Shown: positions 1 through 64,000 of the stretch, one piece after another | Layout: each line of letters begins with the position of its first letter | Position numbering within the stretch: the stretch's first letter is position 1 | Source: Candidatus Midichloriaceae bacterium | GTDB lineage: Bacteria > Pseudomonadota > Alphaproteobacteria > Rickettsiales > Midichloriaceae | Direction: 5' to 3' | Assembly: GCA_044229535.1 (NCBI GenBank) | Contig: JBGASU010000001.1 | Location: forward strand, 1,406,969-1,470,968 | DNA: 64,000 nt | Made by a program: the position numbers and the translations under genes | The notes under the pieces: generated by a model | The model's database searches: none | What the model saw: only the letters and a program-made list of their open reading frames with translations | What the model was told of the DNA's origin: nothing

Positions 1-616
1 TGTTTAAAACAGCGTAAGTATCCTGAATGTGATTTTTTACAGCAAAGCTTATAAATGCAAAAACTAAACATCCTATTAAAGCAGTTACAGCTATTACATC
101 ATGCCAGTCTGCTTGAGCTTCAATGTATCTAACGGATTTTCCAGATAATACAGCTCCAACAGTCCCTAATGCTAAAGTTGCACCCATTAATAATCCTCGG
201 CCACCTGGAGGGAAGTGGTCTGCAACAAATTTTAATGCACACATGAATGCAGATGCAGAACCAACGCCTATTATAAAGCGACTTAATTGTGCCACCCAGA
301 AATGCTTGGTTATACCGAATAATAAAGAACCAATGATGCAAATAGCGATTGAGTATAAAGACATTTTTTTCACCCCAATCCTATCAACTATTATTCCTAA
401 TGGAATTTGCAGTAGTGAATAACCTAATAGATAAAATGCTCCTAAGGTTGCAAATTGCTCAGCAGTTATACGGAAAGCTAGACGTATTTCATCAACCATT
501 ACGCCTGGAGAAACTCTTAGTATATATTGGTAGAAATAAAATAGGGCTATAGCAAACCAAGCAAGATACGCCCCGCGCATCATTTTGTTACGAAGAAGTT
601 TTTGTATGAAAAGCAT
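1..616 (-). CDS. MFS transporter, N-terminal part (gene continues beyond window start)
   Basis: Absent from the ORF track because it runs off the edge. Hand translation of the minus strand from ATG 616-614 (alternative ATG-ATG at 583-578) gives MLFIQKLLRNKMMRGAYLAWFAIALFYFYQYILRVSPGVMVDEI...LGYSLLQIPLGIIVDRIGVKKM...FIIGVGSASAF. This is multi-TM with the MFS motif-A-like G-x3-D-R-x-G-x-K. The listed 123..422(+) ORF is its antisense shadow. Confidence 0.8.
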   Translation of the reverse strand, partial: MLFIQKLLRNKMMRGAYLAWFAIALFYFYQYILRVSPGVMVDEIRLAFRITAEQFATLGAFYLLGYSLLQIPLGIIVDRIGVKKMSLYSIAICIIGSLLFGITKHFWVAQLSRFIIGVGSASAFMCALKFVADHFPPGGRGLLMGATLALGTVGAVLSGKSVRYIEAQADWHDVIAVTALIGCLVFAFISFAVKNHIQDTYAVLN

Positions 617-739
617 AGCTTTAATCAATGAATAACATGTGAACGATTAAGATACGCCCCATAAATTAACGTGTCAATTACATTTGCATTAGCATCAGAT
701 TTTGCTAGAATCATTGCGATATAGAGAGTGAGATACAAG

Positions 740-2452
740 ATGAATATTTTTTCCGCATTGCAGCAAAAACTACAGATAATTATTAAAGAGTGCTTTCCTG
801 ATGTTAATAATTTAAACGGAATTACCATAGAGATTCCTAAAGATTCTTCGCATGGCGATTTTGCGACAAATGCTGCCATGGTTTTGAAAAGTCAGTTACA
901 GCAAAACCCAAAGGATATTGCAGCTAAGATTATCGAGAAGATGCAAGATTTAGAAGGAGTAACGTCTGTAACACTAGCTGGGCCAGGTTTTATAAATTTC
1001 AATGTAGTTTCTATTTATTGGGTTGATTTAGTTAATTATATAAACTCTAACCCAAATGAGTTTGGCCGCTCAAATATAGGTCAAAATGGCAAGGTGAATG
1101 TGGAATTTGTTTCGGCTAATCCAACAGGGCCGCTTCATATTGGTCATGCTAGAGGGGCTGTTTATGGTGATGCATTATGCAAAGTTTTGAAAAACTGTGG
1201 GTATAATGTAACCAAAGAGTATTATATAAATGATGCTGGTTCTCAGATTGAAACATTAATAAAATCAGCCTTCGTGCGATACCAGCAATCTATGGGTGTC
1301 CCTTCTGAGATAGGAGAAGGAATGTACCCTGGGGAATATTTAATACCAGTTGGTGAAGAGTTGAAGCAGATCTATGCCGACAAACTTTTGGAGATGCCTT
1401 TAGAGCAATCATACAGTTCAATTAGGCAATTTGTTATTGATAGAATGATGGATCTTATTAAGTCAGATCTTTTGAAGTTAAATATTACTCATGATGTTTA
1501 TACTTCTGAAAAAAACGACTTGCAGGATAAGGGGTTGGTAGATTCAGGTATTAAGTTTTTAGAAGATAAAGGATTAATATACCAAGGAATTTTAGAAGCT
1601 CCAAAAGGTAAGACCCCAGAAGATTGGGAGCCAAAAGAAATGACTTTGTTTAGAGCGTCTGCTTTCGGTGATGACATGGATAGAGCTGTTAGACGCTCTA
1701 ATGGAATGCATACTTATATTGCTGGTGATATTGCTTATCATATTCATAAGTTTAAACGTGGATTTAATGATATGATTTTAGTCTTAGGTGCGGATCATTC
1801 AGGGTACATAAAGCGAATGAAGGCAATTGTGAATGCTATATCAGATGGTAAGGCGAAAATTGATATTGCGATCAACCAGTTAGTAAATTTATATAAAAAT
1901 GGCGAGCCGTTTAAAATGTCGAAAAGGGCTGGAAACTTTGTGACGGTAAATGATGTAGTAGACGAAGTTGGCAAAGACATTTTAAGATTTGTTATGCTAA
2001 CACGCAAATGTGATACAGTGATAGACTTCGATTTTGACAAAGTAAAAGAGCAGTCTAAAGACAATCCAGTGTTTTATGTGCAATATGCAAGTGCCAGAGC
2101 AAGTTCAATACTGAGAAATGCGGCTGAGCAAGGTATAAAAATCTCAAGCGTGTATGAAAATATCTTTACTAATCACGATATTGTTTTAATCAAAAAGCTT
2201 GCTGAATATCCGAAGATTGTTGAAGCTGCAGCAACTTATCACGAACCACATAGAATTGTGTATTACTTGCATGAATTGGCAAATGAGTTTCACTCGTTTT
2301 GGGCGAAGGGTGGGGAGGATAGCAATTTAAGGTTTATCATTGATAGTAATCCTTCCCTGACTTCGGCAAGAATAGCATTGGCAAATGCTGTAAAAATAAC
2401 TTTAAGGAATGGTCTGGATCTCATTGGTGTTACTGCATTAGAAAAAATGTAA
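740..2452 (+). CDS. argS: Arginine--tRNA ligase
   Basis: Class I synthetase motifs: ANPTGPLHIGHARG (HIGH) and FKMSKRAGN (KMSK). About 570 aa. The track ORF starts at GTG 728; ATG 740 (MNIFSAL) is the more likely start. Confidence 0.95.
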   Translation: MNIFSALQQKLQIIIKECFPDVNNLNGITIEIPKDSSHGDFATNAAMVLKSQLQQNPKDIAAKIIEKMQDLEGVTSVTLAGPGFINFNVVSIYWVDLVNYINSNPNEFGRSNIGQNGKVNVEFVSANPTGPLHIGHARGAVYGDALCKVLKNCGYNVTKEYYINDAGSQIETLIKSAFVRYQQSMGVPSEIGEGMYPGEYLIPVGEELKQIYADKLLEMPLEQSYSSIRQFVIDRMMDLIKSDLLKLNITHDVYTSEKNDLQDKGLVDSGIKFLEDKGLIYQGILEAPKGKTPEDWEPKEMTLFRASAFGDDMDRAVRRSNGMHTYIAGDIAYHIHKFKRGFNDMILVLGADHSGYIKRMKAIVNAISDGKAKIDIAINQLVNLYKNGEPFKMSKRAGNFVTVNDVVDEVGKDILRFVMLTRKCDTVIDFDFDKVKEQSKDNPVFYVQYASARASSILRNAAEQGIKISSVYENIFTNHDIVLIKKLAEYPKIVEAAATYHEPHRIVYYLHELANEFHSFWAKGGEDSNLRFIIDSNPSLTSARIALANAVKITLRNGLDLIGVTALEKM

Positions 2453-2513
2453 TAATCTCTTGATACTTAGAAAATTTTTACCTACTATCTGGTGAATTTG
2501 TTTTGAGGAAAAA

Positions 2514-3059
2514 ATGGATCATTCAAACCCAAATAAAATTTACGGTACTACCATTCTGTGCGTTAGAAAAGGCAAAGAAGTGGTAATAGCAGGGGATGGG
2601 CAAGTAAGCCTAGGTCACACTGTGCTAAAATCCACTGCTAATAAATTAAGAAGGCTTGCAAGCGGAGAAATAGTTGCTGGTTTTGCAGGGTCTACAGCAG
2701 ACGCATTCACTTTATTTGAAAGACTAGAAGCAAAGCTTGAAAAACATCCTAAGCAACTAGTGAGAGCTGCGGTTGAATTAGCCAAAGACTGGAGAACAGA
2801 TAAGTATCTGCGTCGTCTCGAAGCTATGATGATTGTTGCAAATAAAGATAGTACTCTAATTATTACGGGAATGGGTGATGTGATCGAGCCAGAAGATGGT
2901 GTAGCAGCGATCGGTTCGGGTGGTAATTACGCGTTAGCAGCAGCAAGAGCGTTAATTGATCAAAAACTAAGCGCTGAAGAAATAGTGAAGAAAGCTATGA
3001 AAATTGCTTCGGATATATGTGTTTATACAAATAATAATTTAAAAGTGGAGAGCTTATGA
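2514..3059 (+). CDS. hslV: ATP-dependent protease subunit HslV
   Basis: 181 aa. N-terminal [23 protein letters not shown] carries the catalytic Thr. [14 protein letters not shown] is typical of HslV. Confidence 0.93.
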
Positions 3060-3664
3060 GTGGCGATAGATATCTAAAAATTTTAGAAGATGTAGGTGCG
3101 GTTTTAACAGGCCATTTTGTATTATCAAATGGTATTCATAGTGAGAAGTATGTCCAGTGTTCTAGATTTACTAGATATCCAAATATAACGGCGGAATTAG
3201 TTGCTGGGTTAGTAGATAAATTGAAAAATACTTTGCCAAACATTGAATTTGATTTGATAGTTTCTCCAGCGATTGGCGGTATAGTTTTAGGTTATGAGCT
3301 TGGTAGGCAGCTTAATAAAATGGCCATTTATTCAGAGCGTGTTGACGGCAAAATGACTTTTCGTAGAACCTTTGAAATACCTAAAAATGCTAATCGTGTA
3401 TTGCTTGTTGAAGATGTGATTTCAAGTGGCAAAGCGTCAGTGGATACATATAATTGCATTAAAGAGCATGGTGGCGAAGTGGTAGCCCAAGTAGCACTTA
3501 TAAATAGGCATGATAGAGAGTATAACCCTCCATTCCCACTTGTGAATTTGGTGGATATAAGTGTGAGAACTTATGAAGAAAATCAGGTTCCAGAATGGTT
3601 AGCAAAGATCCCTATAGAACGACCTGGTAGTGGTTGGATGAGCAAAAGCAAAGTTGCTGTTTGA
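3056..3664 (+). CDS. pyrE: Orotate phosphoribosyltransferase-like type I PRTase
   Basis: 202 aa. PRPP-binding motif [15 protein letters not shown]-terminal [17 protein letters not shown] resembles the alphaproteobacterial PyrE type. ATGA overlap with the hslV stop. Confidence 0.7.
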
Positions 3665-3673
3665 GATATTGCT

Positions 3674-4134
3674 CTAAAGTGATGTTAGGCTGGGGTTTTG
3701 TCTTGGAGAGTGCTCAGCATCATGATCCATTTTCCAACGAAGCGCCAATGCAGATATAGCAATGGTGCACACTACACCTATTCCTAAGAGCGTCTTAGCT
3801 TCAATCAACCCCATATGTGTATAGGCAAACCCAGTTGCAAGAGTGCTGCTAGCTAGAGTGATGAAATAACTGTGAGTATGATGTGGATTTTTTCTGACTT
3901 CTCTGTCTCCGTTTTACAGAATAGATCTCTTGTCTGTTTTGCAATCAAGGGAAGTACACTAAAGAAAGAGATAGCTCCTAATAATCCAGTTGTAGAATCA
4001 ATAGCGGCTCCAAAACTATGTGATTGTTGCAGTATCATTTGATATGCAAAAATTGGGGTGACGATTCCTGAAATAAAACTGCTAACGTGAATCGCTGCAT
4101 CATTCATAATTGAGCTTGGGTATTGTAAGACCAT
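3674..4134 (-). pseudogene. 4-TM membrane protein, fourth copy of a tandem paralog family, interrupted by a frameshift in an A6 run
   Basis: ATG at 4134 is preceded by AAGGAA. The frame of track ORF 3853..4209 stops at TAG 3855-3853, but another frame continues ...NPHHTHSYFITLASSTLATGFAYTHMGLIEAKTLLGIGVVCTIAISALALRWKMDHD... to TAG 3676-3674. That continuation aligns with the C-terminal halves of the upstream paralogs. The frames can be joined at the A6 run (T6 on the plus strand, 3888-3893). Confidence 0.65.
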
Positions 4135-4150
4135 AAAATATTCCTTTGTG

Positions 4151-5059
4151 TTATATTGGTTGCAATTCACTAGCAATGCCTGTTCCATCTGTACGCCTAG
4201 TTCTATCATGCATGAATTTTACTAATGAAATAAAAGAGGTGAATGTTGCTAACGCGCCGACTGAGATGCTTATTCTAATGTCTATTTCTTTTGTTGCGCC
4301 GTAAATAATACAATTTGAAAGAGTACTTAAGGATAATGCAGAACAAAAGCGATACCAGCCTGATTCAATTGACTTTTTGGCGAATTCTGGAGATTCTTCG
4401 CCCCAGCAACATTTGCAGAAACTTTGAGTTAATAGCGCTGGAACTCCCAAAATTGAAGATGGTAAAATTGCAGTGGTAAAAGTAAAATTAATCAGCCAAT
4501 TTTCTGAGGGAAATATATTCGTTGCCGCGCCAAAACAGAGAAATGGAGTTGTGATCCCAGAGGCAATACTAAGTACGTTTAGCAGAGTAGGATTAACAAA
4601 ATTTCGTGCTGGTGAATCATCAAAAACTATTTGTTGCGGATTGGAATCGCGACCTTTAAGCCAATGATAGCTTATAACCAAACTCATGGCTGAAACTAAG
4701 CTCAAAGCAAAAAGTGAAATACCAGTCGCAACACGATTATAATCCATTGAGGCATAAATTGTCCCACTTCCCATAATACCTGTCATTACACCAGTGCTGA
4801 ACATTATCCAAGAATATCTTAGATCTTCTTGAGGTTCGTTATTTGGTGAGAAAATTTTTTTAATTTGCCTGTAAAACAACAATGCACCAGTCGCACTGCT
4901 AATTCCCAAAATGGGATTGAAGGCGAGCATAACTGAAAGATTATTGGACTCAAAGAATCCTGCAGAAGTCCCAAAAATCAATCCAGTAATGCATGCGCCA
5001 GAAATTAAGCTTGTTCTTTGGGTGATTGAAGCATCAAAATCATTGATGTATTGTACCAT
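4151..5059 (-). CDS. Membrane protein made of two copies of the ~150-aa 4-TM module
   Basis: 302 aa. Halves 1-148 and 149-302 resemble each other and ORF 5065..5511, e.g. INFTF..., FCKCCWGEESPEFAKKSIESGWYRFCSALSLSTLSNCIIYGATKE versus FQKCKQKDTNGKQSIDVSKGWFSLAIATSTTAIASSIYYCATQ. GAGG lies 5 nt upstream of the ATG. Confidence 0.7.
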   Translation of the reverse strand: MVQYINDFDASITQRTSLISGACITGLIFGTSAGFFESNNLSVMLAFNPILGISSATGALLFYRQIKKIFSPNNEPQEDLRYSWIMFSTGVMTGIMGSGTIYASMDYNRVATGISLFALSLVSAMSLVISYHWLKGRDSNPQQIVFDDSPARNFVNPTLLNVLSIASGITTPFLCFGAATNIFPSENWLINFTFTTAILPSSILGVPALLTQSFCKCCWGEESPEFAKKSIESGWYRFCSALSLSTLSNCIIYGATKEIDIRISISVGALATFTSFISLVKFMHDRTRRTDGTGIASELQPI

Positions 5060-5064
5060 TTACC

Positions 5065-5511
5065 TCAAGCGAGTGAATTGGATAGCGGCTGTCTTATTCT
5101 ATCCATATACATTCTCATCGCGCAAGCAGTTATTACCATGCCACTCAAAGTTGAGGTTGCTATGGCAACTTCATTATTAATTACTTGTGTCGCGCAATAA
5201 TAAATTGAGCTTGCAATTGCAGTAGTCGATGTTGCAATTGCTAGACTAAACCAACCTTTACTTACATCAATAGATTGCTTCCCATTAGTATCTTTTTGTT
5301 TGCATTTTTGAAACGTTGCAGCCAATAGAGGAATCATAGTAGCTAAACCAAATGCGCTAAAGAAAGTGAAATTCATTATTTCACGAACATCTGGATTCAA
5401 GAGTGTCTTAAAAGCAAGCACTGTATACATTGTCCCCGATATTGCGCTTGCAGCGCATAGTGCAGCGGTCTTATATAATGGTGCATAAGAAAAAGTTGGG
5501 ATTTGTTTCAT
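5065..5511 (-). CDS. 4-TM membrane protein, single module of the tandem family
   Basis: 148 aa and hydrophobic. Its ATG lies 1 nt after the stop of the upstream histidine kinase (TAA-C-ATG), implying co-transcription. Confidence 0.7.
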   Translation of the reverse strand: MKQIPTFSYAPLYKTAALCAASAISGTMYTVLAFKTLLNPDVREIMNFTFFSAFGLATMIPLLAATFQKCKQKDTNGKQSIDVSKGWFSLAIATSTTAIASSIYYCATQVINNEVAIATSTLSGMVITACAMRMYMDRIRQPLSNSLA

Positions 5512-5512
5512 G

Positions 5513-7366
5513 TTACTCCTCTAAAGTTCTATAACTTGGGAAAGTAACCGTAAATGTTGTGCCTTTTTCAGGCGTGCTTTTTACAGTGATATTTCCTTCA
5601 TGGGCTAATGCACATTCTTTTGCATAGGCTAATCCAATTCCATAACCTATTGCTCGAGATGTTTCTTTATTTTTTAGTCTAGTGAATTTTTTAAATATCT
5701 TTTCCAGATCTTCTTTTGCAATACCTATTCCTGTATCGGCAACTTGTAAGACTATTTGATTTTTAGAATTTTTATTTGCTTCTATATCGATGGCGCCATC
5801 TTGCTTATTATATTTAGCAGCATTCGATGCTAAATTTTGTATTAGTTGGCCAATCATCATTTCGTCACCTAGTATTTTTAGGTTTTGTTCGACATTTATG
5901 CTGATTTTAATGTTTCTGTCTTTTGCATGATGACGAATCATACTGATATTCCATTCTATCAATTCTTTGACATCTAAATGTTTTTCTTCGATATGCTTTC
6001 TTGCTTCTTGAAATTTAAATAGGCGCAAAAAGAAGTTGAGCTGCTTATTTTGGTAAATTGATGTTTTATGAATAATATCTGCAAATTCTTTTAGCTCGTC
6101 GTCTTTGTATTTATCTACTTTTTTTACTAATAGTTGTGCAAAGCCAATTATACTAGAAATGGGGTTAATAAGTTCGTGGCTTAAGAATGACATGTTGCTT
6201 TTAATGAAGGCATTTGCTTGCTCAAGATCTTGATTCGCTTTACCAAGTTGGCTTTGTTTGATTCTGAGATTCTTAGTGGTGTTTGCAATATTCGCAAGTT
6301 GTAGTGATAAAGTATTTAGCTCATTTGCTTTATATGAAGGTACCCTTACATTCTTACCTTTTGATATATTATCTGCAGCTTGTCCTAGTTCTATAATAGG
6401 CTTTATTACTTGGTAACCTAAGAAAAGTAATATCGAAGTAAAAATCACCCCTAATGTGATATACATTATAACTTTTGGGAGTAATTCTTCTTTCAGCTCT
6501 TGATAATATAAGTGTTTATTCTGTCCTATAAACAGGCTGAATGGGTATTTGCTCGAATGCGTTATGTGCGTGTAGATATATTGTTGGGCATCTACAGGTT
6601 TGGATAGTTCATTAACGTCTATATCATGATCGTGTAAAAGTATCTCTTTAATCTGATCTGAAAACAGAAAATTATCTTGATTTAAAACGGGTTCTGACGA
6701 AGTTATAAAGTTTAATTCATCATCATAAATCACAAAGCTTATTTCGTCATTGCTGGCTTGTAAAAGTCGTGTAGTTAGCTTTTCAATGCTAATTCCTGCT
6801 GATAGATATCCTATAAATTTTTCGTTATTTTTATCGTTTATTCCAACAGCACTTGGCAAAATATAATCTCCGGAGGAGAGGCCTATATCAGGCTTGGAAA
6901 ATTGCATAGCCCATGGGTGTGTCCTAGATTTTTCAATCCAACTTCTTTTGGCGTAATTCAGTTTTATAGGCGTCACAAATCCGTTGATGCTATCTGCGAT
7001 TAATAAGCCGTCAGGTCGAGCAAAGTGTATGGCATGCCAAGCGAAGGAGTCATCTTTGAAATTGTCATGATGATGCCTTACGAGTTCAGCTATAGATTTA
7101 TCACTTAGATCCGTATTATTACTAATTTTTGTACCTAAAAACTGCAATAGATGCTCTATGAGCTTTAGTTTGTCATCGAAGTCATTTACGAGTTTTTGTC
7201 CTTCTTTTTCAATAAATATGCGCTTGTCTTCTCTATAGGAATGATAGGTTGAAAAGGATATCCATATTGTGATTATCAATATTAAAGATATCACAGCTAC
7301 GGTAAAATATAGATACTGTTGAGCTAGTGAGTGTTGTCGTGATCGCAATGATTCTAAAATCCACAT
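5513..7366 (-). CDS. Sensor histidine kinase (TM - extracytoplasmic sensor - TM - HAMP-like - HisKA - HATPase)
   Basis: 617 aa. H-box FLSHELINPISSIIGF, N-box NLASNAAKYN, G1 DTGIGI, G2 GYGIGLAYA. Two TM segments flank a ~270-aa extracytoplasmic domain. No adjacent response regulator. Confidence 0.9.
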   Translation of the reverse strand: MWILESLRSRQHSLAQQYLYFTVAVISLILIITIWISFSTYHSYREDKRIFIEKEGQKLVNDFDDKLKLIEHLLQFLGTKISNNTDLSDKSIAELVRHHHDNFKDDSFAWHAIHFARPDGLLIADSINGFVTPIKLNYAKRSWIEKSRTHPWAMQFSKPDIGLSSGDYILPSAVGINDKNNEKFIGYLSAGISIEKLTTRLLQASNDEISFVIYDDELNFITSSEPVLNQDNFLFSDQIKEILLHDHDIDVNELSKPVDAQQYIYTHITHSSKYPFSLFIGQNKHLYYQELKEELLPKVIMYITLGVIFTSILLFLGYQVIKPIIELGQAADNISKGKNVRVPSYKANELNTLSLQLANIANTTKNLRIKQSQLGKANQDLEQANAFIKSNMSFLSHELINPISSIIGFAQLLVKKVDKYKDDELKEFADIIHKTSIYQNKQLNFFLRLFKFQEARKHIEEKHLDVKELIEWNISMIRHHAKDRNIKISINVEQNLKILGDEMMIGQLIQNLASNAAKYNKQDGAIDIEANKNSKNQIVLQVADTGIGIAKEDLEKIFKKFTRLKNKETSRAIGYGIGLAYAKECALAHEGNITVKSTPEKGTTFTVTFPSYRTLEE

Positions 7367-7492
7367 AGGAAATTCTAATTGAATTAGATAATTGGTAACA
7401 AAATTTATTGAAGTTGCAAACTTATATTTTTTCTAAAATAGCAAAACTTTCTTGTAGCATTTTATAAAAACTGTGTTATAAGTCTTTATCAT

Positions 7493-7567
7493 TCCTCGGT
7501 AGCTCAGTGGTAGAGCAAGCGGCTGTTAACCGCTCGGTCGCTGGTTCGAGTCCGGCCCGAGGAGCCA
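7493..7567 (+). tRNA. tRNA-Asn (anticodon GTT), CCA encoded
   Basis: Hand-folded cloverleaf: acceptor TCCTCGG/CCGAGGA, D arm GCTC-AGTGGTA-GAGC, anticodon arm AGCGG-CTGTTAA-CCGCT, T arm GCTGG-TTCGAGT-CCGGC, discriminator G, then CCA. Confidence 0.93.
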
Positions 7568-7667
7568 TTTTTTAAATCCCCCCAATTTCATTTCGTTAAA
7601 CTAAATTATTTTTTTGCAGCAAGCTGTAATTTTTGTTTTATGAATTTCGTTCGAAATGTGTCGAAAT

Positions 7668-7683
7668 TTAACAAAACTTTAAC
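7668..7683 (+). promoter_or_regulatory. CtrA-box-like site TTAA-N7-TTAAC upstream of the 1182-aa ankyrin gene
   Basis: TTAACAAAACTTTAAC. It ends 22 nt upstream of the -10 hexamer at 7706-7711 and 58 nt upstream of ATG 7741. Confidence 0.5.
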
Positions 7684-7702
7684 AAATTCCGCACCTTAAT
7701 TG

Positions 7703-7711
7703 TGTTATAAT
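7703..7711 (+). promoter_or_regulatory. Extended -10 promoter element (TGtTATAAT)
   Basis: TGTTATAAT at 7703-7711, about 30 nt upstream of ATG 7741. RBS-like GAGGGGA at 7728-7734. Confidence 0.5.
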
Positions 7712-7740
7712 GTCCATTTGATACGACGAGGGGAATCTCA

Positions 7741-10700
7741 ATGAACTTGCAGGAATTTAGAGCATTAGACGAATTTCAAAGATTTGATTTTTTAAAAGAA
7801 CTGGCAGGCGATGAACTCAGAGCTTTTGCTAGGGAAGTGGGTGCTGAGCAAGGAGCATCTCCCATGTTAGCAAGGATTTCTGCTAGTCCAAATTCAAACG
7901 ATGCAACTATAAAAAATCAATTAAAGATAGAATTGAGAAAGCTAGGCCTTACTTTTCAAGAGAGGCAGGCTGATATGCAGTTTGATGTTGCTGAACAACC
8001 TCAAGAGCAATTTAGTTGGGAAAAAATTAAAAGAGCGCCGTTCATTGAGCGAAAGCCAACACCGATTGATGAAGCCACAAAAGATGCTTTCTTACAGCAA
8101 TTTTATCAAGGTGAAGTGGTTGATGTTGATACAATAAACCCACTAAGCAATATTCAGGCAGTAAGAGCGCAGGTCGAATTGGTTTGCCAAAAAATGGTTG
8201 GCTATGGCTTTAGAAATTTTAATGACTTGAAAGATAAGTTTGCGGATCTGGCATTTAATATTGAAAGTGCAGAACAGCGTCAAAGAGATTTTTCCAATGC
8301 CAAGCAGATTAAGCAAGTAATGGAGTCGATTTTATACTTTGTGGAAAATACTCCTGAAGTTTCAAGAAGAGAGCTTATTGCAAATTACAAAGATACTAGA
8401 TTTATATGTGGTGATGGGACGCTGCAAAACCTAATTGATATTTTTAGCGAAATGCAATTAGGTAAAGCTGACATAGCTGCCTATGTAGCGTGGGCGAAGA
8501 GGAAAGTAGTTATTGATACGTTCTTGCCAATGTATGAACAAAATTTCTTTCACGAAGCTGGTTTAATTTACCGTATAGGAAATGAAAGGCATTATGTTGA
8601 TTCATTAATTAACGCAGTTGCTGATGAATTTGGTCTGGTAGTTCGAACACAAGATGAGGACAGGTTTATTAAAGACGCATCTAGGTATAGGGAGTTTCTG
8701 CTGGGTGAATTGAACCGAGTTTTTGCACAGCCTGAAGTGCTTAAAAACATTTTTGGCTTGGTAGTCGCTAAAATTTCTTCAAACCTTGAAAATGGCATAG
8801 ATAAGATACTGCCTGTCCAAAACCAAGTGCAAGATTTTTTAGGTAAGCTGGGAGTAGGTGATAAGTATAATTATTTCCATTTGGTGAATTGTAAAGAGAA
8901 TGGACTTAAGGATGACTTCAAAAGGGTTGTAGAGTCAATAGTTGCAAATTACATGCATGAGCAGCGTGTTATCAAGGTATCTAACATAAAACATATTTGC
9001 CAATTATTGAAAATTGCTGGCTCTTATAATTCGCAGTATAGGCAAGTTATTACCAGAGAAAATTTCCCAGAAGACGCGGATAATAACAAGGGATTTGTTA
9101 ACTTTATTTTAATTCAAAATATAGAATTAGATGAAGCTCAATTTGGAACTAAAAGCCCAATATTATATTTTGCGAGAAAAAATAGGAATATTTTTGCAGA
9201 TTTTAATCTTCCCTTTGTATTCATGCAAAGGCTACTGCAAGAAGCATCTGCTGAAGAGTTAAAAGACATTAATATTCCAGCTGACATTTTAAGATCTTCT
9301 CTCTTCTATGTAAAAACTCCAGAGCAAATTGATGTCTTAATTGCTAAGGGTGCTAATATTCAAGAAATTTCTCTTAATGGCGGCAATGCTACACGGGATG
9401 CAGCATTAAGAGGAGAAAGAGCGATAGTAGATAAATTTGCTGAACAGGGAATAGCCCCAATGAATGTTTTTGAAGGCCATGAAGATGGCGTTGACCAAAG
9501 ACGGGAAGAGGCCTTAATAAATGGCATTGTTGCAAATCAAGAAATTCTGCGACACATCGAAGATGGTGTTCCTAATATTTGTAGAATTGTTAAGTGTGGC
9601 ATGGTAAATGCGCTGCGAAAAGCTTTGGAGTTCCCAGAAGGTAGAGACGCATTAAAACTGAAAGATAAAGATGATAACGTAGCATTGCACTATGCAGCGC
9701 GCCACACAAACCCAGAATTGTTTTTGGAGATAGTAAAAACTACTGAAGGGAGAAGAGCAATAGGAGCTTATAATAAAGATAATTTCACTCCTGTTGAAGA
9801 ATTAATAATTCAGGATAGAGTTGATTTAATTAATGAGGTTCTCAAAACGCCCGAAGGTACGTTGCTTATAAATGGTGGTAACGGTAATAAATCTTTTGTT
9901 GAGCTATCATATGAACATAAGAAATATAGTTATCTTAAAACTTTATTGAAATGCAATATCTCTTTAGATCCAATCCTGAAATACAAAAACAAAGGTATGG
10001 TTCAGGATGCTGTGGATCATGAGGATTTTGAAGTATTTGGAATGCTTATGGAGCGTGCAGAGCTGAGAAACAGGTTGTTTCAATTAGAGCAGGATTCTAT
10101 ACATAAGCTGGATCAGCAAGGTTTACTAAAGCCAATATTAGAAAAATATTGGTTAGAAATTTTGGAAGGTATAGATCCTGAAGATATGGCTTTTTTTGCA
10201 GAATTCGTTTTAAAGTTTGGTTTATTAAATCAAGACATAGATGAGAAACATTCTCATGTGCTCTCAAGATTTTTACTATCGTTACAGAATTTTTATTTTC
10301 CAATGACAGATGATCTTGATAAAGTTATTAGCTTGATTATGTCTAACAAAGAGGTGCAAAAATTAGTTGTTACGGTCGACCCTCTCAGACCTCATGAGAA
10401 TGTTTTTAAACGTTTAGTAGCAGCAGGCGCCACTCAAGCTGTAGAGGCAATTCTAAATGATGATTTTCTAAGAAGGAGTCTCTATTTAACAGATGCTCAG
10501 TGCAATACTTTCCTTCATAATGTAGAGTGTAGTGAGGGCGATCCAAGTGCTTTCAATGATTATTATTTAGAAAGTTCAGAACAACAAGACAGTTTTTTTG
10601 ATTGTTTACGAAGCATAGCAGATAACCCGCATTTAAAAGCAGCTTTGCCAAGTCTTCTTTCAACCAGAAATGGTATTGGGTTTACGCCTTTACAATCGGC

Positions 10701-11289
10701 TTTAGAAGACATGCAAGAGTTGTTTCTAATCTTATTAGATTGGAGTGTGAGGCATGAGAACGTTCATTCGTTGCATATTCCAGACAATAAAGGCTGTACA
10801 CCTTTTTATAACGCCTTATTAAAATTGTACGAGATGCATATAATATCTCAGTTTGTTGACGCAGATGCAAGTTTGGTTGATTCGATTTTTGATCATGTAG
10901 ACAACGAAAGGGTGAATGTTATTTCAAGGATACTTGATCAAGCAGGCAACGAAGTCGCCTTTGGTAATGTTTTTGAATTGGTGAAAGACAATCCAATACT
11001 AATGAGAAAATTTATTGACTCTGTTGGATATGAATCAGGGTGTTCTTCGCTTGAATATGCAAGGAGGTATGACATGCCAACAATTGTAGATGCGATATTA
11101 ACTTTTGCTCAAGGTACAAGTCTTGGTTTCTCATTGCCTCCAGCTTCAGTAGAAGCGCAGGCCAGCGCATCTACTGCTTGGATTCCTGATGTTGATGCTG
11201 AAGCAGATGTTGAAATTGCTGACCCAGTATTGAATGAGATGAACAGTGATGAGTTGGAAAAAGCTCGTAGCAAACGTTCTAGGCATTGA
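7741..11289 (+). CDS. Large ankyrin-repeat protein, candidate secreted effector
   Basis: 1182 aa. ANK-like repeats include DKDDNVALHYAARHTNPELFLEIV, NGIGFTPLQSALEDMQELFLILL and DNKGCTPFYNALLKLYE. No signal peptide. Acidic region followed by a basic C-terminus (EKARSKRSRH). Confidence 0.8.
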   Translation: MNLQEFRALDEFQRFDFLKELAGDELRAFAREVGAEQGASPMLARISASPNSNDATIKNQLKIELRKLGLTFQERQADMQFDVAEQPQEQFSWEKIKRAPFIERKPTPIDEATKDAFLQQFYQGEVVDVDTINPLSNIQAVRAQVELVCQKMVGYGFRNFNDLKDKFADLAFNIESAEQRQRDFSNAKQIKQVMESILYFVENTPEVSRRELIANYKDTRFICGDGTLQNLIDIFSEMQLGKADIAAYVAWAKRKVVIDTFLPMYEQNFFHEAGLIYRIGNERHYVDSLINAVADEFGLVVRTQDEDRFIKDASRYREFLLGELNRVFAQPEVLKNIFGLVVAKISSNLENGIDKILPVQNQVQDFLGKLGVGDKYNYFHLVNCKENGLKDDFKRVVESIVANYMHEQRVIKVSNIKHICQLLKIAGSYNSQYRQVITRENFPEDADNNKGFVNFILIQNIELDEAQFGTKSPILYFARKNRNIFADFNLPFVFMQRLLQEASAEELKDINIPADILRSSLFYVKTPEQIDVLIAKGANIQEISLNGGNATRDAALRGERAIVDKFAEQGIAPMNVFEGHEDGVDQRREEALINGIVANQEILRHIEDGVPNICRIVKCGMVNALRKALEFPEGRDALKLKDKDDNVALHYAARHTNPELFLEIVKTTEGRRAIGAYNKDNFTPVEELIIQDRVDLINEVLKTPEGTLLINGGNGNKSFVELSYEHKKYSYLKTLLKCNISLDPILKYKNKGMVQDAVDHEDFEVFGMLMERAELRNRLFQLEQDSIHKLDQQGLLKPILEKYWLEILEGIDPEDMAFFAEFVLKFGLLNQDIDEKHSHVLSRFLLSLQNFYFPMTDDLDKVISLIMSNKEVQKLVVTVDPLRPHENVFKRLVAAGATQAVEAILNDDFLRRSLYLTDAQCNTFLHNVECSEGDPSAFNDYYLESSEQQDSFFDCLRSIADNPHLKAALPSLLSTRNGIGFTPLQSALEDMQELFLILLDWSVRHENVHSLHIPDNKGCTPFYNALLKLYEMHIISQFVDADASLVDSIFDHVDNERVNVISRILDQAGNEVAFGNVFELVKDNPILMRKFIDSVGYESGCSSLEYARRYDMPTIVDAILTFAQGTSLGFSLPPASVEAQASASTAWIPDVDAEADVEIADPVLNEMNSDELEKARSKRSRH

Positions 11290-11341
11290 GAAAATGAATG
11301 AATTCTCGATCTATACTTGATATACTATAAGTCTTTAGCAT

Positions 11342-11418
11342 TCCTAGGCGGCTCAGTGGTAGAGTAAGCGGCTGTTAACTGCTCGGTCGCTGGTTCGAGT
11401 TTTTAGTCCGAGGAGCCA
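11342..11418 (+). pseudogene. Decayed copy of tRNA-Asn(GTT)
   Basis: Aligns with 7493-7567 and keeps the anticodon loop CTGTTAA. Defects: C in place of U8, an A:G mismatch in the acceptor stem, and the 3' T-stem strand CCGGC replaced by TTTTAGT, so no T arm can form. Confidence 0.8.
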
Positions 11419-11521
11419 TTTTCCCCCATTTCATATCTTTATCTAAAAAAGTCTTTTGTAAAATTACCTCTGCTTGCTTTTTCTGGCGTATGGGGTAGAA
11501 TCTTCTCACTACTAACTAATC

Positions 11522-14281
11522 ATGGTTAAGCCCTTGTCAGCGAATACAAACATCAACCTATCGTCGATGCAGCCTATCTCAATTGAAAACGAGATGAGAA
11601 AGTCTTATTTAGACTACGCAATGAGCGTTATCGTATCACGTGCACTACCAGATTGTAGGGATGGTTTAAAGCCTGTTCATAGGCGTATTCTTTTCGCTAT
11701 GCACGAGGCTAATAACTACCACGATAAGCCTCACAAAAAATCAGCCAGAATCGTCGGTGACGTAATGGGTAAATATCACCCTCATGGTGATAGCGCCATT
11801 TACATGGCATTAGTTCGTATGGCTCAAGATTTCTCTCAGAGAGTAGCTCTTATCGATGGGCAAGGTAACTTTGGTTCAATGGATGGCGATGCTCCTGCGG
11901 CAATGCGTTATACAGAGTCACGTTTAGCAAAAATTTCATCATCCATGTTGGTTGATCTTGATTATCAAACCGTAGATTTCCAACCTAACTATGACGGTTC
12001 TGAAAAAGAGCCAAGAGTGCTGCCAGCACAATTTCCAAATTTATTAGTGAACGGAACAAGTGGTATTGCCGTTGGTATGGCAACTAACATTCCTACCCAT
12101 AACTTGGGCGAAGTTATCGATGCTTGTATCGCTTATATTAAAAATCGTGAAATTACATTAGAAGAAGTATTAGAATTAGTCCCAGCACCAGATTTTCCTA
12201 CAGGCGGTGTTATTATGGGGCATGCTAGAGCAAGAACGGCACTTGCAACTGGTAGAGGATCTATTGTCGTGCGTGGTAAAATTGATTTTGAAGAAATAGG
12301 TGGGCGTAATGCTATTGTTGTTCATGAGTTGCCATATCAGGTTAATAAATCTGAATTATTAAAACATGTTGAGCAATTATCGCGCGATAAAGTGATTGAA
12401 GGCATTTATGAAATGCGTGATGAGTCAAATAAGCTTGGCGTTCGCATGGTGTTTGAACTTAAAAAAGACGTAGTTCCAGATGTCGTATTAAGTCAGCTTT
12501 ATAAATTCACAGCCTTACAGACTAGCTTTGGCGTAAATATGTTAGCCTTGCATCAAGGCAGACCAATGACCATGAATGTGTTGGATATTGTTAAAGCATT
12601 CGTAGAATTTAGAGAAGAAGTTGTAACACGCAGAATTTCATTCCTACTAAATAAAGCGCGTACTAGAGCCCATGTTTTAATTGGCTTATCATTAGCAGTT
12701 GCTAATATTGATGAAGTGATCGCTCTTATTAAATCTTCGCAAGATCCAGTTGTTGCTAAGAAAAAATTAATGGATAAATTCTGGGATGCAGAAACAGTAA
12801 TTCCATTATTAAAACTTGTAGATGACTATAGAAACGAATTGAAAAACAATCAGTGTAAATTTACTGATGAGCAAGCAACTGCAATTTTAGAAATGAGATT
12901 GCAAAGACTTACTGGCCTTGAGAAAGACAAAATTGAAAAAGAATTAGGAGAGCTTGCGACTGAAATTAAAGACTATCTTGAAACTTTAGGATCTAAAGAA
13001 AAATTGATGGGTATAATTACCACAGAGTTACTAGATATTAGAGAAAGATTTGCGACACCTCGTAAAACAGAAATTCAAATTAATGACGATGATGTTGATA
13101 TTGAAGATTTAATTCAACGTGAAGACATGGTTGTAACAACGACATTAGGTGGCTATATCAAACGCGTACCACTCGCAACATACCGCGCGCAAAAACGTGG
13201 TGGTAAAGGTCGTTCGGCGGTTACCATGAATGATGATGATATGACAACCGATATCATTGTATCAAATACACATACTCCACTCCTATTCTTCTCAGATGCT
13301 GGAAAAGTATATCGTTTGAAAGTTTACAAACTTCCTTTAGGAAACCCACAAGCAAAAGGCAGGGCATTAGTAAACTTGTTGCCTTTAGCGCAAGATGAGA
13401 AAATTACCAATATTACCCCGATGCCGGAAGATCCGGCGACATGGGAACATTTCGCAATTATGTTTGCAACTGCGCAAGGCAACATTAGAAGAAATGATCT
13501 TGCTGCGTTCTCAAACATCAATGCCAATGGTAAAATTGCAATTCGTCTTGATGAAGGGGATAAATTGATTGGCGTTAATATCTGTAATGAAACCGATCAC
13601 GTTATGCTTTCAACTAAGAAAGGCAAATCACTACGATTCCCTGCAAATGCTATTCGTGTGTTCAAGAGTAGAACATCAGACGGCGTGCGTGGTATTAAAT
13701 TAGCACAAAAAGGTGATGCCGTAGTCTCAATGGCAATATTGAAAGACTCGACTATCTCTATTGAGAAGCGTGAAGAGTTCTTAAAAATTCCAGTTGAATC
13801 AAGAAAAGAATTCGTCACCAATAAAGATCAAGCAGCATTTGAAGCAAAAATTGCGGAAAGAGCAATTGAGAACAGAACTATAACCACAGATGAAGCTTGT
13901 CAGCTTGCAATTGGTGAAGAATTTATTCTTTCAATGACTGAAAAAGGCTACGGTAAACGCTCTTCGGCTTATGAATATCGTGTAGCAGGCCGTGGTGGAC
14001 AGGGCGTGTTTAATATAGACACCTCAGACCGTAATGGCGATGTAATTGCCAGCTTCCCAGTGGATGAGGGTGACCAAATTATTCTTATCACTAATGCTGG
14101 TACGCTAATTAGAACAAACGTTAAGGACATTCGTATCACTGGCAGGAATGCAATGGGTGTTCGTCTACTTAACACCAAGGAAAACGAAAAAGTAATTTCA
14201 GCAACACGCGTTCTTGGTTCTGAAGAAGCTGAAAATGAGTTGAACGAAGCTTTGGAGGCTGCAGCAGATGCCAATAGTTGA
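11522..14281 (+). CDS. gyrA: DNA gyrase subunit A
   Basis: 919 aa. [53 protein letters not shown]-terminal beta-pinwheel repeats. Confidence 0.97.
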
Positions 14282-14456
14282 AGTAAAGATGCTTGAAGGT
14301 CGTACTGACGACCAAAAGCGTAAATTAGTAAAAGAGATTACAGAAGTCATCTGTCGCACTATAGACTCAACACCTGAAAAAGTACGAGTATTCATCAACG
14401 AAATGCCTAAGAAACACTATGCTATTGGCGGAGTTCTGGAGAGTGATAAGAGCTAA
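14268..14456 (+). CDS. 4-oxalocrotonate tautomerase family protein
   Basis: 62 aa. [26 protein letters not shown] has catalytic Pro1 and the typical beta-alpha-beta length. 14-nt overlap with the gyrA end. Confidence 0.85.
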
Positions 14457-14571
14457 GTACTAAATATTCATTCAGGTAACTTTCCGTTTAAGGGACCTGT
14501 ATTGTTTAGTACCGTTATTAGACTAGCAATAGTCTGTATACAATCGTCTTCCCGAATTCGAAGAATTCGTT

Positions 14572-14638
14572 GGATGTGCTAATTTTTGCTTAAAGCCCGC
14601 ATTCGCGGTGCAAAAATCCCCCCCCCAAGAGCACATCC
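14572..14638. repeat. Long imperfect hairpin carrying a C9 bulge
   Basis: GGATGTGCT (14572-80) pairs with AGCACATCC (14630-38). ATTTTTGC (14582-89) pairs with GCAAAAAT (14610-17). Apical CCGC-ATTC-GCGG at 14597-14608. C9 tract at 14618-14626. Confidence 0.6.
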
Positions 14639-14762
14639 AAACATCTTCTTCTCATTACTTGTTTTTCTAACACCCCCCCCTATTTTACAACCTATAGGTT
14701 ATCAGATAAAAAACCAGCCAGCCCAAATTACTTAGCTAAGTTTTTAATATTTTTAGCTCAAA

Positions 14763-14778
14763 TTAACCATTTCTTAAC
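14763..14778 (+). promoter_or_regulatory. CtrA-box-like site TTAA-N7-TTAAC upstream of the 714-aa orphan gene
   Basis: TTAACCATTTCTTAAC. It ends 51 nt upstream of ATG 14829. The core AAATTAACCATTTnTTAA is shared with 24838-24855. Confidence 0.5.
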
Positions 14779-14828
14779 TAAATGTTGCTAAAATAATTAT
14801 AAGTTTTAAAACGACAAATGGTGTTTGT

Positions 14829-16973
14829 ATGTCCCAGTTCCAACGCTTCATTTCACAAGATTTTTATTTGAGTCGGGATTTTCCAAGCGATGGAAGTGCT
14901 GGCCCATTTACAGGATATGGCGCACAAGAGGAGCAGTTATACAACGCTTATATGGCTGCAAGGAGAGTAGATAATTTTGATGCTGATAAATATCGTAAGG
15001 CTGGAGAGGCATATTTTAAGTTTCAACAAGACTACCGTACTGATCCTAACTCTTCTATTCCACTTGTTTTATCTCAGGAACAGCAGATATTTGAATCTTG
15101 GAAACAAGCTAATCCACAATCCCTAAATCCAGAACCTCTTACTGAGACAACCCGTGCACACTCTGTTATTTATGATCAACTCCCTCCTACATCGATGAAT
15201 AGATTTGAATTCCAAAAAATAATAACGGGTTTACAGGGGGTGGGTGACACCAAATCAGGGGAGGTAAATAATGCTGCTCAGAGGTTTGAAAATGCAAATA
15301 AAAAAGGTAATGAAAAATATGCAGATCTAGGGGCTATTCCTTTGAGAGGAGTTGCAGATTTTGCTAAAGAGTACCAAAAGCAAAATATTGATAAAGATAA
15401 GAAACAACAAGACTTCCCACTTAATATAATTACGGACAGAAAGAATGCGCCAATGCTGAAGCTTGCATCAGAAGATCCTAAACTTGCTGCTGCAGCTATT
15501 GAAGCATTTAAAGAGCGCGGAGGAGAGAAGGGGCTGAATGCTTATAAAGCTGCAGATATTGGTAAAGGTATAGAATTAGCAATGACTGCTGCAAATAATG
15601 TTGTTGGTGAAGATTCAAAAAAACAGGCAATTAAAAATGTAAGGAATTTACTAATCGACAACAAATTTGATCAGAAAAAAGTTAAAGCAATTGAAGATGG
15701 GGTAAAAGGAACGATTCCTCAGAAAACACAATTTGCCGAAAAAATGCGTCAGAATCTAGGGTTGTTTGGAAAAGCTGGGGATGATTATGCAATTAATCTT
15801 CACCCCATAGATAGCTGGAAGAATACAAAAGAAACTGCCAAAAAAATTAAAACAAATAATCCATTTAAATCATTATACAATATAGTAAAATTGGTAGCTT
15901 ATGAAATCCCTAAGTTAGCTGTCTCTTTGGTTGTTGCCACACCTATTGCTGCAATAAGAGCTGGGGTTCAAACTGTAAAAGAGAATAAAAATCAAAGATT
16001 AGCTAAGGCTGCTGAAAATTGTTCGAAATATCCAAAAGTAGCTGCTGCAGTTCGCAATGCTCTTGGAGCTGGTGGTAAGAAAAAAGTTACGAATAAGGAA
16101 TTAAATAAAGTAATGGCTGCTTTAGGTAAGAAAGCCCAAGTTTTAGAAAATTCAACTCTATCAAAAGAAACTATAACTAATGCGTTAAATTCAAAAGCTT
16201 CAGCAACACATCATCTATCTAATGATACCAAGAAGGATTATGTAGTTAAACAAGAAAAAGAAAAGCAAATACGTAAGCTCGTTGATGATGCTCCTGAGCT
16301 TAAAAAATTGGATAAAAATGCTAAAGCGGAGATTGTAGCAAAGCTAATGGATCTTCATAAACCAGATAATTCGCCTGATCCTAAGAAAAACCAAGCGGCA
16401 CATCACTCTCTCAATTTCGCTTTAAAAAATGAGACATTAGTATCAAGACTAGTTAATGAATCGGTGAAAGTTCATAGTGCTGTAACCCGCGACCAAAATC
16501 TCAATAAAAAAGTTGAGCAGCAATTCAAAGATACATCGAAATTAACCAATTTAGAGCAAGTAGCTCAAGGTAAGAGCTCTGTAGTTCTAGATGATCTATA
16601 CAAATTAGCAGATAGAAGTAAAAAACCTGAAGTCTCTCAAGAAGTGGATTCGCAATTAAGGCAAAGTTTTAAAAGCGAGCAAACAAAACTAGAAGAAAAA
16701 AGGCAAGCTTGGGAGAAGGCATATAGTAAAGGTGAAGATACTATAAATTACGAGAAAGACTATATAAAGCAACAACAGGTTTTAGATAAGGCAGGTAAAG
16801 AATATTTTAAAGAAAAAATCAAAACTGCAGTGCCAGAAGAAGCAGAAAAAATGGCGAACAACATTGCGGGCTATAAACAGGCCATAGCCAATGCCGACAA
16901 GAGGATAGGTGAGCTGAGCCCAGATCAAGTGCCAAAAACAGGTCAAACAACAACTCGAGCACGTGGGGTGTAA
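14829..16973 (+). CDS. Hypothetical Lys/Glu-rich 714-aa protein with one central hydrophobic segment
   Basis: Long ORF with coding-like composition and no recognisable catalytic motif. Hydrophobic stretch IVKLVAYEIPKLAVSLVVATPIAAI. Basic C-terminal tail. Confidence 0.6.
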   Translation: MSQFQRFISQDFYLSRDFPSDGSAGPFTGYGAQEEQLYNAYMAARRVDNFDADKYRKAGEAYFKFQQDYRTDPNSSIPLVLSQEQQIFESWKQANPQSLNPEPLTETTRAHSVIYDQLPPTSMNRFEFQKIITGLQGVGDTKSGEVNNAAQRFENANKKGNEKYADLGAIPLRGVADFAKEYQKQNIDKDKKQQDFPLNIITDRKNAPMLKLASEDPKLAAAAIEAFKERGGEKGLNAYKAADIGKGIELAMTAANNVVGEDSKKQAIKNVRNLLIDNKFDQKKVKAIEDGVKGTIPQKTQFAEKMRQNLGLFGKAGDDYAINLHPIDSWKNTKETAKKIKTNNPFKSLYNIVKLVAYEIPKLAVSLVVATPIAAIRAGVQTVKENKNQRLAKAAENCSKYPKVAAAVRNALGAGGKKKVTNKELNKVMAALGKKAQVLENSTLSKETITNALNSKASATHHLSNDTKKDYVVKQEKEKQIRKLVDDAPELKKLDKNAKAEIVAKLMDLHKPDNSPDPKKNQAAHHSLNFALKNETLVSRLVNESVKVHSAVTRDQNLNKKVEQQFKDTSKLTNLEQVAQGKSSVVLDDLYKLADRSKKPEVSQEVDSQLRQSFKSEQTKLEEKRQAWEKAYSKGEDTINYEKDYIKQQQVLDKAGKEYFKEKIKTAVPEEAEKMANNIAGYKQAIANADKRIGELSPDQVPKTGQTTTRARGV

Positions 16974-16988
16974 TACTCTTTGATAAGC

Positions 16989-18428
16989 CTACTCACCCTG
17001 TGCTTTGGTAAAGCCTTCTACGTTATCAAAAGTATATAAATTTTGTATCAAGGACATAGTCAGCCCAGATTTTTCAATTTTTCCAAGCAAGGCTACTATA
17101 GCACCTTGTGACATACCTGTATCTTTAAACCCAATAAATCTACATTGTAACAAGTCTGAAACAACACCTTCGGCATCACTATCTGGCCAAACTTTCAGGC
17201 CTTTTTGTGAAACAGTGTGAAGCTTCATATTTGGTTCAATGTTTTCCAGCTTACCAATTATTTGCTCAAGGGAGTTATCGTTGGCGCTGATGTAAACATC
17301 TACCCCTATTAATTGTTGATCATATATAGGTTTGACATATTTATGCGCTTGAATTCTTTTTGCTTCTTTAGGAGCAACAGCTGGTAGTTGAGTTGGTTTT
17401 TTGCCAAGATTTGCTATAACTGCTTCTGCGAATTCCATTGTAGTTGCTTTTTTCTTGCTCTTACCTTCTTTATAAATATCACCTGTGTGAATGCCATTTT
17501 CAATTGTTGTTAACCAAGCATTTTGAATAATTGTTGCAACATCGCCTTGTCCTATATATTCAAGCATTAGGATTGCACCGTTCAACAAGCCAGATGGATT
17601 AGCTATCCCCTTGCCAGCAATGTCTGGAGCGGAGCCATGCACAGCTTCAAACATCGCAAAGTCATCGCCTATATTTGAGCTTCCAGCAAGTCCGACTGAG
17701 CCTGAAACTTCTGCAGCTATATCTGATACTATATCTCCATAAAGATTTAATGTAACTATCACATCAAAATCCTGTGGCCTTGATGCGATTCTTGCAGAGC
17801 CTATGTCGACTATTATTGAATCGGCTTTTATTTCTGGGTATTCTTTTGCTACTTCTTTGAATATTGTATGGAAGCATCCATCAGAAATTTTCATGATGTT
17901 GTCTTTTATTAAGCAAGTAACTTTTTTGCGACCATTTAATTTCGCGTACTCAAATGCATAGCGAATGATTTTTTCAGAGCCCTGTCTGGTAATAATTTTG
18001 AATGCTATGTTATTGTTACCGTTTACTCTGTACTCTACACCTGCGTATAAATCTTCTTCATTTTCTCGAACAATTACCATGTCCATTTTTTTATGGTTTG
18101 TTTCTACAAATGGATAGTAGGTTGCTACAGGACGGACGTTTGCATATAAGCCTAGTGACTTCCTAAAAGTCACATTTAAGCTTTTATAGCCTTTTCCTTG
18201 AGGGGTAGTTATGGGGGCTTTAAGTAGGACTTTTGTGCGTTTTACAACATCCCATGCTTCTTTTGAAATGCCAGACGAAAAACCTTTTGTATACAATTTT
18301 TCGCCGATTTCTATGGTTTCTATTTTAATCCGCGCTTTTGCCGCTTTTAAAATATTTAGAGTAGCCTCCATAATTTCTGGTCCAATACCGTCTCCATAGG
18401 CAACTGCAATAGATGTCATCTCGCTCAT
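16989..18428 (-). CDS. icd: Isocitrate dehydrogenase (isocitrate/isopropylmalate dehydrogenase family)
   Basis: 479 aa. IAVAYGDGIGPEIM, NLYGDIVSDIAA and FEAVHGSAPDIAGKGIANP motifs. Confidence 0.92.
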   Translation of the reverse strand: MSEMTSIAVAYGDGIGPEIMEATLNILKAAKARIKIETIEIGEKLYTKGFSSGISKEAWDVVKRTKVLLKAPITTPQGKGYKSLNVTFRKSLGLYANVRPVATYYPFVETNHKKMDMVIVRENEEDLYAGVEYRVNGNNNIAFKIITRQGSEKIIRYAFEYAKLNGRKKVTCLIKDNIMKISDGCFHTIFKEVAKEYPEIKADSIIVDIGSARIASRPQDFDVIVTLNLYGDIVSDIAAEVSGSVGLAGSSNIGDDFAMFEAVHGSAPDIAGKGIANPSGLLNGAILMLEYIGQGDVATIIQNAWLTTIENGIHTGDIYKEGKSKKKATTMEFAEAVIANLGKKPTQLPAVAPKEAKRIQAHKYVKPIYDQQLIGVDVYISANDNSLEQIIGKLENIEPNMKLHTVSQKGLKVWPDSDAEGVVSDLLQCRFIGFKDTGMSQGAIVALLGKIEKSGLTMSLIQNLYTFDNVEGFTKAQGE

Positions 18429-18498
18429 ATTATCTCCTTAATAGGGTTAATTTAAATCTGAGCTATAGTGGACAAAATTGCAATCAAATTTTTGGTAA

Positions 18499-19344
18499 CT
18501 ATCTGATAGAACGTAAAGATTTGTTGGATATCTCTTTATCTAAAGCCTCAAGTTTCGCTAAGCTAGAAGAAGTGCTGATGTCTGTTTGATTGTTGCCTCT
18601 AATTTCTCTCAATATATTAAAGGCAATGCTTTCAGAAGGATTTTCTATTTTTTCAAGCTTTATAGCGATTTTTTTAATATCGGCCATAACATCAACTTTC
18701 TTTTCAGCAACTAGCAGCTTTCCAGCTTGGATTCTTGTAGATTCCACAGCTTCAAGGGATGACTTCGCTTTGTCATCTAAGTCTTGCCATTTCTTATCTT
18801 GTCGAATTTCTTGCGCAACATCTTTGCAGGCATCATTAAAGCGTTTTGCCGCTTCTAAAATTTGCCCAGATTCTTTTGGTTCTTTGATGAAATTATTTAA
18901 CGCCTCGATTTCTTTTTTTGAAACAAGCTTGTTGCGATCTTTATCAACTAAAGAATTTAGTATTTGTAATTCCGCGATCGTTTCGCCATTTTTATCTACG
19001 GTTGTGTTGAAGAAATATGTGCCAGATGTAATGTAGTTTTGTTTAGCTCTCTCGGATACATGCTCAGGGAAGTTGTCGCAAATCGCTTCTAGAGTGTTGC
19101 CGACAGAGTATTCTACATCATGAATTTGTCTATCTCCATACGCTGTGGATAGTTTTTCTGTTTGTTCTCCTAGATCAATTTTAGATTCAAGTTCTTGGAT
19201 AATGTTTATTGGGATCCCGAGAGCTCTGGCTTCTGCAATTAAATCTTCTAAGGCAGAGTTTTTTAAGCGTACATCGATAATAGATTTAATTATGGCAAGC
19301 TTAGCAAGAATTTCTGAAGTTCTTTGCTCTGCTTGTTTAGTCAT
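18499..19344 (-). CDS. Hypothetical coiled-coil-rich protein, translationally coupled to the STAS gene
   Basis: 281 aa. Its ATG directly abuts the TAA of the upstream STAS ORF (TAAATG). No recognisable domain. Confidence 0.55.
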   Translation of the reverse strand: MTKQAEQRTSEILAKLAIIKSIIDVRLKNSALEDLIAEARALGIPINIIQELESKIDLGEQTEKLSTAYGDRQIHDVEYSVGNTLEAICDNFPEHVSERAKQNYITSGTYFFNTTVDKNGETIAELQILNSLVDKDRNKLVSKKEIEALNNFIKEPKESGQILEAAKRFNDACKDVAQEIRQDKKWQDLDDKAKSSLEAVESTRIQAGKLLVAEKKVDVMADIKKIAIKLEKIENPSESIAFNILREIRGNNQTDISTSSSLAKLEALDKEISNKSLRSIR

Positions 19345-19647
19345 TTATTTATGCTCAATTGTGAATAAGTCGCTAAATCTAGAAATGTCGAACATTTGTT
19401 TTACTTGCCCTTTTGGATTGCGAAGTAAAAGGTTTGTAGATGTTTTGTCGCATTTATCTCTTACTAAAAGTAGAATCCCAAGTGCAGCAGAATCTATGAA
19501 TTCAACGTTAGCCAGATCAATTATTATTTTTTTATAGGCTTGTATTTCTTCAAGAATACTGTTGAAAACTTTGTTGTCAGCGAATGTGAACTTCCCTGCT
19601 AAATTTAGCTCAAGAGAATCGCCACTAGAAACTACATTATGCTCCAT
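19345..19647 (-). CDS. STAS-domain protein (anti-sigma-factor-antagonist-like)
   Basis: 100 aa. VEFIDSAALGILLL contains the conserved phosphorylatable Ser position of the SpoIIAA/STAS fold. Confidence 0.8.
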   Translation of the reverse strand: MEHNVVSSGDSLELNLAGKFTFADNKVFNSILEEIQAYKKIIIDLANVEFIDSAALGILLLVRDKCDKTSTNLLLRNPKGQVKQMFDISRFSDLFTIEHK

Positions 19648-19764
19648 TTACTTGATACCTATTATGTTATGATAAATTCAAGCATGGCATTTTTTAGATA
19701 AATTGCAACACCTATCCTTTTGCTTTTTTTTCAAATTTAATATAGAGTTTATTAAAAAAAATCT

Positions 19765-20538
19765 ATGACACACATAGCATGCTGGAATGTTAACTCGATA
19801 AAGTCGCGATTACAAAACTTTATGAGTTTTGTAGATAAATATTCCCCTGATATTATCTTGCTTCAAGAATTAAAATGCCTAGAAGAAGCGTTTCCAAAAA
19901 TGGAGATAGAGGATAAAGGGTATAATGTCATTATATCTGGGGAAAAGACATATAATGGCGTAGCTATTTTAAGTAAATCACCAATAGAAGATGTCTCAAA
20001 AAACTTGCCAGGAGATGATCAAGATCTTCAAGCAAGGTATATAGAAGGGTTTACCATGGGAATTAGGGTTTGTTCGGTGTATGTGCCGAATGGGCAAGAA
20101 GTTGGCTCTGATAAATTTAGGTACAAGCTAAATTTTTTCGATCGCTTAAATGAACATCTGAAAGCATTGCATAAATATGATGAGCAATTAGTGGTGGGGG
20201 GAGATTTTAATGTGGCTCCAGAAGAAAATGATGTATATAGCCCAAAATCATTAGAGGGTTCGATTTGTTTCCACATGGAAGAGAGAAAGAGATTCCGCAA
20301 GTTGATAAATAACGGAATGTCTGATTCATTTAGAATTTTACATCCTACTAAGCAGGAATTTAGTTGGTGGGATTATAGAGCTGGTGCTTGGGATCATAAT
20401 AAAGGTATGAGGATTGATCAAATACTTTTAAACCCCAGGTCTTGTGATAGACTTATAGAAGCTGGTATTTATAATGAAATTAGAGGGCAAGAAAAAGCTT
20501 CTGATCACGCCCCTATATACTGTAAACTTGCAAAATAG
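19765..20538 (+). CDS. xthA: Exodeoxyribonuclease III
   Basis: 257 aa. WNVNSIKSR, LQELK, GDFNVAP and SDHAPIY motifs of the EEP nuclease family. Confidence 0.92.
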   Translation: MTHIACWNVNSIKSRLQNFMSFVDKYSPDIILLQELKCLEEAFPKMEIEDKGYNVIISGEKTYNGVAILSKSPIEDVSKNLPGDDQDLQARYIEGFTMGIRVCSVYVPNGQEVGSDKFRYKLNFFDRLNEHLKALHKYDEQLVVGGDFNVAPEENDVYSPKSLEGSICFHMEERKRFRKLINNGMSDSFRILHPTKQEFSWWDYRAGAWDHNKGMRIDQILLNPRSCDRLIEAGIYNEIRGQEKASDHAPIYCKLAK

Positions 20539-20540
20539 AA

Positions 20541-21632
20541 ATGATAGTAAATATTTTACCATATAAGGAAAGCTACGATCTGAATCACTTTGGCGCCATA
20601 GCGCTTACGGTGTCGGATATTATTCAAGTGAGTAAATACGGAATGCAGACTATAGTCTTGGGTGGTAAGGAGTCAACAGAGTCACTGACCAATAACTATG
20701 TCTGTATTAGATATAAAAAGAAGTTATTAGAGAGTAGGAGTCATGCGTACTTAAAGGCATGTGTTGAGTTTTTCAAATCAAGGTCTGTAAAATTAATTGA
20801 GGTTCACAACAGGCCTGCGTGGATCCCGTATCTGGCTAATAATACTAATCTACCAATAGCACTACACTTGCATAATGATCCACAAGAGATGAAATTTGCT
20901 AAAAACCCAGCGCAACGGCTGAAATTACTTGAAAAATGTGCCGTTATATATTGCGTTAGCAAGTATGTAAGAAAGCGATTTTTAGAAGGTATTGCAGATG
21001 AGCAGCTCGCTAAAAAAGTGAGAGTTATTTATAATTTTGTATATCCGCTTAAATCTATAGATCTAAGTTCTAAGCAAAAGCTAATATTATTTGTTGGTAG
21101 ATTGACAAAAGAGAAGGGTATTAAGGAGTTGATGGAGGCGCTGACATCTGTATTGCCTGAATTTCCAGATTGGAAAGCTTTGATAATAGGTAGTCCGGGT
21201 AATGCTTCAATTTTTGACGGTTCTGCAAAATCTGTAGCAAAAGCTGTGGCAGCTTTGCCAAGTCAAATAGTGCATTATCCAAAATGTCCGCAAAGAGAGA
21301 CTATGGAGTGGTTTAAAGAAGCGGCAATTTCAGTTGTTCCATCAAAATGGGATGAGCCTTTTGGCAGGACCGTATTGGAATCTCTTAGTAATGGGTGCGC
21401 TTTAATTACTTCAAAAAAAGGTGGAATCCCAGAGATTATAGCGAAATCAGCAATTAGCTTAACAGCAGTTAATTCAGAGTTTATAGAGTATTCGTTAAGG
21501 GATTTGATAAAATATCCCGATAGGCTTTTGAAATATCAGCAAATGTCAGTGAATAGGGCTAATGAGTTTATTGATGGCTATGCAAGTGTGAAGAAGCTTG
21601 ATAAAATACGTGAAAAAGTGCAAGTGAAGTAA
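20541..21632 (+). CDS. Glycosyltransferase, family 1 (GT4-like)
   Basis: 363 aa. C-terminal EPFGRTVLESLSNGCALITSKKGGIPEI (E-x7-E region). Confidence 0.8.
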   Translation: MIVNILPYKESYDLNHFGAIALTVSDIIQVSKYGMQTIVLGGKESTESLTNNYVCIRYKKKLLESRSHAYLKACVEFFKSRSVKLIEVHNRPAWIPYLANNTNLPIALHLHNDPQEMKFAKNPAQRLKLLEKCAVIYCVSKYVRKRFLEGIADEQLAKKVRVIYNFVYPLKSIDLSSKQKLILFVGRLTKEKGIKELMEALTSVLPEFPDWKALIIGSPGNASIFDGSAKSVAKAVAALPSQIVHYPKCPQRETMEWFKEAAISVVPSKWDEPFGRTVLESLSNGCALITSKKGGIPEIIAKSAISLTAVNSEFIEYSLRDLIKYPDRLLKYQQMSVNRANEFIDGYASVKKLDKIREKVQVK

Positions 21633-21633
21633 A

Positions 21634-21810
21634 ATGGAAGCTTTTATTTTTTTAATCCCATTAACGCTTATAATTGTGTTTGGTATGCTGCTAGCCTTCT
21701 TTTGGTGTTTGAAGAATAAGCAATATGAAGACCTAGATGGAGCAGCAAGCAGAATTTTATTTGATGACGCCCTCCGAAAAGATGTTGCAAAAAAACCAGA
21801 AAATGAGTAG
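21634..21810 (+). CDS. ccoS: cbb3-type cytochrome oxidase maturation protein CcoS/FixS (58 aa, not in ORF track)
   Basis: Hand translation: MEAFIFLIPLTLIIVFGMLLAFFWCLKNKQYEDLDGAASRILFDDALRKDVAKKPENE. It has a single TM followed by the CcoS signature W-x3-(S/N)-x-Q-(F/Y)-(D/E)-D-L-(E/D)-G-x3-R-I-L-x-D-D. Confidence 0.8.
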   Translation: MEAFIFLIPLTLIIVFGMLLAFFWCLKNKQYEDLDGAASRILFDDALRKDVAKKPENE

Positions 21811-21830
21811 ATTCCCTTTTACCTCATTAT

Positions 21831-21907
21831 GGCGGAGTAGCTCAGTTGGTTAGAGCGGCGGAATCATAATCCGTGTGTCGGGGGTTCAAATCCCTCCTCC
21901 GCTACCA
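21831..21907 (+). tRNA. tRNA with CAT anticodon, most likely elongator tRNA-Met (tRNA-Ile2/lysidine not excluded)
   Basis: 77 nt. Acceptor GGCGGAG/CTCCGCT, D arm GCTC-AGTTGGTTA-GAGC, anticodon arm GCGGA-ATCATAA-TCCGT, T arm GGGGG-TTCAAAT-CCCTC, then A-CCA. Lacks the initiator hallmarks: no 1:72 mismatch of the C:A type and no GGG/CCC run in the anticodon stem. Confidence 0.85.
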
Positions 21908-22040
21908 TTTATATATTAAATTTGATAATTTGTGCTTAATTTGCTTTTTTATCTTGATATATATATGCGGTATAATATGTTTTGTCGGAGTTAAAGGACG
22001 TTCCTTATGCTCCATAAAATAAGAATATAAAGGGGCAAAT

Positions 22041-22343
22041 ATGTTGCAAAGAATAGATATTCATAGCAAAAATACTCAAGCAGGCTTAGAAAAAATGCTT
22101 GGTCAAGAGAAGCTAGAAGGACTAAAGCTTGAATCATCGTTAAAAATTAACGAAATTCATAATGATGGTAAAGAATTTTATTTTAAAGGTGTAACCTTTG
22201 AAGTCTCTGGTGGTAAAGCGTATATGGCAGATGCTTATTATCAGAAAACTGGCTCTGAGACTGTTTCTTACTGCGGTGATGTTAACAATAATAATCCGCT
22301 ATGTCTAAGTGAATCTAGTCAATATGTTATGATTTACGAATAA
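22041..22343 (+). CDS. Hypothetical 100-aa protein
   Basis: ORF only, with AAAGGGG 6 nt upstream of the ATG. No recognisable motif. Confidence 0.45.
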   Translation: MLQRIDIHSKNTQAGLEKMLGQEKLEGLKLESSLKINEIHNDGKEFYFKGVTFEVSGGKAYMADAYYQKTGSETVSYCGDVNNNNPLCLSESSQYVMIYE

Positions 22344-22470
22344 ACTTATCTTTGAAAATAAAAAAGACTCGTTATCATTCTGCTACAAGGCTTTTTGGTC
22401 TATTAAGCAAAACTCTTGTGCTGTGCAATATTTGATATAATCTGAGAATAGTGTAGTAATTCTTGCATAT

Positions 22471-23505
22471 GTGATGTCTTTTGAGATAGCAGGCAATAAA
22501 GTGGCATTAGGGGAAAGAAAGCGGTTCGAAATACCTGTGGCGACGCTTTTTGATTATACTCAGATGTCAATACCAGTTGAAGTTATTAGAGGTGTTGATG
22601 ATGGGCCTGTTATGTTTGTATCTGCGGCAATACATGGTGATGAAGTAATTGGTGTTGAAATTGTTAAAAGGATCTTAAACAGAAAAGAATTAAAAAATAT
22701 TAAAGGGACGTTGATTTGCATCCCTATAGTAAACCCTTTTGGTTATAATAATAATATTAGGTATTTGCCTGACAGAAGAGATATGAATCGGTGCTTCCCT
22801 GGTTCCCCTGATGGATCTTTGGCGGCAAGGATGGCGCATACTTTTTTGAAAGAAATAGTATATAAATGCCAGTATGGCATAGATATTCATTCTGGTGCTT
22901 TGCACAGAGATAACTTTCCGCAAATTAGATTGGCATTAGGTGATGCAGTAGAATTAAAGCTTGCGCAAGCATTTGGTGCCCCTGTTATAATAAATTCACC
23001 TCATAGAAATGGTACTTTAAGGAAAGCTGCATCAGACAAAGGATTAAAGACTTTGTTGTTTGAAGGCGGTGAAGCATTAAGATTTGATGAGTATGCAATT
23101 AATATTGCAGTGCATGGAATCTTAAATGTAATGCAAGAAATAAAAATGCTCAAAAAGTCTAGTGATGATTCGCATCAAGCACGTACAGTTATGACTGCAA
23201 AATCAAGTCACTGGATACGTGCCCAAAATAGTGGTAGTTTACGTACTATTAAAAAATTGGGTTCATTCGTTCAGCAAGGTGATTTGCTTGGCGTAATATC
23301 CGACCCATTCGGAGCCCGTAAGATGGGTGTTTATGCTTCCAAACCAGGAATTATAATAGGCGGTGTGACAATGCCTTTAGTTAATCGTGGCAATGCTCTT
23401 TTCCATATTGCAACTCTTGAAGATATGAGGATAATTGACGATCAACAAATCGTTTCTGATTCTGATATTGATATCGAGAACGAAGATTGGTTCATGAGGA
23501 AATAA
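22471..23505 (+). CDS. Succinylglutamate desuccinylase/aspartoacylase family (M14-like zinc deacylase)
   Basis: 344 aa. AAIHGDEVIG (zinc ligands H-x-x-E), RDMNRCFPG and DIHSG motifs. Confidence 0.85.
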   Translation: MMSFEIAGNKVALGERKRFEIPVATLFDYTQMSIPVEVIRGVDDGPVMFVSAAIHGDEVIGVEIVKRILNRKELKNIKGTLICIPIVNPFGYNNNIRYLPDRRDMNRCFPGSPDGSLAARMAHTFLKEIVYKCQYGIDIHSGALHRDNFPQIRLALGDAVELKLAQAFGAPVIINSPHRNGTLRKAASDKGLKTLLFEGGEALRFDEYAINIAVHGILNVMQEIKMLKKSSDDSHQARTVMTAKSSHWIRAQNSGSLRTIKKLGSFVQQGDLLGVISDPFGARKMGVYASKPGIIIGGVTMPLVNRGNALFHIATLEDMRIIDDQQIVSDSDIDIENEDWFMRK

Positions 23506-24800
23506 TGTTTGAATCCTATATAGTACAAGCTTTGCTAGTAATATTATTACTAGCGCTATCTGCATTTTTTTCTGGATCTGAAATTGGAATTTTAAGTGCC
23601 TCTAGATCTAAAATCCAAAAATTAAAAATGGATGGGAATAAACGAGCTGTTACTCTTTCGAAATTACGCGATGACAGAGAGAGAATGATAGGCGCGATGA
23701 TGTTATTAAACACATTCGTGAATACTGCGGCCTCCTCAATTGCTTCTGGCTTATCTATAGATTACTTCGGTGATAGTGGTGAGGCGTTGATTATTTCTAC
23801 TACCATTATGACTATACTTATTATGATTTATGGAGAGATACTGCCAAAAACTTATGCTGTTAGAAATGCTGAAAAACTTTCTTTGGCTGTAGCTCCATTC
23901 TTTATGATTATTTCAAGAATGTTTTCTCCAATCACAACTACTATTCAAGTAATGGTTAATGCAACATTAAGAATCTTCACATCGCCTACGAAAAAAGAGG
24001 AAAAGATGAGTGGACTAGAGATCATTCGAGGTGCTTTGGAATTCCATCATGAAGAAGGATTGGTTGTAAAAGAAGATAAGTATATGATCGGTGGAATTAT
24101 TGATCTTGAGAAGATTACAGTCAATGAAATAATGATCCACAGGAATGATATGGAAAGTGTTGATATAGATGACGAGCCAAATGAAATTATTAATCAAGTT
24201 ATAGCGACAACTCATTCTAGAATTCCTCTATGGAAAGACGAGCCAGATAATATCGTTGGCATTATTCACGTAAAAGATGTTGTAAGACTTCTAAGATCTA
24301 AAAAAGAAATTACGAAAAAAGATATAGAGAAAATTATAAGAAAGCCTCTATTCATTCCCAATATTACAAACCTTAAAAAGCAGCTCAATACTTTTAGAGA
24401 GCAACAATCGCATTTTGCTTTGGTGGTAGATGAATATGGCGAATTGCTGGGTTTAATTACGCTTGAAGATATTTTAGAGGAAGTAGTAGGGCATATAGAA
24501 GATGAGTATGACCATGATAACAAAAGTGCAATTCAAAAGAACCAAGATGGCTCCGTTGTTGTTGCAGGCGACGTTACAATAAGAGATTTAAATAGGGCAA
24601 TGCACTGGAATATTAGTGATGAAGATGCGGCAACTTTGGGTGGACTAGTGTTCCACATAGCTCAAAAAGTACCAACAGTAGGTGAGAGTTTTAGGATACT
24701 GGGGTTTAAAATGAAGATATTGAAGCGCAAGTATAACAAGATTATTAAGATCAAGATCGTACCAATTAAAGCTAAGAAAAAGGCTGGTAGTAGCAAATAG
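23505..24800 (+). CDS. CNNM/HlyC-CorC family membrane protein (DUF21 - CBS pair - CorC_HlyC), TlyC-like
   Basis: N-terminal 4-TM DUF21 region, CBS-pair region (IMIHRNDM...VVDEYGELLGLITLEDILEEVVG), C-terminal transporter-associated domain. The likely start ATG 23505 overlaps the upstream stop (TAATG); the track ORF begins at 23487. Confidence 0.85.
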   Translation: MFESYIVQALLVILLLALSAFFSGSEIGILSASRSKIQKLKMDGNKRAVTLSKLRDDRERMIGAMMLLNTFVNTAASSIASGLSIDYFGDSGEALIISTTIMTILIMIYGEILPKTYAVRNAEKLSLAVAPFFMIISRMFSPITTTIQVMVNATLRIFTSPTKKEEKMSGLEIIRGALEFHHEEGLVVKEDKYMIGGIIDLEKITVNEIMIHRNDMESVDIDDEPNEIINQVIATTHSRIPLWKDEPDNIVGIIHVKDVVRLLRSKKEITKKDIEKIIRKPLFIPNITNLKKQLNTFREQQSHFALVVDEYGELLGLITLEDILEEVVGHIEDEYDHDNKSAIQKNQDGSVVVAGDVTIRDLNRAMHWNISDEDAATLGGLVFHIAQKVPTVGESFRILGFKMKILKRKYNKIIKIKIVPIKAKKKAGSSK

Positions 24801-24840
24801 CTGTATATAGCTTACATTATCTCCATGATTTTTTATAAAA

Positions 24841-24855
24841 TTAACCATTTGTTAA
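24841..24855 (+). promoter_or_regulatory. CtrA-box-like site TTAA-N7-TTAA upstream of the 814-aa orphan gene
   Basis: TTAACCATTTGTTAA. It ends 50 nt upstream of ATG 24905 and is followed by the tandem TAGAGTGA/TAGAGTCA. Confidence 0.5.
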
Positions 24856-24904
24856 GGGTTAGAGTGATAGAGTCATAGACATCTAATGATCGCTGGAGTT
24901 CGCT

Positions 24905-27349
24905 ATGAGAGATTTTTCTAAAAAGCCTCAAAACATAGAAGAAGCAAAAAAACTTTTTCCTGAATTATCATCAGAGATTGATGCTGTTTTAAGAGCTTCC
25001 CCTAATTTTGGAGAGAGAATTGTGTTAGCTTTTATTGGAGAGGCAATGGGGGCAATTAATAATCAAAAGCAAAATTTTAAAAGCAATCCCCAAATGGGAG
25101 GTAGTATAGCTTTTATTATTGAGATGCTTAACCATGTTGGTGCAGAGAGGGTTTTAATTGATAAAATCCCAGAAGAGGAAATTCAAAGAAGAGGTTTTCT
25201 TAAAGAGCTTAAAGGCGAATCGAAGGCTCATACAGTTTCAATTATGAATACTATACTTTTAGGTAAATTTGATGGATTAGAAGGTTCTATATATGAGCCA
25301 TACAAGATAGTCGATCTAGTTAAGAATATGAGTGATCTTTGTAACAAATTTACTGATTTAGCAGAAAAAGAAATTTTCGGTTATAATATAGAGCAAGGTT
25401 TAAGGGTTGAGTTTTCAGCGGTTGATAAAGATTTAAAAGATAAATTAGGATATAGATGTTGTGAAAAAATTAATAAAGATAATATCAAAAATGTTGATCT
25501 CAAAGAAAAAAAAGAAATATTGACGCGATACTTTGATTTAATGAAGAAAATAAAGGCTGAAGTCCAGCAAAATGATGATATTGACTCGGATGCTAAAAAA
25601 CGCTTTTTAGAAGAAATAGATAATGATGTATCTAATAAAATAGCCTCAGAAATTTTATTAGCTATGAAAGGTAATGAAATTGATAAGAACTTTAAAGAAA
25701 AATATGATGGTAGAATTGATAAAATAAATAACGTTTTTGGTGAGCAGATAAGACAAAGCAAAGCTCCTAGAAGTGTCTTAAATGCAATGCAAGCGTTGAT
25801 CAGAAGAATGGGAATAGATGCGGTAGATGATTTGGTTAGTGAATCGAATCGTGAGTTCTTTAAGCAAGTTTTAGAAAGCCCTGTTTTAGCTAGAGTTGCT
25901 TTAGGTGTGTTAGAGAATTCTAAGAATTACAGACAAGATTTGGTTGCTGTGATGGATGTTGTTAAAATGGCTTTCCAAGACAACGCGCGTGACGGAAAAG
26001 TAGTTATAAATCATAAGAAATCCATCGAGATCTTCAAAGAAATCCTATCTGATGGTAAAGGTGGTGTGGATCCAAAGGCGATAGAGTTCTTAAAAATTCC
26101 AGGTAATGCAAAGAAATGGGTGGAAGCTTTAAAAATTGATCCAGAATGCTTAGGTAAGTTAGCGGTCGCTGGCAAGAGATTTAGCTCGCCTGAAGCGCAG
26201 CAGTGGGCTCAGCATTTAATAGATCACCCTAAAGAACATAAAGCCCTGTTTGCTAGGCTGCGAGTAGAAGGTGAAATTACTGCTAAAAAACTTGGCGAAT
26301 TAAATGAAGTTTTTGCTCAATTTTATAATAAGCTAAAGCGCGATGTTGAGCCGGAGCTTTTTACCAAATTTAGCGATGGTAAACAAGATCCGTATAACGT
26401 TAATGTAGCAAACAGCGCTGTAGAAAAGGCGATGGAAACACGTCTGGATGTAATGGCTCAAGCTTTTAATGTCATGCTTGTTAACTGGGGTTTAGAAGAA
26501 GTTAAGAAGCATGAAAATAAAGAAAAGGTTGCTAAGGTGATGGTTGAAACTACTTTTGCAAGCGTACAATCAATTGGTGTTTTAGAACGGCTAGAGCCAA
26601 ATGAATTTTTGAAATTAAATTTTGATCAGGCTTTGCAGGTTTATGAAAAAGTGATGCCGCATATTGTAAAATGCAAGGCAGAGAAAAAAAATATCCACTC
26701 AATTATGGGTGGTTTGATTGTACTTGCTTCTACACAAAGTTTCTTTTTTGGTCCAAGTATTAAAACAGAAGATCTTATTAAATGTGTGGAAAATCCAGAT
26801 ATGCCTAAGTTTATTAAGGCATATAATGAAGATCCTGATCTAGCGAAAATTATATTAGCGGAAGTGAAAGGAAATATTAAGGGAGCGGAGAATCAGCTTA
26901 AAGCATTTTGTGATATATATGAGAATATGCATGTGTCTACTAAAATTAAAGATGATTCTCGTATCGTAATAGATATAAGAAAAGTCATTGCTGAATGTAG
27001 TAAGGGATTTTTATTTAAAACAATAGATGTAGCTTCGTTGGGTAATAAAATGAAGGCTGTGAAGGCTAGTCTTAAAGAATACACAAAAGACGTGCAATCA
27101 GAAAAAGGAAAAAAATACATGAGCTTTCAAGAACAGGAGACAACTAAGCCGCTTAACGATGAGATGGGTAATAAAATACCAAGTCCTCTCGCCACTCATA
27201 TTTCCCATATTGATGCTCAAGGTAAAAAATTTAAAATAATAAATGATCATGCTGAAAAAATCGCTGATCCCAAAAACATAGATAAACTTCGCAAAGGAAG
27301 TAAGAAGCTCCATGGAGGAAATAGTGGTGATATAGGAAGAAGCGGATAG
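24905..27349 (+). CDS. Hypothetical 814-aa Lys/Glu-rich protein, candidate effector
   Basis: Long ORF. No signal peptide, TM segment or recognisable catalytic motif. Basic C-terminus (DKLRKGSKKLHGGNSGDIGRSG). Confidence 0.6.
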   Translation: MRDFSKKPQNIEEAKKLFPELSSEIDAVLRASPNFGERIVLAFIGEAMGAINNQKQNFKSNPQMGGSIAFIIEMLNHVGAERVLIDKIPEEEIQRRGFLKELKGESKAHTVSIMNTILLGKFDGLEGSIYEPYKIVDLVKNMSDLCNKFTDLAEKEIFGYNIEQGLRVEFSAVDKDLKDKLGYRCCEKINKDNIKNVDLKEKKEILTRYFDLMKKIKAEVQQNDDIDSDAKKRFLEEIDNDVSNKIASEILLAMKGNEIDKNFKEKYDGRIDKINNVFGEQIRQSKAPRSVLNAMQALIRRMGIDAVDDLVSESNREFFKQVLESPVLARVALGVLENSKNYRQDLVAVMDVVKMAFQDNARDGKVVINHKKSIEIFKEILSDGKGGVDPKAIEFLKIPGNAKKWVEALKIDPECLGKLAVAGKRFSSPEAQQWAQHLIDHPKEHKALFARLRVEGEITAKKLGELNEVFAQFYNKLKRDVEPELFTKFSDGKQDPYNVNVANSAVEKAMETRLDVMAQAFNVMLVNWGLEEVKKHENKEKVAKVMVETTFASVQSIGVLERLEPNEFLKLNFDQALQVYEKVMPHIVKCKAEKKNIHSIMGGLIVLASTQSFFFGPSIKTEDLIKCVENPDMPKFIKAYNEDPDLAKIILAEVKGNIKGAENQLKAFCDIYENMHVSTKIKDDSRIVIDIRKVIAECSKGFLFKTIDVASLGNKMKAVKASLKEYTKDVQSEKGKKYMSFQEQETTKPLNDEMGNKIPSPLATHISHIDAQGKKFKIINDHAEKIADPKNIDKLRKGSKKLHGGNSGDIGRSG

Positions 27350-27359
27350 CTAAATACGC

Positions 27360-27815
27360 TTAATTCACAGAATCATTGGCGGCGCTTGCAGTCTCGTCAG
27401 CTTTTTTCTTCAGATATAACCCCATGAAATCAACAGGGTTTAACATTAATGGGGTAAATCCTCCATCTCTTGTTGTATCAGATATCAAGCGTCTTACATA
27501 AGGGAATAATACGTTTGGACAATGAACTAGCAATATCCTTTCTAATTCGTCTTTGTTATCTTGAATGATCCCAAATACGCCAGCATATTTTATCTCCAGT
27601 ACAAATACGGATTCAGTTTCTGAGCCACCAGCTACGTTTACAGCAAGTTCAACTTCAAATGTATTCTCTTGTAGTTGAGCTACATTAACATTAACCGATA
27701 CGTTAATATTACCTTGCCCATCAAAAGATAGGGATGCTGGTGCTTTTGGATTTTCAAAAGAAAGATCTTTTATATATTGAGCTAGTACGTTGAATGTATT
27801 TGCTGTTTGTTCCAT
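27360..27815 (-). CDS. secB: Protein-export chaperone SecB
   Basis: 151 aa. FNVLAQYIKDLSFENPKAP and ILLVHCPNVLFPYVRRLISDTTRDGGFTPLMLNPVDF are typical SecB. Confidence 0.93.
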   Translation of the reverse strand: MEQTANTFNVLAQYIKDLSFENPKAPASLSFDGQGNINVSVNVNVAQLQENTFEVELAVNVAGGSETESVFVLEIKYAGVFGIIQDNKDELERILLVHCPNVLFPYVRRLISDTTRDGGFTPLMLNPVDFMGLYLKKKADETASAANDSVN

Positions 27816-27918
27816 TTTTTATAATCCTCAATAAATATTTAAAGCTATATTGCTATTAACTCGAAGTGTAAGTATTATTAGGTGGAAATGATAGCTTAGT
27901 TCAGGAAGATTTACAAGT

Positions 27919-28593
27919 ATGCTTGATATTATATTTTTTGCGATTATTGCAGCGTTCATAATTTCTAGGTTGTTCAAGATATTGGGTGATACTCAGTATG
28001 AAAAAGAAGATAGGCCGCAAAACCAAGATGTTGAAACTAGCATCTTTAGAGGGTTTGGCGTTGAAAATGAAGATGATTTGAGGAAGGAAATAATACAGCA
28101 AATTGACATGATGTCCGCATTGGAAGCTAGTCTTCCAGAAGATCAAAGAAAAGTATTTGAGCAGTTGCGAGAGAGTGATGTTACATTTACTGCGGATAAA
28201 TTTGTTGAGGGCGCAAAAGCTGCTTTTGAAATGATAGTAAAAGCTTTATCAGATGGGGATAAAGAAACACTTTCTCGTCTTCTAGACCCTGAAGTATACG
28301 AAGATTTTGCAAAGGAAATTGATAGAAGGACTGAAGCAAATCAAAAGCATGAAGTAACAATAGTGGCGATGAAATCTTGCGATATTACCGATGCCGATAT
28401 TGAAAAAGGAAAGGCTAATATTGCTGTAAAAATAGTAAGCGAACAAATCAATTTAGTTAAAGCAATAAGTGATGGTGTTTTATTAGGTGGTAATCCATCT
28501 AAAATAAACATAGTGACGGATGTTTGGATGTTTTCAAAGCCATTCAATTCAAAAAATAAAATGTGGCAATTGGTTTCTACAGATGTGGCTTAA
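27919..28593 (+). CDS. Tim44-like domain protein
   Basis: 224 aa. N-terminal TM and C-terminal Tim44-type domain. Conserved alphaproteobacterial position between secB and mltA. Confidence 0.75.
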   Translation: MLDIIFFAIIAAFIISRLFKILGDTQYEKEDRPQNQDVETSIFRGFGVENEDDLRKEIIQQIDMMSALEASLPEDQRKVFEQLRESDVTFTADKFVEGAKAAFEMIVKALSDGDKETLSRLLDPEVYEDFAKEIDRRTEANQKHEVTIVAMKSCDITDADIEKGKANIAVKIVSEQINLVKAISDGVLLGGNPSKINIVTDVWMFSKPFNSKNKMWQLVSTDVA

Positions 28594-29710
28594 CAAAATT
28601 CTTTTAAGTCTTGTCGTGATTTTATTTATTACGGGCTGTGGCTCTGTACAAAAATCAAGAACTGTAAAGCTTAGTAAGGCAAATTTTTCTGAGATTTCAA
28701 ATTGGCAGAAAGATAGACATGGTGCTGCCATGGATGCTTTTATTAATTCTTGTGAAAGGTTTCTAAATCAAGATCCTGAAAAACCAGTAAGTTCTCTAAC
28801 TAGTATGGGTGGGTCGGTAATAGATTGGCAAGTACCTTGTATGGAAGCGACTATTCAAAGCAAGTATACAGACAAAGAAGCCAAAGCATTTTTTGAAAAA
28901 TGGTTTGTCCCTTATAAAGTAACTGATGAGGAGTTAAATCCTAAAGGTACCCTAACTGGCTATTTCGAAATTGAGCTGACTGGTAGTAAAAAAAGAGATT
29001 CAAAATATCAGTATCCAATATACATGAGGCCGCCAGAGCTTAATGATGTTAAAGGCTCTTCAGATATCCAACATTCAGCTATTAATGATGGAGTATTGTC
29101 TGGGAGAAATTTAGAAGTGGCTTGGGTGGATAATAGGGCAAGATTATATTTTATGCACATCCAAGGTTCGGGCGTTATTAAGTTAAAGGAGGGTGGAGAA
29201 ATGAGATTGGGCTTTGATGGTCATAATGGATATAGGTTTCAAGGGATAAGCCAAGCTCTACGAGAAGAAAATGCTAGATTAGATTCAGCTAATTCAATGA
29301 TGGATTGGCTTCATGCCAACCCTGAGAGATGTAAGAGGGTTATTGAATCTGATCCTTCTTATGTGTTCTTTAAAAAAGTACAGTCTAATAGTGCTATTGG
29401 GGGACAGGGTGTCCCACTTAAAACAGAAAGATCGCTTGCAGTAGATTGTGGGCTTTATCCTTATGGGACCCCGATCTGGGTAGATGCGGATTTGCCACAA
29501 ACACAAGTTTATAATGCTGGAAAATACACTAGATTATTTATAGCCCAAGACACAGGCGGGGCAATTCGTGGGCCAGTTAGAGGTGACATTTTCTTCGGTC
29601 GTGGTAAAAAAGCTGAAAAAGTGGCTGGTGGATTTAAAACTAAGGGCGTGTTTTATGCACTGTTTCCAAGAACCGTGAAAATACCAGAAATATATACGGC
29701 GATGAATTAA
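28583..29710 (+). CDS. mltA: Membrane-bound lytic murein transglycosylase A (lipoprotein)
   Basis: MltA/3D-domain region (VAWVDNRARLYFMHIQGSG, LAVDCGLYPYGTPIWVD, FIAQDTGGAIRGPVRGDIFFG). The likely start ATG 28583 gives MWLNKILLSLVVILFITGC with a lipobox. The track ORF starts at 28520. Confidence 0.9.
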   Translation: MWLNKILLSLVVILFITGCGSVQKSRTVKLSKANFSEISNWQKDRHGAAMDAFINSCERFLNQDPEKPVSSLTSMGGSVIDWQVPCMEATIQSKYTDKEAKAFFEKWFVPYKVTDEELNPKGTLTGYFEIELTGSKKRDSKYQYPIYMRPPELNDVKGSSDIQHSAINDGVLSGRNLEVAWVDNRARLYFMHIQGSGVIKLKEGGEMRLGFDGHNGYRFQGISQALREENARLDSANSMMDWLHANPERCKRVIESDPSYVFFKKVQSNSAIGGQGVPLKTERSLAVDCGLYPYGTPIWVDADLPQTQVYNAGKYTRLFIAQDTGGAIRGPVRGDIFFGRGKKAEKVAGGFKTKGVFYALFPRTVKIPEIYTAMN

Positions 29711-29761
29711 TTGACTTTTACATAAGTCAATTCTAGGATTTAGCAGATTTTAAGAGGTGAT

Positions 29762-30802
29762 ATGCCTAGTACAAGATTTTTTAATAAAGCTGGTGAGTTT
29801 TCTGTTGCAGAGTTAGCACAAGCAGGTAATTGCAAAGTTATAGGTGATGAATCTTTGAAGATAAAAGATATTGCTACTTTAGAAGGTGGTGAGGTAGGAG
29901 AAATAGGTTTTTTGAGTAATGTCAAATACGCAGCGGCATTTCAAAACTCAAAAGTCTCAGCATGTATACTAGAAGAGAGATTTGTAAAATCTGCACCGAG
30001 TGGCATGACTTTGCTTGTAAGTAACAACCCTTATGCGTCATATGCATTAATTGCTGCAAAATTTTACCCATCTAAAATTGCTGGGTACTATAAAGCTCCA
30101 TCTGCAACAATATCACCATCGGCAAGCGTTCATGAGAGTGCTTATGTTGGTGAGAATGTAGTTATAAGTGAGAATGCGGAAATAGGTGCAGGATGTTATA
30201 TAGGTGCTGGTACTTTTGTTGACGCAGGAGTGGTTATCGGCAAGAATACGCAGATTAAATCTAACTGCACTATTGCGTATGCAGTGATTGGAAAAGATTG
30301 TATTATCCACCCAGGGGTTAGAATCGGTCAAGATGGTTTTGGATTCGCACCAAGTGCACAAGGTATTACAAAAGTTGAGCAATTAGGAATGGTTGAAATT
30401 GGAAATAATGTGGAGATCGGTGCGAATACTTGTATAGATCGTGGTGCAATTGAGAACACTATGATTGGTGATGGAACTAAGATAGATAATTTAGTACAGA
30501 TTGCGCATAATGTGAAAATTGGAAAAAATTGCTTTATAGTTTCGCAAGTTGGTATTGCTGGTAGCACTTCGGTAGGTAATCAAGTGATGCTTGGGGGGCA
30601 GGTTGGAATTGCAGGGCATGTTCACATTGGTGATGGTTCAATGATTGCGGCGCAAAGTGGAATTATGTCTGAAGTTGCACCTGGTTCGGTACTGGGGGGC
30701 TCGCCAGCTGTACCAATGAAACAGTGGTTAAGAATGACGGCATATTTGAAAAAAGTTACAGATCGAACAGTAAAAAACAAAGAAGGAAGCTATAATGAGT
30801 AA
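29762..30802 (+). CDS. lpxD: UDP-3-O-acylglucosamine N-acyltransferase
   Basis: 346 aa. Left-handed beta-helix hexapeptide repeats, QIAHNVKIG active-site His region, and synteny with fabZ-lpxA. Confidence 0.92.
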
Positions 30803-31253
30803 CGTAATGCATGTTGAAAAAATAATGAAGATGCTACCGCATCGTTATCCACTTTTGATGGTTGATCGCGTTGTAGAAATTAATGGTGATAAAGGAATTG
30901 TAGCCCTCAAAAACGTAACTATTAATGAAGAATTTTTCACTGGTCACTTTCCTTCACATCCTGTAATGCCTGGGGTTTTGATTATTGAAGCGATGGCGCA
31001 AGCAGCAGGGATATTTGTTATTCATAATACGGCTGATATTGATCCAGAAAAAAAAGTAGTATACTTCATGTCAATTGAAGAAGCGCAATTTAGAAAACCT
31101 GTTGTTCCCGGCGATACTTTATATCTTCATGTAGAGAAAGTAAAAAATAGAGGCAGCGTGTGGAAAATGAAAGGCGAAGCAAAAGTTGATGGTCAGAGAG
31201 TTGCAAATGCTGTGTTCTCGGCAATGATTGTTGATAAAAATAAGGAAGTGTAA
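30795..31253 (+). CDS. fabZ: 3-hydroxyacyl-ACP dehydratase FabZ
   Basis: 152 aa. [13 protein letters not shown] and [22 protein letters not shown]. Confidence 0.95.
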
Positions 31254-31256
31254 ATT

Positions 31257-32057
31257 ATGGCAATAATACATCAAACTGCAATTGTTCACCCAAAGGCAAA
31301 GCTTGCTCCAAATGTAGAAATTGGCCCATATTGCACGGTAGGCGAGAACGTTGAATTAGCTGACGGCGTTAAATTAATCTCGCACGTTTGTTTGGATGGG
31401 ATTACTTCAATTGGTGAAGGTACCGAAATTTTTCCTTTCGCTGCGATTGGTTTAGTTACACAAGATTTAAAATATAAGGGCGAGAAATCGCGCCTTGTAA
31501 TTGGTAAAAATAATAAGATCCGCGAGTACGTGACAATTCACCCTGGTACTGCCACAGGCAGAATGGAAACCGTAGTGGGTGATAACTGCTTGCTAATGAT
31601 TAGCTCGCACGTTGCACACGACTGTATAGTTGGAAACAATGTGCTGATGGCAAACCACGCTACACTTGCAGGTCACGTTGAAGTTGGTGATTTCGCAATT
31701 ATCGGTGGACTTTCTGCGGTACGCCAATTCGTAAGAATTGGCCAGCATGCAATAATTGGTGGCATGAGTGGGATTGATCAAGATGTAATTCCTTATGGTA
31801 ATGCCTATGGAGAGAGAGCTAATCTTGAAGGATTGAACCTAGTTGGTTTGAAACGCAGAAATTTTGACCGCGAAACGATTAGTAGTTTGAGAGAAGCTTA
31901 CAGAATAATATTCTTAGACGAACAAGAAACATTCGACAAACGCATTGAAGAAGTTGAAAATAAATTCAAAGACAACCAGTATATTGGTGAAGTACTAGCA
32001 TTTTTAAAACAAGATACATCACGCGCAGTGTGTTTTCCAAAAGGTAGAAAGAAATAG
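31257..32057 (+). CDS. lpxA: Acyl-ACP--UDP-N-acetylglucosamine O-acyltransferase
   Basis: 266 aa. IHQTAIVHPKAKL, hexapeptide repeats and the C-terminal helical domain. Confidence 0.93.
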   Translation: MAIIHQTAIVHPKAKLAPNVEIGPYCTVGENVELADGVKLISHVCLDGITSIGEGTEIFPFAAIGLVTQDLKYKGEKSRLVIGKNNKIREYVTIHPGTATGRMETVVGDNCLLMISSHVAHDCIVGNNVLMANHATLAGHVEVGDFAIIGGLSAVRQFVRIGQHAIIGGMSGIDQDVIPYGNAYGERANLEGLNLVGLKRRNFDRETISSLREAYRIIFLDEQETFDKRIEEVENKFKDNQYIGEVLAFLKQDTSRAVCFPKGRKK

Positions 32058-32879
32058 ATGGCTTTAAAAGGAATTAAGAAATTAGGAATAATTGCAGGTG
32101 ATGGATCTTTACCTAGGCACGTTTATGATGCGTGTATTGAGTCAAAAACTGATGTAGTTGTAATTGGCTTAGATCATGAAACAAACTACGAAATATTTGC
32201 TGACGTAGAAGTTTCAAGATTCCCAGTTTATAAAGTTTCAAAAATTCTTAAAAAACTTAAAGATGAAAATGTTTCACACGTAACTCTTGCAGGAAAAGTT
32301 AAGCGTGCAGATATCCCTCGATTGCTGCTAGATATCAAAGGTGCAAAACTTTTTGCCCAGATTGTGAAGTATGGTCTAGCGGACAATAGTATTTTACAGA
32401 CTATAATTAGGTTTATTGAAAAAGAAGGTTTTGAAATTATCGCTCCTGAAAAAGTTGCAAATGAAATTGTTTTAGGTAAGGGAGCTTTAACTAAGGCTAA
32501 ACCAAACAAGGCAGCGCTAAGCGACATTAAGCAAGGGTTGAAAGTTTTAAAAGGCATTGCAACATTTGATGTTGGGCAATCTCTAGTGATTCAAAATGGT
32601 TTGGTATTGGGTGTGGAAGCGGCAGAAGGAACAGACGAATTATTGAAACGCTGTGGCGAGATTAAGCAATCTGGTGATGGACCTATTCTAATAAAAATCT
32701 CAAAGCCAAAACAAGATAGGCGCGTAGACCTTCCGTGTATAGGGCCTGAAACAATAAAAAATGCTGCTATGTATGGTTTTAAAGGTGTGGCAGCAGAAGC
32801 AGGCTCCGCCCTTATTCTTGATGAAGTCTCAACAATTAAGTTGGCTAATCAAAACAAGATTTTTATCGTTGGGGTTTAG
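32058..32879 (+). CDS. lpxI: UDP-2,3-diacylglucosamine pyrophosphatase LpxI (DUF1009)
   Basis: 273 aa. LGIIAGDGSLP, DVGQSLVIQNGLVLGVEAAEGTDELL and RVDLPCIGPETI. Canonical position after lpxA in alphaproteobacteria. Confidence 0.85.
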   Translation: MALKGIKKLGIIAGDGSLPRHVYDACIESKTDVVVIGLDHETNYEIFADVEVSRFPVYKVSKILKKLKDENVSHVTLAGKVKRADIPRLLLDIKGAKLFAQIVKYGLADNSILQTIIRFIEKEGFEIIAPEKVANEIVLGKGALTKAKPNKAALSDIKQGLKVLKGIATFDVGQSLVIQNGLVLGVEAAEGTDELLKRCGEIKQSGDGPILIKISKPKQDRRVDLPCIGPETIKNAAMYGFKGVAAEAGSALILDEVSTIKLANQNKIFIVGV

Positions 32880-32887
32880 CCTGTAAA

Positions 32888-34333
32888 TTACCTTTGGTTA
32901 CCTCTATCTCGGCTTTGCTCTATATTTTTCACCTGTTCATCATAGAATTCAGTAATATCTCCAGACATAGCTTTTGCTGCGCCTTCTAATACATTCCATC
33001 CTGCAGAAAATGCGTTATAGGCCTTACTTTTTACGCAACCTTTTAACAACAAAAATTTCATTTCTGTAGGAAGTAATTTGTTTAGCAGAGTGCTTAATGG
33101 TGGGCAAACTCCTGCTGACAAGAACATTTCGATCACTTCTTTATTTCGATGAGCTGCACATACAGTAAGAGCATTGTCACCAAATCTATTCATCGGCTCT
33201 AAAGCTGTTCTTAGGAGGTCAGGGTAATCTTTGATTGCACTAATTAGTTCTGCAATCAATTTGGTATCATTACGCATAGCAGCCCTAAAAAGTAAATTTG
33301 CATTAAAAAAATCACGATTATCAAAAGAACTTTTTAAGAAATTATAATTGTATTCTGCTGCTTCTAGTATTGATTTCATTAACTCGTTATCTCCATTATT
33401 TACTGCATGGTAGAGCGTGGTGAAGCCAGAATTATCTCTTGCCCAGATGTTGTAATTAGGGTGAGCAAAGCATTTTGAGAAAATATATGCAGCTGTACTA
33501 TCAGACAAGCGATTGAAATTATAAATATAATGCCCTTGGGATATTAGATCTAAAGCCAGAGCTATATTGCCATTTCCCAACGCAGTAATTAGTTCTGGGC
33601 TATTTTGGCCATTATGCCCTTCATAATAACCTAAAAACCTATGCAGCTCTTTTAGTAGATCTTTATTACCAGCAACAAATAAATCTTTATAAAAGTCCTG
33701 CAAATCTTCCTTAGTATCTAGATTGTATAGTGGCATATTTTGTATGCCTTTTATTCCTTGGCCACATCCATTCTCAACAAGGTATTTGAATATTTCAAAT
33801 TGCCCATATCTCAAAGCAAAAGCTAGCGGTGATATAAATTCTCTTACGTTATCTAATGTTTTAATAGTGGGCAGTCTAAAGTCCTCAGCTTCATTAAAAT
33901 TTTCTTTTGTCTTCTCAATTTCTTCTGGTGTCTTATTTCTCTGCTCGCCTGCGCGATAATCGAAGACTTTGAACTCCTTTTTATGATATGGCGCTAGAAT
34001 TTTTAAGAGTTTTAAGCTGTTGTGTCTAATTGCCGCTTCCAAAGCATTATCGCCATCAATACTCTTTTCTTCATTGGTTTTTGGGTCTGTATATACTGCT
34101 GAGCTTCTTAAATTCAAAACTTCAGCATTTTTAGCAACTATAGCGTTTACAACTGTTTCTAAATTAAAGCTCATATCCCAAGCATCCTGCTCTGACGGGG
34201 CAAGCATGTGCAAAATGGTGTTCCCATTTTTATCTTGCTCTAATATTTGCTCTGGAGTTAAGTCGGCAATTATCTCAAGCGCTTGTTCGGTTGTAACTCC
34301 TCTAACATTAAAAATGTCGGATATACTTCTCAT
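32888..34333 (-). CDS. Ankyrin-repeat protein, candidate effector
   Basis: 481 aa. ANK repeats include KNGNTILHMLAP, DGDNALEAAIRHNSLKLLKIL, SGFTTLYHAVNNGDNELMKSIL and FGDNALTVCAAHRNKEVIEMFLSAG. No signal peptide. Basic C-terminus (SRDRGNQR). Confidence 0.85.
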   Translation of the reverse strand: MRSISDIFNVRGVTTEQALEIIADLTPEQILEQDKNGNTILHMLAPSEQDAWDMSFNLETVVNAIVAKNAEVLNLRSSAVYTDPKTNEEKSIDGDNALEAAIRHNSLKLLKILAPYHKKEFKVFDYRAGEQRNKTPEEIEKTKENFNEAEDFRLPTIKTLDNVREFISPLAFALRYGQFEIFKYLVENGCGQGIKGIQNMPLYNLDTKEDLQDFYKDLFVAGNKDLLKELHRFLGYYEGHNGQNSPELITALGNGNIALALDLISQGHYIYNFNRLSDSTAAYIFSKCFAHPNYNIWARDNSGFTTLYHAVNNGDNELMKSILEAAEYNYNFLKSSFDNRDFFNANLLFRAAMRNDTKLIAELISAIKDYPDLLRTALEPMNRFGDNALTVCAAHRNKEVIEMFLSAGVCPPLSTLLNKLLPTEMKFLLLKGCVKSKAYNAFSAGWNVLEGAAKAMSGDITEFYDEQVKNIEQSRDRGNQR

Positions 34334-34394
34334 GTAAAAACCTTAATTATATGTTTGACATGTGTATTATAACACAGTTTTAGCGTGGAATTTA

Positions 34395-34409
34395 TTAAGA
34401 TTTTGTTAA
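34395..34409 (-). promoter_or_regulatory. CtrA-box-like site TTAA-N7-TTAA upstream of the 481-aa ankyrin gene
   Basis: Plus strand TTAAGATTTTGTTAA; on the gene strand TTAACAAAATCTTAA, close to the 7668 site TTAACAAAACTTTAA. Its near edge is 62 nt from ATG 34333. Confidence 0.5.
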
Positions 34410-34452
34410 ATTTTGTTGGTATTTCTTAGGGGTGGTCGAAATTAAGAGTTTT

Positions 34453-34998
34453 TTAAAAACTCGTGGTTTTTAGACCTTCGCGTAAATACGCGTATCCTGT
34501 TATGAGAGTTAGAACTGCTGCAGACCAGAGTAATATTTCGCCAATTATATCTAAGTTTGGAATGCCAGTGGCCTTCTCACCTAATAGTACGATAATAATC
34601 GCAACCATCTGTAATCCAGTTTTGATTTTTGCTAAATTACTAACTGGGATGCTCACTTTAAATTCGGCCAATGATTCCCTTAAGCCAGATACAGTGATTT
34701 CTCTAAGAAGTATCAGTAAGCATGGGATGAAGTGAGCTCTGTCAAAATGTACTAACATCACTAGTGTTGATGCAACCAGCAGTTTATCGGCAATAGGGTC
34801 AAAAACACGGCCAAAGCTAGAGTGAGCATTGTATTTGCGGGCAATTAGGCCGTCTAAATAATCTGTAATGCTAGCAAAAATGAAGATTATTGCCGTTACC
34901 CAATGCGAGATTTTGCCATCAAGGTAAAAGGCGATAATCAGTATTGGAATTAATGCGATTCTTAATAAAGTCAGGTAATTAGGTATGTTTTTAAACAT
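34453..34998 (-). CDS. pgsA: CDP-diacylglycerol--glycerol-3-phosphate 3-phosphatidyltransferase
   Basis: 181 aa. CDP-alcohol phosphatidyltransferase motif DYLDGLIARKYNAHSSFGRVFDPIADK. Multi-TM. Confidence 0.9.
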   Translation of the reverse strand: MFKNIPNYLTLLRIALIPILIIAFYLDGKISHWVTAIIFIFASITDYLDGLIARKYNAHSSFGRVFDPIADKLLVASTLVMLVHFDRAHFIPCLLILLREITVSGLRESLAEFKVSIPVSNLAKIKTGLQMVAIIIVLLGEKATGIPNLDIIGEILLWSAAVLTLITGYAYLREGLKTTSF

Positions 34999-35117
34999 TT
35001 TAAATATAGCTTTTTGACTGCGTTAGGCATGATATTGTCTCAATACTAAGACGTGTTGTCAATCAGGTAGAATTGAAATCTTAACAAAAAAGATGTTGAC
35101 ATCTTAACACTTGCTTG

Positions 35118-35146
35118 TTTACAAGTGCTGTAAAACGTAATATAAT
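35118..35146 (+). promoter_or_regulatory. Sigma70-like promoter TTTACA-17-TATAAT upstream of the phoB-like gene
   Basis: -35 TTTACA at 35118-35123, 17-nt spacer, -10 TATAAT at 35141-35146. ATG at 35175. Confidence 0.45.
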
Positions 35147-35174
35147 CAGTAATATAGAATAAAAAAGTAGTTTT

Positions 35175-35894
35175 ATGGTAAAAAATTTGCAACCAATGAT
35201 ATTAGTTGTTGAAGACGATGATTCTATATCTTCCATAATCAAGTATAATTTGAAAAAAGCGGGATACTTAGTCAATGTTGTTGATAATGGAAATGATGCC
35301 ATTGATTTTGCAAAAGGTAGTACTCCAGATTTAGTTTTATTAGATTGGATGCTTCCAGGAATGACAGGAATTGATGTATGTAAAGCATTAAGGTCTATGC
35401 CTGAAACAGCTAATATTCCAATTATAATGTTATCTGCTAAAGGCGAAGAAATAGATAAAATTACAGGTCTTGAAAGAGGAGCTGATGATTATATCACAAA
35501 ACCTTTCTCACCAGTCGAGTTGTCTGCAAGAATAAAGGCCGTATTAAGAAGAATAAGACCAGCTTTCTCTGGTAAATTTTTAGAGTTTGATGATATAATA
35601 ATGGATCTTTCTATGCACACAGTGTCGCGTGATGGTAAAGAATTAAAAGTATCGCCTATTGAATTCAAAATTCTCCAATCATTGATGGAAAATCCAGGCA
35701 GAGTTCTATCTCGTGAAGCGATAATGGATAAAATTTGGGGCACTGAAATCTATGTTGGAACTAGAACTATAGATGTTCACATTACTAGATTAAGAAAAAT
35801 TTTAGTCGCTTCAAGCAAGGACGGCGAAGATGTTATCAAGACAGTTAGGCTTGGTGGTTATGCTCTAAAAACTGGTAAGAAAAAAGAAAAATAA
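35175..35894 (+). CDS. phoB: OmpR/PhoB-family response regulator, PhoB-like
   Basis: 239 aa. DLVLLDWMLPGMTGIDV, MLSAKGEEIDKITGLERGADDYITKPFSPVELSARIKAVLRR and RTIDVHITRLRK closely match the PhoB pattern as I remember it. Confidence 0.8.
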   Translation: MVKNLQPMILVVEDDDSISSIIKYNLKKAGYLVNVVDNGNDAIDFAKGSTPDLVLLDWMLPGMTGIDVCKALRSMPETANIPIIMLSAKGEEIDKITGLERGADDYITKPFSPVELSARIKAVLRRIRPAFSGKFLEFDDIIMDLSMHTVSRDGKELKVSPIEFKILQSLMENPGRVLSREAIMDKIWGTEIYVGTRTIDVHITRLRKILVASSKDGEDVIKTVRLGGYALKTGKKKEK

Positions 35895-35915
35895 ATTTAT
35901 AAGAGAGATTCCAGG

Positions 35916-38507
35916 ATGGAATTCTTGAAAAAGAGATTTATAGACAATAAGACATTAGTCTCAAAAGCCAATAGTTTTGTAGTAAGGAATCATTACGGTC
36001 AGACAGCACCAATTTATGTCGGTTATTTTCTAGCTTTTATTTTTACAGCGCTTATGGCGTTTTTATTCGATGGTAACCCATTGCTTATAACTGGCGTATT
36101 CCTAATATTTTTTGGCTTTGCCTGTCTTATTAATAGTTTTTATCTGAATAAATATTGTGAAATTAATAACGCTATAGAGTTTCAAAATGCAATATATACG
36201 GCTGCATTGAGAGGAGATTGTGATTACTGTTTAATTTTCAATGAGGATGGAGAAGTAGTATATGCAGATCCCAGATTGCAAAAACTCTCAGCTGCCAAAG
36301 TTTTTAAAAATGTATCTGAGTTAGATATGTTATTGGGAGCTTTTAAAGTATCTCCTGAAAAGACACAGCTTATTCATGAAGTAGTATACCGCAGTAAATT
36401 CAAAGAACAAACACCAGACCATCATCAGACAATTAGTAAAAATGATCGCTCAGTAATACTGAAGCCGTTTCATATTGATGAAGGTGATTTTTCTATAGCG
36501 GTTTGGACATTAGAAAGACCTGCTGGTTTTACGACTATAAAAATCTCAAAGATTGAAGAAGAAAACGAAATTTCTCAAATTGTTGAGAGTATAGCAATAG
36601 GTTTTTATGAGTTGGATCACACTGGGCATTTGCTAAAATGTAACGAGTATTTGGCAAGAATGTTAGGATATGACAAGAAAGAGTTGATTATAAAAGATCT
36701 AAAATTTGATTCTTTAATTGATAAAGATGAATCAATGGACTCTCTTATCTCTACACCCAAAATGGCTAATGCTATTCTTGGGAACTGGCAAGGTTTTTTA
36801 ACTTTCAGGGCGAAATTTAACGAGCATATACATGCCTTTGTGATACAAAAAGCATATTTCAAATCAAATGGGCAAATAGATAGAATCATAGGTTATGTTA
36901 TCAAGCTTCAAGATGAATCTTTGATGCTTAAATCAAAAGGTGTAGAGAAAGGTTGGATTGATTATAGTTGGAAATGCTTTTTTGAAAACTCGCCATATCC
37001 TGTAGCAATTCTAGATAAAGCTGGGGTTGTTTTAAAGATTAACAGATCTTTTGAAGAAATTTTACCAGCAAGTTATTTGGGTATTGAGTTTGAAAAAATA
37101 TTTGTAGATTCTGATAAAGATTTGATAGGAAAACAAATAGCTGACATAGTTTCAAAAAATGCACAGCCAGTTCCAATTAGAAATGCTAGAGTAAATGATT
37201 CTAAGAGGGTCTTGGACGTTTATTTAGGAAAAATACTTGATCTAAACGGCGATACTTATGGATTTATGGTGCGTATTGCCGATATTACTCAGCAGCTAGA
37301 GTTGGAAAACAGCTTATCTCACGCGCAAAGAATGCAGACAATAGGACATCTTGCTGGCTCAATAGCGCATGATTTTAATAATCTGCTTACAGCCATAGCT
37401 GGATTCTGTGATTTGCTGTTTATGAGACATACGGTTGGAGATCCATCATTTGCACACATTATGCAGATAAAGCAAAGTGCAGACAGGGCAACAAATCTAG
37501 TAAGAAGGCTTTTGGCTTTTTCTAGAAAACAAACTTTAAAGCCGCAGATAATAAACCCTGCTGAGCTTTTTACAGATTTCTCTTCATTGATACAAAGGCT
37601 AATAGGATCAGAGATTAATTTTTCTCAGAAGATAGATCCTAATATATGGAGTGTAAAAGTCGATCCAGTCCAGATGGAACAAGTTATTCTAAATCTTATT
37701 GTTAATGCTCACCAAGCTATGGAAAATGGAGGCAATTTAGAGGTTAGAGTCAAAAATGTAATCCTGCAAAAAGATGATATTGTTTTAAGGGGGGTGGTAG
37801 CTCCATCGGGTGAAGGAATGCCGCCAGCTGGAGAATATGTTTGTATAGAAGTAGAAGATAATGGATCTGGTATTCCTCAAGATATAATACTTAAGATATT
37901 TGAACCATTCTTTACTACTAAAGCTGAAAAGTCTGGTACAGGGCTTGGGTTGTCTACTGTATATGGTATAGTTCACCAGTCTGAGGGCTATATTTATGTT
38001 AGGAGTGTTGTAGGTAAAGGAACAAATTTTATAATTTATTTTAAGCGTCACCAATTATCATTGGAGGAGCAGATTGAATTACAAAGAATAGAGCAAGAAA
38101 AGATCAAAGAAGAGGCTAATAATAAGCAAGATTACTCTGGAAAAGGGGTGATAGTATTGGTTGAAGATGAGGAAGCAGTTCGTTTATTTGCCAAAAATGT
38201 TTTGATTAGTAAGGGATATGATGTAATAGAATTTAACTCAGCAAAAAGCGCATTAGAGCAGCTAAGAGCGGATATTCATAGAATTGATTTGATAATCTCT
38301 GATGTAATGATGCCAGAAATGACTGGTCCAGCGTTTATAAGCGAGTTAAGTAAAATCAAGCCTAATATAAATGTTATTTTCGTATCAGGCTATGGAGAAG
38401 AGGCATTCAGTGAAGAATATGGAGAAAAGAGGGATTTCCACTTTATTCCTAAGCCATTTAGTCTAAAACAGCTCGTGGCTAAAGTAAAAGAGGTGATAGG
38501 AAGTTGA
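35916..38507 (+). CDS. cckA: Hybrid sensor histidine kinase/response regulator, CckA-like
   Basis: 863 aa. Two N-terminal TM segments, PAS-like regions, and H-box IGHLAGSIAHDFNNLLTAI followed by GDPSFAHIMQIKQSADRATNLVRRLLAFSRKQTLKP (CckA-like). N-box LNLIVNAHQAM, G boxes DNGSGI and GTGLGLSTVYG. C-terminal receiver VLVEDEEAV...LIISDVMMPEMTG. Confidence 0.8.
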   Translation: MEFLKKRFIDNKTLVSKANSFVVRNHYGQTAPIYVGYFLAFIFTALMAFLFDGNPLLITGVFLIFFGFACLINSFYLNKYCEINNAIEFQNAIYTAALRGDCDYCLIFNEDGEVVYADPRLQKLSAAKVFKNVSELDMLLGAFKVSPEKTQLIHEVVYRSKFKEQTPDHHQTISKNDRSVILKPFHIDEGDFSIAVWTLERPAGFTTIKISKIEEENEISQIVESIAIGFYELDHTGHLLKCNEYLARMLGYDKKELIIKDLKFDSLIDKDESMDSLISTPKMANAILGNWQGFLTFRAKFNEHIHAFVIQKAYFKSNGQIDRIIGYVIKLQDESLMLKSKGVEKGWIDYSWKCFFENSPYPVAILDKAGVVLKINRSFEEILPASYLGIEFEKIFVDSDKDLIGKQIADIVSKNAQPVPIRNARVNDSKRVLDVYLGKILDLNGDTYGFMVRIADITQQLELENSLSHAQRMQTIGHLAGSIAHDFNNLLTAIAGFCDLLFMRHTVGDPSFAHIMQIKQSADRATNLVRRLLAFSRKQTLKPQIINPAELFTDFSSLIQRLIGSEINFSQKIDPNIWSVKVDPVQMEQVILNLIVNAHQAMENGGNLEVRVKNVILQKDDIVLRGVVAPSGEGMPPAGEYVCIEVEDNGSGIPQDIILKIFEPFFTTKAEKSGTGLGLSTVYGIVHQSEGYIYVRSVVGKGTNFIIYFKRHQLSLEEQIELQRIEQEKIKEEANNKQDYSGKGVIVLVEDEEAVRLFAKNVLISKGYDVIEFNSAKSALEQLRADIHRIDLIISDVMMPEMTGPAFISELSKIKPNINVIFVSGYGEEAFSEEYGEKRDFHFIPKPFSLKQLVAKVKEVIGS

Positions 38508-38521
38508 TTTTTATATAAAAA

Positions 38522-38537
38522 TTAACTTTTTATTAAC
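38522..38537 (+). promoter_or_regulatory. CtrA-box-like site TTAA-N7-TTAAC upstream of the truncated CckA paralog
   Basis: TTAACTTTTTATTAAC. It ends about 46-49 nt upstream of the start (TTG 38583 or ATG 38586). The second half-site continues as TTAACCATT, as at 14763 and 24841. Confidence 0.45.
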
Positions 38538-38582
38538 CATTATTCAAATAGACTTAATTAATAAGGTTTTAGAGAGTTTGAT

Positions 38583-39413
38583 TTGATGAAAAAGAAACTG
38601 GAAAATTTAGTAAGTAATAAAGTGCTAGATACAGCACCCAGCATGATTGCTGATATCAATGGTGCGCTTATAGATGTATCTCCAAAAAATGAAATAGAAA
38701 ATATTATAGAATCTTATGAGACCGCATTGGAAATGCAGCAAGAAAGTGCAAAAAAATCTGAGGGGCAAATTGTAATTAAAAAGAGGTTTATTGATAATAT
38801 GGCTATGTTGAAAAAAGCTGATAATTTTATTCATCGTAAGCACTTCGGGAAAACAGCGCCGCTATTTGTTGCTTATGTTGTTGTTTTTGTTTTAAGTATG
38901 ATATTCTTGTTAATAAATGAACAGAATTCTATTTTGGTTCTGATAGTAGCATTATTAATAGGTGCTGCATGCCTAGTGAATGTTCATTTCTTGAAAAAGT
39001 TTAATCGTATAAATAATGCTATAGAATTCCAAAATTATATATTTGCAAATGCATTGAGAAGCGATAATGAGTATTGCATTATTTTCAATGAAGATGGCGA
39101 TGTGGTCTATACAGACCCTAGAATTCAAAAGTTAGAAGTTTCTGAAGAAGCAAAAAAAGTGCATGACTTAGATTTGTTGTTAATGAGTTTTGAAGTGGAT
39201 GACTCAAAAATACAAGCCGTCAAGGATGCTATATTTAAAAAGAAGATTGATGAAAACCAAGAGACGTCATCAGCTGGTGATTTGCTAGCTCTGACTCTGA
39301 GTTTTGCTCATCCTAAAAAAGGCTCATTTGTAATAAATGTTAATCAACTTGAGCATCCAGTTGGTTACACGGTTCTTAAGATGACAAAAAATATGGATAA
39401 TAAGGGGATATAA
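38583..39413 (+). CDS. Stand-alone paralog of the CckA-like N-terminal (2-TM + first PAS-like) module, without kinase domains
   Basis: 276 aa. Residues ~66-200 align with residues ~5-140 of ORF 35916: KKRFIDN..., RKHFGKTAPLFVAY versus RNHYGQTAPIYVGY, and NNAIEFQNYIFANALRSDNEYCIIFNEDGDVVYTDPRIQKL versus NNAIEFQNAIYTAALRGDCDYCLIFNEDGEVVYADPRLQKL. ATG at 38586 is the likely start. Confidence 0.75.
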   Translation: MMKKKLENLVSNKVLDTAPSMIADINGALIDVSPKNEIENIIESYETALEMQQESAKKSEGQIVIKKRFIDNMAMLKKADNFIHRKHFGKTAPLFVAYVVVFVLSMIFLLINEQNSILVLIVALLIGAACLVNVHFLKKFNRINNAIEFQNYIFANALRSDNEYCIIFNEDGDVVYTDPRIQKLEVSEEAKKVHDLDLLLMSFEVDDSKIQAVKDAIFKKKIDENQETSSAGDLLALTLSFAHPKKGSFVINVNQLEHPVGYTVLKMTKNMDNKGI

Positions 39414-39592
39414 TGTTGGACATGTCTCAAGTAGTAATGGGATTTGAGACGCAAGAGGAGATGCTGAACAAGGTCAGTTTATCTTTAGTAAATTCTGAGC
39501 CACAAAATAATATAGAAAAAATAATATTTGAGTACGAGAAAATTCTCGAGATTTGGCAGGCAGAAGAGCTGGAGAAAAATAAGGTAAAATAA
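39413..39592 (+). CDS. 59-aa ORF homologous to the N-terminal extension of the 276-aa paralog (possible remnant; not in ORF track)
   Basis: TAATG overlap with the upstream stop. Hand translation: MLDMSQVVMGFETQEEMLNKVSLSLVNSEPQNNIEKIIFEYEKILEIWQAEELEKNKVK. Compare SPKNEIENIIESYETALEMQQESAKKSE in the 276-aa protein. Confidence 0.45.
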   Translation: MLDMSQVVMGFETQEEMLNKVSLSLVNSEPQNNIEKIIFEYEKILEIWQAEELEKNKVK

Positions 39593-39648
39593 TTTGGTTG
39601 TTTTATTTGCAGTATAAATTGTATCCTTTACTTGGTACAATTTAATAT

Positions 39649-40311
39649 ATGTCTATTATGCTTATAAAAATTAAAATTATAGCTGCATTATTGTTTTGCG
39701 TTATTCCAAGCATAGCTTTCGCTAATTTTCAAGATGAATTGGAAGCAGAGATAGCTTCAGATTCTGGTTTTGAAAATGTCGTGGTAAACTTCCATAATGG
39801 CAAAAGATTTAGTAAAGAAGAAGGAATAAGAATTGTAGATGTGCAGTATCAAAGGAATTCATTTATAGCTGATTGTGTGAGTGCTTTGGGTAAAAATATT
39901 TCTATATCTGGGAGCTTTGAAGAAGCTAAAGTTATCCCTAGCTTAAACAAAAATAAAAAAGTTGGAGAGCTTATAGAGGAATCGGACTTGGAACAGATTA
40001 AAGTTGGAATTTCAAAGTTAAGCAATAAAGCGATCACAAGCAAAGAGGAGTTGTTAGGGAAAGAAGCTAGGGTTAATCTATATATAAAAAAAACAATTTT
40101 TAAAAATGATATAAGATCTGAATCTGTAATTTCTAAAGGAGATTATGTGACTATATTATTTGCAAAAAATCATTTGAGTATAGAGAGCAAAGGTCAGGCT
40201 TTAGAATCAGGTGGACAAGATGAAGTTATAAGGGTAAAAAATTTAGATAGTAACAAAATACTGCAGGTTCGGATTGTAGATTCGCAAACTGTATTGTTAG
40301 GTAATTCATGA
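39649..40311 (+). CDS. flgA: Flagellar basal-body P-ring formation chaperone FlgA
   Basis: 220 aa. Signal peptide and C-terminal SAF-type region GDYVTILFAKNHLSIESKGQALESGGQDEVIRVKNLDSNKILQVRIVD. Confidence 0.8.
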   Translation: MSIMLIKIKIIAALLFCVIPSIAFANFQDELEAEIASDSGFENVVVNFHNGKRFSKEEGIRIVDVQYQRNSFIADCVSALGKNISISGSFEEAKVIPSLNKNKKVGELIEESDLEQIKVGISKLSNKAITSKEELLGKEARVNLYIKKTIFKNDIRSESVISKGDYVTILFAKNHLSIESKGQALESGGQDEVIRVKNLDSNKILQVRIVDSQTVLLGNS

Positions 40312-41051
40312 AACAAGTAGTTTTTATTCTAGTGCTTTTGTCGCTTACGTCTTGCAATGTCGCGGATAGATTATCTCGGATAGGTAAGGCTCCAGATTTA
40401 AATGAGGTAAATGAATACGGTAATGCACATAGTGGCACTTATCCTGAGGATGGTATGGCAAGCGGTGAGAAAGCTTCTAATATCAAAACGGCGAATTCTC
40501 TTTGGAGACAAGGTGCTAGGACGTTCTTTAGGGATCAAAGGGCAAGGTCTGTTGGTGATATATTGAAAGTAGTTGTGGTTATTCAAGATAGCGCAAAGCT
40601 TGATAATAAGACTGAAACAAAACGTAATGAATCTGGTTCTGCAGGTATTCCTGCTTTTGGTGGTTTTGAAAAGGAATTTGAGAGGAAGCTATTACCTGAA
40701 GGCGCAGACCCAAGCAAGCTTATTAGCGTTACTTCTAATGATACAAACAAGGGAGAGGGTAAAATTGACAGAAAAGAAACTATCAATACAACAATTGCAG
40801 CAACTGTTGTAAAGATATTGTCTAGTAATAATCTAGTAATTAAAGGGGTGCAGGAAGTTCGTGTTAATAACGAGCTTAGAGAAGTTACTGTGGAGGGGAT
40901 AGTGCGCCCAGAAGATATAAGTGCGCAAAATTCAGTTACTCTTGATCAAATTGCAGAGGCTAGAATTTCTTATGGCGGTAGAGGTAATGTGTCAGATTAC
41001 CAGCAGCCTAGGTATGGTAAGCAAGTATTGGATGCTATATCTCCATTTTAG
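40308..41051 (+). CDS. flgH: Flagellar L-ring lipoprotein FlgH
   Basis: 247 aa. Lipobox LSLTSC. SLWRQGARTFFRDQRARSVGDILKVVV and LVIKGVQEVRVNNELREVTVEGIVRPEDI are typical FlgH. Confidence 0.9.
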   Translation: MKQVVFILVLLSLTSCNVADRLSRIGKAPDLNEVNEYGNAHSGTYPEDGMASGEKASNIKTANSLWRQGARTFFRDQRARSVGDILKVVVVIQDSAKLDNKTETKRNESGSAGIPAFGGFEKEFERKLLPEGADPSKLISVTSNDTNKGEGKIDRKETINTTIAATVVKILSSNNLVIKGVQEVRVNNELREVTVEGIVRPEDISAQNSVTLDQIAEARISYGGRGNVSDYQQPRYGKQVLDAISPF

Positions 41052-41114
41052 AAAAATCTGTATTTTCAAAGTTAGGCGGGTTATTATGAATGAATACCTA
41101 ATTTATTTATTTAT

Positions 41115-42032
41115 ATGAGTCTTACTCCCGATCAGATTTTAGATAGAATTAAGCTTAAAAAACAGGTTATCAATTGGCGTTTGGTTGCGGTTATGTCAGT
41201 GGTAATGCTGTTTTTATCTTTATTTACGAGTGGAGATCAGAAATATGGAACTAAACCATCGGTTATTGAATCGGAATATATAGCTAGGGTACATATTGAT
41301 GGTATGATTTTTAATGACCAAGATCGTTTAGATATCATAAAAGATCTGGCAGAAGATAAGGCTATAAAGGCAGTTATAATACACGTGAATAGCCCAGGCG
41401 GAACAATGGTTGGCGGAGAAAGTTTGTATTATGCTATACGTAAGTTATCAGAGAAAAAGCCGACTGTTTCAGTAATGCATGATATGGCAACATCTGGAGG
41501 GTATATGGCAGCTATTGCTTCTGATAGGTTAATTGCTCGCCAAGGTACAGTAACAGGCTCTATTGGCGTCTTAATGAATACGTTTGAGTTTTCTGAATTG
41601 GGTGAGAAGTTTGGGGTTAAATTCCATAATTTTAAATCTTCGCCACTAAAAGGCGGCCCATTGCCAACTGAAAAATTGTCTCCTGAAATGAAGGCGCATA
41701 TGCAGGAAATAGTTGATGATATGTATGATGTGTTCATGACCCTTGTGTCCAAAAGACGCAATATTCCGAAAGAGCAGATAAAGATATTAGCTGATGGCAG
41801 GATATTTACTGGAAGAAAGGCTGTTCAGGTAGGGTTAATTGATGAAATTGGGGATGAAGAAACAGCCTTAAATTGGCTTGAAAATGTTAAGAAGATCAAT
41901 CCTAAGTTGAAGGTGCATACTATCTCCTTGGAGATGCAGAAAGATAAACTATCTATGTTTTTAGAATATAGTAATAATTTGGCATATATGGCTCAAAATA
42001 TCCTAAAAACAGGGCAATTGATATTTTTCTAG
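41115..42032 (+). CDS. sppA: Signal peptide peptidase SppA (36K type)
   Basis: 305 aa. HVNSPGGTMVGGE and ATSGGYMAA (catalytic Ser), plus DGRIFTGRKAVQVGLIDEIG. Confidence 0.9.
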   Translation: MSLTPDQILDRIKLKKQVINWRLVAVMSVVMLFLSLFTSGDQKYGTKPSVIESEYIARVHIDGMIFNDQDRLDIIKDLAEDKAIKAVIIHVNSPGGTMVGGESLYYAIRKLSEKKPTVSVMHDMATSGGYMAAIASDRLIARQGTVTGSIGVLMNTFEFSELGEKFGVKFHNFKSSPLKGGPLPTEKLSPEMKAHMQEIVDDMYDVFMTLVSKRRNIPKEQIKILADGRIFTGRKAVQVGLIDEIGDEETALNWLENVKKINPKLKVHTISLEMQKDKLSMFLEYSNNLAYMAQNILKTGQLIFF

Positions 42033-42090
42033 ACATGTGGCTGATTCTGTGTTATTATACACACTGGTTTTTTAAAAGGGGTGTATTAAT

Positions 42091-42399
42091 ATGTCATTAG
42101 AATCAGTTAATAAGCAGCAATTGGTTGAGAAGGTCTTAGAGGCCGATAAAAACTTATCTTTAGAAGTAGTTGAGAAAGCTTTAGATGTTGTTCTTGATGA
42201 AATAAGCACAGGTCTAATATGTGGTGATAGAGTTGAAATCAGAGGTTTTGGATCTCTTGTAGTTAGAAAAAGAGATGGTGGTACGGCGCGTAATCCAAAA
42301 AATGGTGAAAAGGTATCTGTTAAGGATCGCGGTTCATTATATTTCAGAGCTAGTAAAGATTTAATAAAAAATCTTAATGAAGAAGCTGCTAACCAATAA
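42091..42399 (+). CDS. ihfB: Integration host factor beta subunit (HU/IHF family)
   Basis: 102 aa. GDRVEIRGFGSLVVRKRDGGTARNPKNGEKVSV. The sppA-ihfB synteny is typical of alphaproteobacteria. Confidence 0.88.
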   Translation: MSLESVNKQQLVEKVLEADKNLSLEVVEKALDVVLDEISTGLICGDRVEIRGFGSLVVRKRDGGTARNPKNGEKVSVKDRGSLYFRASKDLIKNLNEEAANQ

Positions 42400-42422
42400 T
42401 ATTTATTAGAGTTTCCCTCCCC

Positions 42423-42455
42423 AAAAAAGAGCCCGCTATTAATGGGCTCTTTTTT
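42423..42455. terminator. Bidirectional rho-independent terminator between convergent genes
   Basis: AAAAAA-GAGCCC-gctattaat-GGGCTC-TTTTTT. The stem at 42428-42434/42444-42450 is flanked by an A run and a T run. Confidence 0.8.
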
Positions 42456-42483
42456 ACTAGGGGATATTTTTCTCTTCAATATT

Positions 42484-43134
42484 TTAATAATAAGGAGGAG
42501 GAGTGACAGTTGAGCCAAGTAGTGTCGCAAAATCATGTATGTTTGAACATTTCTCAAATAGCTCAAAATTATCAAGAGACCACGGATTCATAATGGTGGA
42601 CATAGGATTCATGGGGTCGAATGGTACATGACACATAGGATGATTATAAATCATTGATAAGTCACTAGCTAGCATTTGGAAATCTGTATTAGCGCAGTCT
42701 TTCATCAAGAAAGGAGATGCAAGGCTTTGTAAGCCAATTATATCTGGCATAGGGTTCCCAATCGGCATAGGATTTGGGTTGTTTGGATCTGGCATAGGAG
42801 GAACTGGATGGGCGATTTGCCAAATACCATCAAGGTGAGATTTTAGATCTTGCATTAAATCGCTGTTTACGCCACCTACAGACATAAGGTTCGCCGCATT
42901 TAGTGCCCCATTCACATGTTGTCCTAAGGATGTGGTTGCTAAATTAGCATCTCCCACCAGAACATTATTAAAATGTTCCAGTGGAAGTTTTATTCCATTG
43001 ATGAGCGATTGTGCAGTCATCATATGATTATGTTTGAAGTGATCTATATGTTGAGCTACCATTTTAGCGAATAAATTTACTTTGTTTTGATGATTTTTAA
43101 GGTCGAAAAAGTTGTCGCAGGTGAATTGTAACAT
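42484..43134 (-). CDS. Hypothetical Pro/Met/Asn-rich protein ending in a PPPY motif
   Basis: 216 aa with no signal peptide. PVPPMPDPNNPNPMPIGNPMPD tract. C-terminus ...TVTPPPYY. Confidence 0.55.
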   Translation of the reverse strand: MLQFTCDNFFDLKNHQNKVNLFAKMVAQHIDHFKHNHMMTAQSLINGIKLPLEHFNNVLVGDANLATTSLGQHVNGALNAANLMSVGGVNSDLMQDLKSHLDGIWQIAHPVPPMPDPNNPNPMPIGNPMPDIIGLQSLASPFLMKDCANTDFQMLASDLSMIYNHPMCHVPFDPMNPMSTIMNPWSLDNFELFEKCSNIHDFATLLGSTVTPPPYY

Positions 43135-43407
43135 GAGCCCTCCGTTAATATTTACTACAATGATTTTGAACTGAAGTTATATAAGCCGTGAGAGAATAAA
43201 ATAAAATCTCCCACCCCCCTTATACAATAATAAGGCTAGCACCTAATTTTTTTAAATTCAATAGCTTATCCATAATAATTTTATTAAGAATGTGTATTTT
43301 GTATTGCAATGTTGAAAAACCGCATAAAATCTTCAATTTGTGATGTTGAATAATTGAAGTATTGATTAATTTATGATATCCTCGCGAAAATTTTTTGATG
43401 GTTCCTT

Positions 43408-44442
43408 ATGGATTTTAAATGTTTATCTATGTTGGCAATTATTTGTGTGGCCGTTACAAATTGCTATGCTAATGAATGTTTAGAAAATAGATATGCATTT
43501 GATGTTGGGTCTGGGGCAATTAAAACGACTGCTAGTAAAGTTGATAAATGTAAAGGAGAAATAGTAGAAAAGATTGGTGAGCATAATGTTCACATTAAAT
43601 ATGAAACCTGTCTTGAAAGTAAGGGTGATAAAGTTGAAATTTCAGAAGCTTGTATCAAGCAAACTAAGCAAGTAATTCAAGATATAGAAAAAGCATATGA
43701 TATGGATTGTGCCACGTCTAGGTGTGCTGGTGTTGCAACTGCTTGGGCAAGAAAAGCTTCCAATACAGAAGAGTTATTGAAATTATTTAGAGCTGAAAAA
43801 ATAGATATTGAAGTCTTACCACAGAAAGAAGAGGGCAAATTAGGTTTCTATACAGCTAAAACTCATAATACTGCCAAGTATAAATTAAATGATAAAATGG
43901 TTGTTTGGGATCTTGGTGGTGGAAGCTTCCAGCTTAGTGCAGTAGGTGGTGATGGTGATATACATGTGTATAACGGTATGTTTGGCGTAGAAAGTTATGA
44001 TAAACTTATACGTAAAGCATTCATGAACGATGGAATGATTTATTTCAATAAAGAACGCTTAGATAGAGCAATTGATTTCACGGTAAAAAAAATAGGAAAC
44101 AAAGTTAGAAAAGATAAGGTTATTAGAAATAAAATTAAAGAAAATGATGTTGTGGTCTATGCGATAGGCAGACCAATGTATAGAGGGATAAAAGAAAACC
44201 TTAAGCTGAGTGATGTAGTTACTAAAGAGCAGCTTTATAATGCAGCGCTTACTTTTTCTGGTAAGACAGTAGAAGAAGCTAGAAAAGCATATCCGTTATT
44301 ACCAGATCATTATGTAATGCAAGCGCAACCAGCAATTATATTGATTTATAGTATTATGGAGAGTTTAGGAATTGATCAACTGCATATTTTAGAAGCTAAA
44401 GCGACAGACTATATTGCGATTGATGAAAAGTATTGGGATTAA
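43408..44442 (+). CDS. Ppx/GppA-family (ASKHA fold) phosphatase homolog with N-terminal signal peptide
   Basis: 344 aa. Signal peptide MDFKCLSMLAIICVAVTNCYA. Phosphate-1 FDVGSGAIK, GVATAWARKASN, PQKEEGKLGFYTA, phosphate-2 VVWDLGGGSFQLS. Confidence 0.7.
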   Translation: MDFKCLSMLAIICVAVTNCYANECLENRYAFDVGSGAIKTTASKVDKCKGEIVEKIGEHNVHIKYETCLESKGDKVEISEACIKQTKQVIQDIEKAYDMDCATSRCAGVATAWARKASNTEELLKLFRAEKIDIEVLPQKEEGKLGFYTAKTHNTAKYKLNDKMVVWDLGGGSFQLSAVGGDGDIHVYNGMFGVESYDKLIRKAFMNDGMIYFNKERLDRAIDFTVKKIGNKVRKDKVIRNKIKENDVVVYAIGRPMYRGIKENLKLSDVVTKEQLYNAALTFSGKTVEEARKAYPLLPDHYVMQAQPAIILIYSIMESLGIDQLHILEAKATDYIAIDEKYWD

Positions 44443-45203
44443 GGAAGCGCAATAGCTAATTTATTAGCTTTAATTAAACGACCTCTAGTTTTCCACTTTA
44501 CTATATCATCAAAGTAGGATGAGTTATTTGTGCCATAATATTCGGCATTCACAAAGATATTATCGTTGTTGCAATTTTCTGATTCTAGGGTGGTACCACA
44601 AGCTTTACCTTGAATACCATCTGCACTGTAGGCGCCATAACCTTTTTCACCATGGCTTATCAGTATATAACTAATGTCACTTGAAGAATTTATTTGATTC
44701 GCATTCTTATCTTTTAATGTAAATGGCCCTGTCCCGCTTGCGCTATATGATGAAAAGCTACTTGGTGTAGTGGCTAGGTTTTTAACAACTGCATATGTAT
44801 ATTTATTACCCCAACCATCAATCATATACAAAGGATTTATATTAAGAGCAGTTGTTGGAACTGCGCCAATTCTTAATGCAGGTGTTACTGCTGAAACATC
44901 GGTTGTTCCAGTCGCTGATGATAATGTACAATCAGTTGCTACTCCTAATGTCACGCTGTTTGATGAATCCAATCTACTTGCAGGGCAGGGTAATGTGCCA
45001 TTTAATATTAAATATTTGCCAATTGCTAATTCAATTTGGTTTATCCTTTCTTTAGTTAAATTTTCACTTTTAGTCTTGGTCAATTCAAAGAAGAAAGTTA
45101 AAAAACCTGTATAAATAATGCTGCTTATCAATAAAGTTATAGTTAGTTCTACTAAATTAAATCCAGATGTAGATGTACGAATAGGGCTCATCACAGTCCC
45201 CAT
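44439..45203 (-). CDS. Pilin-like protein with prepilin-type N-terminal cleavage/methylation signal
   Basis: Class III signal ...TSTSG|FNLVELTITLLISSII with Glu at +5. Four conserved Cys and the motifs NGTLPCPAS, ISHGEKGYGAY, ENCNNDN and DDIVKWKT are shared with ORF 45191..46675. Alternative start ATG 45191 (TGATG overlap). Confidence 0.8.
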   Translation of the reverse strand: MGTVMSPIRTSTSGFNLVELTITLLISSIIYTGFLTFFFELTKTKSENLTKERINQIELAIGKYLILNGTLPCPASRLDSSNSVTLGVATDCTLSSATGTTDVSAVTPALRIGAVPTTALNINPLYMIDGWGNKYTYAVVKNLATTPSSFSSYSASGTGPFTLKDKNANQINSSSDISYILISHGEKGYGAYSADGIQGKACGTTLESENCNNDNIFVNAEYYGTNNSSYFDDIVKWKTRGRLIKANKLAIALP

Positions 45204-46675
45204 TTTGATTTTAAATACGATTCAACAAGCTTTCTTTCATTATCATTTAATACTCTATTAAAGGCTATAATTTCAGAGATAGAGCCATAAAAATCAGTAG
45301 GACCACCAGTGGTGCAAGATTCGCCAATCTTAAAACACGCTGGCGCAGAAGATAAATTCACAAAAGAATTGTTACTAGTTATTAAATTCCCATTCACATA
45401 TAACGAAGCTTCTGGGCTAGCGCCATCAGAGAACATCCAAGTTGCATAGACATTACCATTATACGTTGTGCCAGAATATAGATTAGTACTTTGCATATAC
45501 CAAAAATTATTACCATTCATATTTAAATTTATAGCAAACCTATTAGTAGCAGTGTCTCTGTCTAGTAAATAATTAGCGTTTGTAATGCTGTTTTGCTGCC
45601 CTGCAAAGAATATCGTGATATTAGTGGCAGGCAGAGCATACTGGTAACTAGAGCTACTAAGAATAAAACCATTCTTGTTGTTAAAAGTCATTGCTGGCTT
45701 TCCATTAAATCCTGTCGCGGAATATACAGGGTGATTTGAGCCTGCTGGGGTGAAAACAAATATATATGGAGATTTGTCTGTCCACTGGCTGACATTGTTT
45801 GAACCATCTTTTGTTATTTTGCTAATATCATTCGCATCAAGCCATAAAACTAATCCATAGATATCAGTTGGTAAAAATGTTGAAGATGCTTGATCGCAGT
45901 TAGCAGGAGCACCACCAGATAAAGTAATTACGTTTTTTATTGTGCGCCAGCGCAATATATCATCATTGTAAGTTGATATGTTTATACTATGAGGTGCGTC
46001 AAATAGCATATTATCATCGTCGCAATTTTCATCTTCTGAACTGACAAGTCCTATGTGAGATAAATTACAAGAAACAGGGACAACTCCTAAATCGTTATAT
46101 GCTCCTTTTCTGTTTTTTCCATGGCTTATTAAGGCATAAGCCTCGCCAATGTCTGTGCCTGTATTTATAGAGTATTGAGCTGGATTATTGTCGATTATAA
46201 CGAAGTCATTGTCTAAAAAGTTTGTATTGCTATCAAAAAGTTGTTTATTGATGCTATTTTCTTTTATGGCGTGATATGTAAATCTCATATCCCAAGCGTC
46301 AAACATAAAATCATCTGGCAAATTTAAAGTTCTAACGGGTACTGAGCCTATTCTTATATTCTTGCTGGCTCCAACAACATCTACAACCCCACTAGCGCTC
46401 CCAGCGCAGTCGGTAGAAACACCGAAATTTGCAGAGTTTTTTAGTTCTGTTCTGCTTGCAGGACAGGGTAGATAACCATTTTTATTATAAAAACTATAAA
46501 TTGCGCTTTCTATTTTATCTAGTTTGCGTTGAGTTTCGCTTATATCATCTCGTAGTTTTGTAGTTGGTAAGATGGATACTACGCTTCCAAAAGCTGCAGC
46601 AATTATGAGCATTGCAATTGCAACTTCTGCCAAAGACATGCCAGAGATGTTAGTTCTTTTTATCATAACAATCAA
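45191..46675 (-). CDS. Pilin-like protein (prepilin signal) fused to a C-terminal LamG/concanavalin-like domain
   Basis: 494 aa. Signal ...RTNISG|MSLAEVAIAMLIIAA with Glu at +5. The N-terminal half is paralogous to the 254-aa protein (NGYLPCPAS, ISHGKNRKGAY, ENCDDDN, DDILRWRT). The C-terminal ~230 aa is beta-rich and ends GSISEIIAFNRVLNDNERKLVESYLKSKWGL, typical of Laminin_G_3-type domains. Confidence 0.75.
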   Translation of the reverse strand: MIVMIKRTNISGMSLAEVAIAMLIIAAAFGSVVSILPTTKLRDDISETQRKLDKIESAIYSFYNKNGYLPCPASRTELKNSANFGVSTDCAGSASGVVDVVGASKNIRIGSVPVRTLNLPDDFMFDAWDMRFTYHAIKENSINKQLFDSNTNFLDNDFVIIDNNPAQYSINTGTDIGEAYALISHGKNRKGAYNDLGVVPVSCNLSHIGLVSSEDENCDDDNMLFDAPHSINISTYNDDILRWRTIKNVITLSGGAPANCDQASSTFLPTDIYGLVLWLDANDISKITKDGSNNVSQWTDKSPYIFVFTPAGSNHPVYSATGFNGKPAMTFNNKNGFILSSSSYQYALPATNITIFFAGQQNSITNANYLLDRDTATNRFAINLNMNGNNFWYMQSTNLYSGTTYNGNVYATWMFSDGASPEASLYVNGNLITSNNSFVNLSSAPACFKIGESCTTGGPTDFYGSISEIIAFNRVLNDNERKLVESYLKSKWGL

Positions 46676-46724
46676 AGCTTATCACCTGATTGAGATTTGT
46701 AAAATAGTTTTAAGATCCAGAAGA

Positions 46725-47999
46725 TTAATTGGTTCTAGAACGATCTAAAAAGTCGGTTGCTACCTTTCTTCCATTCATCATATAGATATTTTGGCTTTCT
46801 GGGTTTTTTGCAACAGGATCGCGAGATTCCTCTTTTGGTAAGCTTACTTTTTTAACTGCTTTTTTCTTTTTTGGTTTTGCCTGCACAGCTAAAGGAGTTT
46901 CTTTTTGATGCTCCTCAACTTTTGTTTCTTCTTTTTTTTCAGTTTTAAATTCTTCTGGAACTTTTGGAGTATCTTTTAATTCTGGTTCAGGTTGTTTTTC
47001 AATTTTATCTTTTAACTCCTCCATACTTGGAGTGGCTGGAACAGTAGCTAAGGGAGCGCTAGGTGTTGTAGGCACAGATTCTGATGTTGTTTTGGCCGCG
47101 GATGTAGAAGGTAATTCTGGCGCTTTCGGCACAATCGTTTCAACCTGAGTGGTAGCTGCATTAGGAGTGGTTGGTTGTGCTACGGAAGGTATAGATGCTA
47201 CCGGTGCTGCGGGAGCAGCAGGTATAGGGGCTACTACTGGTGCTGTAGGATTTACAACAGGAGTCACTACTTCTTGGGTAGTTACTGCAGGCGTTGGGGT
47301 AGTCGTGGTTGCTTGAGCTAGATTTATTCTATCATTTGTAGCTATATAACCAAATTCAGCATTTTTTATCATTGCTTTTTTAGGTGCTATATCAGAAATA
47401 CTTTGGAATGAAACTTGATGCACTGGTTGAGCAGGAAGAACTTCATCAGCTATATCATAAAACGAATAGCCAGCATTGCTGCCTTGTGCAACATCTGAGT
47501 AGTGGGTTTCCATGGCATAAGAATTTGAAGCAGGAATTCTTTTTGCAGAGTTGTTTGATGAGGTTTGAAATGCAGATGATACTTTATCAATGAGTCTAGT
47601 GAAAAAGTCAGAGTCACCTGAAGTTCTAGAAGATGTTTGAGATTGTGGAGTGGCTTGGTTAAACTGGTTTATTACAGGTAGAGAATTTATATTAGACTGA
47701 ACTGAAGTGGCCAAAGAGCTAGGATTAACTTCAGTACCCGACTTGTTTTCAGCAAGAGATGTTGGAGTAATTGCTTGAAATCCAGATGATTTTTCTTCTT
47801 TTTTTTCGCCGAGTGCTCCAGATGCAGCAAGCATGTTGTCTCTAGGCGCTCTTCTATCGCTGAACGATTCTCTGACTTGAGGATGATCAGGTTTCATAGC
47901 ACCACATGCTGTTAAATCAAGAGTGATAGCTACTAAAGCGACGGTTGTTAGATACTTAACCAAGTTTTTTTCCATATTATGTCCAGAAAATAATTGCAT
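46725..47999 (-). CDS. Pro/Thr/Ala-rich lipoprotein
   Basis: Lipobox VAITLDLTAC; the likely start is MEKNLVKY at 47975. Low-complexity TTTPTPAVTTQEVVTPVVNPTAPVVAPIPAAPAAPV tract and a Lys/Glu-rich tail. No OmpA/Pal or TolB motifs. Confidence 0.65.
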   Translation of the reverse strand: MQLFSGHNMEKNLVKYLTTVALVAITLDLTACGAMKPDHPQVRESFSDRRAPRDNMLAASGALGEKKEEKSSGFQAITPTSLAENKSGTEVNPSSLATSVQSNINSLPVINQFNQATPQSQTSSRTSGDSDFFTRLIDKVSSAFQTSSNNSAKRIPASNSYAMETHYSDVAQGSNAGYSFYDIADEVLPAQPVHQVSFQSISDIAPKKAMIKNAEFGYIATNDRINLAQATTTTPTPAVTTQEVVTPVVNPTAPVVAPIPAAPAAPVASIPSVAQPTTPNAATTQVETIVPKAPELPSTSAAKTTSESVPTTPSAPLATVPATPSMEELKDKIEKQPEPELKDTPKVPEEFKTEKKEETKVEEHQKETPLAVQAKPKKKKAVKKVSLPKEESRDPVAKNPESQNIYMMNGRKVATDFLDRSRTN

Positions 48000-48077
48000 T
48001 CCTTTAACAATCTAACACTAGAGAATTATCTCGTGCAACAGAAATTTGGCATGGGTTATGTATGGTTAAGAGAAAAT

Positions 48078-48908
48078 TTAATAAATCATTCCACTTGAGT
48101 CAAAGCGAAACTCTATTTCTTTCCATGAAGCAAATTTTTCTTTGTCGAGGTTTTTTAATGGCGAAGAGACTTTTACAGCCCTGACCGCGCTGTCTACAAA
48201 AGCTTGATAATATGGAGAAGAATTGGGTGTTAGCTTCGGCTGAGCGGATATGACATTTGCTTCCATATCCAATACTATTATCACTATTACTTCCATTCCT
48301 AAAGAATTAGCGCCACTGAAAGATGTGGTATTCCAGTTTTTTGTGATCTGAGATTTTATCATATCAATTTCGCTAATAGACATTGGTATATTAGAATTAA
48401 ATTCTTTATTAGTTTCCCCTTTTATTGCTTCAGCAAAGTCTTTAAATTCTTTATCTATTTTTTTATTCTCTTTTTTCTTAGATTCTTCTTCTAAGCTTTT
48501 TAATATAGATTTTTCAAAGTCATCTGTTTTCTTTTTTTTCTTAGTGTCTTCTTTTTTGTTTTTTTCTAACTTTTTTTCTTGGTTGGTGATTTCTTTTTTT
48601 TGTGTTTCTTTTTTGACAGGTATTTTTTCTGCATCGTCATCCGCTTTTGCTACTTTTTCTTTAGAGTGATCTTGAGCTTCTTGTTTCAAATCTTGAGATT
48701 TAGGAGCTTTTTTGGTTTGAGTGCTTTCATCATTTTTTTTATCAGTAGTTTTGACATTAACATTAGTTAACTCTGAGACATTAACCACATCAACGACCAT
48801 TGCATAGTCGGTATTTATATCTTTATGAAAAAGGGCAGGGAGTTCGTATAAAATGAAGAAGCCCAGTATTAGGTGGAAAATAATTGATAATGTAAAACCC
48901 CGTTGCAT
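48078..48908 (-). CDS. tolA: TolA-like protein (N-terminal TM, Lys/Glu-rich linker, TonB/TolA C-terminal domain)
   Basis: 276 aa. TM FTLSIIFHLILGFFILY, K/E-rich helix, C-terminal domain. Located directly after tolQ-tolR. Confidence 0.75.
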   Translation of the reverse strand: MQRGFTLSIIFHLILGFFILYELPALFHKDINTDYAMVVDVVNVSELTNVNVKTTDKKNDESTQTKKAPKSQDLKQEAQDHSKEKVAKADDDAEKIPVKKETQKKEITNQEKKLEKNKKEDTKKKKKTDDFEKSILKSLEEESKKKENKKIDKEFKDFAEAIKGETNKEFNSNIPMSISEIDMIKSQITKNWNTTSFSGANSLGMEVIVIIVLDMEANVISAQPKLTPNSSPYYQAFVDSAVRAVKVSSPLKNLDKEKFASWKEIEFRFDSSGMIY

Positions 48909-48910
48909 CC

Positions 48911-49342
48911 CTAGTTCTGTTCAAGACCTTCTGTAACTAAAGCCACGTTTTTAAAGCCAGCGGTTTTAATGGCTCCAAAGACTTCCATGACCTTACCGTA
49001 ATCGATTTTTCTATCTCCTCTTACAAAAATTCTAGTCTCTTTTTTTTCTTTCAAAACAGCGTTGAGTTTTGAGGATAATTCTTGAATACGAACTTTCGAT
49101 TCCTGAATGTAAATATTGCCAGATTTATCAATAGAGATCGCTATAGGCTCGTCCTGTCCAGCCAGTGCAGAAGCTTTTGTCTTTGGGAGGTCTACTTGAA
49201 CGCCAGCTACTAACATAGGAGAACACACCATGAATATGATCAGCAGTACTAGCATTACGTCAACAAGAGGAGTGACATTTATCTCGCTGGTAAGCTGCTT
49301 GCGTTTTTTAGTTCGTTTAATTTCTGTTAATGCAAATGCCAT
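48911..49342 (-). CDS. tolR: Tol-Pal system protein TolR (ExbD/TolR family)
   Basis: 143 aa. EINVTPLVDVMLVLLIIFMV with the conserved Asp in the TM segment. Confidence 0.9.
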   Translation of the reverse strand: MAFALTEIKRTKKRKQLTSEINVTPLVDVMLVLLIIFMVCSPMLVAGVQVDLPKTKASALAGQDEPIAISIDKSGNIYIQESKVRIQELSSKLNAVLKEKKETRIFVRGDRKIDYGKVMEVFGAIKTAGFKNVALVTEGLEQN

Positions 49343-50125
49343 TTATTTAATGTTATCAAGTTCACGTGAAATGATTGCTCCTAATTCATTTGAGAAATCA
49401 TCTAGGTTATTAGCCACTCTATTCACTTCACCAGCAAATTTATTATAAAAAATTACTGCTGGTATAGCCGCCGCAAGACCAAATGCTGTTGCAAGTAATG
49501 CTTCCGCAATACCGGGTGCTACAACAGCGAGTGTTGTATTTTTCGAAATAGCTATTGATTGGAAGCTTACCATAATCCCCCAAACTGTACCGAACAATCC
49601 TATGAAAGGTGCGCTTGAACCAACTGTTGCTAAAAATGTTAAGTTTTTTTCTAGCTTGTCCATAGATTTAGAGCTTGCAACCTGCATAGCTTGGTGAATC
49701 CTTTCTTTTGTGCTTGCTCTTAGGTTATGGTTTGCTGATATATCTCTAATGTTTCTGGCTTGCCACTCTTGCATAGCAGACGTAAAAACCAAAGCAATTG
49801 GGTGATTCTCGCGGCCTTTTATTCTTTCAAAAAGATTTTCCAGAGATTGGCCAGACCAAAATGACTTTTCAAAGTTATTAGTTTTACCTTTGATTGATTT
49901 AAAAAGAATCCATTTATCAAATATAATTGCCCAGCTCCAAATAGAAGCGAATATAAGCATGATCATAACCCCTTTGACCACCGCATCAGCCTGCATGAAA
50001 AGTCCCCAGAAAGAGAGATCCATGGTCACTGCAGTAGAGCCGCTATCAAGCGCTAATGAATTTATACTATCGACTGGAGCACCTTTTACTGCTGTTTGGA
50101 ATGCAATATTTAAAACTTGAAACAT
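49343..50125 (-). CDS. tolQ: Tol-Pal system protein TolQ (MotA/TolQ/ExbB family)
   Basis: TVGSSAPFIGLFGTVWGIM and VAPGIAEALLATAFGLAAAIPAV. The real start is probably MDLSFWGLF at 50023, giving ~226 aa. Confidence 0.9.
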   Translation of the reverse strand: MFQVLNIAFQTAVKGAPVDSINSLALDSGSTAVTMDLSFWGLFMQADAVVKGVMIMLIFASIWSWAIIFDKWILFKSIKGKTNNFEKSFWSGQSLENLFERIKGRENHPIALVFTSAMQEWQARNIRDISANHNLRASTKERIHQAMQVASSKSMDKLEKNLTFLATVGSSAPFIGLFGTVWGIMVSFQSIAISKNTTLAVVAPGIAEALLATAFGLAAAIPAVIFYNKFAGEVNRVANNLDDFSNELGAIISRELDNIK

Positions 50126-50180
50126 TTTTTATCTTTAGGATTAACTATATAATGCATTTTAAACATAATTTTTAGTAGAT

Positions 50181-50849
50181 TCAAGATTTGCTTTTAAAAT
50201 TGATGCTATGCGAAGGCTTTTGATACAAAGCTTGAAGTAAAATCATACCGCAATTATAGCTTGAAGTACTATTCTGATTTATAAGCACCATAGCTATATT
50301 AATGCATCCTGCTAAATCTATATTTATACAATGAATTCCTAACTTCCAGAATTTATATTCTGGGAATGGCTGTATGCATCTTAGAGCATATCCTAGGTCT
50401 TGAGATGAGATTTTTTTATATAAATCTTGAAGCATATCTTGATGTAAAGTTCTTTGACACAAAGCTTGTAAAAGCTTCATACCGCAGTTGCGGCTTGAAT
50501 CGTTGGTGTTGTTCAAAAGTAATGAGGTCATATTAATGCAATTCATTAAATTTGTATCTAAATAATGAATCCCTAATTGGTAGATGGTGTGTTTTGGAAA
50601 TGGTTTTATGCATCCTAATGCATATTCAAGAATTTCTCTTTGTTTATAGATAAGGCTAAAAGTATTTAATTTGCTCATTGAGCGAACGTCGAATCTATAT
50701 TCTACTTCAGCTATACACTCTATTATCTGAAATAGTAATCTAGTCGAAGATTCCATTTTTAAGATGTGAGGAATTTTACGTTTGTTGAATCCTTTATGGC
50801 AAATTCTCTCCCATATTCGCTCAGGAATTTCTTTGGGCTTCTCTATCAT
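50181..50849 (-). CDS. Hypothetical protein with an internal ~78-aa tandem duplication
   Basis: 222 aa. EYALGCIKPFPKHTIYQLGIHYLDTNLMNCINMTSLLLNNTNDSSRNCGMKLLQALCQ versus GYALRCIQPFPEYKFWKLGIHCINIDLAGCINIAMVLINQNSTSSYNCGMILLQALYQ. Confidence 0.55.
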   Translation of the reverse strand: MIEKPKEIPERIWERICHKGFNKRKIPHILKMESSTRLLFQIIECIAEVEYRFDVRSMSKLNTFSLIYKQREILEYALGCIKPFPKHTIYQLGIHYLDTNLMNCINMTSLLLNNTNDSSRNCGMKLLQALCQRTLHQDMLQDLYKKISSQDLGYALRCIQPFPEYKFWKLGIHCINIDLAGCINIAMVLINQNSTSSYNCGMILLQALYQKPSHSINFKSKS

Positions 50850-51051
50850 TTTTTTGGTACAAGTTATTGAAATATATCCCTTTTAGTACGCTATATCAAT
50901 GTGGAAAAAAAGGAAGTATATTTTGAAGGGTGTTACGAGAAATATAGCATGGGCAATCGACTATAATAATTATGCTTTGATATTATATCCCTTGATTGAC
51001 TTAGTTTAGATACTGCATATATTATTGGTAGAGGCTTAAATTCGAGATTTT

Positions 51052-51408
51052 ATGAGTAAATTTTCTACATGGCTTTTTTCTACTCTTTGCGGTTCTTATG
51101 TTGGTAAGGATGAGTTTGGTAATTGCTATTATGAAAGTAGGAAAGCAAATAGAGGCTTTGGGCGAAAGCATCGCTGGGTGCTTTATAAGGGGATGCCTGA
51201 AGCTACAAAAGTGCCGCCACAGTGGTTCAGTTGGTTGCATTATCAAGCAGACGTGCCGCCTAGTTCCAATAGCAAGAAGTATAATTGGGAAAAATCTCAT
51301 AGGCCGAATTTAACTGGTACAACTGAAGCATATTTTCCTAAAGGCCATATACTTGCTGGTGGCAAAAGAGATAAAGCAACAGGTGACTATGAGCCTTGGA
51401 GACCTTAA
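51052..51408 (+). CDS. NADH:ubiquinone oxidoreductase subunit NDUFA12-like protein
   Basis: 118 aa. GSYVGKDEFGNCYYE...RWVLY...VPPQWFSWLH is typical of the NDUFA12 family. Confidence 0.88.
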   Translation: MSKFSTWLFSTLCGSYVGKDEFGNCYYESRKANRGFGRKHRWVLYKGMPEATKVPPQWFSWLHYQADVPPSSNSKKYNWEKSHRPNLTGTTEAYFPKGHILAGGKRDKATGDYEPWRP

Positions 51409-51426
51409 CAATTTTATATTTAAATT

Positions 51427-51906
51427 ATGTCTAAAAATTTAGTTGAAAGCTTAGTTGGATTACTAGTAATTATCATCGCAATTGCATTTTTATATTCCGC
51501 ATATAAAACCACTGATGTTGGTGTGAGCGCTACTAGTGGCTACAATATATCTGCAAAATTTGACAGGGCAGATGGTTTGAATTTGGGTAGTGAAGTTAAA
51601 GTTGGGGGTATTAAAGTTGGCAAAGTTATCGGCCAAGAATTGGATGGATCTAACTACCAAGCTATTATCCGTATGGTGATTAAAGATGATATAAAGCTGC
51701 CAGCTGATAGTACAGCTGAAATTATAGGAAATGGCTTGTTGGGAGAAAAATACGTAGCCATTATCCCAGGTGCGGATGAAGAAAAAATTTCTGATGGTGG
51801 TTCGATTGAATTTACTCAATCTGCAGTTAGCTTAGAAAGTTTGATTGGCAAATTTATATTCAGTTCGGCTGAGAAAGCTGGGAAAGATTCTAAGGATAAA
51901 AAATAA
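51427..51906 (+). CDS. mlaD: Outer-membrane lipid asymmetry maintenance protein MlaD (MCE domain)
   Basis: 159 aa. N-terminal TM and MCE domain (GLNLGSEVKVGGIKVGKV, LLGEKYVAIIPG). Confidence 0.85.
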   Translation: MSKNLVESLVGLLVIIIAIAFLYSAYKTTDVGVSATSGYNISAKFDRADGLNLGSEVKVGGIKVGKVIGQELDGSNYQAIIRMVIKDDIKLPADSTAEIIGNGLLGEKYVAIIPGADEEKISDGGSIEFTQSAVSLESLIGKFIFSSAEKAGKDSKDKK

Positions 51907-51908
51907 GT

Positions 51909-52490
51909 ATGTTTCGAATATTTTTATTGTCTCTAATGTTTTGCGCAAGTACATCGGTAGCAGCTGAGCAAGAAGAGTTCGTGCAAGAAGTTGCTCCTCA
52001 AACTGAAGAAGTTGATAGCGAACTGCAAAACATGAGTGTTCAGCAGGAATATCAAGAAAAGCAAAAAAGCGTTTTAGATATTCTATTCGGTAAAGCAGAT
52101 GAAGAGGTGGATGATAAAATTCCTAGTGCAGATTCTTTATCTCCAGGAGAAGTTGAAGTAAATGAAGCAAATAAAGATGGTGATTTTCTTAATACCGCGC
52201 AGATTAAATTAATAGATAAAACATTAGGCAAATTATATCGTTTTGATATTCCTGTAGGTAAGAGTAAGCAGTTTAATGAAATAGTAGTTAGAGTGTTATC
52301 ATGTTGGAGTCCTAGCTACAAAACTTTATTGCCAGAGAGTAGGGCGTTGCTTGAAATACATGAAGTAAATAATGAGAAATCAAAAAGAGTGTTTCATGGT
52401 TGGATGTTTGCTAATGCTCCTAGTACTAATATTCTAGAGCATCCTAATTTCGATGTCACAGTTGCAGACTGCAAGAGTGTAAAAAATTAA
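51909..52490 (+). CDS. DUF2155-domain protein (secreted)
   Basis: 193 aa with a signal peptide. C-terminal AQIKLIDKTLGKLYRFDIPVGK...VRVLSCW...WMFANAPS. Conserved alphaproteobacterial synteny after NDUFA12-like and mlaD. Confidence 0.7.
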   Translation: MFRIFLLSLMFCASTSVAAEQEEFVQEVAPQTEEVDSELQNMSVQQEYQEKQKSVLDILFGKADEEVDDKIPSADSLSPGEVEVNEANKDGDFLNTAQIKLIDKTLGKLYRFDIPVGKSKQFNEIVVRVLSCWSPSYKTLLPESRALLEIHEVNNEKSKRVFHGWMFANAPSTNILEHPNFDVTVADCKSVKN

Positions 52491-52795
52491 GAGTTGGCGA
52501 TCCATTCTAGATAAGTATTATTCAAGCTTTCAATAGAAATTTCTACAATGCAGGGCACTTCGTAAGGGTGAAGTTTGGATATCATTTCCATGGTTTTTTC
52601 TATTAATTTTTTCTTTGTCTTGATAAACATTATCAATTCTTGAGAATTTTCAACCTTGCCTTTCCATTTGTAAATGGATGTAGTGTTGTGAATAATATTA
52701 ACGCAAATCGCCAAGTTATCGGTTATTAATTTATTGGCTATCTTATCCGCATTATTCTTTGAATCGATAGTGACATATAGAAATGAAAAAGACAT
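52487..52795 (-). CDS. cutA: Divalent-cation tolerance protein CutA
   Basis: 102 aa. LAICVNI, SIYKWKGKVENSQE and HPYEVPCIVEI. Confidence 0.88.
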   Translation of the reverse strand: MSFSFLYVTIDSKNNADKIANKLITDNLAICVNIIHNTTSIYKWKGKVENSQELIMFIKTKKKLIEKTMEMISKLHPYEVPCIVEISIESLNNTYLEWIANS

Positions 52796-54567
52796 TAGTT
52801 CATTACTTCAGTTGATATAGCAGAATCAGCATTATTAGCGCTATCCAATTCTTTAGCCAACTCTTTGCCATCGATTAATTTTTTCTTAACTATATTAGGT
52901 GGTAGTTTTGTTTTTTTAGCATCTGTTTCTATAGTCATTTGCGGTGAGCTAGCTTTTTTAAGCTCTGGTAGTTTTTCAGATATGACTTCAGGGTTAGTTG
53001 TTGTTTTTATTCCTGTGTCAGTGTCCAAAGAAGTGCCAAAAACTCTTCCTGATATAGAAGATATCGATTTACTCATTGAAGAGAAAAAGCCATCATCATT
53101 CTTTGGTTCTTCTTCAACTACAGTTATAAATGTTGCTTGCTTATTTGACGGTTCTGGTTTTACGAGTTCAGTTTTTGACTCTTCTTTTGCTAACGTAGGG
53201 TTGTTTTTGTGTTCAGCAACAGGCTGTAATTTTTGTATTGGAGCTTTGGTTGGCTGAGTTATTCTTCTTGCTATTCCAGATTCAAGCTCTTTTCTTATAG
53301 TTATAGTATCTATTATAGTTGCTAATTCTATATTGCCGTTTTTCTGGGCTATACCTAAGGCGTGTTCGCCAGTATTGTTCATAGGTAAAGGTGAAGCACC
53401 TTTGCCTAACAGAAGATTCGCCATCCTGCTATCATTGTTTCTAACTGCAATCATAAGTGGTGTATCGCCATTCTTATCTCTGATATTTATATCCGCACCT
53501 TCTTCAATAAGTTTTGCCACTGGTTGAGTGGAGCCTTTTTGAACAAAAGAGAAGATAGCATTATTTTTATCTGGTTCAGCCTCCGCTACAATAGTTTCAA
53601 ATTGTCCTCTTAATGCTGAGGATGCGTAATCTACAGGATATTTGCCGATATAATCAGTTGTGAAAGCTTTTGCACCGCTTTTAATTAGAGATGTGAAAAT
53701 TTCAACGTTATTATTGGTTGCAGCAATATGAAGTGCGGTTTTCCCATCTTTTGCTTGAGTGTTAACATTCACGCCTTTTGTTATTAGATATCTTACAGTC
53801 CTTAAGTGGTTAGTTTGAATAGCGTACATGAGGGCGCTATAGCCATTTTCGGTTAGTACAGAATTTAAATCGGCACCATTTTTTATTAGAGTGCTAATAG
53901 CTCCTACATCATCTTTTTGTATCGCTGCAAAAAGTAATTCTGAATATTGTTTTTGATATACAACTGTAGGTAGATGCTTGTTATTTTCATCGAACTCCGC
54001 TCGTTGAAAAAATTTGGGCTGGATAGCTTTGTTTTCGAATTTTTTTCTAGTTAATGTGTTGTCTGGTTTGAAGCTTCCTTCGAGATTTTGATTTTCTTGA
54101 AATATGCTAGATAAAGAAGAGCTGATATGCTTATCGCTTGGGGCTCTTTTTGTTTGTTCCCAAGACGCTTTCGTTTGAGCCTTGTTTTTTATCTCAACTG
54201 GCTTTGCTTTTGATTTTTTTGCTTTTGGTTTTTCAGCAATAATTGGCTCTTCTTTTTGTTCTTCAGCGATAACTTGAGGTTTTTGTGGCGCTTCAGGTGG
54301 CGTAGGGACGTTTACGGCAGGGACGTTCTTTGGTGCGTCTACTTTTAGTTGTGTATCTATTTTATTTTTAATTTCAGCTTCTTTTTTTATTTCATTTGGA
54401 TTCGGGATTGGTAACTTAGGGCTCGATTCGGCATTAGAGTTTGTTGTGTTGGAGTCGAAAGAGCCAATATCTCCCCATTCGTCGAAGTTATTTTGTGCAT
54501 ATGCAATGAGCGAAAAGCCAACTAGGTAACTTGAAATAAGGAAAGTCTGAAATAAGTGTTTATTCAT
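52795..54567 (-). CDS. Signal-peptide-bearing ankyrin-repeat protein
   Basis: 590 aa. Signal peptide MNKHLFQTFLISSYLVGFSLIAYA. ANK repeats include NGYSALMYAIQTNHLRTVRYLITKGVNVN, DGKTALHIAATNNNVEIFTSLIKSGA and NGDTPLMIAVRNNDSRMANLLLGKGA. Pro/Lys-rich linker regions. Confidence 0.85.
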   Translation of the reverse strand: MNKHLFQTFLISSYLVGFSLIAYAQNNFDEWGDIGSFDSNTTNSNAESSPKLPIPNPNEIKKEAEIKNKIDTQLKVDAPKNVPAVNVPTPPEAPQKPQVIAEEQKEEPIIAEKPKAKKSKAKPVEIKNKAQTKASWEQTKRAPSDKHISSSLSSIFQENQNLEGSFKPDNTLTRKKFENKAIQPKFFQRAEFDENNKHLPTVVYQKQYSELLFAAIQKDDVGAISTLIKNGADLNSVLTENGYSALMYAIQTNHLRTVRYLITKGVNVNTQAKDGKTALHIAATNNNVEIFTSLIKSGAKAFTTDYIGKYPVDYASSALRGQFETIVAEAEPDKNNAIFSFVQKGSTQPVAKLIEEGADINIRDKNGDTPLMIAVRNNDSRMANLLLGKGASPLPMNNTGEHALGIAQKNGNIELATIIDTITIRKELESGIARRITQPTKAPIQKLQPVAEHKNNPTLAKEESKTELVKPEPSNKQATFITVVEEEPKNDDGFFSSMSKSISSISGRVFGTSLDTDTGIKTTTNPEVISEKLPELKKASSPQMTIETDAKKTKLPPNIVKKKLIDGKELAKELDSANNADSAISTEVMN

Positions 54568-55141
54568 CTTTTGGTACTAATTTTTTAATTTCTTTTTCCA
54601 CAACTGTAGTAACTAATGCAGGTAGATGCTTATTTAGCCACTCACTTATTTGTGGTTTAATAAGCTCTATGACTATATCTTCTACAGTTCCGCCAGAGCG
54701 TAGTTTTAAGGTTTCAATCTCGTTTTTTTCTGTCATCTTCATAAAGTTTTTAAGAGTTTGTCTCGAAGTTGCGGCTACAGCTTCGTCTAATAAAGTTTCT
54801 ATATTTCCAGTATTTGCGGGTTTTTGAGGAGCTTGTGCTAAACCTTGAAAAGCAGGAGTGGGCAAAGGTTGCGATACTTGATTTGCAATGGCATTATCTA
54901 TAGTCGCTAGAATATCATTTGACGGCTGTGGAGTTAAAGGTGTTTCTAACTTTGGAGACTGCGGTTCGGGGGTAGGCTTAGATTCGTTTGCAGCTTTCAC
55001 CTCTTGAATAACCTCTGTTAGCTCTAATACTTCGTCATTAGCTGTGGGAGTGGTATTTGTTATCACTTCTTTTATATCATTTAGTATTTGATCAATTCCT
55101 TGTTCTTGCTTTTCTGCAAGCTGTGCACTTTCTTTCGTCAT
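54560..55141 (-). CDS. DUF2497 (PopZ-like) protein
   Basis: 193 aa. Acidic/Pro-rich middle and C-terminal VEDIVIELIKPQISEWLNKHLPALVTTVVEKEIKKLV, matching the DUF2497/PopZ C-terminal motif. Confidence 0.7.
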   Translation of the reverse strand: MTKESAQLAEKQEQGIDQILNDIKEVITNTTPTANDEVLELTEVIQEVKAANESKPTPEPQSPKLETPLTPQPSNDILATIDNAIANQVSQPLPTPAFQGLAQAPQKPANTGNIETLLDEAVAATSRQTLKNFMKMTEKNEIETLKLRSGGTVEDIVIELIKPQISEWLNKHLPALVTTVVEKEIKKLVPKDE

Positions 55142-55266
55142 CTATTTATCCTAATCTCACTGTCTAATTAATTTTTATCAGCATCAATTATATTAGTCTA
55201 GACTTAATTAGTTGTTTGAGTTTTCTAAAAAAAATGTTAGTAGATAGGTTTAAAAATATTTTAGAA

Positions 55267-55872
55267 ATGAAGCCAATATTTATTTCATTTGAAGGATGTG
55301 AAGGTTCTGGGAAATCTACCCAATCAAAGCTACTGGCCAGTTATTTAGAAAAATTAGGTAAAAGTACGGTGCTTACACGTGAGCCAGGTGGAACGGATCT
55401 TGCAGAAGAAATACGGAAAGTACTATTGGGTGGCAAGAAAATCGAAGACACATTGACAGAATTTGTTTTAATTAGTGCAGCCAGAAGAGACCATGTCGAG
55501 CACAAAATCAAACCTGAATTAGGTAATGGGCAATTTGTAGTCTGTGATAGATTTTTTGATTCTTCACTCGCTTATCAAGGGTATGCTAGAGGTTTGGATT
55601 TAAAGATCATGCATGAAATTAAAAATTTGACTATTGGAGAATTCGCACCTGATAAAACTTTTTTGATTGATATAGATCCTGAAGTTGCTATTGAAAGAAT
55701 CAAAAGTGCTCGTATGGGAAATAATCACTACGATGCAATGGGAATTGAATTTCATAAGAAAGTTAGAAATGGCTTTTTGGAAATTGCGAAACAGAATCCA
55801 AATAGGATTGTTGTAATAAATGGAAACAGATCTCAAAAAGAGGTGTTTGAGGAAATTAAATCTAATTTATGA
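55267..55872 (+). CDS. tmk: Thymidylate kinase
   Basis: P-loop FISFEGCEGSGKSTQ, REPGGT and DRFFDSSLAYQG. ATG 55267 is preferred over the track's TTG 55216. Confidence 0.92.
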   Translation: MKPIFISFEGCEGSGKSTQSKLLASYLEKLGKSTVLTREPGGTDLAEEIRKVLLGGKKIEDTLTEFVLISAARRDHVEHKIKPELGNGQFVVCDRFFDSSLAYQGYARGLDLKIMHEIKNLTIGEFAPDKTFLIDIDPEVAIERIKSARMGNNHYDAMGIEFHKKVRNGFLEIAKQNPNRIVVINGNRSQKEVFEEIKSNL

Positions 55873-55880
55873 GGTGAGGA

Positions 55881-57230
55881 ATGCTTGGAGTATTGAGTGC
55901 GGTTACTAGTATAGCAGGTACATTATTTGGTTTTGCAACAAATAAGGAATTAAGAGAGTGGGTTGCAAATGCAAGTAATGTGGCTTTTAATATCCAAGTT
56001 GCAGATTTCTCAAAAGCAACTTTGTATTTTGATGATGTCCACCTACACAAAGTATATAGCGATACTAAGGGTAAAGTTTTAAGTTCGACAAAAATTGATG
56101 ATACGAATTCGCTAGACGTTATATGCAGAAAAGTAGCGTTAAAAACGGTTAATAATAGATTCGATTTACCAGATAATAAAGATCATAGTACATACTCACT
56201 TGTATCGTATCTAATAGACCAAACACTTGAATACGTTAAAAATATAAAGACTAGCCCACAAGATAGATTAGCTTATGTTACTTATGTTTCTAATTTACTG
56301 AAGCATTTTTCTAAGGATACAAATTTTAAATTTGATTTAACTGATGCTGATATTAAAGCAATAGATGAGATAGCCAGATTAAATACCAAAAATTTGAGAT
56401 TAATATCTAGTGATAGAGTTAGAGTTATCAAATTATCTAGGATAGAACAATCTCAGCAAACAAAAATTTTAGACTCAGATAGATTTAAAAGAATATTCGT
56501 GGCATTGGGTTCTAAAGATTTTGAAACTTCATCTATGCCAAATGTATATAGCGCAAGAGATGTTATAGGAGTTGGAGGAACGCCACTTGATCAATACTTA
56601 TCAATGATTCATAAAGATACGGTTAATAATAAGTATGAGTTTGGCACGCTTTTGAGTTGTTTGCTTGATATATTAAATAAATTTTTAACAGATTCAATTC
56701 CTCAAAATAAAGCTGCTAATGCTACAGATATTTTTCAAAAACTGATTACTATCATAATTGATAAAGATATTGAGGTGACCGATAATGATAGGAGAATGCT
56801 TGGAGAAGTGAATATTAAATTAGCCAAATACTTGGGAGCAGGTCTGGTTATGAATTTAGATAAAACTGCTGGCATCGATGCAAGTATTATGGTTGATAAC
56901 AGTGCAGGAGTGGGATCTAGAGTTAGCCAATCAAATCTAGCCAGCAGTGATCATGGTAAGCAAGTTGGCAGTGTAGATGAAGGAAGTGATATGAGGATCG
57001 CAGGAGTCCCTTATTCCGCACCCGCTGTAGCAACAGTATCGTCATCTGCATCAGCAGCTGTGTCTCCTCAGTTTGCAGCTTCAGCGAGTGCGGCTACTGG
57101 TCAAGCAGCTAATATAGCTGAAGGATCAAGAGTTGATACAGATGCATCGGTAATAGCTGATACAACTGTAACCCAGCAGCAAAAGGTCAATGTATGGAAT
57201 AATAACAAAAAAGGACAGCAGTCAAAATAG
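55881..57230 (+). CDS. Hypothetical 449-aa protein with a Ser/Ala-rich C-terminal region
   Basis: Long ORF with no recognisable domain. C-terminal SAPAVATVSSSASAAVSPQFAASASAATG followed by the basic tail NNNKKGQQSK. Confidence 0.55.
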   Translation: MLGVLSAVTSIAGTLFGFATNKELREWVANASNVAFNIQVADFSKATLYFDDVHLHKVYSDTKGKVLSSTKIDDTNSLDVICRKVALKTVNNRFDLPDNKDHSTYSLVSYLIDQTLEYVKNIKTSPQDRLAYVTYVSNLLKHFSKDTNFKFDLTDADIKAIDEIARLNTKNLRLISSDRVRVIKLSRIEQSQQTKILDSDRFKRIFVALGSKDFETSSMPNVYSARDVIGVGGTPLDQYLSMIHKDTVNNKYEFGTLLSCLLDILNKFLTDSIPQNKAANATDIFQKLITIIIDKDIEVTDNDRRMLGEVNIKLAKYLGAGLVMNLDKTAGIDASIMVDNSAGVGSRVSQSNLASSDHGKQVGSVDEGSDMRIAGVPYSAPAVATVSSSASAAVSPQFAASASAATGQAANIAEGSRVDTDASVIADTTVTQQQKVNVWNNNKKGQQSK

Positions 57231-57249
57231 AGAATAAGCCTTGTTGTTT

Positions 57250-57741
57250 TTATTTTACTACATCCCCAATTTTAATACCCAAGCTTTCAGCTTCACCAGC
57301 ATTAAGTTCAATTACGTATTTGACTTTGATATCTGAAGTTATTGATTTCAAACTATGGGGTTGTTGGTTGGGGTGAATTTCTGCGATAGTGCCAGTCTCA
57401 TCAACCATTATTATATCAAGGGGAATATAAGTATTCTTCATCCAAAAATGAGCTCTATCCACGTATGGAAAAATGAAAATCATGCCATGTTTTGGTTCGA
57501 GATATTTTCTGTACATTAATCCGCGCTGCAATTCTATACTTGTTCTTGCTTCTTCCAAGTATAAGGTTGTTTCTTCATCCATTGAATTCAGTATAAAGTA
57601 TTGGATATATTTACGCTCTGGATTTGATGGATTATAATAAAAGTTAGCCAGCAAGAAACAAAGTATTGCAAATAATAAAAGCAAAAACACCCTATATTTA
57701 TGTGCCAAATCCATTAACTGTATAATTGTTTTACAAACCAT
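57250..57741 (-). CDS. DUF192-domain protein
   Basis: 163 aa. N-terminal TM and GMIFIFP...FWMKNTYIPLDIIMVDETGTIAEI. Confidence 0.8.
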   Translation of the reverse strand: MVCKTIIQLMDLAHKYRVFLLLLFAILCFLLANFYYNPSNPERKYIQYFILNSMDEETTLYLEEARTSIELQRGLMYRKYLEPKHGMIFIFPYVDRAHFWMKNTYIPLDIIMVDETGTIAEIHPNQQPHSLKSITSDIKVKYVIELNAGEAESLGIKIGDVVK

Positions 57742-57781
57742 ATATGAATCTTATATATAATTTATAAAAAATCTCGTTCTA

Positions 57782-57892
57782 TTATTGCCCAAATAGCGAG
57801 TCCATAAGTTTTTTATTTTCTACGGTATGCAATTTCATGTAAGCAACAGCAGGTGAAGCAGAACGTTCGCGTCCGATATATCTTGCACACGT
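57782..57892 (-). pseudogene. Displaced 37-codon relic of the sucA 3' end
   Basis: The minus strand reads TCARYIGRERSASPAVAYMKLHTVENKKLMDSLFGQ*, against the live sucA C-terminus TRAKYIGRERSASPAVGYMKLHTVESKKIMDALFG* (58994-59101). An in-frame TAA lies three codons upstream (57899-57901) and there is no start codon. Confidence 0.85.
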
Positions 57893-58066
57893 AATTATTT
57901 ACAGAATTATCTGCCACCTTATGCGGAGAAAAAATTGAAATAAAATTTATGATATCATTGTTAATTAAAATGATAAATAATACTATTTGTGGACTGTATT
58001 ACTGTGGCACATGCTTATTATATATGAAAAGAACGCAGGTCTTTAGCAATTTAGAAGTGGAGAAAA

Positions 58067-58933
58067 GTGATGCAAAATGAAACTTTATTTTCAATTCTAC
58101 AATTAGCGTTTCTAGCTATTAAGAAAGTTTTATCTAAGCCTTTGCTGCTAATAAGCTATATAATAATTATATCGGCATTAATCGGAATTATTTATATTGG
58201 TAGTGATTTATCTGGTCTGACAAAAAGCTATGATAAGGGTTCTGATTTAGCAGTGATGACAGTAATATTACTTTGGTATTTAGTATTCATAGCTATCTTA
58301 GCATTTGCATACGTTTTTTCTCTTGTTGTTATAAAAAATAATAATGATTTTAGTCAATACCTCTCTAATTTATGGTCTTATATTGTAAATCCAGCATATT
58401 TTTTAAAGACAATATTTTTTGTTTTTAGAAGAAGTATGAAATTTAGTATTGTATTCATACCTGTGTTCATTCTATCCCTTATGATTAGTTTTCTTCTCGG
58501 TCTGTTTGCGGTTTTTGGAAAGGTAAGTTGGAGTGTTTGGGAATCGGTATCCAATTTTTCAGGGTTGCTGTGTGTAATTGTATTTGCAATAGTTTTTTAT
58601 AGGCACGTTAGAGGTATGCTAATAGTTCCTTACGGAATAATTGGGGGTAGTGATTATGAGGATTCTTCAAATGAAAGCGCTAAATCTATGAAAGGTAGTG
58701 AGCACGCTTTTTTTTATATACTTATACTTTTCTTTGCGCTTATTATTTGTTATGGATTTGTTGTCATTTTTGACCCAGACTACGTGGTGCAACCTTACGA
58801 ATTTAATAAACCCAAAGTGCCTTTGTATGAGAATTACTCACTCATGGTTGGCATATTGCTTTGTTCCACTTTCTTCTTAATTTATTCCACGATGATAAAT
58901 CTTTTGTACTTTAAAAGACGTAGTGCTACATAG
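58067..58933 (+). CDS. Multi-pass membrane protein of unknown function (cargo between the sucA 3' repeats)
   Basis: 288 aa with about 6-7 hydrophobic segments. GGAGAAAAGTGATG start context. Confidence 0.6.
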   Translation: MMQNETLFSILQLAFLAIKKVLSKPLLLISYIIIISALIGIIYIGSDLSGLTKSYDKGSDLAVMTVILLWYLVFIAILAFAYVFSLVVIKNNNDFSQYLSNLWSYIVNPAYFLKTIFFVFRRSMKFSIVFIPVFILSLMISFLLGLFAVFGKVSWSVWESVSNFSGLLCVIVFAIVFYRHVRGMLIVPYGIIGGSDYEDSSNESAKSMKGSEHAFFYILILFFALIICYGFVVIFDPDYVVQPYEFNKPKVPLYENYSLMVGILLCSTFFLIYSTMINLLYFKRRSAT

Positions 58934-58993
58934 ATGTCAATCGCCGTCAACCAATAAACTACTTATATATTTAAGTTTGCTAATGCAAACTGC

Positions 58994-61837
58994 TCATCCA
59001 AACAAAGCGTCCATGATTTTTTTGCTCTCTACAGTGTGGAGCTTCATATAACCAACAGCAGGTGATGCAGAGCGCTCACGGCCAATGTATTTAGCACGCG
59101 TTGATTTGTGTTTCACAGCTTTTAGAACTTTCTCAATTCTTGGCTCAACGAAATAGAATGCTCCCATATTTTCATGCTCTTCTTGGCACCAAATTACTTC
59201 TGCATTTGGATATTTAGCTAACTCCATACCTAATTGAACTGTAGGGAATGGATATAATTGCTCCATTCTAATTAATGCTACATCTTGTCTGCCAAGTTCT
59301 TGGCGTTTTTCAAATAAGTCATAATAAACTTTACCAGAGCATATAACTGCTTTGGTAACTTTGTTTGCGACTACTTCTTTATCACCAAGTACTGGTTCAA
59401 ACTTCGTGCCTTCTTTCATTTCTTCAAAGGTTGATACAGCAAGCTTATGACGCAGTAACGATTTGGGTGACATTACAACTAATGGTTTTCTGAAGTTGCG
59501 TTTTTGTTGTCTGCGAAGCGCGTGGTATATTGAAGCAGGTGTTGTGCAATTCAACACTTGAATGTTATCACTAGCGCACGATTGTAAGAATCGCTCAAGC
59601 CTTGCAGAGCTATGCTCTGGGCCTTGTCCTTCATATCCATGTGGCAGCAGCATTGTGATCCCAGACATTCTTAACCACTTCGCTTCACCAGAAGTTATGT
59701 ATTGATCAATTACAACTTGTGCACCATTTGCGAAATCACCAAATTGAGCTTCCCAAATAGTTAGTGTCATTGGGTCTGCATAGCTATAACCATATTCAAA
59801 TGCTAGTACTGCAAACTCAGAAAGGTTACTGTTATAAATTTCTAACTTTGCTTTTTGGCTGTCTGAAAGATTATTTAGAGGAGCAAATTCTTGTTGTGAT
59901 TCTTGATCAAACAAAACCGCATGACGATGCGAGAAAGTGCCTCTCTTTACATCTTGGCCAGTCATTCTGATTGGGAATCCTTCGTCTAGAAGTGATGCGA
60001 ATGCAAGTGCTTCACCAGTTCCCCAGTCAATATCTTTGCCAGTTTCAATCATTTTTTTCTTAGCTTCTAATTGGCGCAGAACTTTTGTATTGATGTTGAA
60101 TTCTTTTGGATACTCACAAAGTTTATGTCCAAGCTCTTTTAGTTTTGAAGCCTTAACTCCCGTTGCCACTTCTTCTCTATCAACTTTTGCAGGCTCGAAT
60201 TGACTCCAGTTTGCAGATAACCAATCGGCTTTATTTGGTTTATAACCAACTGATAATGTAAATTCTGCATCAAGCTTTTGTTTGAAAGTTTGTTGCATTG
60301 TTTCAAATTCTGTTGCGGAAATAAGTCCTTCGGAGATTAATTTATTTGCATAAACTTGTGCTGGGTTTTCTTTGTTTTTAATTGCAGTATACATAACTGG
60401 TTGTGTGAAGAAAGGTTCGTCACCTTCGTTATGTCCATATTTTCTATAGCCAACCACATCGATCACTACATCTTTTTTGAATTTAGCGCGGTATTCAGAA
60501 GCTAACTTACTTACAAATACAACAGCTTCGGCATCATCACCATTCACGTGGAAAATTGGCGCGCCTATGAATTTTGCAATATCAGTAGAGTAAAGCGTAG
60601 ATCTAGAATCTTCAGGGTTAGTTGTGAAACCAATTTGATTATTAGAAACAACATGCATCGTGCCACCCGTGTGGTACGCTTTGAGTTGCGATAATGCAAG
60701 TGCTTCCATAACTGATCCTTGCCCTGCGAATGCAGCATCACCATGGACTAAAATTCCTAGTACTTGAGAACGGTCAGCATCTTTTCTTAGATCCTGTTTA
60801 GCGCGAACGCGGCCTAACACAACTGCATTAACAACTTCTAAGTGCGATGGGTTAGGGGTTAAGGTTAAGTGTACTTTATGTCCATCAACTTCTATATCCG
60901 ATGATGTGCCTAAGTGGTATTTTACATCGCCTGGGATACCCATATTATCAGGGAACGCAAGCTCACCTTTAAATTCAGAAAGCATTGCATGATATGGTTT
61001 GCCCATAACTTTTGTAAGGGTGTTTAATCTACCTCTATGAGCCATGCCTAGTACGTATTCACGTACGCCAAATTGTACTGAGTGTCTGACGATTACTTCC
61101 ATACAAGAGATTGAGTTCTCTAATCCTTCGACGGAGAAACGTTTGGTTCCTGGGAATTTTGTATGCAAGAAGCTTTCAAACATTTCGGCTTCCATTATGT
61201 CTTGTAGAGCTGTCTTTTTTTCCTCTGTGCTGATTGAGACGGTGCCAGCGGTTAATTCTAATTTACGTTGTAACCAATGGCGCTCTTCAGCACTTTCAAT
61301 ATGCATGAATTCAGCAGCAACACGGTTACTATATATTGATTTCAATGTGTGTACTAAATCCCTAAGTGGAGCGCTTTCTACTCCAAATGTTCCGCCAAGA
61401 TGAATTGTTTTATCTAAATCTGCATCAGAAAATCCATGAGATTTATAGTCTAATTCTGCGTGGTATGCAGGTTGCTTTAAGCCTAATGGATCAAGTGCAA
61501 CGTCGGTATGTCCATAAGTTCTATATGCGTTAATTAAGTTTGCAGCTTTTAAGCTACTCATCATATCTTCAGTGCTTGCCACTGAATTAGCAGCTTTTGC
61601 TGGTTTTGCTTTTAACTCCTCTTTGTCAACAGCACCAATTACTCGGTTTTTATACGGCTTCCATGCAGCACCGCTGGCAGCTTTTTGTACATTAGCTGCA
61701 TTGTCATTTAAACTTTTGAAATAATTTTGCCATTCTTGGTCTACAGACGATGGATCTTGCGAGTATTTGCTATATAGTTCTTCAATGAAAACTGCATTGC
61801 TTCCAAATAGATAAGATGTATTCTTTAAATTTGACAT
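58994..61837 (-). CDS. sucA: 2-oxoglutarate dehydrogenase E1 component
   Basis: About 947 aa counted from MSNLKNTSYLFGSNAVFIEELYSKYSQDPSSVD, which is a typical SucA N-terminus. The track ORF extends to 61948. ThDP-binding GMAHRGRLN and HGDAAFAGQG, plus LLPHGYEGQGPEHSS. Confidence 0.95.
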   Translation of the reverse strand: MSNLKNTSYLFGSNAVFIEELYSKYSQDPSSVDQEWQNYFKSLNDNAANVQKAASGAAWKPYKNRVIGAVDKEELKAKPAKAANSVASTEDMMSSLKAANLINAYRTYGHTDVALDPLGLKQPAYHAELDYKSHGFSDADLDKTIHLGGTFGVESAPLRDLVHTLKSIYSNRVAAEFMHIESAEERHWLQRKLELTAGTVSISTEEKKTALQDIMEAEMFESFLHTKFPGTKRFSVEGLENSISCMEVIVRHSVQFGVREYVLGMAHRGRLNTLTKVMGKPYHAMLSEFKGELAFPDNMGIPGDVKYHLGTSSDIEVDGHKVHLTLTPNPSHLEVVNAVVLGRVRAKQDLRKDADRSQVLGILVHGDAAFAGQGSVMEALALSQLKAYHTGGTMHVVSNNQIGFTTNPEDSRSTLYSTDIAKFIGAPIFHVNGDDAEAVVFVSKLASEYRAKFKKDVVIDVVGYRKYGHNEGDEPFFTQPVMYTAIKNKENPAQVYANKLISEGLISATEFETMQQTFKQKLDAEFTLSVGYKPNKADWLSANWSQFEPAKVDREEVATGVKASKLKELGHKLCEYPKEFNINTKVLRQLEAKKKMIETGKDIDWGTGEALAFASLLDEGFPIRMTGQDVKRGTFSHRHAVLFDQESQQEFAPLNNLSDSQKAKLEIYNSNLSEFAVLAFEYGYSYADPMTLTIWEAQFGDFANGAQVVIDQYITSGEAKWLRMSGITMLLPHGYEGQGPEHSSARLERFLQSCASDNIQVLNCTTPASIYHALRRQQKRNFRKPLVVMSPKSLLRHKLAVSTFEEMKEGTKFEPVLGDKEVVANKVTKAVICSGKVYYDLFEKRQELGRQDVALIRMEQLYPFPTVQLGMELAKYPNAEVIWCQEEHENMGAFYFVEPRIEKVLKAVKHKSTRAKYIGRERSASPAVGYMKLHTVESKKIMDALFG

Positions 61838-62055
61838 AATTTTTCTCTGAAATTTCTGGGCTCTTCTTATTACAGAATAGCGGTAAAGTCTAGTTAAATC
61901 AATAAGAGCTATGTATTTAGTGCTATCTAGCTTAATGCCTAGATTCATTTGGTAAATAAATTATGATTGTTTTATGAAAAACAATGGTATTTTAACATAT
62001 GGAATTTCTTTATAAGTGGTGATCTTCAACTACTTCTTCTAATTAACGCTTTTGT

Positions 62056-63576
62056 ATGATAGAAGCTTCCAAAAAGCTCGTTTTGGATGGTTATATGGTT
62101 GCTATGCAAATTATACATGATAAAAAACTGCCTTTTAAAAAATATATAGTTTTTCAAAGTATTGCAGAGTTGTTGGAATATATAAAAGAAACTAAGGTTG
62201 ATTTCCAAGTGCTGCAAAGAGGAAGTGATACTGTTTTACGGGTAGATAAGTACTCTCAATTGGTTTTAAAAAACCATAATTACAATTCTGTAATTGAAAA
62301 ATTACTAGAGAATCATAATGAACAAACTCATAAACTCACTCTTGCAACTGCAGAATACCATACTTATTTAGAAATATCAGATACCAATGGAAAAGAAAAA
62401 TTTACTTTTGGCGGTGCTCCCAAAAACAAAGGTAGTAAATTAGATTATCTGACTATTAGGAATGACTCTTATTACCCCAAGAAATATTATGCTGGTAATA
62501 AACCTATAGAGCCTGATAGTGTTAATCCGCATTTTAATAAAGGTTCTGCATCAATAACTTTTCCAATTACAGCTGCACAATTTTCCAAGGTTTTGGAAAT
62601 AGCAAAGAGTTTAAAAGAAGAATTTGATAAGAGTGATCATAGATTCGATATTACTGGCAACGTAGGTAATAACTGTGCAGATATAGCAAATAAAATAATC
62701 AACGATATAGGAATACATGGTAAAATAATCGATTTTTATAAGGTTGATGAGCTAGATATGCGGGATCAAGGAACAATGTACTTGGTGTGGAGCGATCTAG
62801 GGACTGTGCAATTTATGTACTATTTACCATATCATTTTTTTGATAATATAAGCTTTGTTGTTACTGGGAAAACTATAGATGAACAGCTAGAATATTTAGC
62901 AAGCAAGATAGGGTATTACAATTTCTTTCCTCATACAAAATCTCCTTTGATTCCCCATGCATATAATGATAACTCTAGCGAAATTGATAAGTATCTAAGC
63001 TATATTGACGCAACAAATGCTGAGGGTGATACAATATTACACATTGCATTGAAGTATAATAATGTGAATTTTGCTAAGGTTGTTATATCTAAAGGTATTG
63101 ATATCAATATAGAGAACAATAGAGGAGAGACGGCTCTTCATATAGCTGCGAAAATGCCAGCATCAAAGGATAAATATGAAGTTTTAGAAATCTTATCTAA
63201 GTCTTCTAGGCATATAAATGATGTGGATAGTTTAAATTCTGCCACGCCATTAACAAATGCGGTTATATCAGATGATAGTTCTGCAGTTGAAATTCTGTTG
63301 AAAAACGGTGCCAATGCATCATACGTTAACGCGAACATGGATAATTTAGCTAATATAGTGGTTAATTATGGTGCTTATAAAGTTCTCAATTTAATTAATA
63401 AGTATGATCCAAGTTTGATCTACCATGATAATTTAGAGCACCAAATTCCAATTTGCGAAGTTGCTAGACAAAAAGATCCAAGCGCCATATTAGAAAATTT
63501 TGAAGAAATGTGGTCGAGCTTTGATAAAGGACTATGCAAAGAGCCTGCGCAATTAAGTTCTGCTCTTGAACTTTAA
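62056..63576 (+). CDS. Protein with an unknown ~310-aa N-terminal domain and C-terminal ankyrin repeats
   Basis: 506 aa. ANK repeats include EGDTILHIALKYNNVNFAKVVISKGIDINI, RGETALHIAAKM and SATPLTNAVISDDSSAVEILLKNGAN. The N-terminal domain is unrecognised. Confidence 0.8.
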   Translation: MIEASKKLVLDGYMVAMQIIHDKKLPFKKYIVFQSIAELLEYIKETKVDFQVLQRGSDTVLRVDKYSQLVLKNHNYNSVIEKLLENHNEQTHKLTLATAEYHTYLEISDTNGKEKFTFGGAPKNKGSKLDYLTIRNDSYYPKKYYAGNKPIEPDSVNPHFNKGSASITFPITAAQFSKVLEIAKSLKEEFDKSDHRFDITGNVGNNCADIANKIINDIGIHGKIIDFYKVDELDMRDQGTMYLVWSDLGTVQFMYYLPYHFFDNISFVVTGKTIDEQLEYLASKIGYYNFFPHTKSPLIPHAYNDNSSEIDKYLSYIDATNAEGDTILHIALKYNNVNFAKVVISKGIDINIENNRGETALHIAAKMPASKDKYEVLEILSKSSRHINDVDSLNSATPLTNAVISDDSSAVEILLKNGANASYVNANMDNLANIVVNYGAYKVLNLINKYDPSLIYHDNLEHQIPICEVARQKDPSAILENFEEMWSSFDKGLCKEPAQLSSALEL

Positions 63577-64000
63577 ATTGTTCATAATCCTATCTTTATC
63601 AATCACTCCAAAAAGGTAGCAGCATAGCAAATATGCTCCTCCTCCTATTGTTATGTCCAATAGCATTGCAATTATAATGTTTGCCTCTTTGGTAATAAAT
63701 TCGACGCCGTATATAGCTAGTATCATGAGCAGTCCAGATATTATATACTTCATAGAGTTTAAGATAGTTCTGTCGATCAAAGAGAATCGCTTCGCTTTTA
63801 CAGATATTTGAATTAAGCGTATGACTGTGTACCAAGCAGAAACAACACTGCCAATAGCAATAGAGACATGTTGGAATGTAGAAAGTAAAGCTATGCTAAT
63901 TATTATATTTATGCCTAGGCTTTGAGCAGCTATTACAACTGGAGTTTTTGTGTCTCCTGCTGCAAAAAAACTAGATGTAAAGATCTTTATCAAAACATAT
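63553..64000 (-). CDS. murJ: Lipid II flippase MurJ (MviN), C-terminal part; gene continues beyond window end
   Basis: SSFFAAGDTKTPVVIAAQSLGINIIISIALL and further TM segments typical of the MurJ C-terminus. The reading frame is open to the window edge. Confidence 0.8.
   Translation of the reverse strand, partial: YVLIKIFTSSFFAAGDTKTPVVIAAQSLGINIIISIALLSTFQHVSIAIGSVVSAWYTVIRLIQISVKAKRFSLIDRTILNSMKYIISGLLMILAIYGVEFITKEANIIIAMLLDITIGGGAYLLCCYLFGVIDKDRIMNNLKFKSRT

What the first reader, a model, noticed from the sequence alone, without database searches (positions are those of the whole stretch)
3674..7366. An orphan sensor kinase is co-transcribed with a tandem array of four ~150-aa 4-TM paralog modules
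The histidine kinase (5513-7366) has no adjacent response regulator. Three tightly coupled genes follow it, with 1-nt and 5-nt gaps to the first two and a 16-nt gap before the third. Together they encode four copies of one ~150-aa, four-helix membrane module: one copy in 5065-5511, two fused copies in 4151-5059, and one in 3674-4134. Recurrent features are the (I/L)NFTF helix, a basic loop F-x-K-C-x, and W(F/Y)-x-(L/F)-x-(I/S)-A-x-S-T followed by IYY/IIY. I do not recognise the family. The kinase-plus-paralog-array architecture could represent accessory sensor, transport or anchor components of an undescribed signalling module.
Basis: partly seen in the sequence, partly recalled or inferred. 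Interest (0 to 1): 0.6.

Follow-up and report, generated by a model that had tools for sequence, protein, structure and literature searches.

The report
Kinase operon with orphan 4-helix membrane paralogs
In a Midichloriaceae (Rickettsiales) endosymbiont, a sensor kinase with no adjacent response regulator is always followed by one to three genes for a small four-helix membrane protein found nowhere else, probably lineage-specific membrane helpers of the kinase, but their function is untested.

Summary
On the minus strand, a complete sensor histidine kinase (5513-7366) is followed at gaps of 1, 5 and 16 nt by three genes for ~150-aa four-helix membrane modules.

- **Copies:** three modules (gene A, the C-terminal half of gene B, gene C) are clearly paralogous. 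The N-terminal half of B is only a marginal fourth copy.
- **Broken gene:** gene C (3674-4134) is not one open frame. It shifts frame at an A6 run (3888-3893). Relatives carry it intact.
- **Distribution:** no Pfam, NCBIfam, PDB-sequence or fold match. A profile search of 1.84 billion proteins returned only the family itself. It occurs in one genus of 28 Midichloriaceae genera searched, plus metagenomic kin.
- **Linkage:** in all nine informative loci, including single-module lineages only 23-25% identical, the module sits directly after this kinase while outer flanks differ.
- **Other genera:** kinase orthologues there (31-52% identity) lack it.
- **Evolution:** the modules are under purifying selection but change far faster than the kinase. 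Copies B and C were lost in one lineage.

Best reading (about 45%): SaeQ-like intramembrane auxiliary partners of the kinase. A kinase-independent membrane role or host-directed membrane proteins remain open. Moderate interest.

The parts
5513..7366 (-). Sensor histidine kinase, 617 aa. It has two TM helices flanking a ~270-aa periplasmic Cache-like domain, then HAMP, HisKA (H-box SHELINP) and HATPase_c.
   Evidence: ORF. Pfam: HATPase_c 7.7e-27, HisKA 9.9e-8, dCache_1 8.4e-6 (below cut-off), HAMP 0.07. Below cut-off for every NCBIfam equivalog; best are PnpS and PhoR. Orthologues of 85-90% identity in sister lineages and 31-52% in other genera.
5065..5511 (-). Module gene A, 148 aa, four helices. 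This copy is retained in every lineage.
   Evidence: ORF. Starts 1 nt after the kinase stop, with GGAG upstream. Homologues are 59-74% identical. AF2 gives four helices at pLDDT 64. The single module of G001 groups with the A copies.
4151..5059 (-). Gene B, 302 aa, two modules fused head to tail. The N-half (4616-5059) is a marginal copy and the C-half (4151-4615) is a clear copy.
   Evidence: ORF. The C-half scores 61 bits and the N-half 11 bits against a profile without B rows. Eight long helices in the low-confidence model. No extra TM helix in the linker, and both halves show the same charge bias.
3853..4134 (-). Gene C, 5' part (93-aa frame, helices 1-2), ending at a premature stop after the frameshift.
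   Evidence: Matches profile positions 1-80, E = 2e-25.
3674..3913 (-). Gene C, 3' part (helices 3-4) in a different reading frame.
   Evidence: Matches profile positions 78-143, E = 3.6e-19. Aligns with intact 151-154-aa orthologues.
3888..3893 (-). A6 homopolymer at which the two frames of gene C change over.
   Evidence: Sequence. Whether this is a real mutation or an assembly error could not be tested. The truncated product is on record only from this genome.
7367..7492 (-). Upstream region of the kinase, with conserved blocks including a promoter-like TTGTTA-N18-TAGAAT just before the ATG. No Shine-Dalgarno motif precedes the kinase.
   Evidence: Consensus scan (the count is not above shuffles). 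Six-lineage alignment shows conserved blocks GTTTGTTAC and TCTA(A/G)TTCAA.
7493..7567 (+). tRNA-Asn(GUU), the divergently oriented upstream neighbour, conserved in all six close lineages. It marks the 5' border of the block.
   Evidence: ARAGORN and alignment.

Best explanation
The block is a genus-restricted operon of a Midichloriaceae endosymbiont. A conserved periplasm-sensing histidine kinase was joined, in the ancestor of this genus-level clade, by a new small inner-membrane protein. That protein has four helices, both ends and a Lys/Cys-rich middle loop in the cytoplasm, and almost nothing exposed to the periplasm. I propose that these modules pack as parallel dimers beside the kinase's own two transmembrane helices. 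There they would tune its output, either the kinase/phosphatase balance or its stability, as the unrelated 4-TM protein SaeQ does for SaeS in Staphylococcus.

In one sub-clade the gene was triplicated and two copies fused, giving A, B (two modules) and C. A is the indispensable copy. B and C are accessory: both were lost in one lineage, and C is frameshifted in this genome.

Shown: gene order, tight spacing, own ribosome-binding sites, paralogy, exclusive linkage to this kinase, purifying selection, predicted topology.

Inferred: co-transcription, physical contact with the kinase, effect on signalling, dimeric state. The response regulator served by the kinase is unknown.
For: - **Exclusive linkage.** Every family member with readable context lies directly after this kinase: the window, G001, G002/L007, L008, L011/L012, L013, L014/L015, L065, L066/L067. 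This includes single-module lineages whose module is only 23-25% identical while the kinase is 74-76% identical.
- **No copies elsewhere.** None is found elsewhere in this genome. None is found among 1.84 billion representative proteins.
- **Flanks vary, the block does not.** The downstream neighbour is trmB in most lineages, a convergent PRTase gene in the window and mltA in L011. Genes beyond the conserved upstream tRNA-Asn also differ.
- **Tight coupling.** Gaps are 1, 5 and 16 nt, each with an SD-like motif. In L066 the stop TAA abuts the ATG.
- **Real genes.** dN/dS is 0.11-0.37.
- **Topology.** K+R counts are 6-8 on the N-terminus, middle loop and C-terminus against 0-2 on the two short loops, in all copies. 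All modules are therefore N-in/C-in and parallel.
- **Helix make-up.** Module helices are weakly hydrophobic and rich in Ser/Thr/Gly (mean KD 0.2-1.9, against 2.0-2.1 for the kinase's TM helices). This suits helix-helix packing.
- **Fusion.** B has no extra linker helix, which argues that two modules work side by side.
- **Precedent.** SaeQ is 157 aa with four TM helices and is encoded in the kinase operon. It forms a complex with SaeS, activates its phosphatase and protects a SaeS variant from degradation (PMC5083920).
Against: - Kinase orthologues in five other genera (31-52% identity) work without any 4-TM gene downstream, so the module is not integral to the kinase.
- The modules evolve 10-30 times faster at non-synonymous sites than the kinase. 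Between L013 and L014 the kinase is 99% identical, while A is 67%, B 77% and C 81%. This is unexpected for a tight partner of a nearly invariant surface.
- Adjacency may persist simply because the gene was born there and few rearrangements have occurred.
- No interaction, expression or structural evidence exists. AF2 models are poor (pLDDT 64 and 34).
- No sequence homology to SaeQ or to any accessory protein has been shown.
Confidence: 0.45

Rival explanations
1. The modules have a membrane job of their own, such as a small dimeric channel, transporter or envelope-maintenance protein. They only share a transcript with the kinase. At most they would report flux to it, as transporter co-sensors do.
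For: - An 8-TM fused form sits beside single 4-TM forms, a pattern typical of small dimeric transporters.
- Polar Ser/Thr/Asn residues are conserved inside the helices.
- One member gave a weak EamA hit, E = 0.0056.
- Kinase orthologues function without the modules.
Against: - No significant match to any transporter family, by sequence or fold.
- No conserved charged residue lies within the helices. The only invariant acidic residue, D137, follows helix 4 on the cytoplasmic side.
- The family is never found away from this kinase.
- Fast evolution and repeated loss of copies are unusual for a housekeeping transporter.
Confidence: 0.22
2. The modules are host-directed membrane proteins of the endosymbiont. 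They would be exported and inserted into a host or vacuolar membrane, with expression tied to the kinase.
For: - The family is lineage-restricted, evolves fast, was tandemly duplicated, and has copies lost or frameshifted. This is the usual pattern of host-interaction genes in intracellular bacteria.
- Helix hydrophobicity is unusually low; helix 3 has mean KD 0.2-1.1. From general knowledge, this is a trait reported for secreted transmembrane effectors.
- A conserved Cys lies in a basic juxtamembrane loop. In a eukaryotic membrane this could be lipidated (speculation).
Against: - No secretion signal or eukaryote-like domain was found.
- dN/dS is well below 1.
- Translational coupling to a housekeeping-type kinase and strict adjacency are not typical of effectors.
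- No experimental data exist.
Confidence: 0.1
3. The modules are young, largely dispensable orphan ORFs that arose between the kinase gene and trmB. They are carried along without a specific function.
For: - The family is restricted to one genus-level clade with no detectable ancestor.
- B and C were lost in G001, and C is broken in the window.
- Structure models have low confidence.
Against: - At least one copy is kept in all nine loci, across divergence down to 23% identity.
- dN/dS is 0.11-0.37.
- Motifs (SxxSG, loop Cys, D137) and topology are conserved.
- Ribosome-binding sites are maintained.
Confidence: 0.08

Closest known systems
SaeQ, auxiliary membrane protein of the SaeRS two-component system of Staphylococcus aureus (with SaeP)
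   Same: It is about 150 aa with four predicted TM helices and is encoded in the same operon as the sensor kinase. It is dispensable for kinase activation but forms a membrane complex with the kinase, switches on its phosphatase and stabilises a SaeS variant (PMC5083920). Here too the kinase exists without the module in other genera.
   Different: - No sequence relationship has been shown, and SaeQ could not be compared directly.
- The sae operon includes the response regulator and a lipoprotein partner, SaeP. This block has neither.
- SaeS is an intramembrane-sensing kinase with a 9-residue linker. This kinase has a large periplasmic Cache-like domain.
- Here the module is multiplied and fused.
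Small single-pass or few-pass modulators of sensor kinases (MgrB/PhoQ, SafA/PhoQ, MzrA/EnvZ, ScrA/SaeS, LiaF/LiaS)
   Same: These are membrane proteins that act on a kinase through its transmembrane or juxtamembrane parts. They are often lineage-specific and fast evolving (general knowledge; ScrA: PMC12239555, title and abstract).
   Different: Those have one TM helix, or other folds in the case of LiaF. Most are encoded away from the kinase and are themselves regulated by it. No homology was found.
Small dimeric 4-TM transporters (SMR/EmrE type) and their paired or fused derivatives
   Same: The module has four helices and occurs as singletons, neighbouring paralogues and a fused two-module gene.
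   Different: - No Pfam match.
- No conserved membrane-embedded acidic residue.
- All copies have the same N-in/C-in charge bias rather than opposite or dual topology.
Classical two-component operon (kinase plus response regulator)
   Same: The kinase has a complete HisKA/HATPase_c core, with the HExxN motif typical of bifunctional kinases.
   Different: No regulator gene is adjacent in any of the lineages examined. PhoB-like and OmpR-like regulators of the genome do not share the kinase's distribution.

Membership tests
HisKA-type sensor histidine kinase | HisKA dimerisation/phospho-acceptor domain with the conserved His, plus an HATPase_c catalytic domain | tested here: met
   PF00512 at 32.4 bits (cut-off 26.9) and PF02518 at 94.4 bits (cut-off 26.4). 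The H-box SHELINP is visible in the translation.
PhoR / PnpS phosphate-sensor kinases (best NCBIfam similarity) | Score above the curated equivalog cut-off | tested here: not met
   PnpS 164.8 bits against cut-off 400. phoR_proteo 139.5 bits against 334.2. Only the catalytic half aligns.
Cache-domain sensor | Periplasmic dCache_1 domain above the Pfam gathering score | tested here: inconclusive
   PF02743 at 25.9 bits against cut-off 45, E = 8.4e-6, residues 62-207. The precomputed hit is listed without a 'weak' mark for orthologues in L007, L013 and L014.
SaeQ-like kinase auxiliary membrane protein (functional class) | Small 4-TM protein encoded in the kinase operon | tested here: met
   Linkage holds in nine loci.
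SaeQ-like kinase auxiliary membrane protein (functional class) | Sequence homology to SaeQ | not tested
   No SaeQ sequence was on hand. The Pfam, NCBIfam and PDB searches gave no hit of any kind.
SaeQ-like kinase auxiliary membrane protein (functional class) | Physical complex with the kinase and an effect on its phosphatase, kinase activity or stability | not testable with these tools
   Needs experiments.
SMR / dual-topology small transporters | Pfam Multi_Drug_Res match and a conserved membrane-embedded Glu | tested here: not met
   No such hit. No invariant charged residue lies within the helices.
SMR / dual-topology small transporters | Weak or opposite K+R bias between paired copies (antiparallel dimer) | tested here: not met
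   All 22 modules analysed show the same N-in/C-in bias.
   Three units are clearly related. The N-half of B scores only 11-19 bits, just above background.

The most novel reading that the evidence does not exclude
A membrane protein family born within one endosymbiont genus has become an obligatory, rapidly diversifying intramembrane co-sensor. It would give an otherwise conserved kinase a lineage-specific (host-specific) input, for example through the conserved cytoplasmic Cys loop. Alternatively, it is a kinase-coupled family of host-membrane-targeted proteins. Either way it would be a signalling accessory with no described homologue.
Probability: 0.15. Interest if true: 0.65.

Novelty: new variant of a known kind. 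Interest (0 to 1): 0.4.

Why it matters
Two-component kinases of Rickettsiales are few and poorly understood, and what they sense inside host cells is largely unknown. A clade-specific membrane partner welded to one of them would show how a conserved kinase acquires new inputs in an obligate endosymbiont. It would also add an alphaproteobacterial example to the small set of multi-pass kinase modulators such as SaeQ. The locus further gives a clean small-scale record of gene birth, triplication, fusion and decay. Without experiments it remains a well-delimited hypothetical protein family of narrow distribution.

Tried and rejected
- **Known families.** Pfam and NCBIfam scans of all module ORFs, and of all 14 aligned members, gave nothing significant.
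- **Solved structures.** The profile against PDB sequences gave a best E of 0.21. Foldseek of the AF2 model of A against PDB gave no hit with E <= 0.001, only generic helical bundles.
- **AF2 of gene B.** With five sequences the model reached pLDDT 34 and is unusable beyond its helices.
- **Cognate regulator by phyletic pattern.** The PhoB-like regulator (window ~35.2 kb) is in 20 of 24 family genomes and the OmpR-like one in 13 of 24. Neither mirrors the kinase, which is in 9 of 24 at E <= 1e-20.
- **Hidden divergent modules.** I looked downstream of kinase orthologues in G009, G012, G022, G017 and G037. Those neighbours are rpoH, rpoZ, soluble ORFs and one protein with a C-terminal TM hairpin.
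- **Promoter and terminator scan.** Counts were not above shuffled expectation.
- **Initial taxon guess.** My first guess of a Legionellales/Rickettsiella origin was wrong. Record titles of same-genus genomes say Candidatus Midichloriaceae.
Full report
**1. What is in the sequence**

On the minus strand of 3674-7366 there are four consecutive coding units.

- The kinase occupies 5513-7366 (617 aa).
- Gene A occupies 5065-5511 (148 aa) and starts 1 nt after the kinase stop.
- Gene B occupies 4151-5059 (302 aa) and starts 5 nt after A.
- A third gene has its ATG at 4134, 16 nt after B.

Each of the three small genes is preceded by a Shine-Dalgarno-like motif (GGAG, GAGG, AAGGA).

The third gene is not intact. 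The interval 3674-4134 is 461 nt. The frame from ATG 4134 stops at 3853 (93 aa). The last two helices are encoded in another frame, 3674-3913. The family profile matches the two pieces as positions 1-80 and 78-143. The change-over is at the A6 run 3888-3893. Orthologues of 151-154 aa are intact in five related lineages. The truncated product is on record only from this genome.

**2. Organism and surroundings**

The window lies in a 1.60-Mb genome made of a 1.54-Mb and a 59-kb contig. Same-genus genomes are titled 'uncultured Candidatus Midichloriaceae bacterium', so this is a Rickettsiales endosymbiont.

- Downstream, and convergent, are hslV and a phosphoribosyltransferase gene, with argS further on.
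- Upstream, and divergent, is tRNA-Asn (7493-7567), followed by a 1182-aa ankyrin-repeat gene.
- No receiver domain lies near the kinase. The nearest is a PhoB-like regulator at about window 35.2 kb.
- Most kinases and regulators of this genome are unlinked, so an unpaired kinase is not exceptional here.

**3. The kinase**

It has a full HisKA/HATPase_c core and weak dCache_1 and HAMP matches. It stays below cut-off for every curated kinase equivalog.

Orthologues are 85-90% identical in sister lineages. They are 74-76% identical in two metagenomic single-module lineages. In other genera, including a Jidaibacter MAG, they are 31-52% identical.

**4. The modules**

*Paralogy.* Profile-profile comparison shows that A, C and the C-half of B are paralogous (E = 8e-12, 2.5e-10 and 3e-5). 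The N-half of B is marginal.

- hhalign gives E = 0.002-0.23.
- Against a profile built without any B rows it scores 11.2 bits in this genome and up to 19.1 bits in orthologues.
- For comparison, the best unrelated ORF of the whole genome scores 9.7 bits and the best of 1000 shuffles scores 7.3 bits.
- It aligns collinearly and keeps the SxxSG, F, W and IY(A/G) positions.
- I therefore count three secure copies and one probable copy.

NFTF occurs in A and the B C-half. The loop Cys occurs in A, the B C-half, C and the single-module forms, but not in the B N-half.

*Structure and topology.* AF2 of A with a 14-sequence alignment gives four long helices at low confidence (pLDDT 64). AF2 of B failed (pLDDT 34).

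- Charge counts put the N-terminus, the 17-22-residue middle loop and the C-terminus in the cytoplasm in all 22 modules analysed.
- The two outer loops are only 4-7 residues long.
- The helices are weakly hydrophobic and rich in Ser, Thr and Gly. Their mean KD is 0.2-1.9, against 2.0-2.1 for the kinase's TM helices.

**5. Is it a known family?**

No. Pfam, NCBIfam, PDB sequences and Foldseek against PDB all gave nothing significant.

A profile search of 1.84 billion representative proteins returned nine hits. Seven are the family itself and two are weak hits to large, apparently unrelated proteins. In 47 genomes of 28 Midichloriaceae genera the family is found only in the window's genus. There is no copy elsewhere in this genome.

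**6. Linkage to the kinase**

Every member with readable context sits directly after this kinase.

- Three-gene form (A, fused B, C): the window, G002/L007, L008, L011/L012, L013 and L014/L015.
- Single-gene form: G001, L065 and L066/L067.

The tRNA-Asn upstream is conserved in the six close lineages, but the outer flanks differ. The downstream neighbour is trmB in most lineages, a PRTase gene in the window and mltA in L011.

Kinase orthologues of other genera are followed by unrelated genes and no small 4-TM ORF. At 74-76% kinase identity the module is already down to 23-25% identity. A very divergent homologue elsewhere in those genomes therefore cannot be excluded. It is not, however, next to the kinase.

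**7. History and selection**

A kinase tree places the two single-module metagenomic lineages outside a clade of six. Inside that clade G001 (one module) is sister to L007 (three genes) with 99/98 support.

- Its module groups with the A copies.
- The simplest history is one ancestral module, then triplication with fusion, then loss of B and C in G001 and a frameshift of C in the window.
- The root is a midpoint root only.

dN/dS is 0.11-0.37 for the modules and about 0.02 for the kinase. Between L013 and L014 the kinase is 99% identical, while A, B and C are 67%, 77% and 81% identical. The modules are thus constrained but evolve much faster than the kinase.

**8. Most likely mechanism**

I favour (about 0.45) auxiliary inner-membrane partners that sit beside the kinase's transmembrane helices, probably as parallel dimers. 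The fused gene B suggests that two modules act side by side. They would modulate kinase output or stability.

The closest functional precedent is SaeQ, a 157-aa 4-TM protein of the sae operon. It complexes with SaeS, turns on its phosphatase activity and protects a SaeS variant from degradation (PMC5083920). This is an analogy, not a shown homology.

Points against this reading:

- The kinase works without the modules in other genera.
- The large rate difference between modules and kinase is unexpected for tight partners.
- No direct evidence of any kind exists.

The rivals are:

- an independent small membrane transporter or channel that merely shares the transcript (about 0.22);
- host-directed membrane proteins, suggested by the fast, duplicative, decaying evolution and low helix hydrophobicity (about 0.10);
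- near-functionless young ORFs (about 0.08), disfavoured by retention and purifying selection.

**9. The response regulator**

It could not be assigned. PhoB-like and OmpR-like regulators have wider or different distributions than the kinase.

**10. Verdict**

The architecture is real and conserved within a narrow clade. The family is undescribed, and the interpretation as a signalling accessory is plausible but untested.

- the third gene is broken in this genome;
- the fourth copy is marginal;
- the array is a derived, partly dispensable elaboration of a kinase-plus-one-module unit.

Earlier notes of this scan on the same window had already flagged the frameshift (e1-3089301) and the Midichloriaceae origin with the tRNA-Asn neighbour (e1-3089297). 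I re-checked both here.

Noticed in passing
window 2514-3664: hslV (Proteasome family) overlaps the start of a phosphoribosyltransferase gene rather than being followed by hslU. The PRTase stop (3664) lies only 9 nt from the convergent end of module gene C (3674), which leaves no room for separate terminators.
   Followed up: partly
L020 3443-4213 (G009, another Midichloriaceae genus): The gene after the kinase orthologue encodes a 256-aa protein with no Pfam hit. By eye its N-terminal part looks like tandem ubiquitin-like repeats, and it ends in a Ser-rich two-helix membrane hairpin. It is a possible host-directed protein.
   Followed up: no
window 7367-7492 and relatives: The tRNA-Asn to kinase intergenic region keeps conserved blocks in six lineages, among them AAAATGCTACAGGAAAGTTT, GTTTGTTAC and a near-palindrome TCTAATTCAATTAGA next to the start codon. 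The kinase ATG has no Shine-Dalgarno motif. This suggests a very short or absent leader and perhaps an operator.
   Followed up: partly
G000:C2:1517002-1517295 and G000:C2:32086-32397: Two other HATPase_c-containing frames of this genome carry an in-frame stop (one TAA, one TGA) in the search output. These are possible kinase pseudogenes, which would show that gene decay is ongoing in this genome.
   Followed up: no
HK versus module genes, pairwise comparisons: Synonymous divergence of the kinase is saturated or not computable in most pairs. The adjacent module genes give dS of 0.7-1.9 for the same pairs. The kinase is also more AT-rich (32-35% GC against 37-40%). Codon or composition effects, or exchange of the module genes between lineages, were not resolved.
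   Followed up: no
L011 1620-2759: In one related lineage a Fic-domain protein gene lies just upstream of the kinase block.
   Followed up: no
G000:C2:1216704-1218500: This is a second kinase of the same length and overall architecture (642-aa frame, 23% identity over residues 18-615). It exists in this genome and in the same-genus genomes G001 and G002, and is not followed by modules.
   Followed up: no

Follow-up and report, generated by a model that had tools for sequence, protein, structure and literature searches.

How a single ankyrin gene came to lie between an intact tRNA-Asn gene and a decayed duplicate of it was the question raised by a locus of Candidatus Midichloriaceae bacterium, which we analyzed within a 64-kb stretch of contig JBGASU010000001.1 (hereafter, the window). 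The initial annotation saw in this arrangement either the remnant of a tRNA-targeted island that delivered an effector-like protein or a recombination between two tRNA-Asn loci. The features of the locus are listed in Table 1; the other contigs compared are given as L numbers.

Table 1. Features of the tRNA-Asn, ankyrin gene, and gyrA region (positions in the window)
Feature	Position	Strand	Basis or remark
PhoR/PnpS-like sensor histidine kinase	5513–7366	-	Pfam HisKA/HATPase_c; NCBIfam best matches PnpS/PhoR
tRNA-Asn promoter-like region (putative)	7452–7482	+	TTGTAG 7452–7457, TG 7474–7475, -10 TATAAG 7477–7482; read from sequence
Direct repeat copy 1	7477–7594	+	blastn, gapped alignment; weak similarity may extend to ~7616
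Intact tRNA-Asn(GTT), copy 1	7493–7567	+	ARAGORN; Rfam 67.8 bits
Filler between repeat copy 1 and ankyrin promoter	7595–7659	+	Junction sequence
Ankyrin promoter module (putative)	7660–7740	+	Conserved with orthologue upstream regions in L002/L004
CtrA-type box TTAAC-N6-TTAAC, TTAACAAAACTTTAAC	7668–7683	+	Abuts -35 position
Extended -10 TGTTATAAT	7703–7711	+	Read from sequence
1182-aa ankyrin ORF	7741–11289	+	Pfam, profile versus PDB, AF2, Foldseek
36-bp spacer 3′ of ankyrin gene	11290–11325	+	Sequence comparison
Direct repeat copy 2	11326–11437	+	blastn, gapped alignment; weak similarity may extend to ~11458
Pseudo-tRNA-Asn, copy 2	11342–11418	+	66/77 identity with copy 1; destroyed T-arm
gyrA–tautomerase module	11472–14453	+	Promoter TTGCTT...TGGGGTAGAAT
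gyrA	11522–14281	+	Within gyrA–tautomerase module
4-Oxalocrotonate-tautomerase-like gene	14268–14453	+	Within gyrA–tautomerase module
714-aa ORF	14829–16973	+	CtrA-type box at 14763–14778

The duplicated tRNA-Asn unit

Direct repeats of about 115 bp had been noted at 7477–7593 and 11326–11436, and they were borne out both by blastn, which gave 92% identity over 75 nt (7477–7551 versus 11326–11400, E = 1.4e-23), and by a gapped alignment of 7477–7594 with 11326–11437, in which 99 of 120 columns were identical. No similarity between the two copies was seen upstream of TATAAG; the duplicated stretch comprised the whole tRNA-Asn unit, beginning at the first base of the -10 hexamer and ending approximately 30–50 bp past the CCA. 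Copy 1 was called by ARAGORN as the canonical tRNA-Asn(GTT) described initially, and all of its 75 bases were identical to those of the tRNA-Asn of L007 and L008. Copy 2 was not called by ARAGORN, and its Rfam score of 20.6 bits, covering model positions 9–63 only, was below the gathering cut-off of 29. The defects read earlier in copy 2 were all present: a change of acceptor C5 to A resulted in an A:G mismatch, U8A9 had become CG with the loss of U8, and the CCGGC of the T-stem 3′ strand was replaced by TTTTAGT; two further stem changes produced G:U pairs. In the ARAGORN-type scoring that the initial annotation had called for, copy 2 did not score as a functional tRNA, and it is a non-functional pseudo-tRNA. 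Because the tRNA of copy 1 is identical to that of the relatives, every change in the tRNA body sits in copy 2.

Both repeat copies had TATAAGTCTTTA and a CCCCC-ATTTCAT trailer in common, whereas the matching flank was TATAAATTCTGT in L007 and TATAAATCTTAAC in L008, and the trailers of both differed from that of the window. The occurrence of lineage-specific flank bases in both copies indicated that the duplication arose inside the lineage of the window. The spacer 5′ of the copy 1 tRNA, which aligned with L007 and L008 over approximately 100 bp, was found in copy 1 only, and the motifs at 7452–7482 presumably form the tRNA-Asn promoter. Copy 2 retained TATAAG without the TG motif and without the -35 region.

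The ankyrin gene and its ancestry

Between the repeat copies, the ankyrin gene was the only ORF that reached 80 aa. Its product consisted of an N-terminal domain (approximately aa 90–490), ankyrin (ANK) repeats (approximately aa 460–830), and an alpha-helical C-terminal region followed by an acidic-then-basic tail. Pfam detected Ank_4 (23.2 bits) and Ank_2 (20.1 bits), a profile search against PDB matched ANK proteins only, at aa 528–774, and Foldseek with the all-alpha AF2 model (pLDDT 65.7) likewise matched ANK proteins only. The N-terminal domain of approximately 400 aa and the C-terminal half had no match in Pfam, NCBIfam, or PDB; these regions set the protein apart from Legionella AnkX and the Anks of Orientia and Wolbachia, which it resembles in its central ANK array and multigene presence. 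Many type IV substrates have a basic C-terminal tail, as does the 1182-aa protein. The protein is probably a secreted host-interaction protein with a putative effector role. Four ANK genes were present in the window.

Only 4 full-length homologues were found among 5.8 billion proteins, all on Midichloriaceae-type contigs. Orthologues in related Midichloriaceae showed 60–64% identity, with values of 63% and 60% among the full-length homologues, and a paralogue with 40% identity was present in the window's own genome. The pairwise identities of the orthologues (60–65%) formed a trichotomy and gave no sign of a recent transfer; fragments of closer orthologues, with 72–78% identity, also exist. 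The comparison of GC and codon usage suggested in the initial annotation showed that the composition of the gene is ordinary (codon-usage z = 0.21; GC 36.7% versus a mean of 36.0%). In the relatives the gene stood in the order SDF, 196-aa gene, ank, and gcvT/H/P with no adjacent tRNA, and in the window's own genome gcvTHP came directly after tRNA-Leu. In this comparison, made without an outgroup, two lineages had ank at the SDF/gcv site versus one, the window, at tRNA-Asn. The gene is clade-native, not foreign, and is located elsewhere in the relatives. The filler between repeat copy 1 and the ankyrin promoter had no significant match to the 196-aa gene of the relatives or elsewhere in the window, and the 36-bp spacer had no homology to their ank–gcvT spacer.

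An extended -10 element and a CtrA-like box had been assigned to the gene itself, and both were present, the latter as a predicted CtrA-type box. Promoter similarity to the orthologues began at about 7660, and the box was also found upstream of the L002 and L004 orthologues and of the paralogue in L005. With its exact TTAAC-N6-TTAAC by the -35 position and this conservation, it resembles, as a prediction from sequence, the CtrA-box (TTAA-N7-TTAAC) promoters of Alphaproteobacteria. Three CtrA-type boxes were observed in the window versus 0.36 expected, two of them upstream of further ORFs; the response regulator in the window was PhoB-like, not CtrA.

Flanks of the locus in related genomes

The left flank of the tRNA-Asn locus was conserved in relatives: in L007 and L008/L018, a histidine kinase of 85–86% identity lay next to tRNA-Asn in divergent orientation. 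The gene 3′ of tRNA-Asn varied among the three lineages examined (the window, L007, and L008/L018), being a DUF3800 gene in L007 and unknown ORFs in L008. Neither a second tRNA-Asn copy nor the ankyrin gene was found at this site in any relative examined, nor did the relatives have partial, att-like repeats of tRNA-Asn within ±10 kb. The tRNA–ank–pseudo-tRNA arrangement is lineage-specific; conservation of both copies with the gene, taken initially as the mark of an old arrangement, was seen in no relative examined. The empty site predicted at the same time, with tRNA-Asn directly adjoining gyrA, was also absent from every relative examined. L007 had a homologue of the 714-aa ORF (855 aa, 43%) one gene beyond tRNA-Asn, and L016 had one (884 aa, 36%) upstream of gyrA.

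On the right, the gyrA promoter was conserved from its -35 box at 11472 on in L016, L017, L023, L024, L027, and L028, with unrelated sequence directly 5′ of it in each. The 5′ neighbor of gyrA was a different gene in the window and in five of these six relatives, the sixth, L024, showing a partial ORF only. MltA was directly upstream of gyrA in L028 (SecB–Tim44–MltA–gyrA), and in L027 an extra ankyrin gene lay between MltA and gyrA in the same neighborhood. Judged from gene order, this is likely the ancestral position of gyrA, and its occurrence in two relatives indicated that the window copy was displaced. Window 11472–14451, which runs exactly from promoter to stop, showed 89.8% nucleotide identity to L028. 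Synonymous identity to L028 was 0.724 for the module versus 0.518 for SecB/Tim44/MltA, the gyrA flank genes of L028 (Fisher 3e-15), and the gyrA topology conflicted with that of these flank genes. Such discordant similarity of 90% to one relative suggests that the module was laterally exchanged with another lineage. The gyrA gene is not a stable native flank of the tRNA-Asn site but part of a displaced 3-kb module.

In the 64-kb window of the 1.54-Mb genome, 44 ORFs were scanned, out of 49 with 150 aa or more plus one with 148 aa, and no integrase, transposase, or phage genes were found, in agreement with the remark that no integrase is left; one could be encoded elsewhere in the genome, outside the window.

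Origin of the arrangement

An assembly artefact, in which a repeat was collapsed or mis-joined at the tRNA gene, is hardly conceivable. Contig L001, from an independent short-read assembly (SRR28480390), begins within tRNA copy 1, where the repeat had broken the assembly, but it is 100% identical to window 7505–13921 and contains the intact copy-1 T-arm, ank, the mutated pseudo-tRNA, and gyrA in order, so that this order is no assembly artefact of the window; with 21 differing columns in their 120-column alignment, the copies are distinct loci. Quite improbable, too, is the remnant of a tRNA-targeted integrative element (genomic island, ICE, or RAGE-like), by which the ankyrin gene came from outside, the integrase was lost, and the copies are attL and attR. 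In favor of this origin, the cargo or effectors in Rickettsiales typically include ankyrin genes. In Rickettsia, tRNA genes serve as integration sites of ICEs (PMC10732058). As in the RAGE of Rickettsia and in P4-type integrase islands, the effector-like ankyrin cargo lies just 3′ of a tRNA gene and has a direct repeat derived from the tRNA at its distal end, and the content downstream of tRNA-Asn differs in each lineage examined. The 3′-of-tRNA site, the distal repeat, and the variable cargo also fit a site-specific integration hot spot, which speaks against a rearrangement scar. However, the repeat spans the entire tRNA with its 5′ half, the trailer, and an upstream flank of 16 bp, lineage-specific and starting at the -10 box, whereas an att core would span only the 3′ part of the tRNA. 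The 64 kb contained no integrase, conjugation, or other mobile-element gene, and no att-like repeats surrounded the variable regions of the relatives. The cargo is a single gene of native composition, vertically inherited in the clade, and on its distal side lies a housekeeping module that has been displaced. Its ordinary composition, the same-promoter orthologues in a chromosomal operon context of relatives, and the paralogue in its own genome contradict the delivery of an effector by an island. The lineage-specific arrangement, the dead copy 2, the lack of an integrase in the window, and the location of ank elsewhere in relatives survive from the initial reading; the foreign island, the att core, and the empty site do not.

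A two-step local history without insertion is rather unlikely. In this case, either a 3849-bp segment of tRNA-Asn plus ank would have undergone tandem duplication with loss of the second ank by deletion, or a second, dispersed tRNA-Asn locus of older origin would have been joined to the first by recombination or inversion, and the redundant copy would have decayed. The predicted end structure is identical to the observed one, rearrangements and deletions are many in genomes of the clade, and the copy 2 trailer ends approximately 14–35 bp short of the gyrA promoter, as expected of a deletion end point. Two events are required where one is enough, however, and for recombination between two tRNA-Asn loci a further duplication would have to come first; the tRNAs of Rickettsiales are normally single-copy, and no remnant of a second ank or of more tRNA-Asn copies was found downstream. 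It is improbable that the gyrA–tautomerase module, and not ank, caused the duplication when it came as 3 kb from an L028-like Midichloriaceae and integrated at the tRNA-Asn locus 3′ of a resident ank, with copying of the tRNA unit. The nucleotide and synonymous identities to L028, the topology conflict, and the displaced position of gyrA fit such an event, and, in a rough age comparison, the pseudo-tRNA decay of approximately 12–14% is similar in magnitude to the synonymous divergence of the module per lineage. Copy 2, however, has the flank bases of the window lineage and not those of L008, from the same assembly as L028, indicating that copy 2 did not arrive with donor DNA; furthermore, the exchange could have run in either direction.

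We consider that the locus is probably a rearrangement scar, formed independently of an integrase in a Midichloriaceae genome that has been heavily shuffled. The ankyrin gene, as a self-contained module of promoter and ORF, would have landed in the short spacer 3′ of tRNA-Asn, and the same event would have duplicated the tRNA-Asn unit of approximately 120–140 bp. The upstream copy, keeping its native -35/TG promoter context, would have remained a working tRNA; the downstream copy, keeping the -10 hexamer only, would have become redundant and decayed by approximately 14% with loss of the T-arm. The most likely route to an insertion flanked by a target duplication is a replication or repair template switch or unequal sister-chromatid joining, or else Campbell-type homologous integration through a circular intermediate with a copy of the tRNA-Asn locus. 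We infer this molecular mechanism, the order of events, and promoter loss as the cause of copy 2 decay, and likewise the insertion into a tRNA-Asn/gyrA spacer, because no relative shows tRNA-Asn directly beside gyrA. Campbell-type and template-switch scars similarly have an insertion flanked by a target duplication with one redundant copy decaying; the target in the window is a whole tRNA transcription unit minus the -35, and the event is known from its end state alone. As at tRNA-gene rearrangement breakpoints in bacteria, the breaks are at transcription-unit edges and are reused in relatives, the tRNA-Asn 3′ flank and the 5′ edge of the gyrA promoter being broken in nearly every relative examined. 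The tRNA–ank–gyrA site is one of many synteny breakpoints of these genomes and looks like a local rearrangement hot spot.

The duplicated tRNA-Asn unit

The two direct repeats that bracket the ankyrin-repeat gene ank showed 92% identity over their first 75 nt in blastn (E=1.4e-23) and were identical in 99/120 columns of a gapped alignment; a weak similarity, whose score was reached by 2/1000 shuffles, possibly extends to ~7616/11458. Each repeat comprises 16 bp upstream of the tRNA, the entire tRNA and ~30-50 bp downstream, and there was no match between the copies upstream of TATAAG. The only ORF of at least 80 aa between them encodes the 1182-aa ankyrin protein. The anatomy described in the initial annotation, namely a repeat, a pseudo-tRNA and a single gene in between, was thus reproduced by blastn, ARAGORN, Rfam and the ORF scan. 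An independent Logan contig (L001, from SRR28480390) was 100% identical to positions 7505-13921, which indicated that the order tRNA-ank-pseudo-tRNA-gyrA is not an assembly artefact.

The copy 1 tRNA-Asn(GTT) was called by ARAGORN, scored 67.8 bits with Rfam and was identical at 75/75 positions in the tRNA-Asn loci of two relatives, L007 and L008; by detectors and conservation it is a functional tRNA. The pseudo-tRNA of copy 2 was called neither by ARAGORN nor by Rfam at the gathering threshold, and a lenient search with RF00005 gave 20.6 bits, below the cut-off of 29, as a partial match to model positions 9-63. Every defect ascribed to copy 2 beforehand was present in the alignment: C5→A producing an A:G acceptor mismatch, U8A9→CG with loss of U8, and TTTTAGT in place of the T-stem 3' strand CCGGC. 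On these lesions and the sub-threshold scores, copy 2 was rejected as a functional tRNA. MFE folding was uninformative, the cloverleaf not being the MFE structure for either copy. From the mutated T-arm arises a terminator-like hairpin, GCTCGG...TCGAGT followed by TTTTT, ~90 nt past the ank stop codon; the number of such sites (4 vs 2.6) was not above chance. The decayed tRNA might now act as a terminator of ank.

The spacer upstream of copy 1 could be aligned with L007 and L008 for ~100 bp, and in copy 2 the shared sequence sets in only with the initial T of the -10 hexamer TATAAG. TATAAGTCTTTA and the trailer CCCCC-ATTTCAT are common to both copies and differ in L007 and L008; the duplication arose within the window lineage. 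Since the copy 1 tRNA is identical to those of the relatives, all changes in the tRNA body lie on copy 2. As read from the sequence, copy 2 has neither a TG motif nor a -35 region, and we infer that this is why copy 2, not copy 1, became redundant and decayed. No second tRNA-Asn-like sequence or att-like partial repeat was found within +/-10 kb in the relatives L007, L008, L016, L017, L023, L024 and L027, nor any tRNA-Asn remnant or such repeat downstream of the window's tautomerase gene. The junction fillers (65 bp separating copy 1 from the ank promoter, 36 bp after the ank stop codon and ~30 bp separating copy 2 from the gyrA promoter) gave no match above shuffled controls when compared with the relatives' 196-aa gene, the ank-gcvT spacer and the rest of the window. 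Intergenic plus-strand C-runs (at least 5 C) number five in the whole 64 kb, and four of these mark module junctions within this 7-kb region; two of the four, with 8-9 C, sit inside the 377-bp spacer 3' of the tautomerase gene; tRNA-Asn is likewise trailed by a C-run in L007. A separate 104-nt direct repeat (75% identity, copies 1.2 kb apart) lies near the 3' end of sucA.

Features of the window and their positions
Feature	Position	Strand	Remark
Histidine kinase gene	5513-7366	-	
Repeat copy 1	7477-7594		
tRNA-Asn(GTT)	7493-7567		in copy 1
C-run	7578-7583	+	
Filler	7595-7659		copy 1 to ank promoter
CtrA-type box	7668-7683	+	before ank
Extended -10	7703-7711		ank promoter
ank	7741-11289	+	1182 aa
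N-terminal domain of ank	7741-9230		aa ~90-490
Filler	11290-11325		after ank stop codon
Repeat copy 2	11326-11437		
Pseudo-tRNA-Asn	11342-11418		in copy 2
Terminator-like hairpin	11381-11405		
C-run	11423-11427	+	
Filler	11437-11471		copy 2 to gyrA promoter
gyrA-tautomerase module	11472-14451		gyrA promoter to tautomerase stop
C-run	14618-14626	+	
C-run	14673-14680	+	
CtrA-type box	14763-14778	+	before 714-aa ORF
714-aa ORF	14829-16973		
SecB-Tim44-MltA genes	27360-29710		followed by lpxD, not gyrA
Further ankyrin-repeat gene	32888-34333	-	
Copy of ank promoter	34353-34413	-	before ankyrin gene 32888-34333
PhoB-like response regulator	35175-35894		
CckA-like hybrid histidine kinase	35916-38507		
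CtrA-type box	38522-38537	+	before 276-aa ORF
Further ankyrin-repeat gene	52795-54567	-	
Direct repeat, 104 nt	57789-57892 / 58998-59101		near sucA 3' end
Further ankyrin-repeat gene	62056-63576	+	

The ankyrin gene and its promoter

The composition of ank was ordinary, with a GC content of 36.7% vs a window mean of 36.0% and a synonymous codon usage (z=0.21) typical of the window. Among 5.8 billion proteins only three full-length relatives were found besides the protein itself: the orthologues P0002 (63%) and P0003 (60%) from two related assemblies, and P0004, a 40% paralogue encoded on the same 1.54-Mb chromosome. With 65% identity between P0002 and P0003, the relationship of the three orthologues is a trichotomy, without sign of recent transfer. 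An exhaustive HMMER search with the single 1182-aa protein against a 1.84-billion-protein library added fragmentary orthologues of 62-78% identity. The gene is native, not foreign.

In both relatives the gene order is SDF transporter, 196-aa gene, ank and gcvT-gcvH-gcvP, with no tRNA adjacent. Homology with the window starts at ~7660, just past the stop codon of the relatives' upstream gene, and covers a conserved promoter composed of an exact TTAAC-N6-TTAAC (CtrA-type) box and an extended -10; the box was found upstream of the paralogue too. ank moved as a promoter-plus-ORF module. The gcvTHP genes of the window genome lie elsewhere, directly after a tRNA-Leu(TAA) on Logan contigs L025 (516-720) and L026 (3987-4200), whose GcvT is identical to that of the 1.54-Mb chromosome. 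There the gcvT promoter homology begins within ~5-20 nt of the tRNA-Leu CCA and the tRNA is not duplicated; this is the second case of a module joined to the 3' end of a tRNA.

Exact TTAAC-N6-TTAAC boxes occurred three times in the window against 0.36 expected, in each case 60-73 bp before an ORF on the plus strand, and a 75%-similar copy of the entire ank promoter (box and TGTGTTATAAT) precedes a further ankyrin gene on the minus strand. These boxes may mark a CtrA-type regulon of putative effector-like genes. The response regulator of the window was rejected as CtrA, being PhoB-like (its 292 bits fall slightly short of the PhoB cut-off); its gene directly precedes that of a CckA-like hybrid histidine kinase.

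The product is an ankyrin-repeat protein by both ANK models and ANK fold. Pfam Ank_4 scored 23.2 bits (cut-off 22.7), the family profile matched ANK proteins in the PDB at aa 528-774 with E down to 1e-7, the AF2 model was all-alpha and resolved the ANK array confidently over ~aa 460-830 (pLDDT 80-90), and Foldseek returned ANK proteins only. The N-terminal domain of ~400 aa had no match in Pfam, NCBIfam or the PDB, and its AF2 model (pLDDT 30-75) was too poor for a fold to be assigned. This domain alone is common to about 45 further clusters, in whose representatives it recurs at 26-34% identity, frequently fused to ANK repeats, which in many of them are C-terminal; it is an undescribed domain family. 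A disordered C-terminal tail, acidic then basic and kept in the orthologues, was the only T4SS-effector-like trait seen. The 64-kb window holds four ankyrin genes, and with three besides ank, an ankyrin gene beside any given feature is not unusual here.

Variable neighbourhoods and the gyrA-tautomerase module

The histidine kinase gene upstream of tRNA-Asn has counterparts of 85-86% identity in uncultured Candidatus Midichloriaceae bacterium MAGs, and a metagenome scan with it returned only the L008 organism again. Its adjacency to tRNA-Asn is kept across lineages and the gene after the tRNA is different in each: ank in the window, a DUF3800 gene and an 855-aa ORF in L007, and a 284-aa ORF with a LOG-family gene in L008/L018, the last block being on the opposite side of the kinase in L007. 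On the other side, six relatives share the gyrA promoter from the -35 box (~11472) on, and each has unrelated sequence upstream of it: a 17-kDa antigen gene (L016), dnaJ (L017), the zapA region (L023), a partial ORF (L024), a 567-aa ANK/peptidase C26 gene (L027) and mltA (L028). Both flanks are breakpoints. tRNA-Asn next to gyrA, the arrangement to be looked for in related genomes as an empty site, was absent from L007, L008/L018 and all six gyrA loci.

gyrA lies downstream of SecB-Tim44-MltA in L027 and L028, directly in L028 and separated by the extra ANK gene in L027. This neighbourhood is probably ancestral; the SecB-Tim44-MltA genes of the window are followed by lpxD instead. Homologues of the 714-aa ORF were found one gene beyond tRNA-Asn in L007 (6283-8850, minus strand; 43%) and just upstream of gyrA in L016 (6606-9260; 36%). 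This ORF may be left over from an earlier gene order, or it may belong to a multi-copy, fast-evolving family.

The window module and positions 9906-12885 of L028 showed 89.8% nucleotide identity over exactly the stretch that opens with the gyrA promoter and closes with the tautomerase stop codon, while the adjoining L028 genes reached only 76% (mltA) and 70% (secB/tim44). Third-position identity at codons with identical amino acids, our synonymous measure, was 0.724 (655/905) for gyrA and tautomerase between the window and L028 against 0.518 (286/552), or synonymous saturation, for SecB, Tim44 and MltA (Fisher p=3e-15). For gyrA itself it was 0.72 between the window and L028 and 0.58 between L028 and L027 (p=3e-9). 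In protein comparisons, L028 grouped with L027 for the flank genes and with the window for gyrA. This discordance in synonymous identity and topology indicated that gyrA-tautomerase was exchanged between lineages after the genomes had diverged, and suggests lateral exchange and displacement of gyrA, an essential gene. The module occupies a derived position in the window; on parsimony, the exchange would more likely have been one transfer into the window lineage. The gyrA ORF of the window has 919 aa (904 aa in the deposited call). Similarity between L016 and L027 is a mosaic, with PBP2 at 96% aa identity and HAD at a synonymous identity of 0.71, and with MreD at 71% aa and Lon at 0.51. There is a hint of widespread gene-level recombination among these symbiont lineages.

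Island remnant or rearrangement scar

The initial annotation read the locus as the remnant of a tRNA-targeted island or as a recombination between two tRNA-Asn loci. That no integrase is left was confirmed: Pfam scans of 44 ORFs (taken from 49 with 150 aa or more, with one of 148 aa in addition) detected no integrase, transposase or phage gene in a window that also carries flagellar genes and the CckA-like kinase. The arrangement did prove lineage-specific, and the reading of the initial annotation was supported in part. A tRNA-targeted island or ICE has an integrase in or next to the element, and none occurs here within 64 kb; its attL/attR are confined to a core within the 3' portion of the tRNA, whereas the repeat here covers the whole tRNA with both flanks; its cargo is foreign, whereas ank has ordinary composition, chromosomal orthologues with the same promoter and a paralogue in the same genome; and its empty site is found in related genomes, whereas the relatives examined lack it. 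A classical integrase-borne island nevertheless retains a small probability, because the site adjoins a tRNA, its content varies among relatives and the integrase scan covers 64 kb only; Rickettsia ICEs do use tRNA genes (PMC10732058). The whole-unit repeat, the native gene, the absence of any recombinase gene from the 64 kb and the general shuffling at module level point one way, to a rearrangement scar formed by insertion or relocation with target duplication, or by an equivalent two-step path, rather than to a degraded integrase-borne island.

A third possibility, suggested by roughly similar ages, is that the tRNA duplication accompanied the arrival of the gyrA module, the pseudo-tRNA being ~12-14% decayed and the module showing ~27% raw synonymous difference over two lineages; against this, the flanks of copy 2 are of the window type. 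A broader reading, which we consider improbable, is that tRNA 3' trailers in this lineage serve as landing pads capturing complete promoter-gene modules without a cis-encoded integrase. It draws on ank after tRNA-Asn with whole-unit duplication, on gcvTHP beside tRNA-Leu and on the exchanged gyrA-tautomerase beside the pseudo-tRNA; gyrA-tautomerase would on this reading have been exchanged with another symbiont lineage, displacing the ancestral gyrA locus.

As a feature, the locus is a fresh instance of an already known kind. It offers a tidy, datable case of endosymbiont genomes reshuffling whole promoter-gene modules and an example of a redundant tRNA copy decaying once its promoter was lost. 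It also cautions that a tRNA, a direct repeat and an effector-like gene need not mean a foreign island: the bracketed gene is native, and the seemingly stable housekeeping flank, gyrA, has a discordant and probably lateral history. The by-products outweigh the scar itself: the probable lateral exchange of gyrA and its displacement, the CtrA-type promoters conserved ahead of putative effector genes, and the uncharacterised N-terminal domain family that occurs fused to ANK repeats. If the landing-pad reading were true, it would provide a cassette-like, tRNA-anchored route for effector shuffling and essential-gene replacement between co-occurring endosymbionts and, if it held genome-wide, would point to integrase-free exchange of effector and even essential genes among Rickettsiales symbionts.

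Follow-up and report, generated by a model that had tools for sequence, protein, structure and literature searches.

The window, as we call the whole 64-kb stretch of DNA analyzed here, has its nearest cckA loci in Candidatus Midichloriaceae. This family comprises uncultured bacteria that live inside the cells of ticks, protists and aquatic invertebrates. The genes that concern us are the following:

7741-11289, plus strand: ankyrin-repeat gene, 1182 aa, with weak Ank hits
14268-14456: tautomerase ORF, 62 aa, which shortens the intergenic region before the 714-aa orphan
14829-16973, plus strand: 714-aa orphan, fast-evolving, no Pfam domain
24905-27349, plus strand: 814-aa orphan, no Pfam domain
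32888-34333, minus strand: ankyrin-repeat gene, 481 aa (Ank_2, 6e-14)
35916-38507, plus strand: cckA, a hybrid histidine kinase of 863 aa with PAS, HisKA, HATPase and REC domains
38586-39413, plus strand: CckA N-terminal paralog, 275 aa

The 1182-aa ankyrin protein forms a singleton cluster at 90% identity, and the 814-aa orphan has no homolog but itself among 5.8 billion proteins. The search for relatives of the 714-aa orphan yielded no more than two distant homologs. The window also encodes lpxD-fabZ-lpxA-lpxI (lipid A), the flagellar genes flgA/flgH, and tolQ/R. These genes and the Midichloriaceae affinity of cckA rule out Wolbachia, which a GC content of 35% and the ankyrin genes might have suggested. 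The kinase, described in an earlier note on this DNA as CckA-like, is a genuine CckA ortholog both by its domains and by its best PDB matches, which are Caulobacter CckA (5IDJ and 5IDM, 201 bits). The gene behind it had been taken for a truncated CckA paralog, and its product indeed aligns to CckA residues 4-212 with 42% identity (E = 7e-56). About 62 aa at its N terminus are a family-specific extension; the protein also has two long helices and a PAS-like domain.

Five sites matching TTAA-N7-TTAA had been reported upstream of these genes. All five are present, intergenic and on the strand of the gene they precede:

7668-7683, plus strand: CtrA-type box, class B, TTAACAAAACTTTAAC, 5′ of the 1182-aa ankyrin gene
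14763-14778, plus strand: CtrA-type box, class A, TTAACCATTTCTTAAC, a 9-mer plus an 8-mer, 5′ of the 714-aa orphan
24841-24855, plus strand: CtrA-type box, class A, TTAACCATTTGTTAA (to 24856, TTAACCATTTGTTAAG), 5′ of the 814-aa orphan
34395-34409, minus strand: CtrA-type box, class B, TTAACAAAATCTTAA (from 34394, TTAACAAAATCTTAAT; gene strand), 5′ of the 481-aa ankyrin gene
38522-38537, plus strand: CtrA-type box, class A, TTAACTTTTTATTAAC (to 38540, TTAACTTTTTATTAACCAT), between cckA and its N-terminal paralog

Every one of the five is a perfect TTAA-N7-TTAA and starts with TTAAC, and three include TTAACCAT. The 38522 site runs on into TTAACCAT and so matches both the 9-mer and the 8-mer forms. 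The two near-identical pairs recognized before among these sites are borne out. The end of the distal TTAA lies 58, 51, 49, 61 and 49 nt from the ATG, in coordinate order. This range of 49-61 nt compares with the 47-62 nt originally proposed; for the 38522 site we used the ATG at 38586, the start common to all homologs. Two more matches, one of them with an operon behind it, lie in the window:

34442-34456, minus strand: extra perfect intergenic TTAA-N7-TTAA, TTAAAAAACTCTTAA, 108 nt 5′ of the 481-aa ankyrin gene
48062-48080, minus strand: weak candidate box, TAAATTTTCTCTTAACCAT, one mismatch plus an 8-mer, 62 nt 5′ of a three-orphan operon
46725-47999, 45191-46675 and 44439-45203: the three orphans of that operon

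The match at 34442-34456 shares bases with a palindrome at the stop codon of pgsA; its function is doubtful. The one at 48062-48080 stays a weak candidate because no -10 follows it at the usual offset and because the homolog of the operon in the related locus L002 has no box in front of it.

In AT-rich intergenic DNA, functionless matches of this kind could arise by chance. The count over the whole window is unremarkable, 12 TTAA-N7-TTAA versus 8.1 ± 2.9 expected, which is not significant, and TTAA is denser in intergenic than in coding DNA of the window (12.4 versus 8.4 per kb). However, the intergenic excess claimed in the earlier note survives shuffling that preserves local dinucleotide content. 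In the 5.2-5.5 kb of intergenic DNA, 8-9% of the window, there are 5 TTAA-N7-TTAA sites against 1.14-1.17 expected from dinucleotide shuffles (P = 0.005-0.006). For TTAAC-N6-TTAA the intergenic count is 5 versus 0.27 expected, with 0 of 4000 shuffles reaching 5, and for TTAACCAT on both strands it is 4 versus 0.38 (P = 2.5e-4). The excess recurs in relatives, where 102 kb of loci hold 13 intergenic sites versus 2.16 expected (0 of 3000 shuffles reach 13) and coding DNA has only 8 sites in 92 kb. Position and orientation are fixed as well: most intergenic sites, in the window as in the relatives, are followed by a start codon on the same strand after 41-61 nt. A weight matrix built from the relatives only picked 14763, 38522 and 24841, in that order, as its best three matches in the window, at 16.7-23.8 bits versus ≤12.4 for the next match. 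The two ankyrin-gene sites, with their A-rich spacer, reach only about 9 bits and are a distinct subclass that scores poorly with this matrix.

The promoter of the CckA paralog is conserved among relatives. Its box and -10 are invariant in five lineages, whose paralogs are 57-68% identical to that of the window, while the leader and the 3′ end of cckA have diverged. In locus L080 (44% identity), the spacer differs, but both TTAAC half-sites are still there, as is the 46-nt distance. Both homologs of the 714-aa orphan also have boxes, 52 nt upstream in L087 and 48 nt upstream in L003. The L003 homolog is 40% identical and sits in a different genomic context behind the box TTAACTAATTCTTAA; relative to L087, the upstream DNA is 87% identical, whereas the protein aligns over 21% of its length with 51% identity. 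In the six-lineage paralog promoter and in front of the 714-aa orphan homologs, the half-sites are kept over the spacer. Pilin-like genes in L003 and L087 have boxes too; pilin genes are a classical CtrA target class. The shuffles, the relatives, conservation, position and the matrix already contradict chance as the source of the sites, and we consider it extremely improbable.

The paralog itself falls into six clusters with 44-68% identity and with invariant motifs shared with CckA. In every case it directly follows cckA and has a box promoter. The partial cckA copy is a conserved gene family under purifying selection, neither an assembly artefact nor a pseudogene.

Not every gene of the proposed type has a box. 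Two more ankyrin genes are without a perfect one; the first (52795-54567) sits within an operon, and the second (62056-63576) has its own upstream region of 107 nt. Several orphans of the window likewise lack a perfect box, as do the flagellar genes flgA/flgH in the window and fliC/fliQ in L087. By our own post hoc classification, box and gene class are associated, 5/11 versus 0/22 (Fisher p = 0.002). Ankyrin repeats and orphan status are the only grounds for the label "effector-like". The proposal that effector-like genes are wired into a CckA-CtrA regulon stands in part: CtrA-type boxes in lineage-specific promoters are well supported by enrichment, conservation, the matrix and the -10/-35 context, but the association of box and gene class is not exclusive.

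We then considered the promoters. A -10-like hexamer lies about 23 nt past the distal TTAA in four of the five boxes (range, 20-25; mode, 23):

7703-7711, plus strand: predicted extended -10, TGTTATAAT; TATAAT starts 23 nt after the distal TTAA
14798-14803, plus strand: predicted -10 TATAAG, 20 nt after the distal TTAA
34366-34374, minus strand: predicted extended -10, TGTTATAAT; TATAAT starts 23 nt after the distal TTAA
38560-38565, plus strand: predicted -10 AATAAG (TATAAG in relatives), 23 nt after the distal TTAA

Counted from the distal TTAAC, the -10 is 21-22 nt away in three promoters and 18 nt away in one. The 814-aa orphan has no convincing -10 behind its box. A scan of 7400-7760 gave no sigma-70 -35/-10 pair (TTGACA and TATAAT type) at the standard spacing of 16-18 nt, and a scan of 34300-38620 gave no canonical promoter in the box regions 34334-34452 and 38508-38585. 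By contrast, phoB-cckA has a canonical promoter, TTTACA-17-TATAAT. A predicted -10 that follows a box without a -35 at standard spacing fits activator-dependent promoters; the repeat would replace the missing -35, and this is what would make them dependent on an activator. Two other roles for the boxes were rejected. No terminator-like structure lies between pgsA and the 481-aa ankyrin gene or between cckA and its paralog, and the AT-only palindrome around the 38522 box, which might have marked a repeat element or hairpin, is not retained in L080.

The two ankyrin promoters share more than their boxes. A 47-nt module, 7665-7711 versus 34366-34412 on the minus strand, is common to the 1182-aa and 481-aa ankyrin genes; it is identical at 38 of 47 positions, the flanks are unrelated, and both boxes lie inside it. 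For these two genes, the block could be a copied promoter module in which TTAA-N7-TTAA is incidental or serves another regulator that reads the shared AAATTCC. The low score with the relatives-derived CtrA matrix would agree with this. A metagenome scan with TTAACAAAANNTTAANAAATTCC also identified no related copy, although it was hardly informative: its 22 matches lie on contigs with a G+C content of 0.19-0.62, 0 of 22 have TGTGTTATAAT downstream, and the best of them, L110, has no similarity to the window. Yet both sites are perfect TTAAC-N6-TTAA, their 23-nt offset to the -10 equals that of the conserved cckA-paralog promoter, and neither ankyrin promoter has a canonical -35 at standard spacing. 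We consider it unlikely that this is a copied module whose box is incidental or serves another regulator.

It may also be that CtrA, once bound to the boxes, represses or silences these lineage-specific genes, as it represses some promoters in Caulobacter (PMC4287350). In that organism, however, repressing sites lie over the -10, and activating sites lie near the -35 (PMC4287350, PMC6180460); full CtrA motifs near the -35, with the 5′ nucleotide at -39 or -49 in examples, activate (PMC4287350). The boxes of the window are 5′ of the predicted -10, and the promoter regions scanned have no -35 hexamer to drive basal transcription. Silencing by CtrA is accordingly very unlikely.

Which protein reads the boxes is a separate question. 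PhoB-type regulators, too, bind direct repeats spaced by 11 bp that replace the -35, and the Pho box is made of direct CTGTCAT-type heptamer repeats with an 11-bp periodicity. The boxes could then be real but be read by a factor other than CtrA, either another winged-helix regulator, such as the PhoB ortholog encoded just 5′ of cckA, or a SciP-like or other small regulator. The phoB-cckA adjacency is kept in six lineages. A tblastn search with a Caulobacter CtrA sequence as the query, covering the 64-kb window and the genome-collection and encoding-contig loci L001-L089, found no ctrA; only the PhoB-like genes matched. We considered the response regulator adjacent to cckA as a candidate CtrA and rejected it. 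It is a PhoB ortholog, scoring 292 bits with TIGR02154 against 157 with the CtrA model, and it is 45% identical to PhoB of E. coli against 36% for Caulobacter CtrA. It also keeps a PhoB-like recognition helix (RTIDVHITRLRK), nearly identical to that of E. coli PhoB (RTVDVHIRRLRK), which predicts TGTCA-type boxes, whereas the half-sites here are TTAAC. As for SciP, TTAACAT does occur in its Caulobacter ChIP peaks (PMC4287350). Against all such factors, the motif exactly fits both canonical forms of the alphaproteobacterial CtrA site, TTAA-N7-TTAAC and TTAACCAT, so that a CckA-CtrA mechanism is most likely. We expect ctrA elsewhere in the genome because Rickettsiales keep the CckA-CtrA system (PMC2877005). 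The ctrA of Rickettsia prowazekii complements a Caulobacter ctrA deletion, which means that binding specificity is conserved (PMC2877005). A reader other than CtrA is, in our judgment, quite unlikely.

From the sequence evidence, the boxes represent a real promoter class, which is probably CtrA-dependent. We put at roughly 0.7 the probability that the five sites are operators of one such class, in which CtrA~P, under the control of CckA, binds the repeat and activates lineage-specific genes. The layout would start with a short A-rich flank and a direct repeat, TTAAC-N6-TTAA(C), with half-sites one helical turn apart, followed by a spacer of about 22 nt, a TATAAT/TATAAG-like -10, a leader of about 25-35 nt and the ATG. 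The repeat is predicted to span roughly -50 to -36, where the -35 hexamer is missing. In this scheme, CckA would control the phosphorylation of CtrA, and a CtrA~P dimer would bind the repeat and recruit RNA polymerase. Turned on in this way would be the genes for both ankyrin proteins, for both orphans and for a membrane-anchored duplicate of the sensor region of CckA. Three points we infer rather than show: CtrA as the binder, activation instead of repression, and a host-directed action of the target proteins.

Of CckA, the 275-aa protein has only the membrane anchor and the first PAS-like domain, next to its family-specific extension. We suggest tentatively that it may be a protein induced by CtrA that acts as a partner or decoy of full-length CckA, through which CtrA output would feed back on the kinase/phosphatase switch. 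If this is true, then CckA-CtrA, with the box-driven orphans and ankyrin genes under it, would be the master switch of a Midichloriaceae-specific host-interaction or developmental programme. The sensor-domain paralog is a defined candidate for a feedback component. The promoter class could allow co-regulated, fast-evolving, probably host-directed genes to be picked from Midichloriaceae genomes and MAGs by sequence alone. Our literature search found nothing on CtrA-dependent regulation in Midichloriaceae.

The best-known CtrA-activated promoters are those of Caulobacter crescentus, which have the same half-sites, the 11-bp periodicity and the 8-mer TTAACCAT (PMC4287350, PMC6180460). As in Caulobacter, the predicted position of the box is over the -35 region of promoters without a -35 of their own, and there are pilin-type targets, here in the relatives. 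The differences are that the targets in the window are mostly orphan and ankyrin genes, in place of the cell division, methylation and class II flagellar genes of Caulobacter, that a perfect box is missing from flgA/flgH and fliC/fliQ, and that the -10 is E. coli-like (TATAAT/TATAAG).

In Wolbachia, matching of CtrA-box patterns (8-mer and 9-mer, 5′ of ORFs) yielded 34-55 ORFs per genome (Christensen & Serbus 2015, PMC4426382), and a 2025 paper reports a conserved box 5′ of midA (mSystems 2025, PMC12455994). Neither study appears to have analyzed site position relative to predicted promoter elements. The midA study searched only 0 to -30 and would miss sites like those of the window (PMC12455994). 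A second, partial cckA-like ORF in a Rickettsiales genome also has a precedent in Wolbachia, with a partial copy in wNfe and pseudogenes in wMel and wAlbB (PMC7397232). The window, which has lipid A and flagellar genes, is not Wolbachia, and unlike the Wolbachia copies, its type of partial copy is conserved, lies directly 3′ of cckA and has a box promoter.

The CtrA regulon of Ehrlichia chaffeensis comprises 211 genes, including bolA, surE, ompA, gshA/B and gst, and was defined by EMSA and ChIP-seq (PMC9791040). Like the system proposed here, it belongs to Rickettsiales of the obligate-intracellular type, uses the same consensus and has been rebuilt around lineage-specific genes for survival and infection (PMC9791040). 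It differs in family (Anaplasmataceae versus Midichloriaceae) and in its targets, and ours is known from sequence alone. Ehrlichia sites can be far upstream, one of them at -181 to -166 relative to the start codon; the distance in the window, by contrast, is tightly fixed. As in Ehrlichia, we would predict that expression of the box genes is tied to a cell cycle or developmental switch. A rewired CtrA regulon in intracellular Rickettsiales is already established, and the present case extends that concept.

The earlier note had listed five intergenic sites of the CtrA-type form TTAA-N7-TTAA(C), and their coordinates and sequences, read on the strand of the downstream gene, match the DNA exactly:

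Boxes of the window, by start coordinate, with the gene that follows and the distance from the end of the distal TTAA to the ATG
7668: 1182-aa ankyrin gene, 58 nt
14763: 714-aa orphan, 51 nt
24841: 814-aa orphan, 49 nt
34395: 481-aa ankyrin gene, 61 nt
38522: paralog of the CckA N terminus, 49 nt

Over the whole window the count of TTAA-N7-TTAA is unremarkable: we found 12, against 8.1 ± 2.9 expected from dinucleotide-preserving shuffles. Our gene map, built from the ORF list and from Pfam and NCBIfam scans, places 6/12 in the non-coding 8 to 9% of the window, and five lie wholly within intergenic segments. To obtain an intergenic expectation, we shuffled every intergenic segment on its own. 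The excess over chance that the earlier note had anticipated there was borne out within the window.

Box motifs in the intergenic DNA of the window
TTAA-N7-TTAA: observed 5, expected 1.14-1.17, P = 0.005-0.006
TTAAC-N6-TTAA: observed 5, expected 0.27, reached in 0/4000 shuffles
TTAACCAT, either strand: observed 4, expected 0.38, P = 2.5e-4

Read along the coding strand of the gene that follows, every one of the five boxes starts with TTAAC. The intergenic regions that carry them vary widely in length, from 78 to 372 nt; by a rough calculation, uniform placement would put five boxes within one 13-nt range of distances with a probability of about 1e-5 to 1e-4.

We then considered the boxes as parts of promoters. 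A -10-like hexamer (TATAAT, TATAAG or AATAAG) begins 20 to 25 nt past the distal TTAA, most commonly at 23 nt, and if the predicted -10 is set to -12 to -7, the repeat falls at about -50 to -36. A consensus scan found no sigma-70 promoter (-35, 16-18 nt, -10) in 7400-7760, nor, when run over 34300-38620, at the box regions 34334-34452 or 38508-38585; the same tool picked up the near-consensus phoB-cckA promoter TTTACA-17-TATAAT at 35118-35146. The gap from cckA to the paralog and that from pgsA to the 481-aa ankyrin gene showed no terminator. In Caulobacter, activation comes from full CtrA motifs close to the -35 region, with the 5′ nucleotide of the motif at -39 at ctrA P2 and -49 at podJ P1, and repression from CtrA sites that cover the -10 (PMC4287350; summary in PMC6180460). 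The two ankyrin promoters have a 47-nt module in common, running from the box through a predicted extended -10 (TGTTATAAT); 38/47 positions are identical and the flanks are unrelated. Between the two ankyrin proteins we saw no similarity beyond what blastp would report.

Several elements lie close to these promoters. The 7668 box has the 1182-aa ankyrin gene on one side and, 100 nt away on its upstream side, tRNA-Asn(GTT) (7493-7567). A tRNA-Met(CAT) occupies 21831-21907 within the 21633-22040 gap. The 481-aa ankyrin gene has a second TTAA-N7-TTAA upstream, overlapped by the palindrome GAGTTTTTAAAAAACTC (34436-34456) at the pgsA stop codon; L003, a locus from a relative, has the similar TTAAAAAAGAGTTAA at 107 nt before a weakly ankyrin-like gene. 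Between a tautomerase ORF and the 14763 box promoter, 14457-14760 is non-coding with nested hairpins (e.g., GGATGTGCT...AGCACATCC); it is single-copy, has an MFE of -68 kcal/mol for 309 nt, is 87% identical in L087-L089 and has no Rfam family match. This block may encode a small RNA or act as a complex terminator. The ORF itself (14268-14456; 62 aa, 4-oxalocrotonate-tautomerase-like) overlaps the end of gyrA, is conserved in L087 and leaves less intergenic DNA in front of the 714-aa orphan; it falls below our 100-aa ORF cutoff.

The boxes recur in relatives. Among GTDB species representatives, the closest cckA loci come from "uncultured Candidatus Midichloriaceae bacterium" (L001, 76% identity; L003, 74%), followed by unclassified Rickettsiales (L002, 60%; L004, 55%) and Candidatus Jidaibacter (L005, 43%); L087-L089, from JGI metagenomes, represent a nearer relative with about 87% DNA identity. 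In L001-L005 and L080 (102 kb), we counted 13 intergenic TTAA-N7-TTAA against 2.16 expected, a number reached in 0/3000 shuffles, and only 8 in their coding DNA (92 kb). All three matches in L087 (22 kb) are intergenic. Most intergenic boxes of the relatives have a start codon on the matching strand 37 to 61 nt away. We built a weight matrix from the relatives' boxes alone, excluding homologs of window genes, and scored both strands of the window. Its top three matches are the boxes at 14763, 38522 and 24841 (18.8 to 23.8 bits), and the next match scores 9.3. The two ankyrin boxes reach about 8.5 to 9 bits with this matrix; they are a second class with an A-rich spacer. Positions 18210-18388 of L003 hold a divergent orphan pair (842 aa, 143 aa) with two back-to-back boxes, each 48 to 51 nt from its own start codon, a compact instance of this promoter class that is suited to experiment.

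Orthologous promoters can also be compared. In the gap between cckA and the paralog, five lineages (the window, L001, L003, L081/82 and L084-86) carry AAAATTAACTTTTTATTAAC(C/T)ATTA...TATAAG with little or no change; their paralog proteins are 57 to 68% identical to that of the window, and the cckA 3′ end and the leader diverge. The L080 paralog, at 44% identity, has the box TTAACTAAAAATTAAC. Because both half-sites and the 46 nt to the ATG are kept there with a changed spacer, this box has the signature of a dimeric binding site, not of general sequence conservation. The 842-aa homolog of the 714-aa orphan in L003 (40% identity over residues 169-459) stands in another genomic context and has TTAACTAATTCTTAA 48 nt upstream. 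For the syntenic L087 ortholog, TTAACCATTTATTAAC stands at 52 nt upstream; with 87% identity to the window over the full intergenic region, that genome is too close a relative to say much about conservation. The 814-aa orphan (24905-27349) matched nothing but itself among 5.8 billion proteins.

The conserved, box-driven CckA sensor-domain paralog is the most original element. Residues 65-269 of its 276-aa ORF (275 aa from the ATG at 38586) align to CckA 4-212 with 42% identity. A collection of 5.8 billion proteins yields only six clusters of the family at 90% identity. In every case with known genomic context, the gene comes straight after cckA. Besides invariant motifs in common with CckA, the family has its own conserved extension at the N terminus, about 62 residues long. 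The structural model is of low confidence (mean pLDDT 56; 70-80 in the C-terminal domain); it predicts two long helices and, after them, an alpha/beta domain whose structural neighbors are all PAS domains. That a CtrA-type promoter precedes a copy of only the CckA sensor region points, speculatively, to feedback on the kinase.

What kinds of genes carry boxes? In the window they are two ankyrin genes, two orphans and the CckA paralog; in the relatives, orphans of 143, 148, 189, 681, 754 and 842 aa without a Pfam domain, a weakly ankyrin-like 366-aa gene, and pilin-like genes with an N-terminal methylation motif (L003, 291 aa; L087, 268 and 286 aa). Caulobacter pilin genes belong to the classical targets of CtrA. 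Under our own post hoc sorting of window genes with an upstream region of their own, perfect boxes precede 5 of about 11 lineage-specific genes versus 0 of about 22 housekeeping genes (Fisher p = 0.002). No perfect box was found for the ankyrin gene at 52795-54567, inside an operon, for several window orphans, or for the flagellar genes flgA/flgH (window) and fliC/fliQ (L087); the ankyrin gene at 62056-63576 has a half-site only in its own 107-nt upstream region.

Some of these orphans have features of their own. The product of the 714-aa orphan (14829-16973) is 51% identical to that of L087 10001-12265 over 21% of its length, against about 87% identity for gyrA/tautomerase and the DNA upstream, so the orphan evolves much faster than its surroundings, a pattern typical of genes under host-driven diversification. 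Three adjacent orphans (424, 494 and 254 aa) form an apparent operon at 44439-47999 (-); two of the products, of 494 and 254 aa, are paralogous to each other (36% identity), and a homolog of the 424-aa product is encoded downstream of cckA in L002. At 42072-43134 (-), a 167-aa and a 216-aa ORF share 92 nt. Since the 167-aa ORF is conserved in L001 and L003 only from residue ~58 onward, its true start is probably later than called. In the shared region upstream of the 216-aa gene there is a conserved G/C-run element, GGGGGGTGGGAG.

Is the binding protein CtrA? The window boxes equal both published forms of the CtrA motif, as used for Caulobacter, Ehrlichia and Wolbachia (PMC4426382, PMC9791040). 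R. prowazekii ctrA can stand in for the deleted ctrA of Caulobacter, a sign that specificity is conserved in Rickettsiales, and the order retains a CckA-CtrA system (PMC2877005). The CckA-like kinase that the earlier note had recognized in the window is a bona fide CckA: PAS, HisKA, HATPase and REC domains are present, and among solved structures Caulobacter CckA (5IDJ, 5IDM) matches it best. Of the proposed CckA-CtrA regulon, then, the box feature is real and its reading as a CtrA-type promoter appears well supported by the comparative evidence. We strongly infer that CtrA would bind the boxes, an inference rather than a result because no CtrA-like gene was found in the window or in the relatives' loci examined. 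We found no literature on CtrA in Midichloriaceae.

The regulator adjoining cckA was considered as CtrA and ruled out; it is orthologous to PhoB and has a recognition helix of the PhoB type. It lies directly upstream of cckA with a 21-nt gap in 6/6 lineages (window 35175-38507, L001, L002, L003, L005 and L080), behind a conserved region of TTAAY-A6, then ATTGACA, then TTTACA-17-TATAAT. This arrangement suggests co-transcription of phosphate signaling and the cell-cycle kinase in the Midichloriaceae.

The window has a G+C content of 35%, and the proteins tested are singletons at 90% identity. It encodes a lipid A operon (lpxD-fabZ-lpxA-lpxI), flgA and flgH, tolQ and tolR, a PhoB-type response regulator and a PhoR-like kinase, a content that does not fit Wolbachia or other Anaplasmataceae. 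For Wolbachia, two reports describe pattern-based catalogues of CtrA boxes (PMC4426382, PMC12455994), and for Ehrlichia chaffeensis a lineage-specific CtrA regulon has experimental support (PMC9791040).
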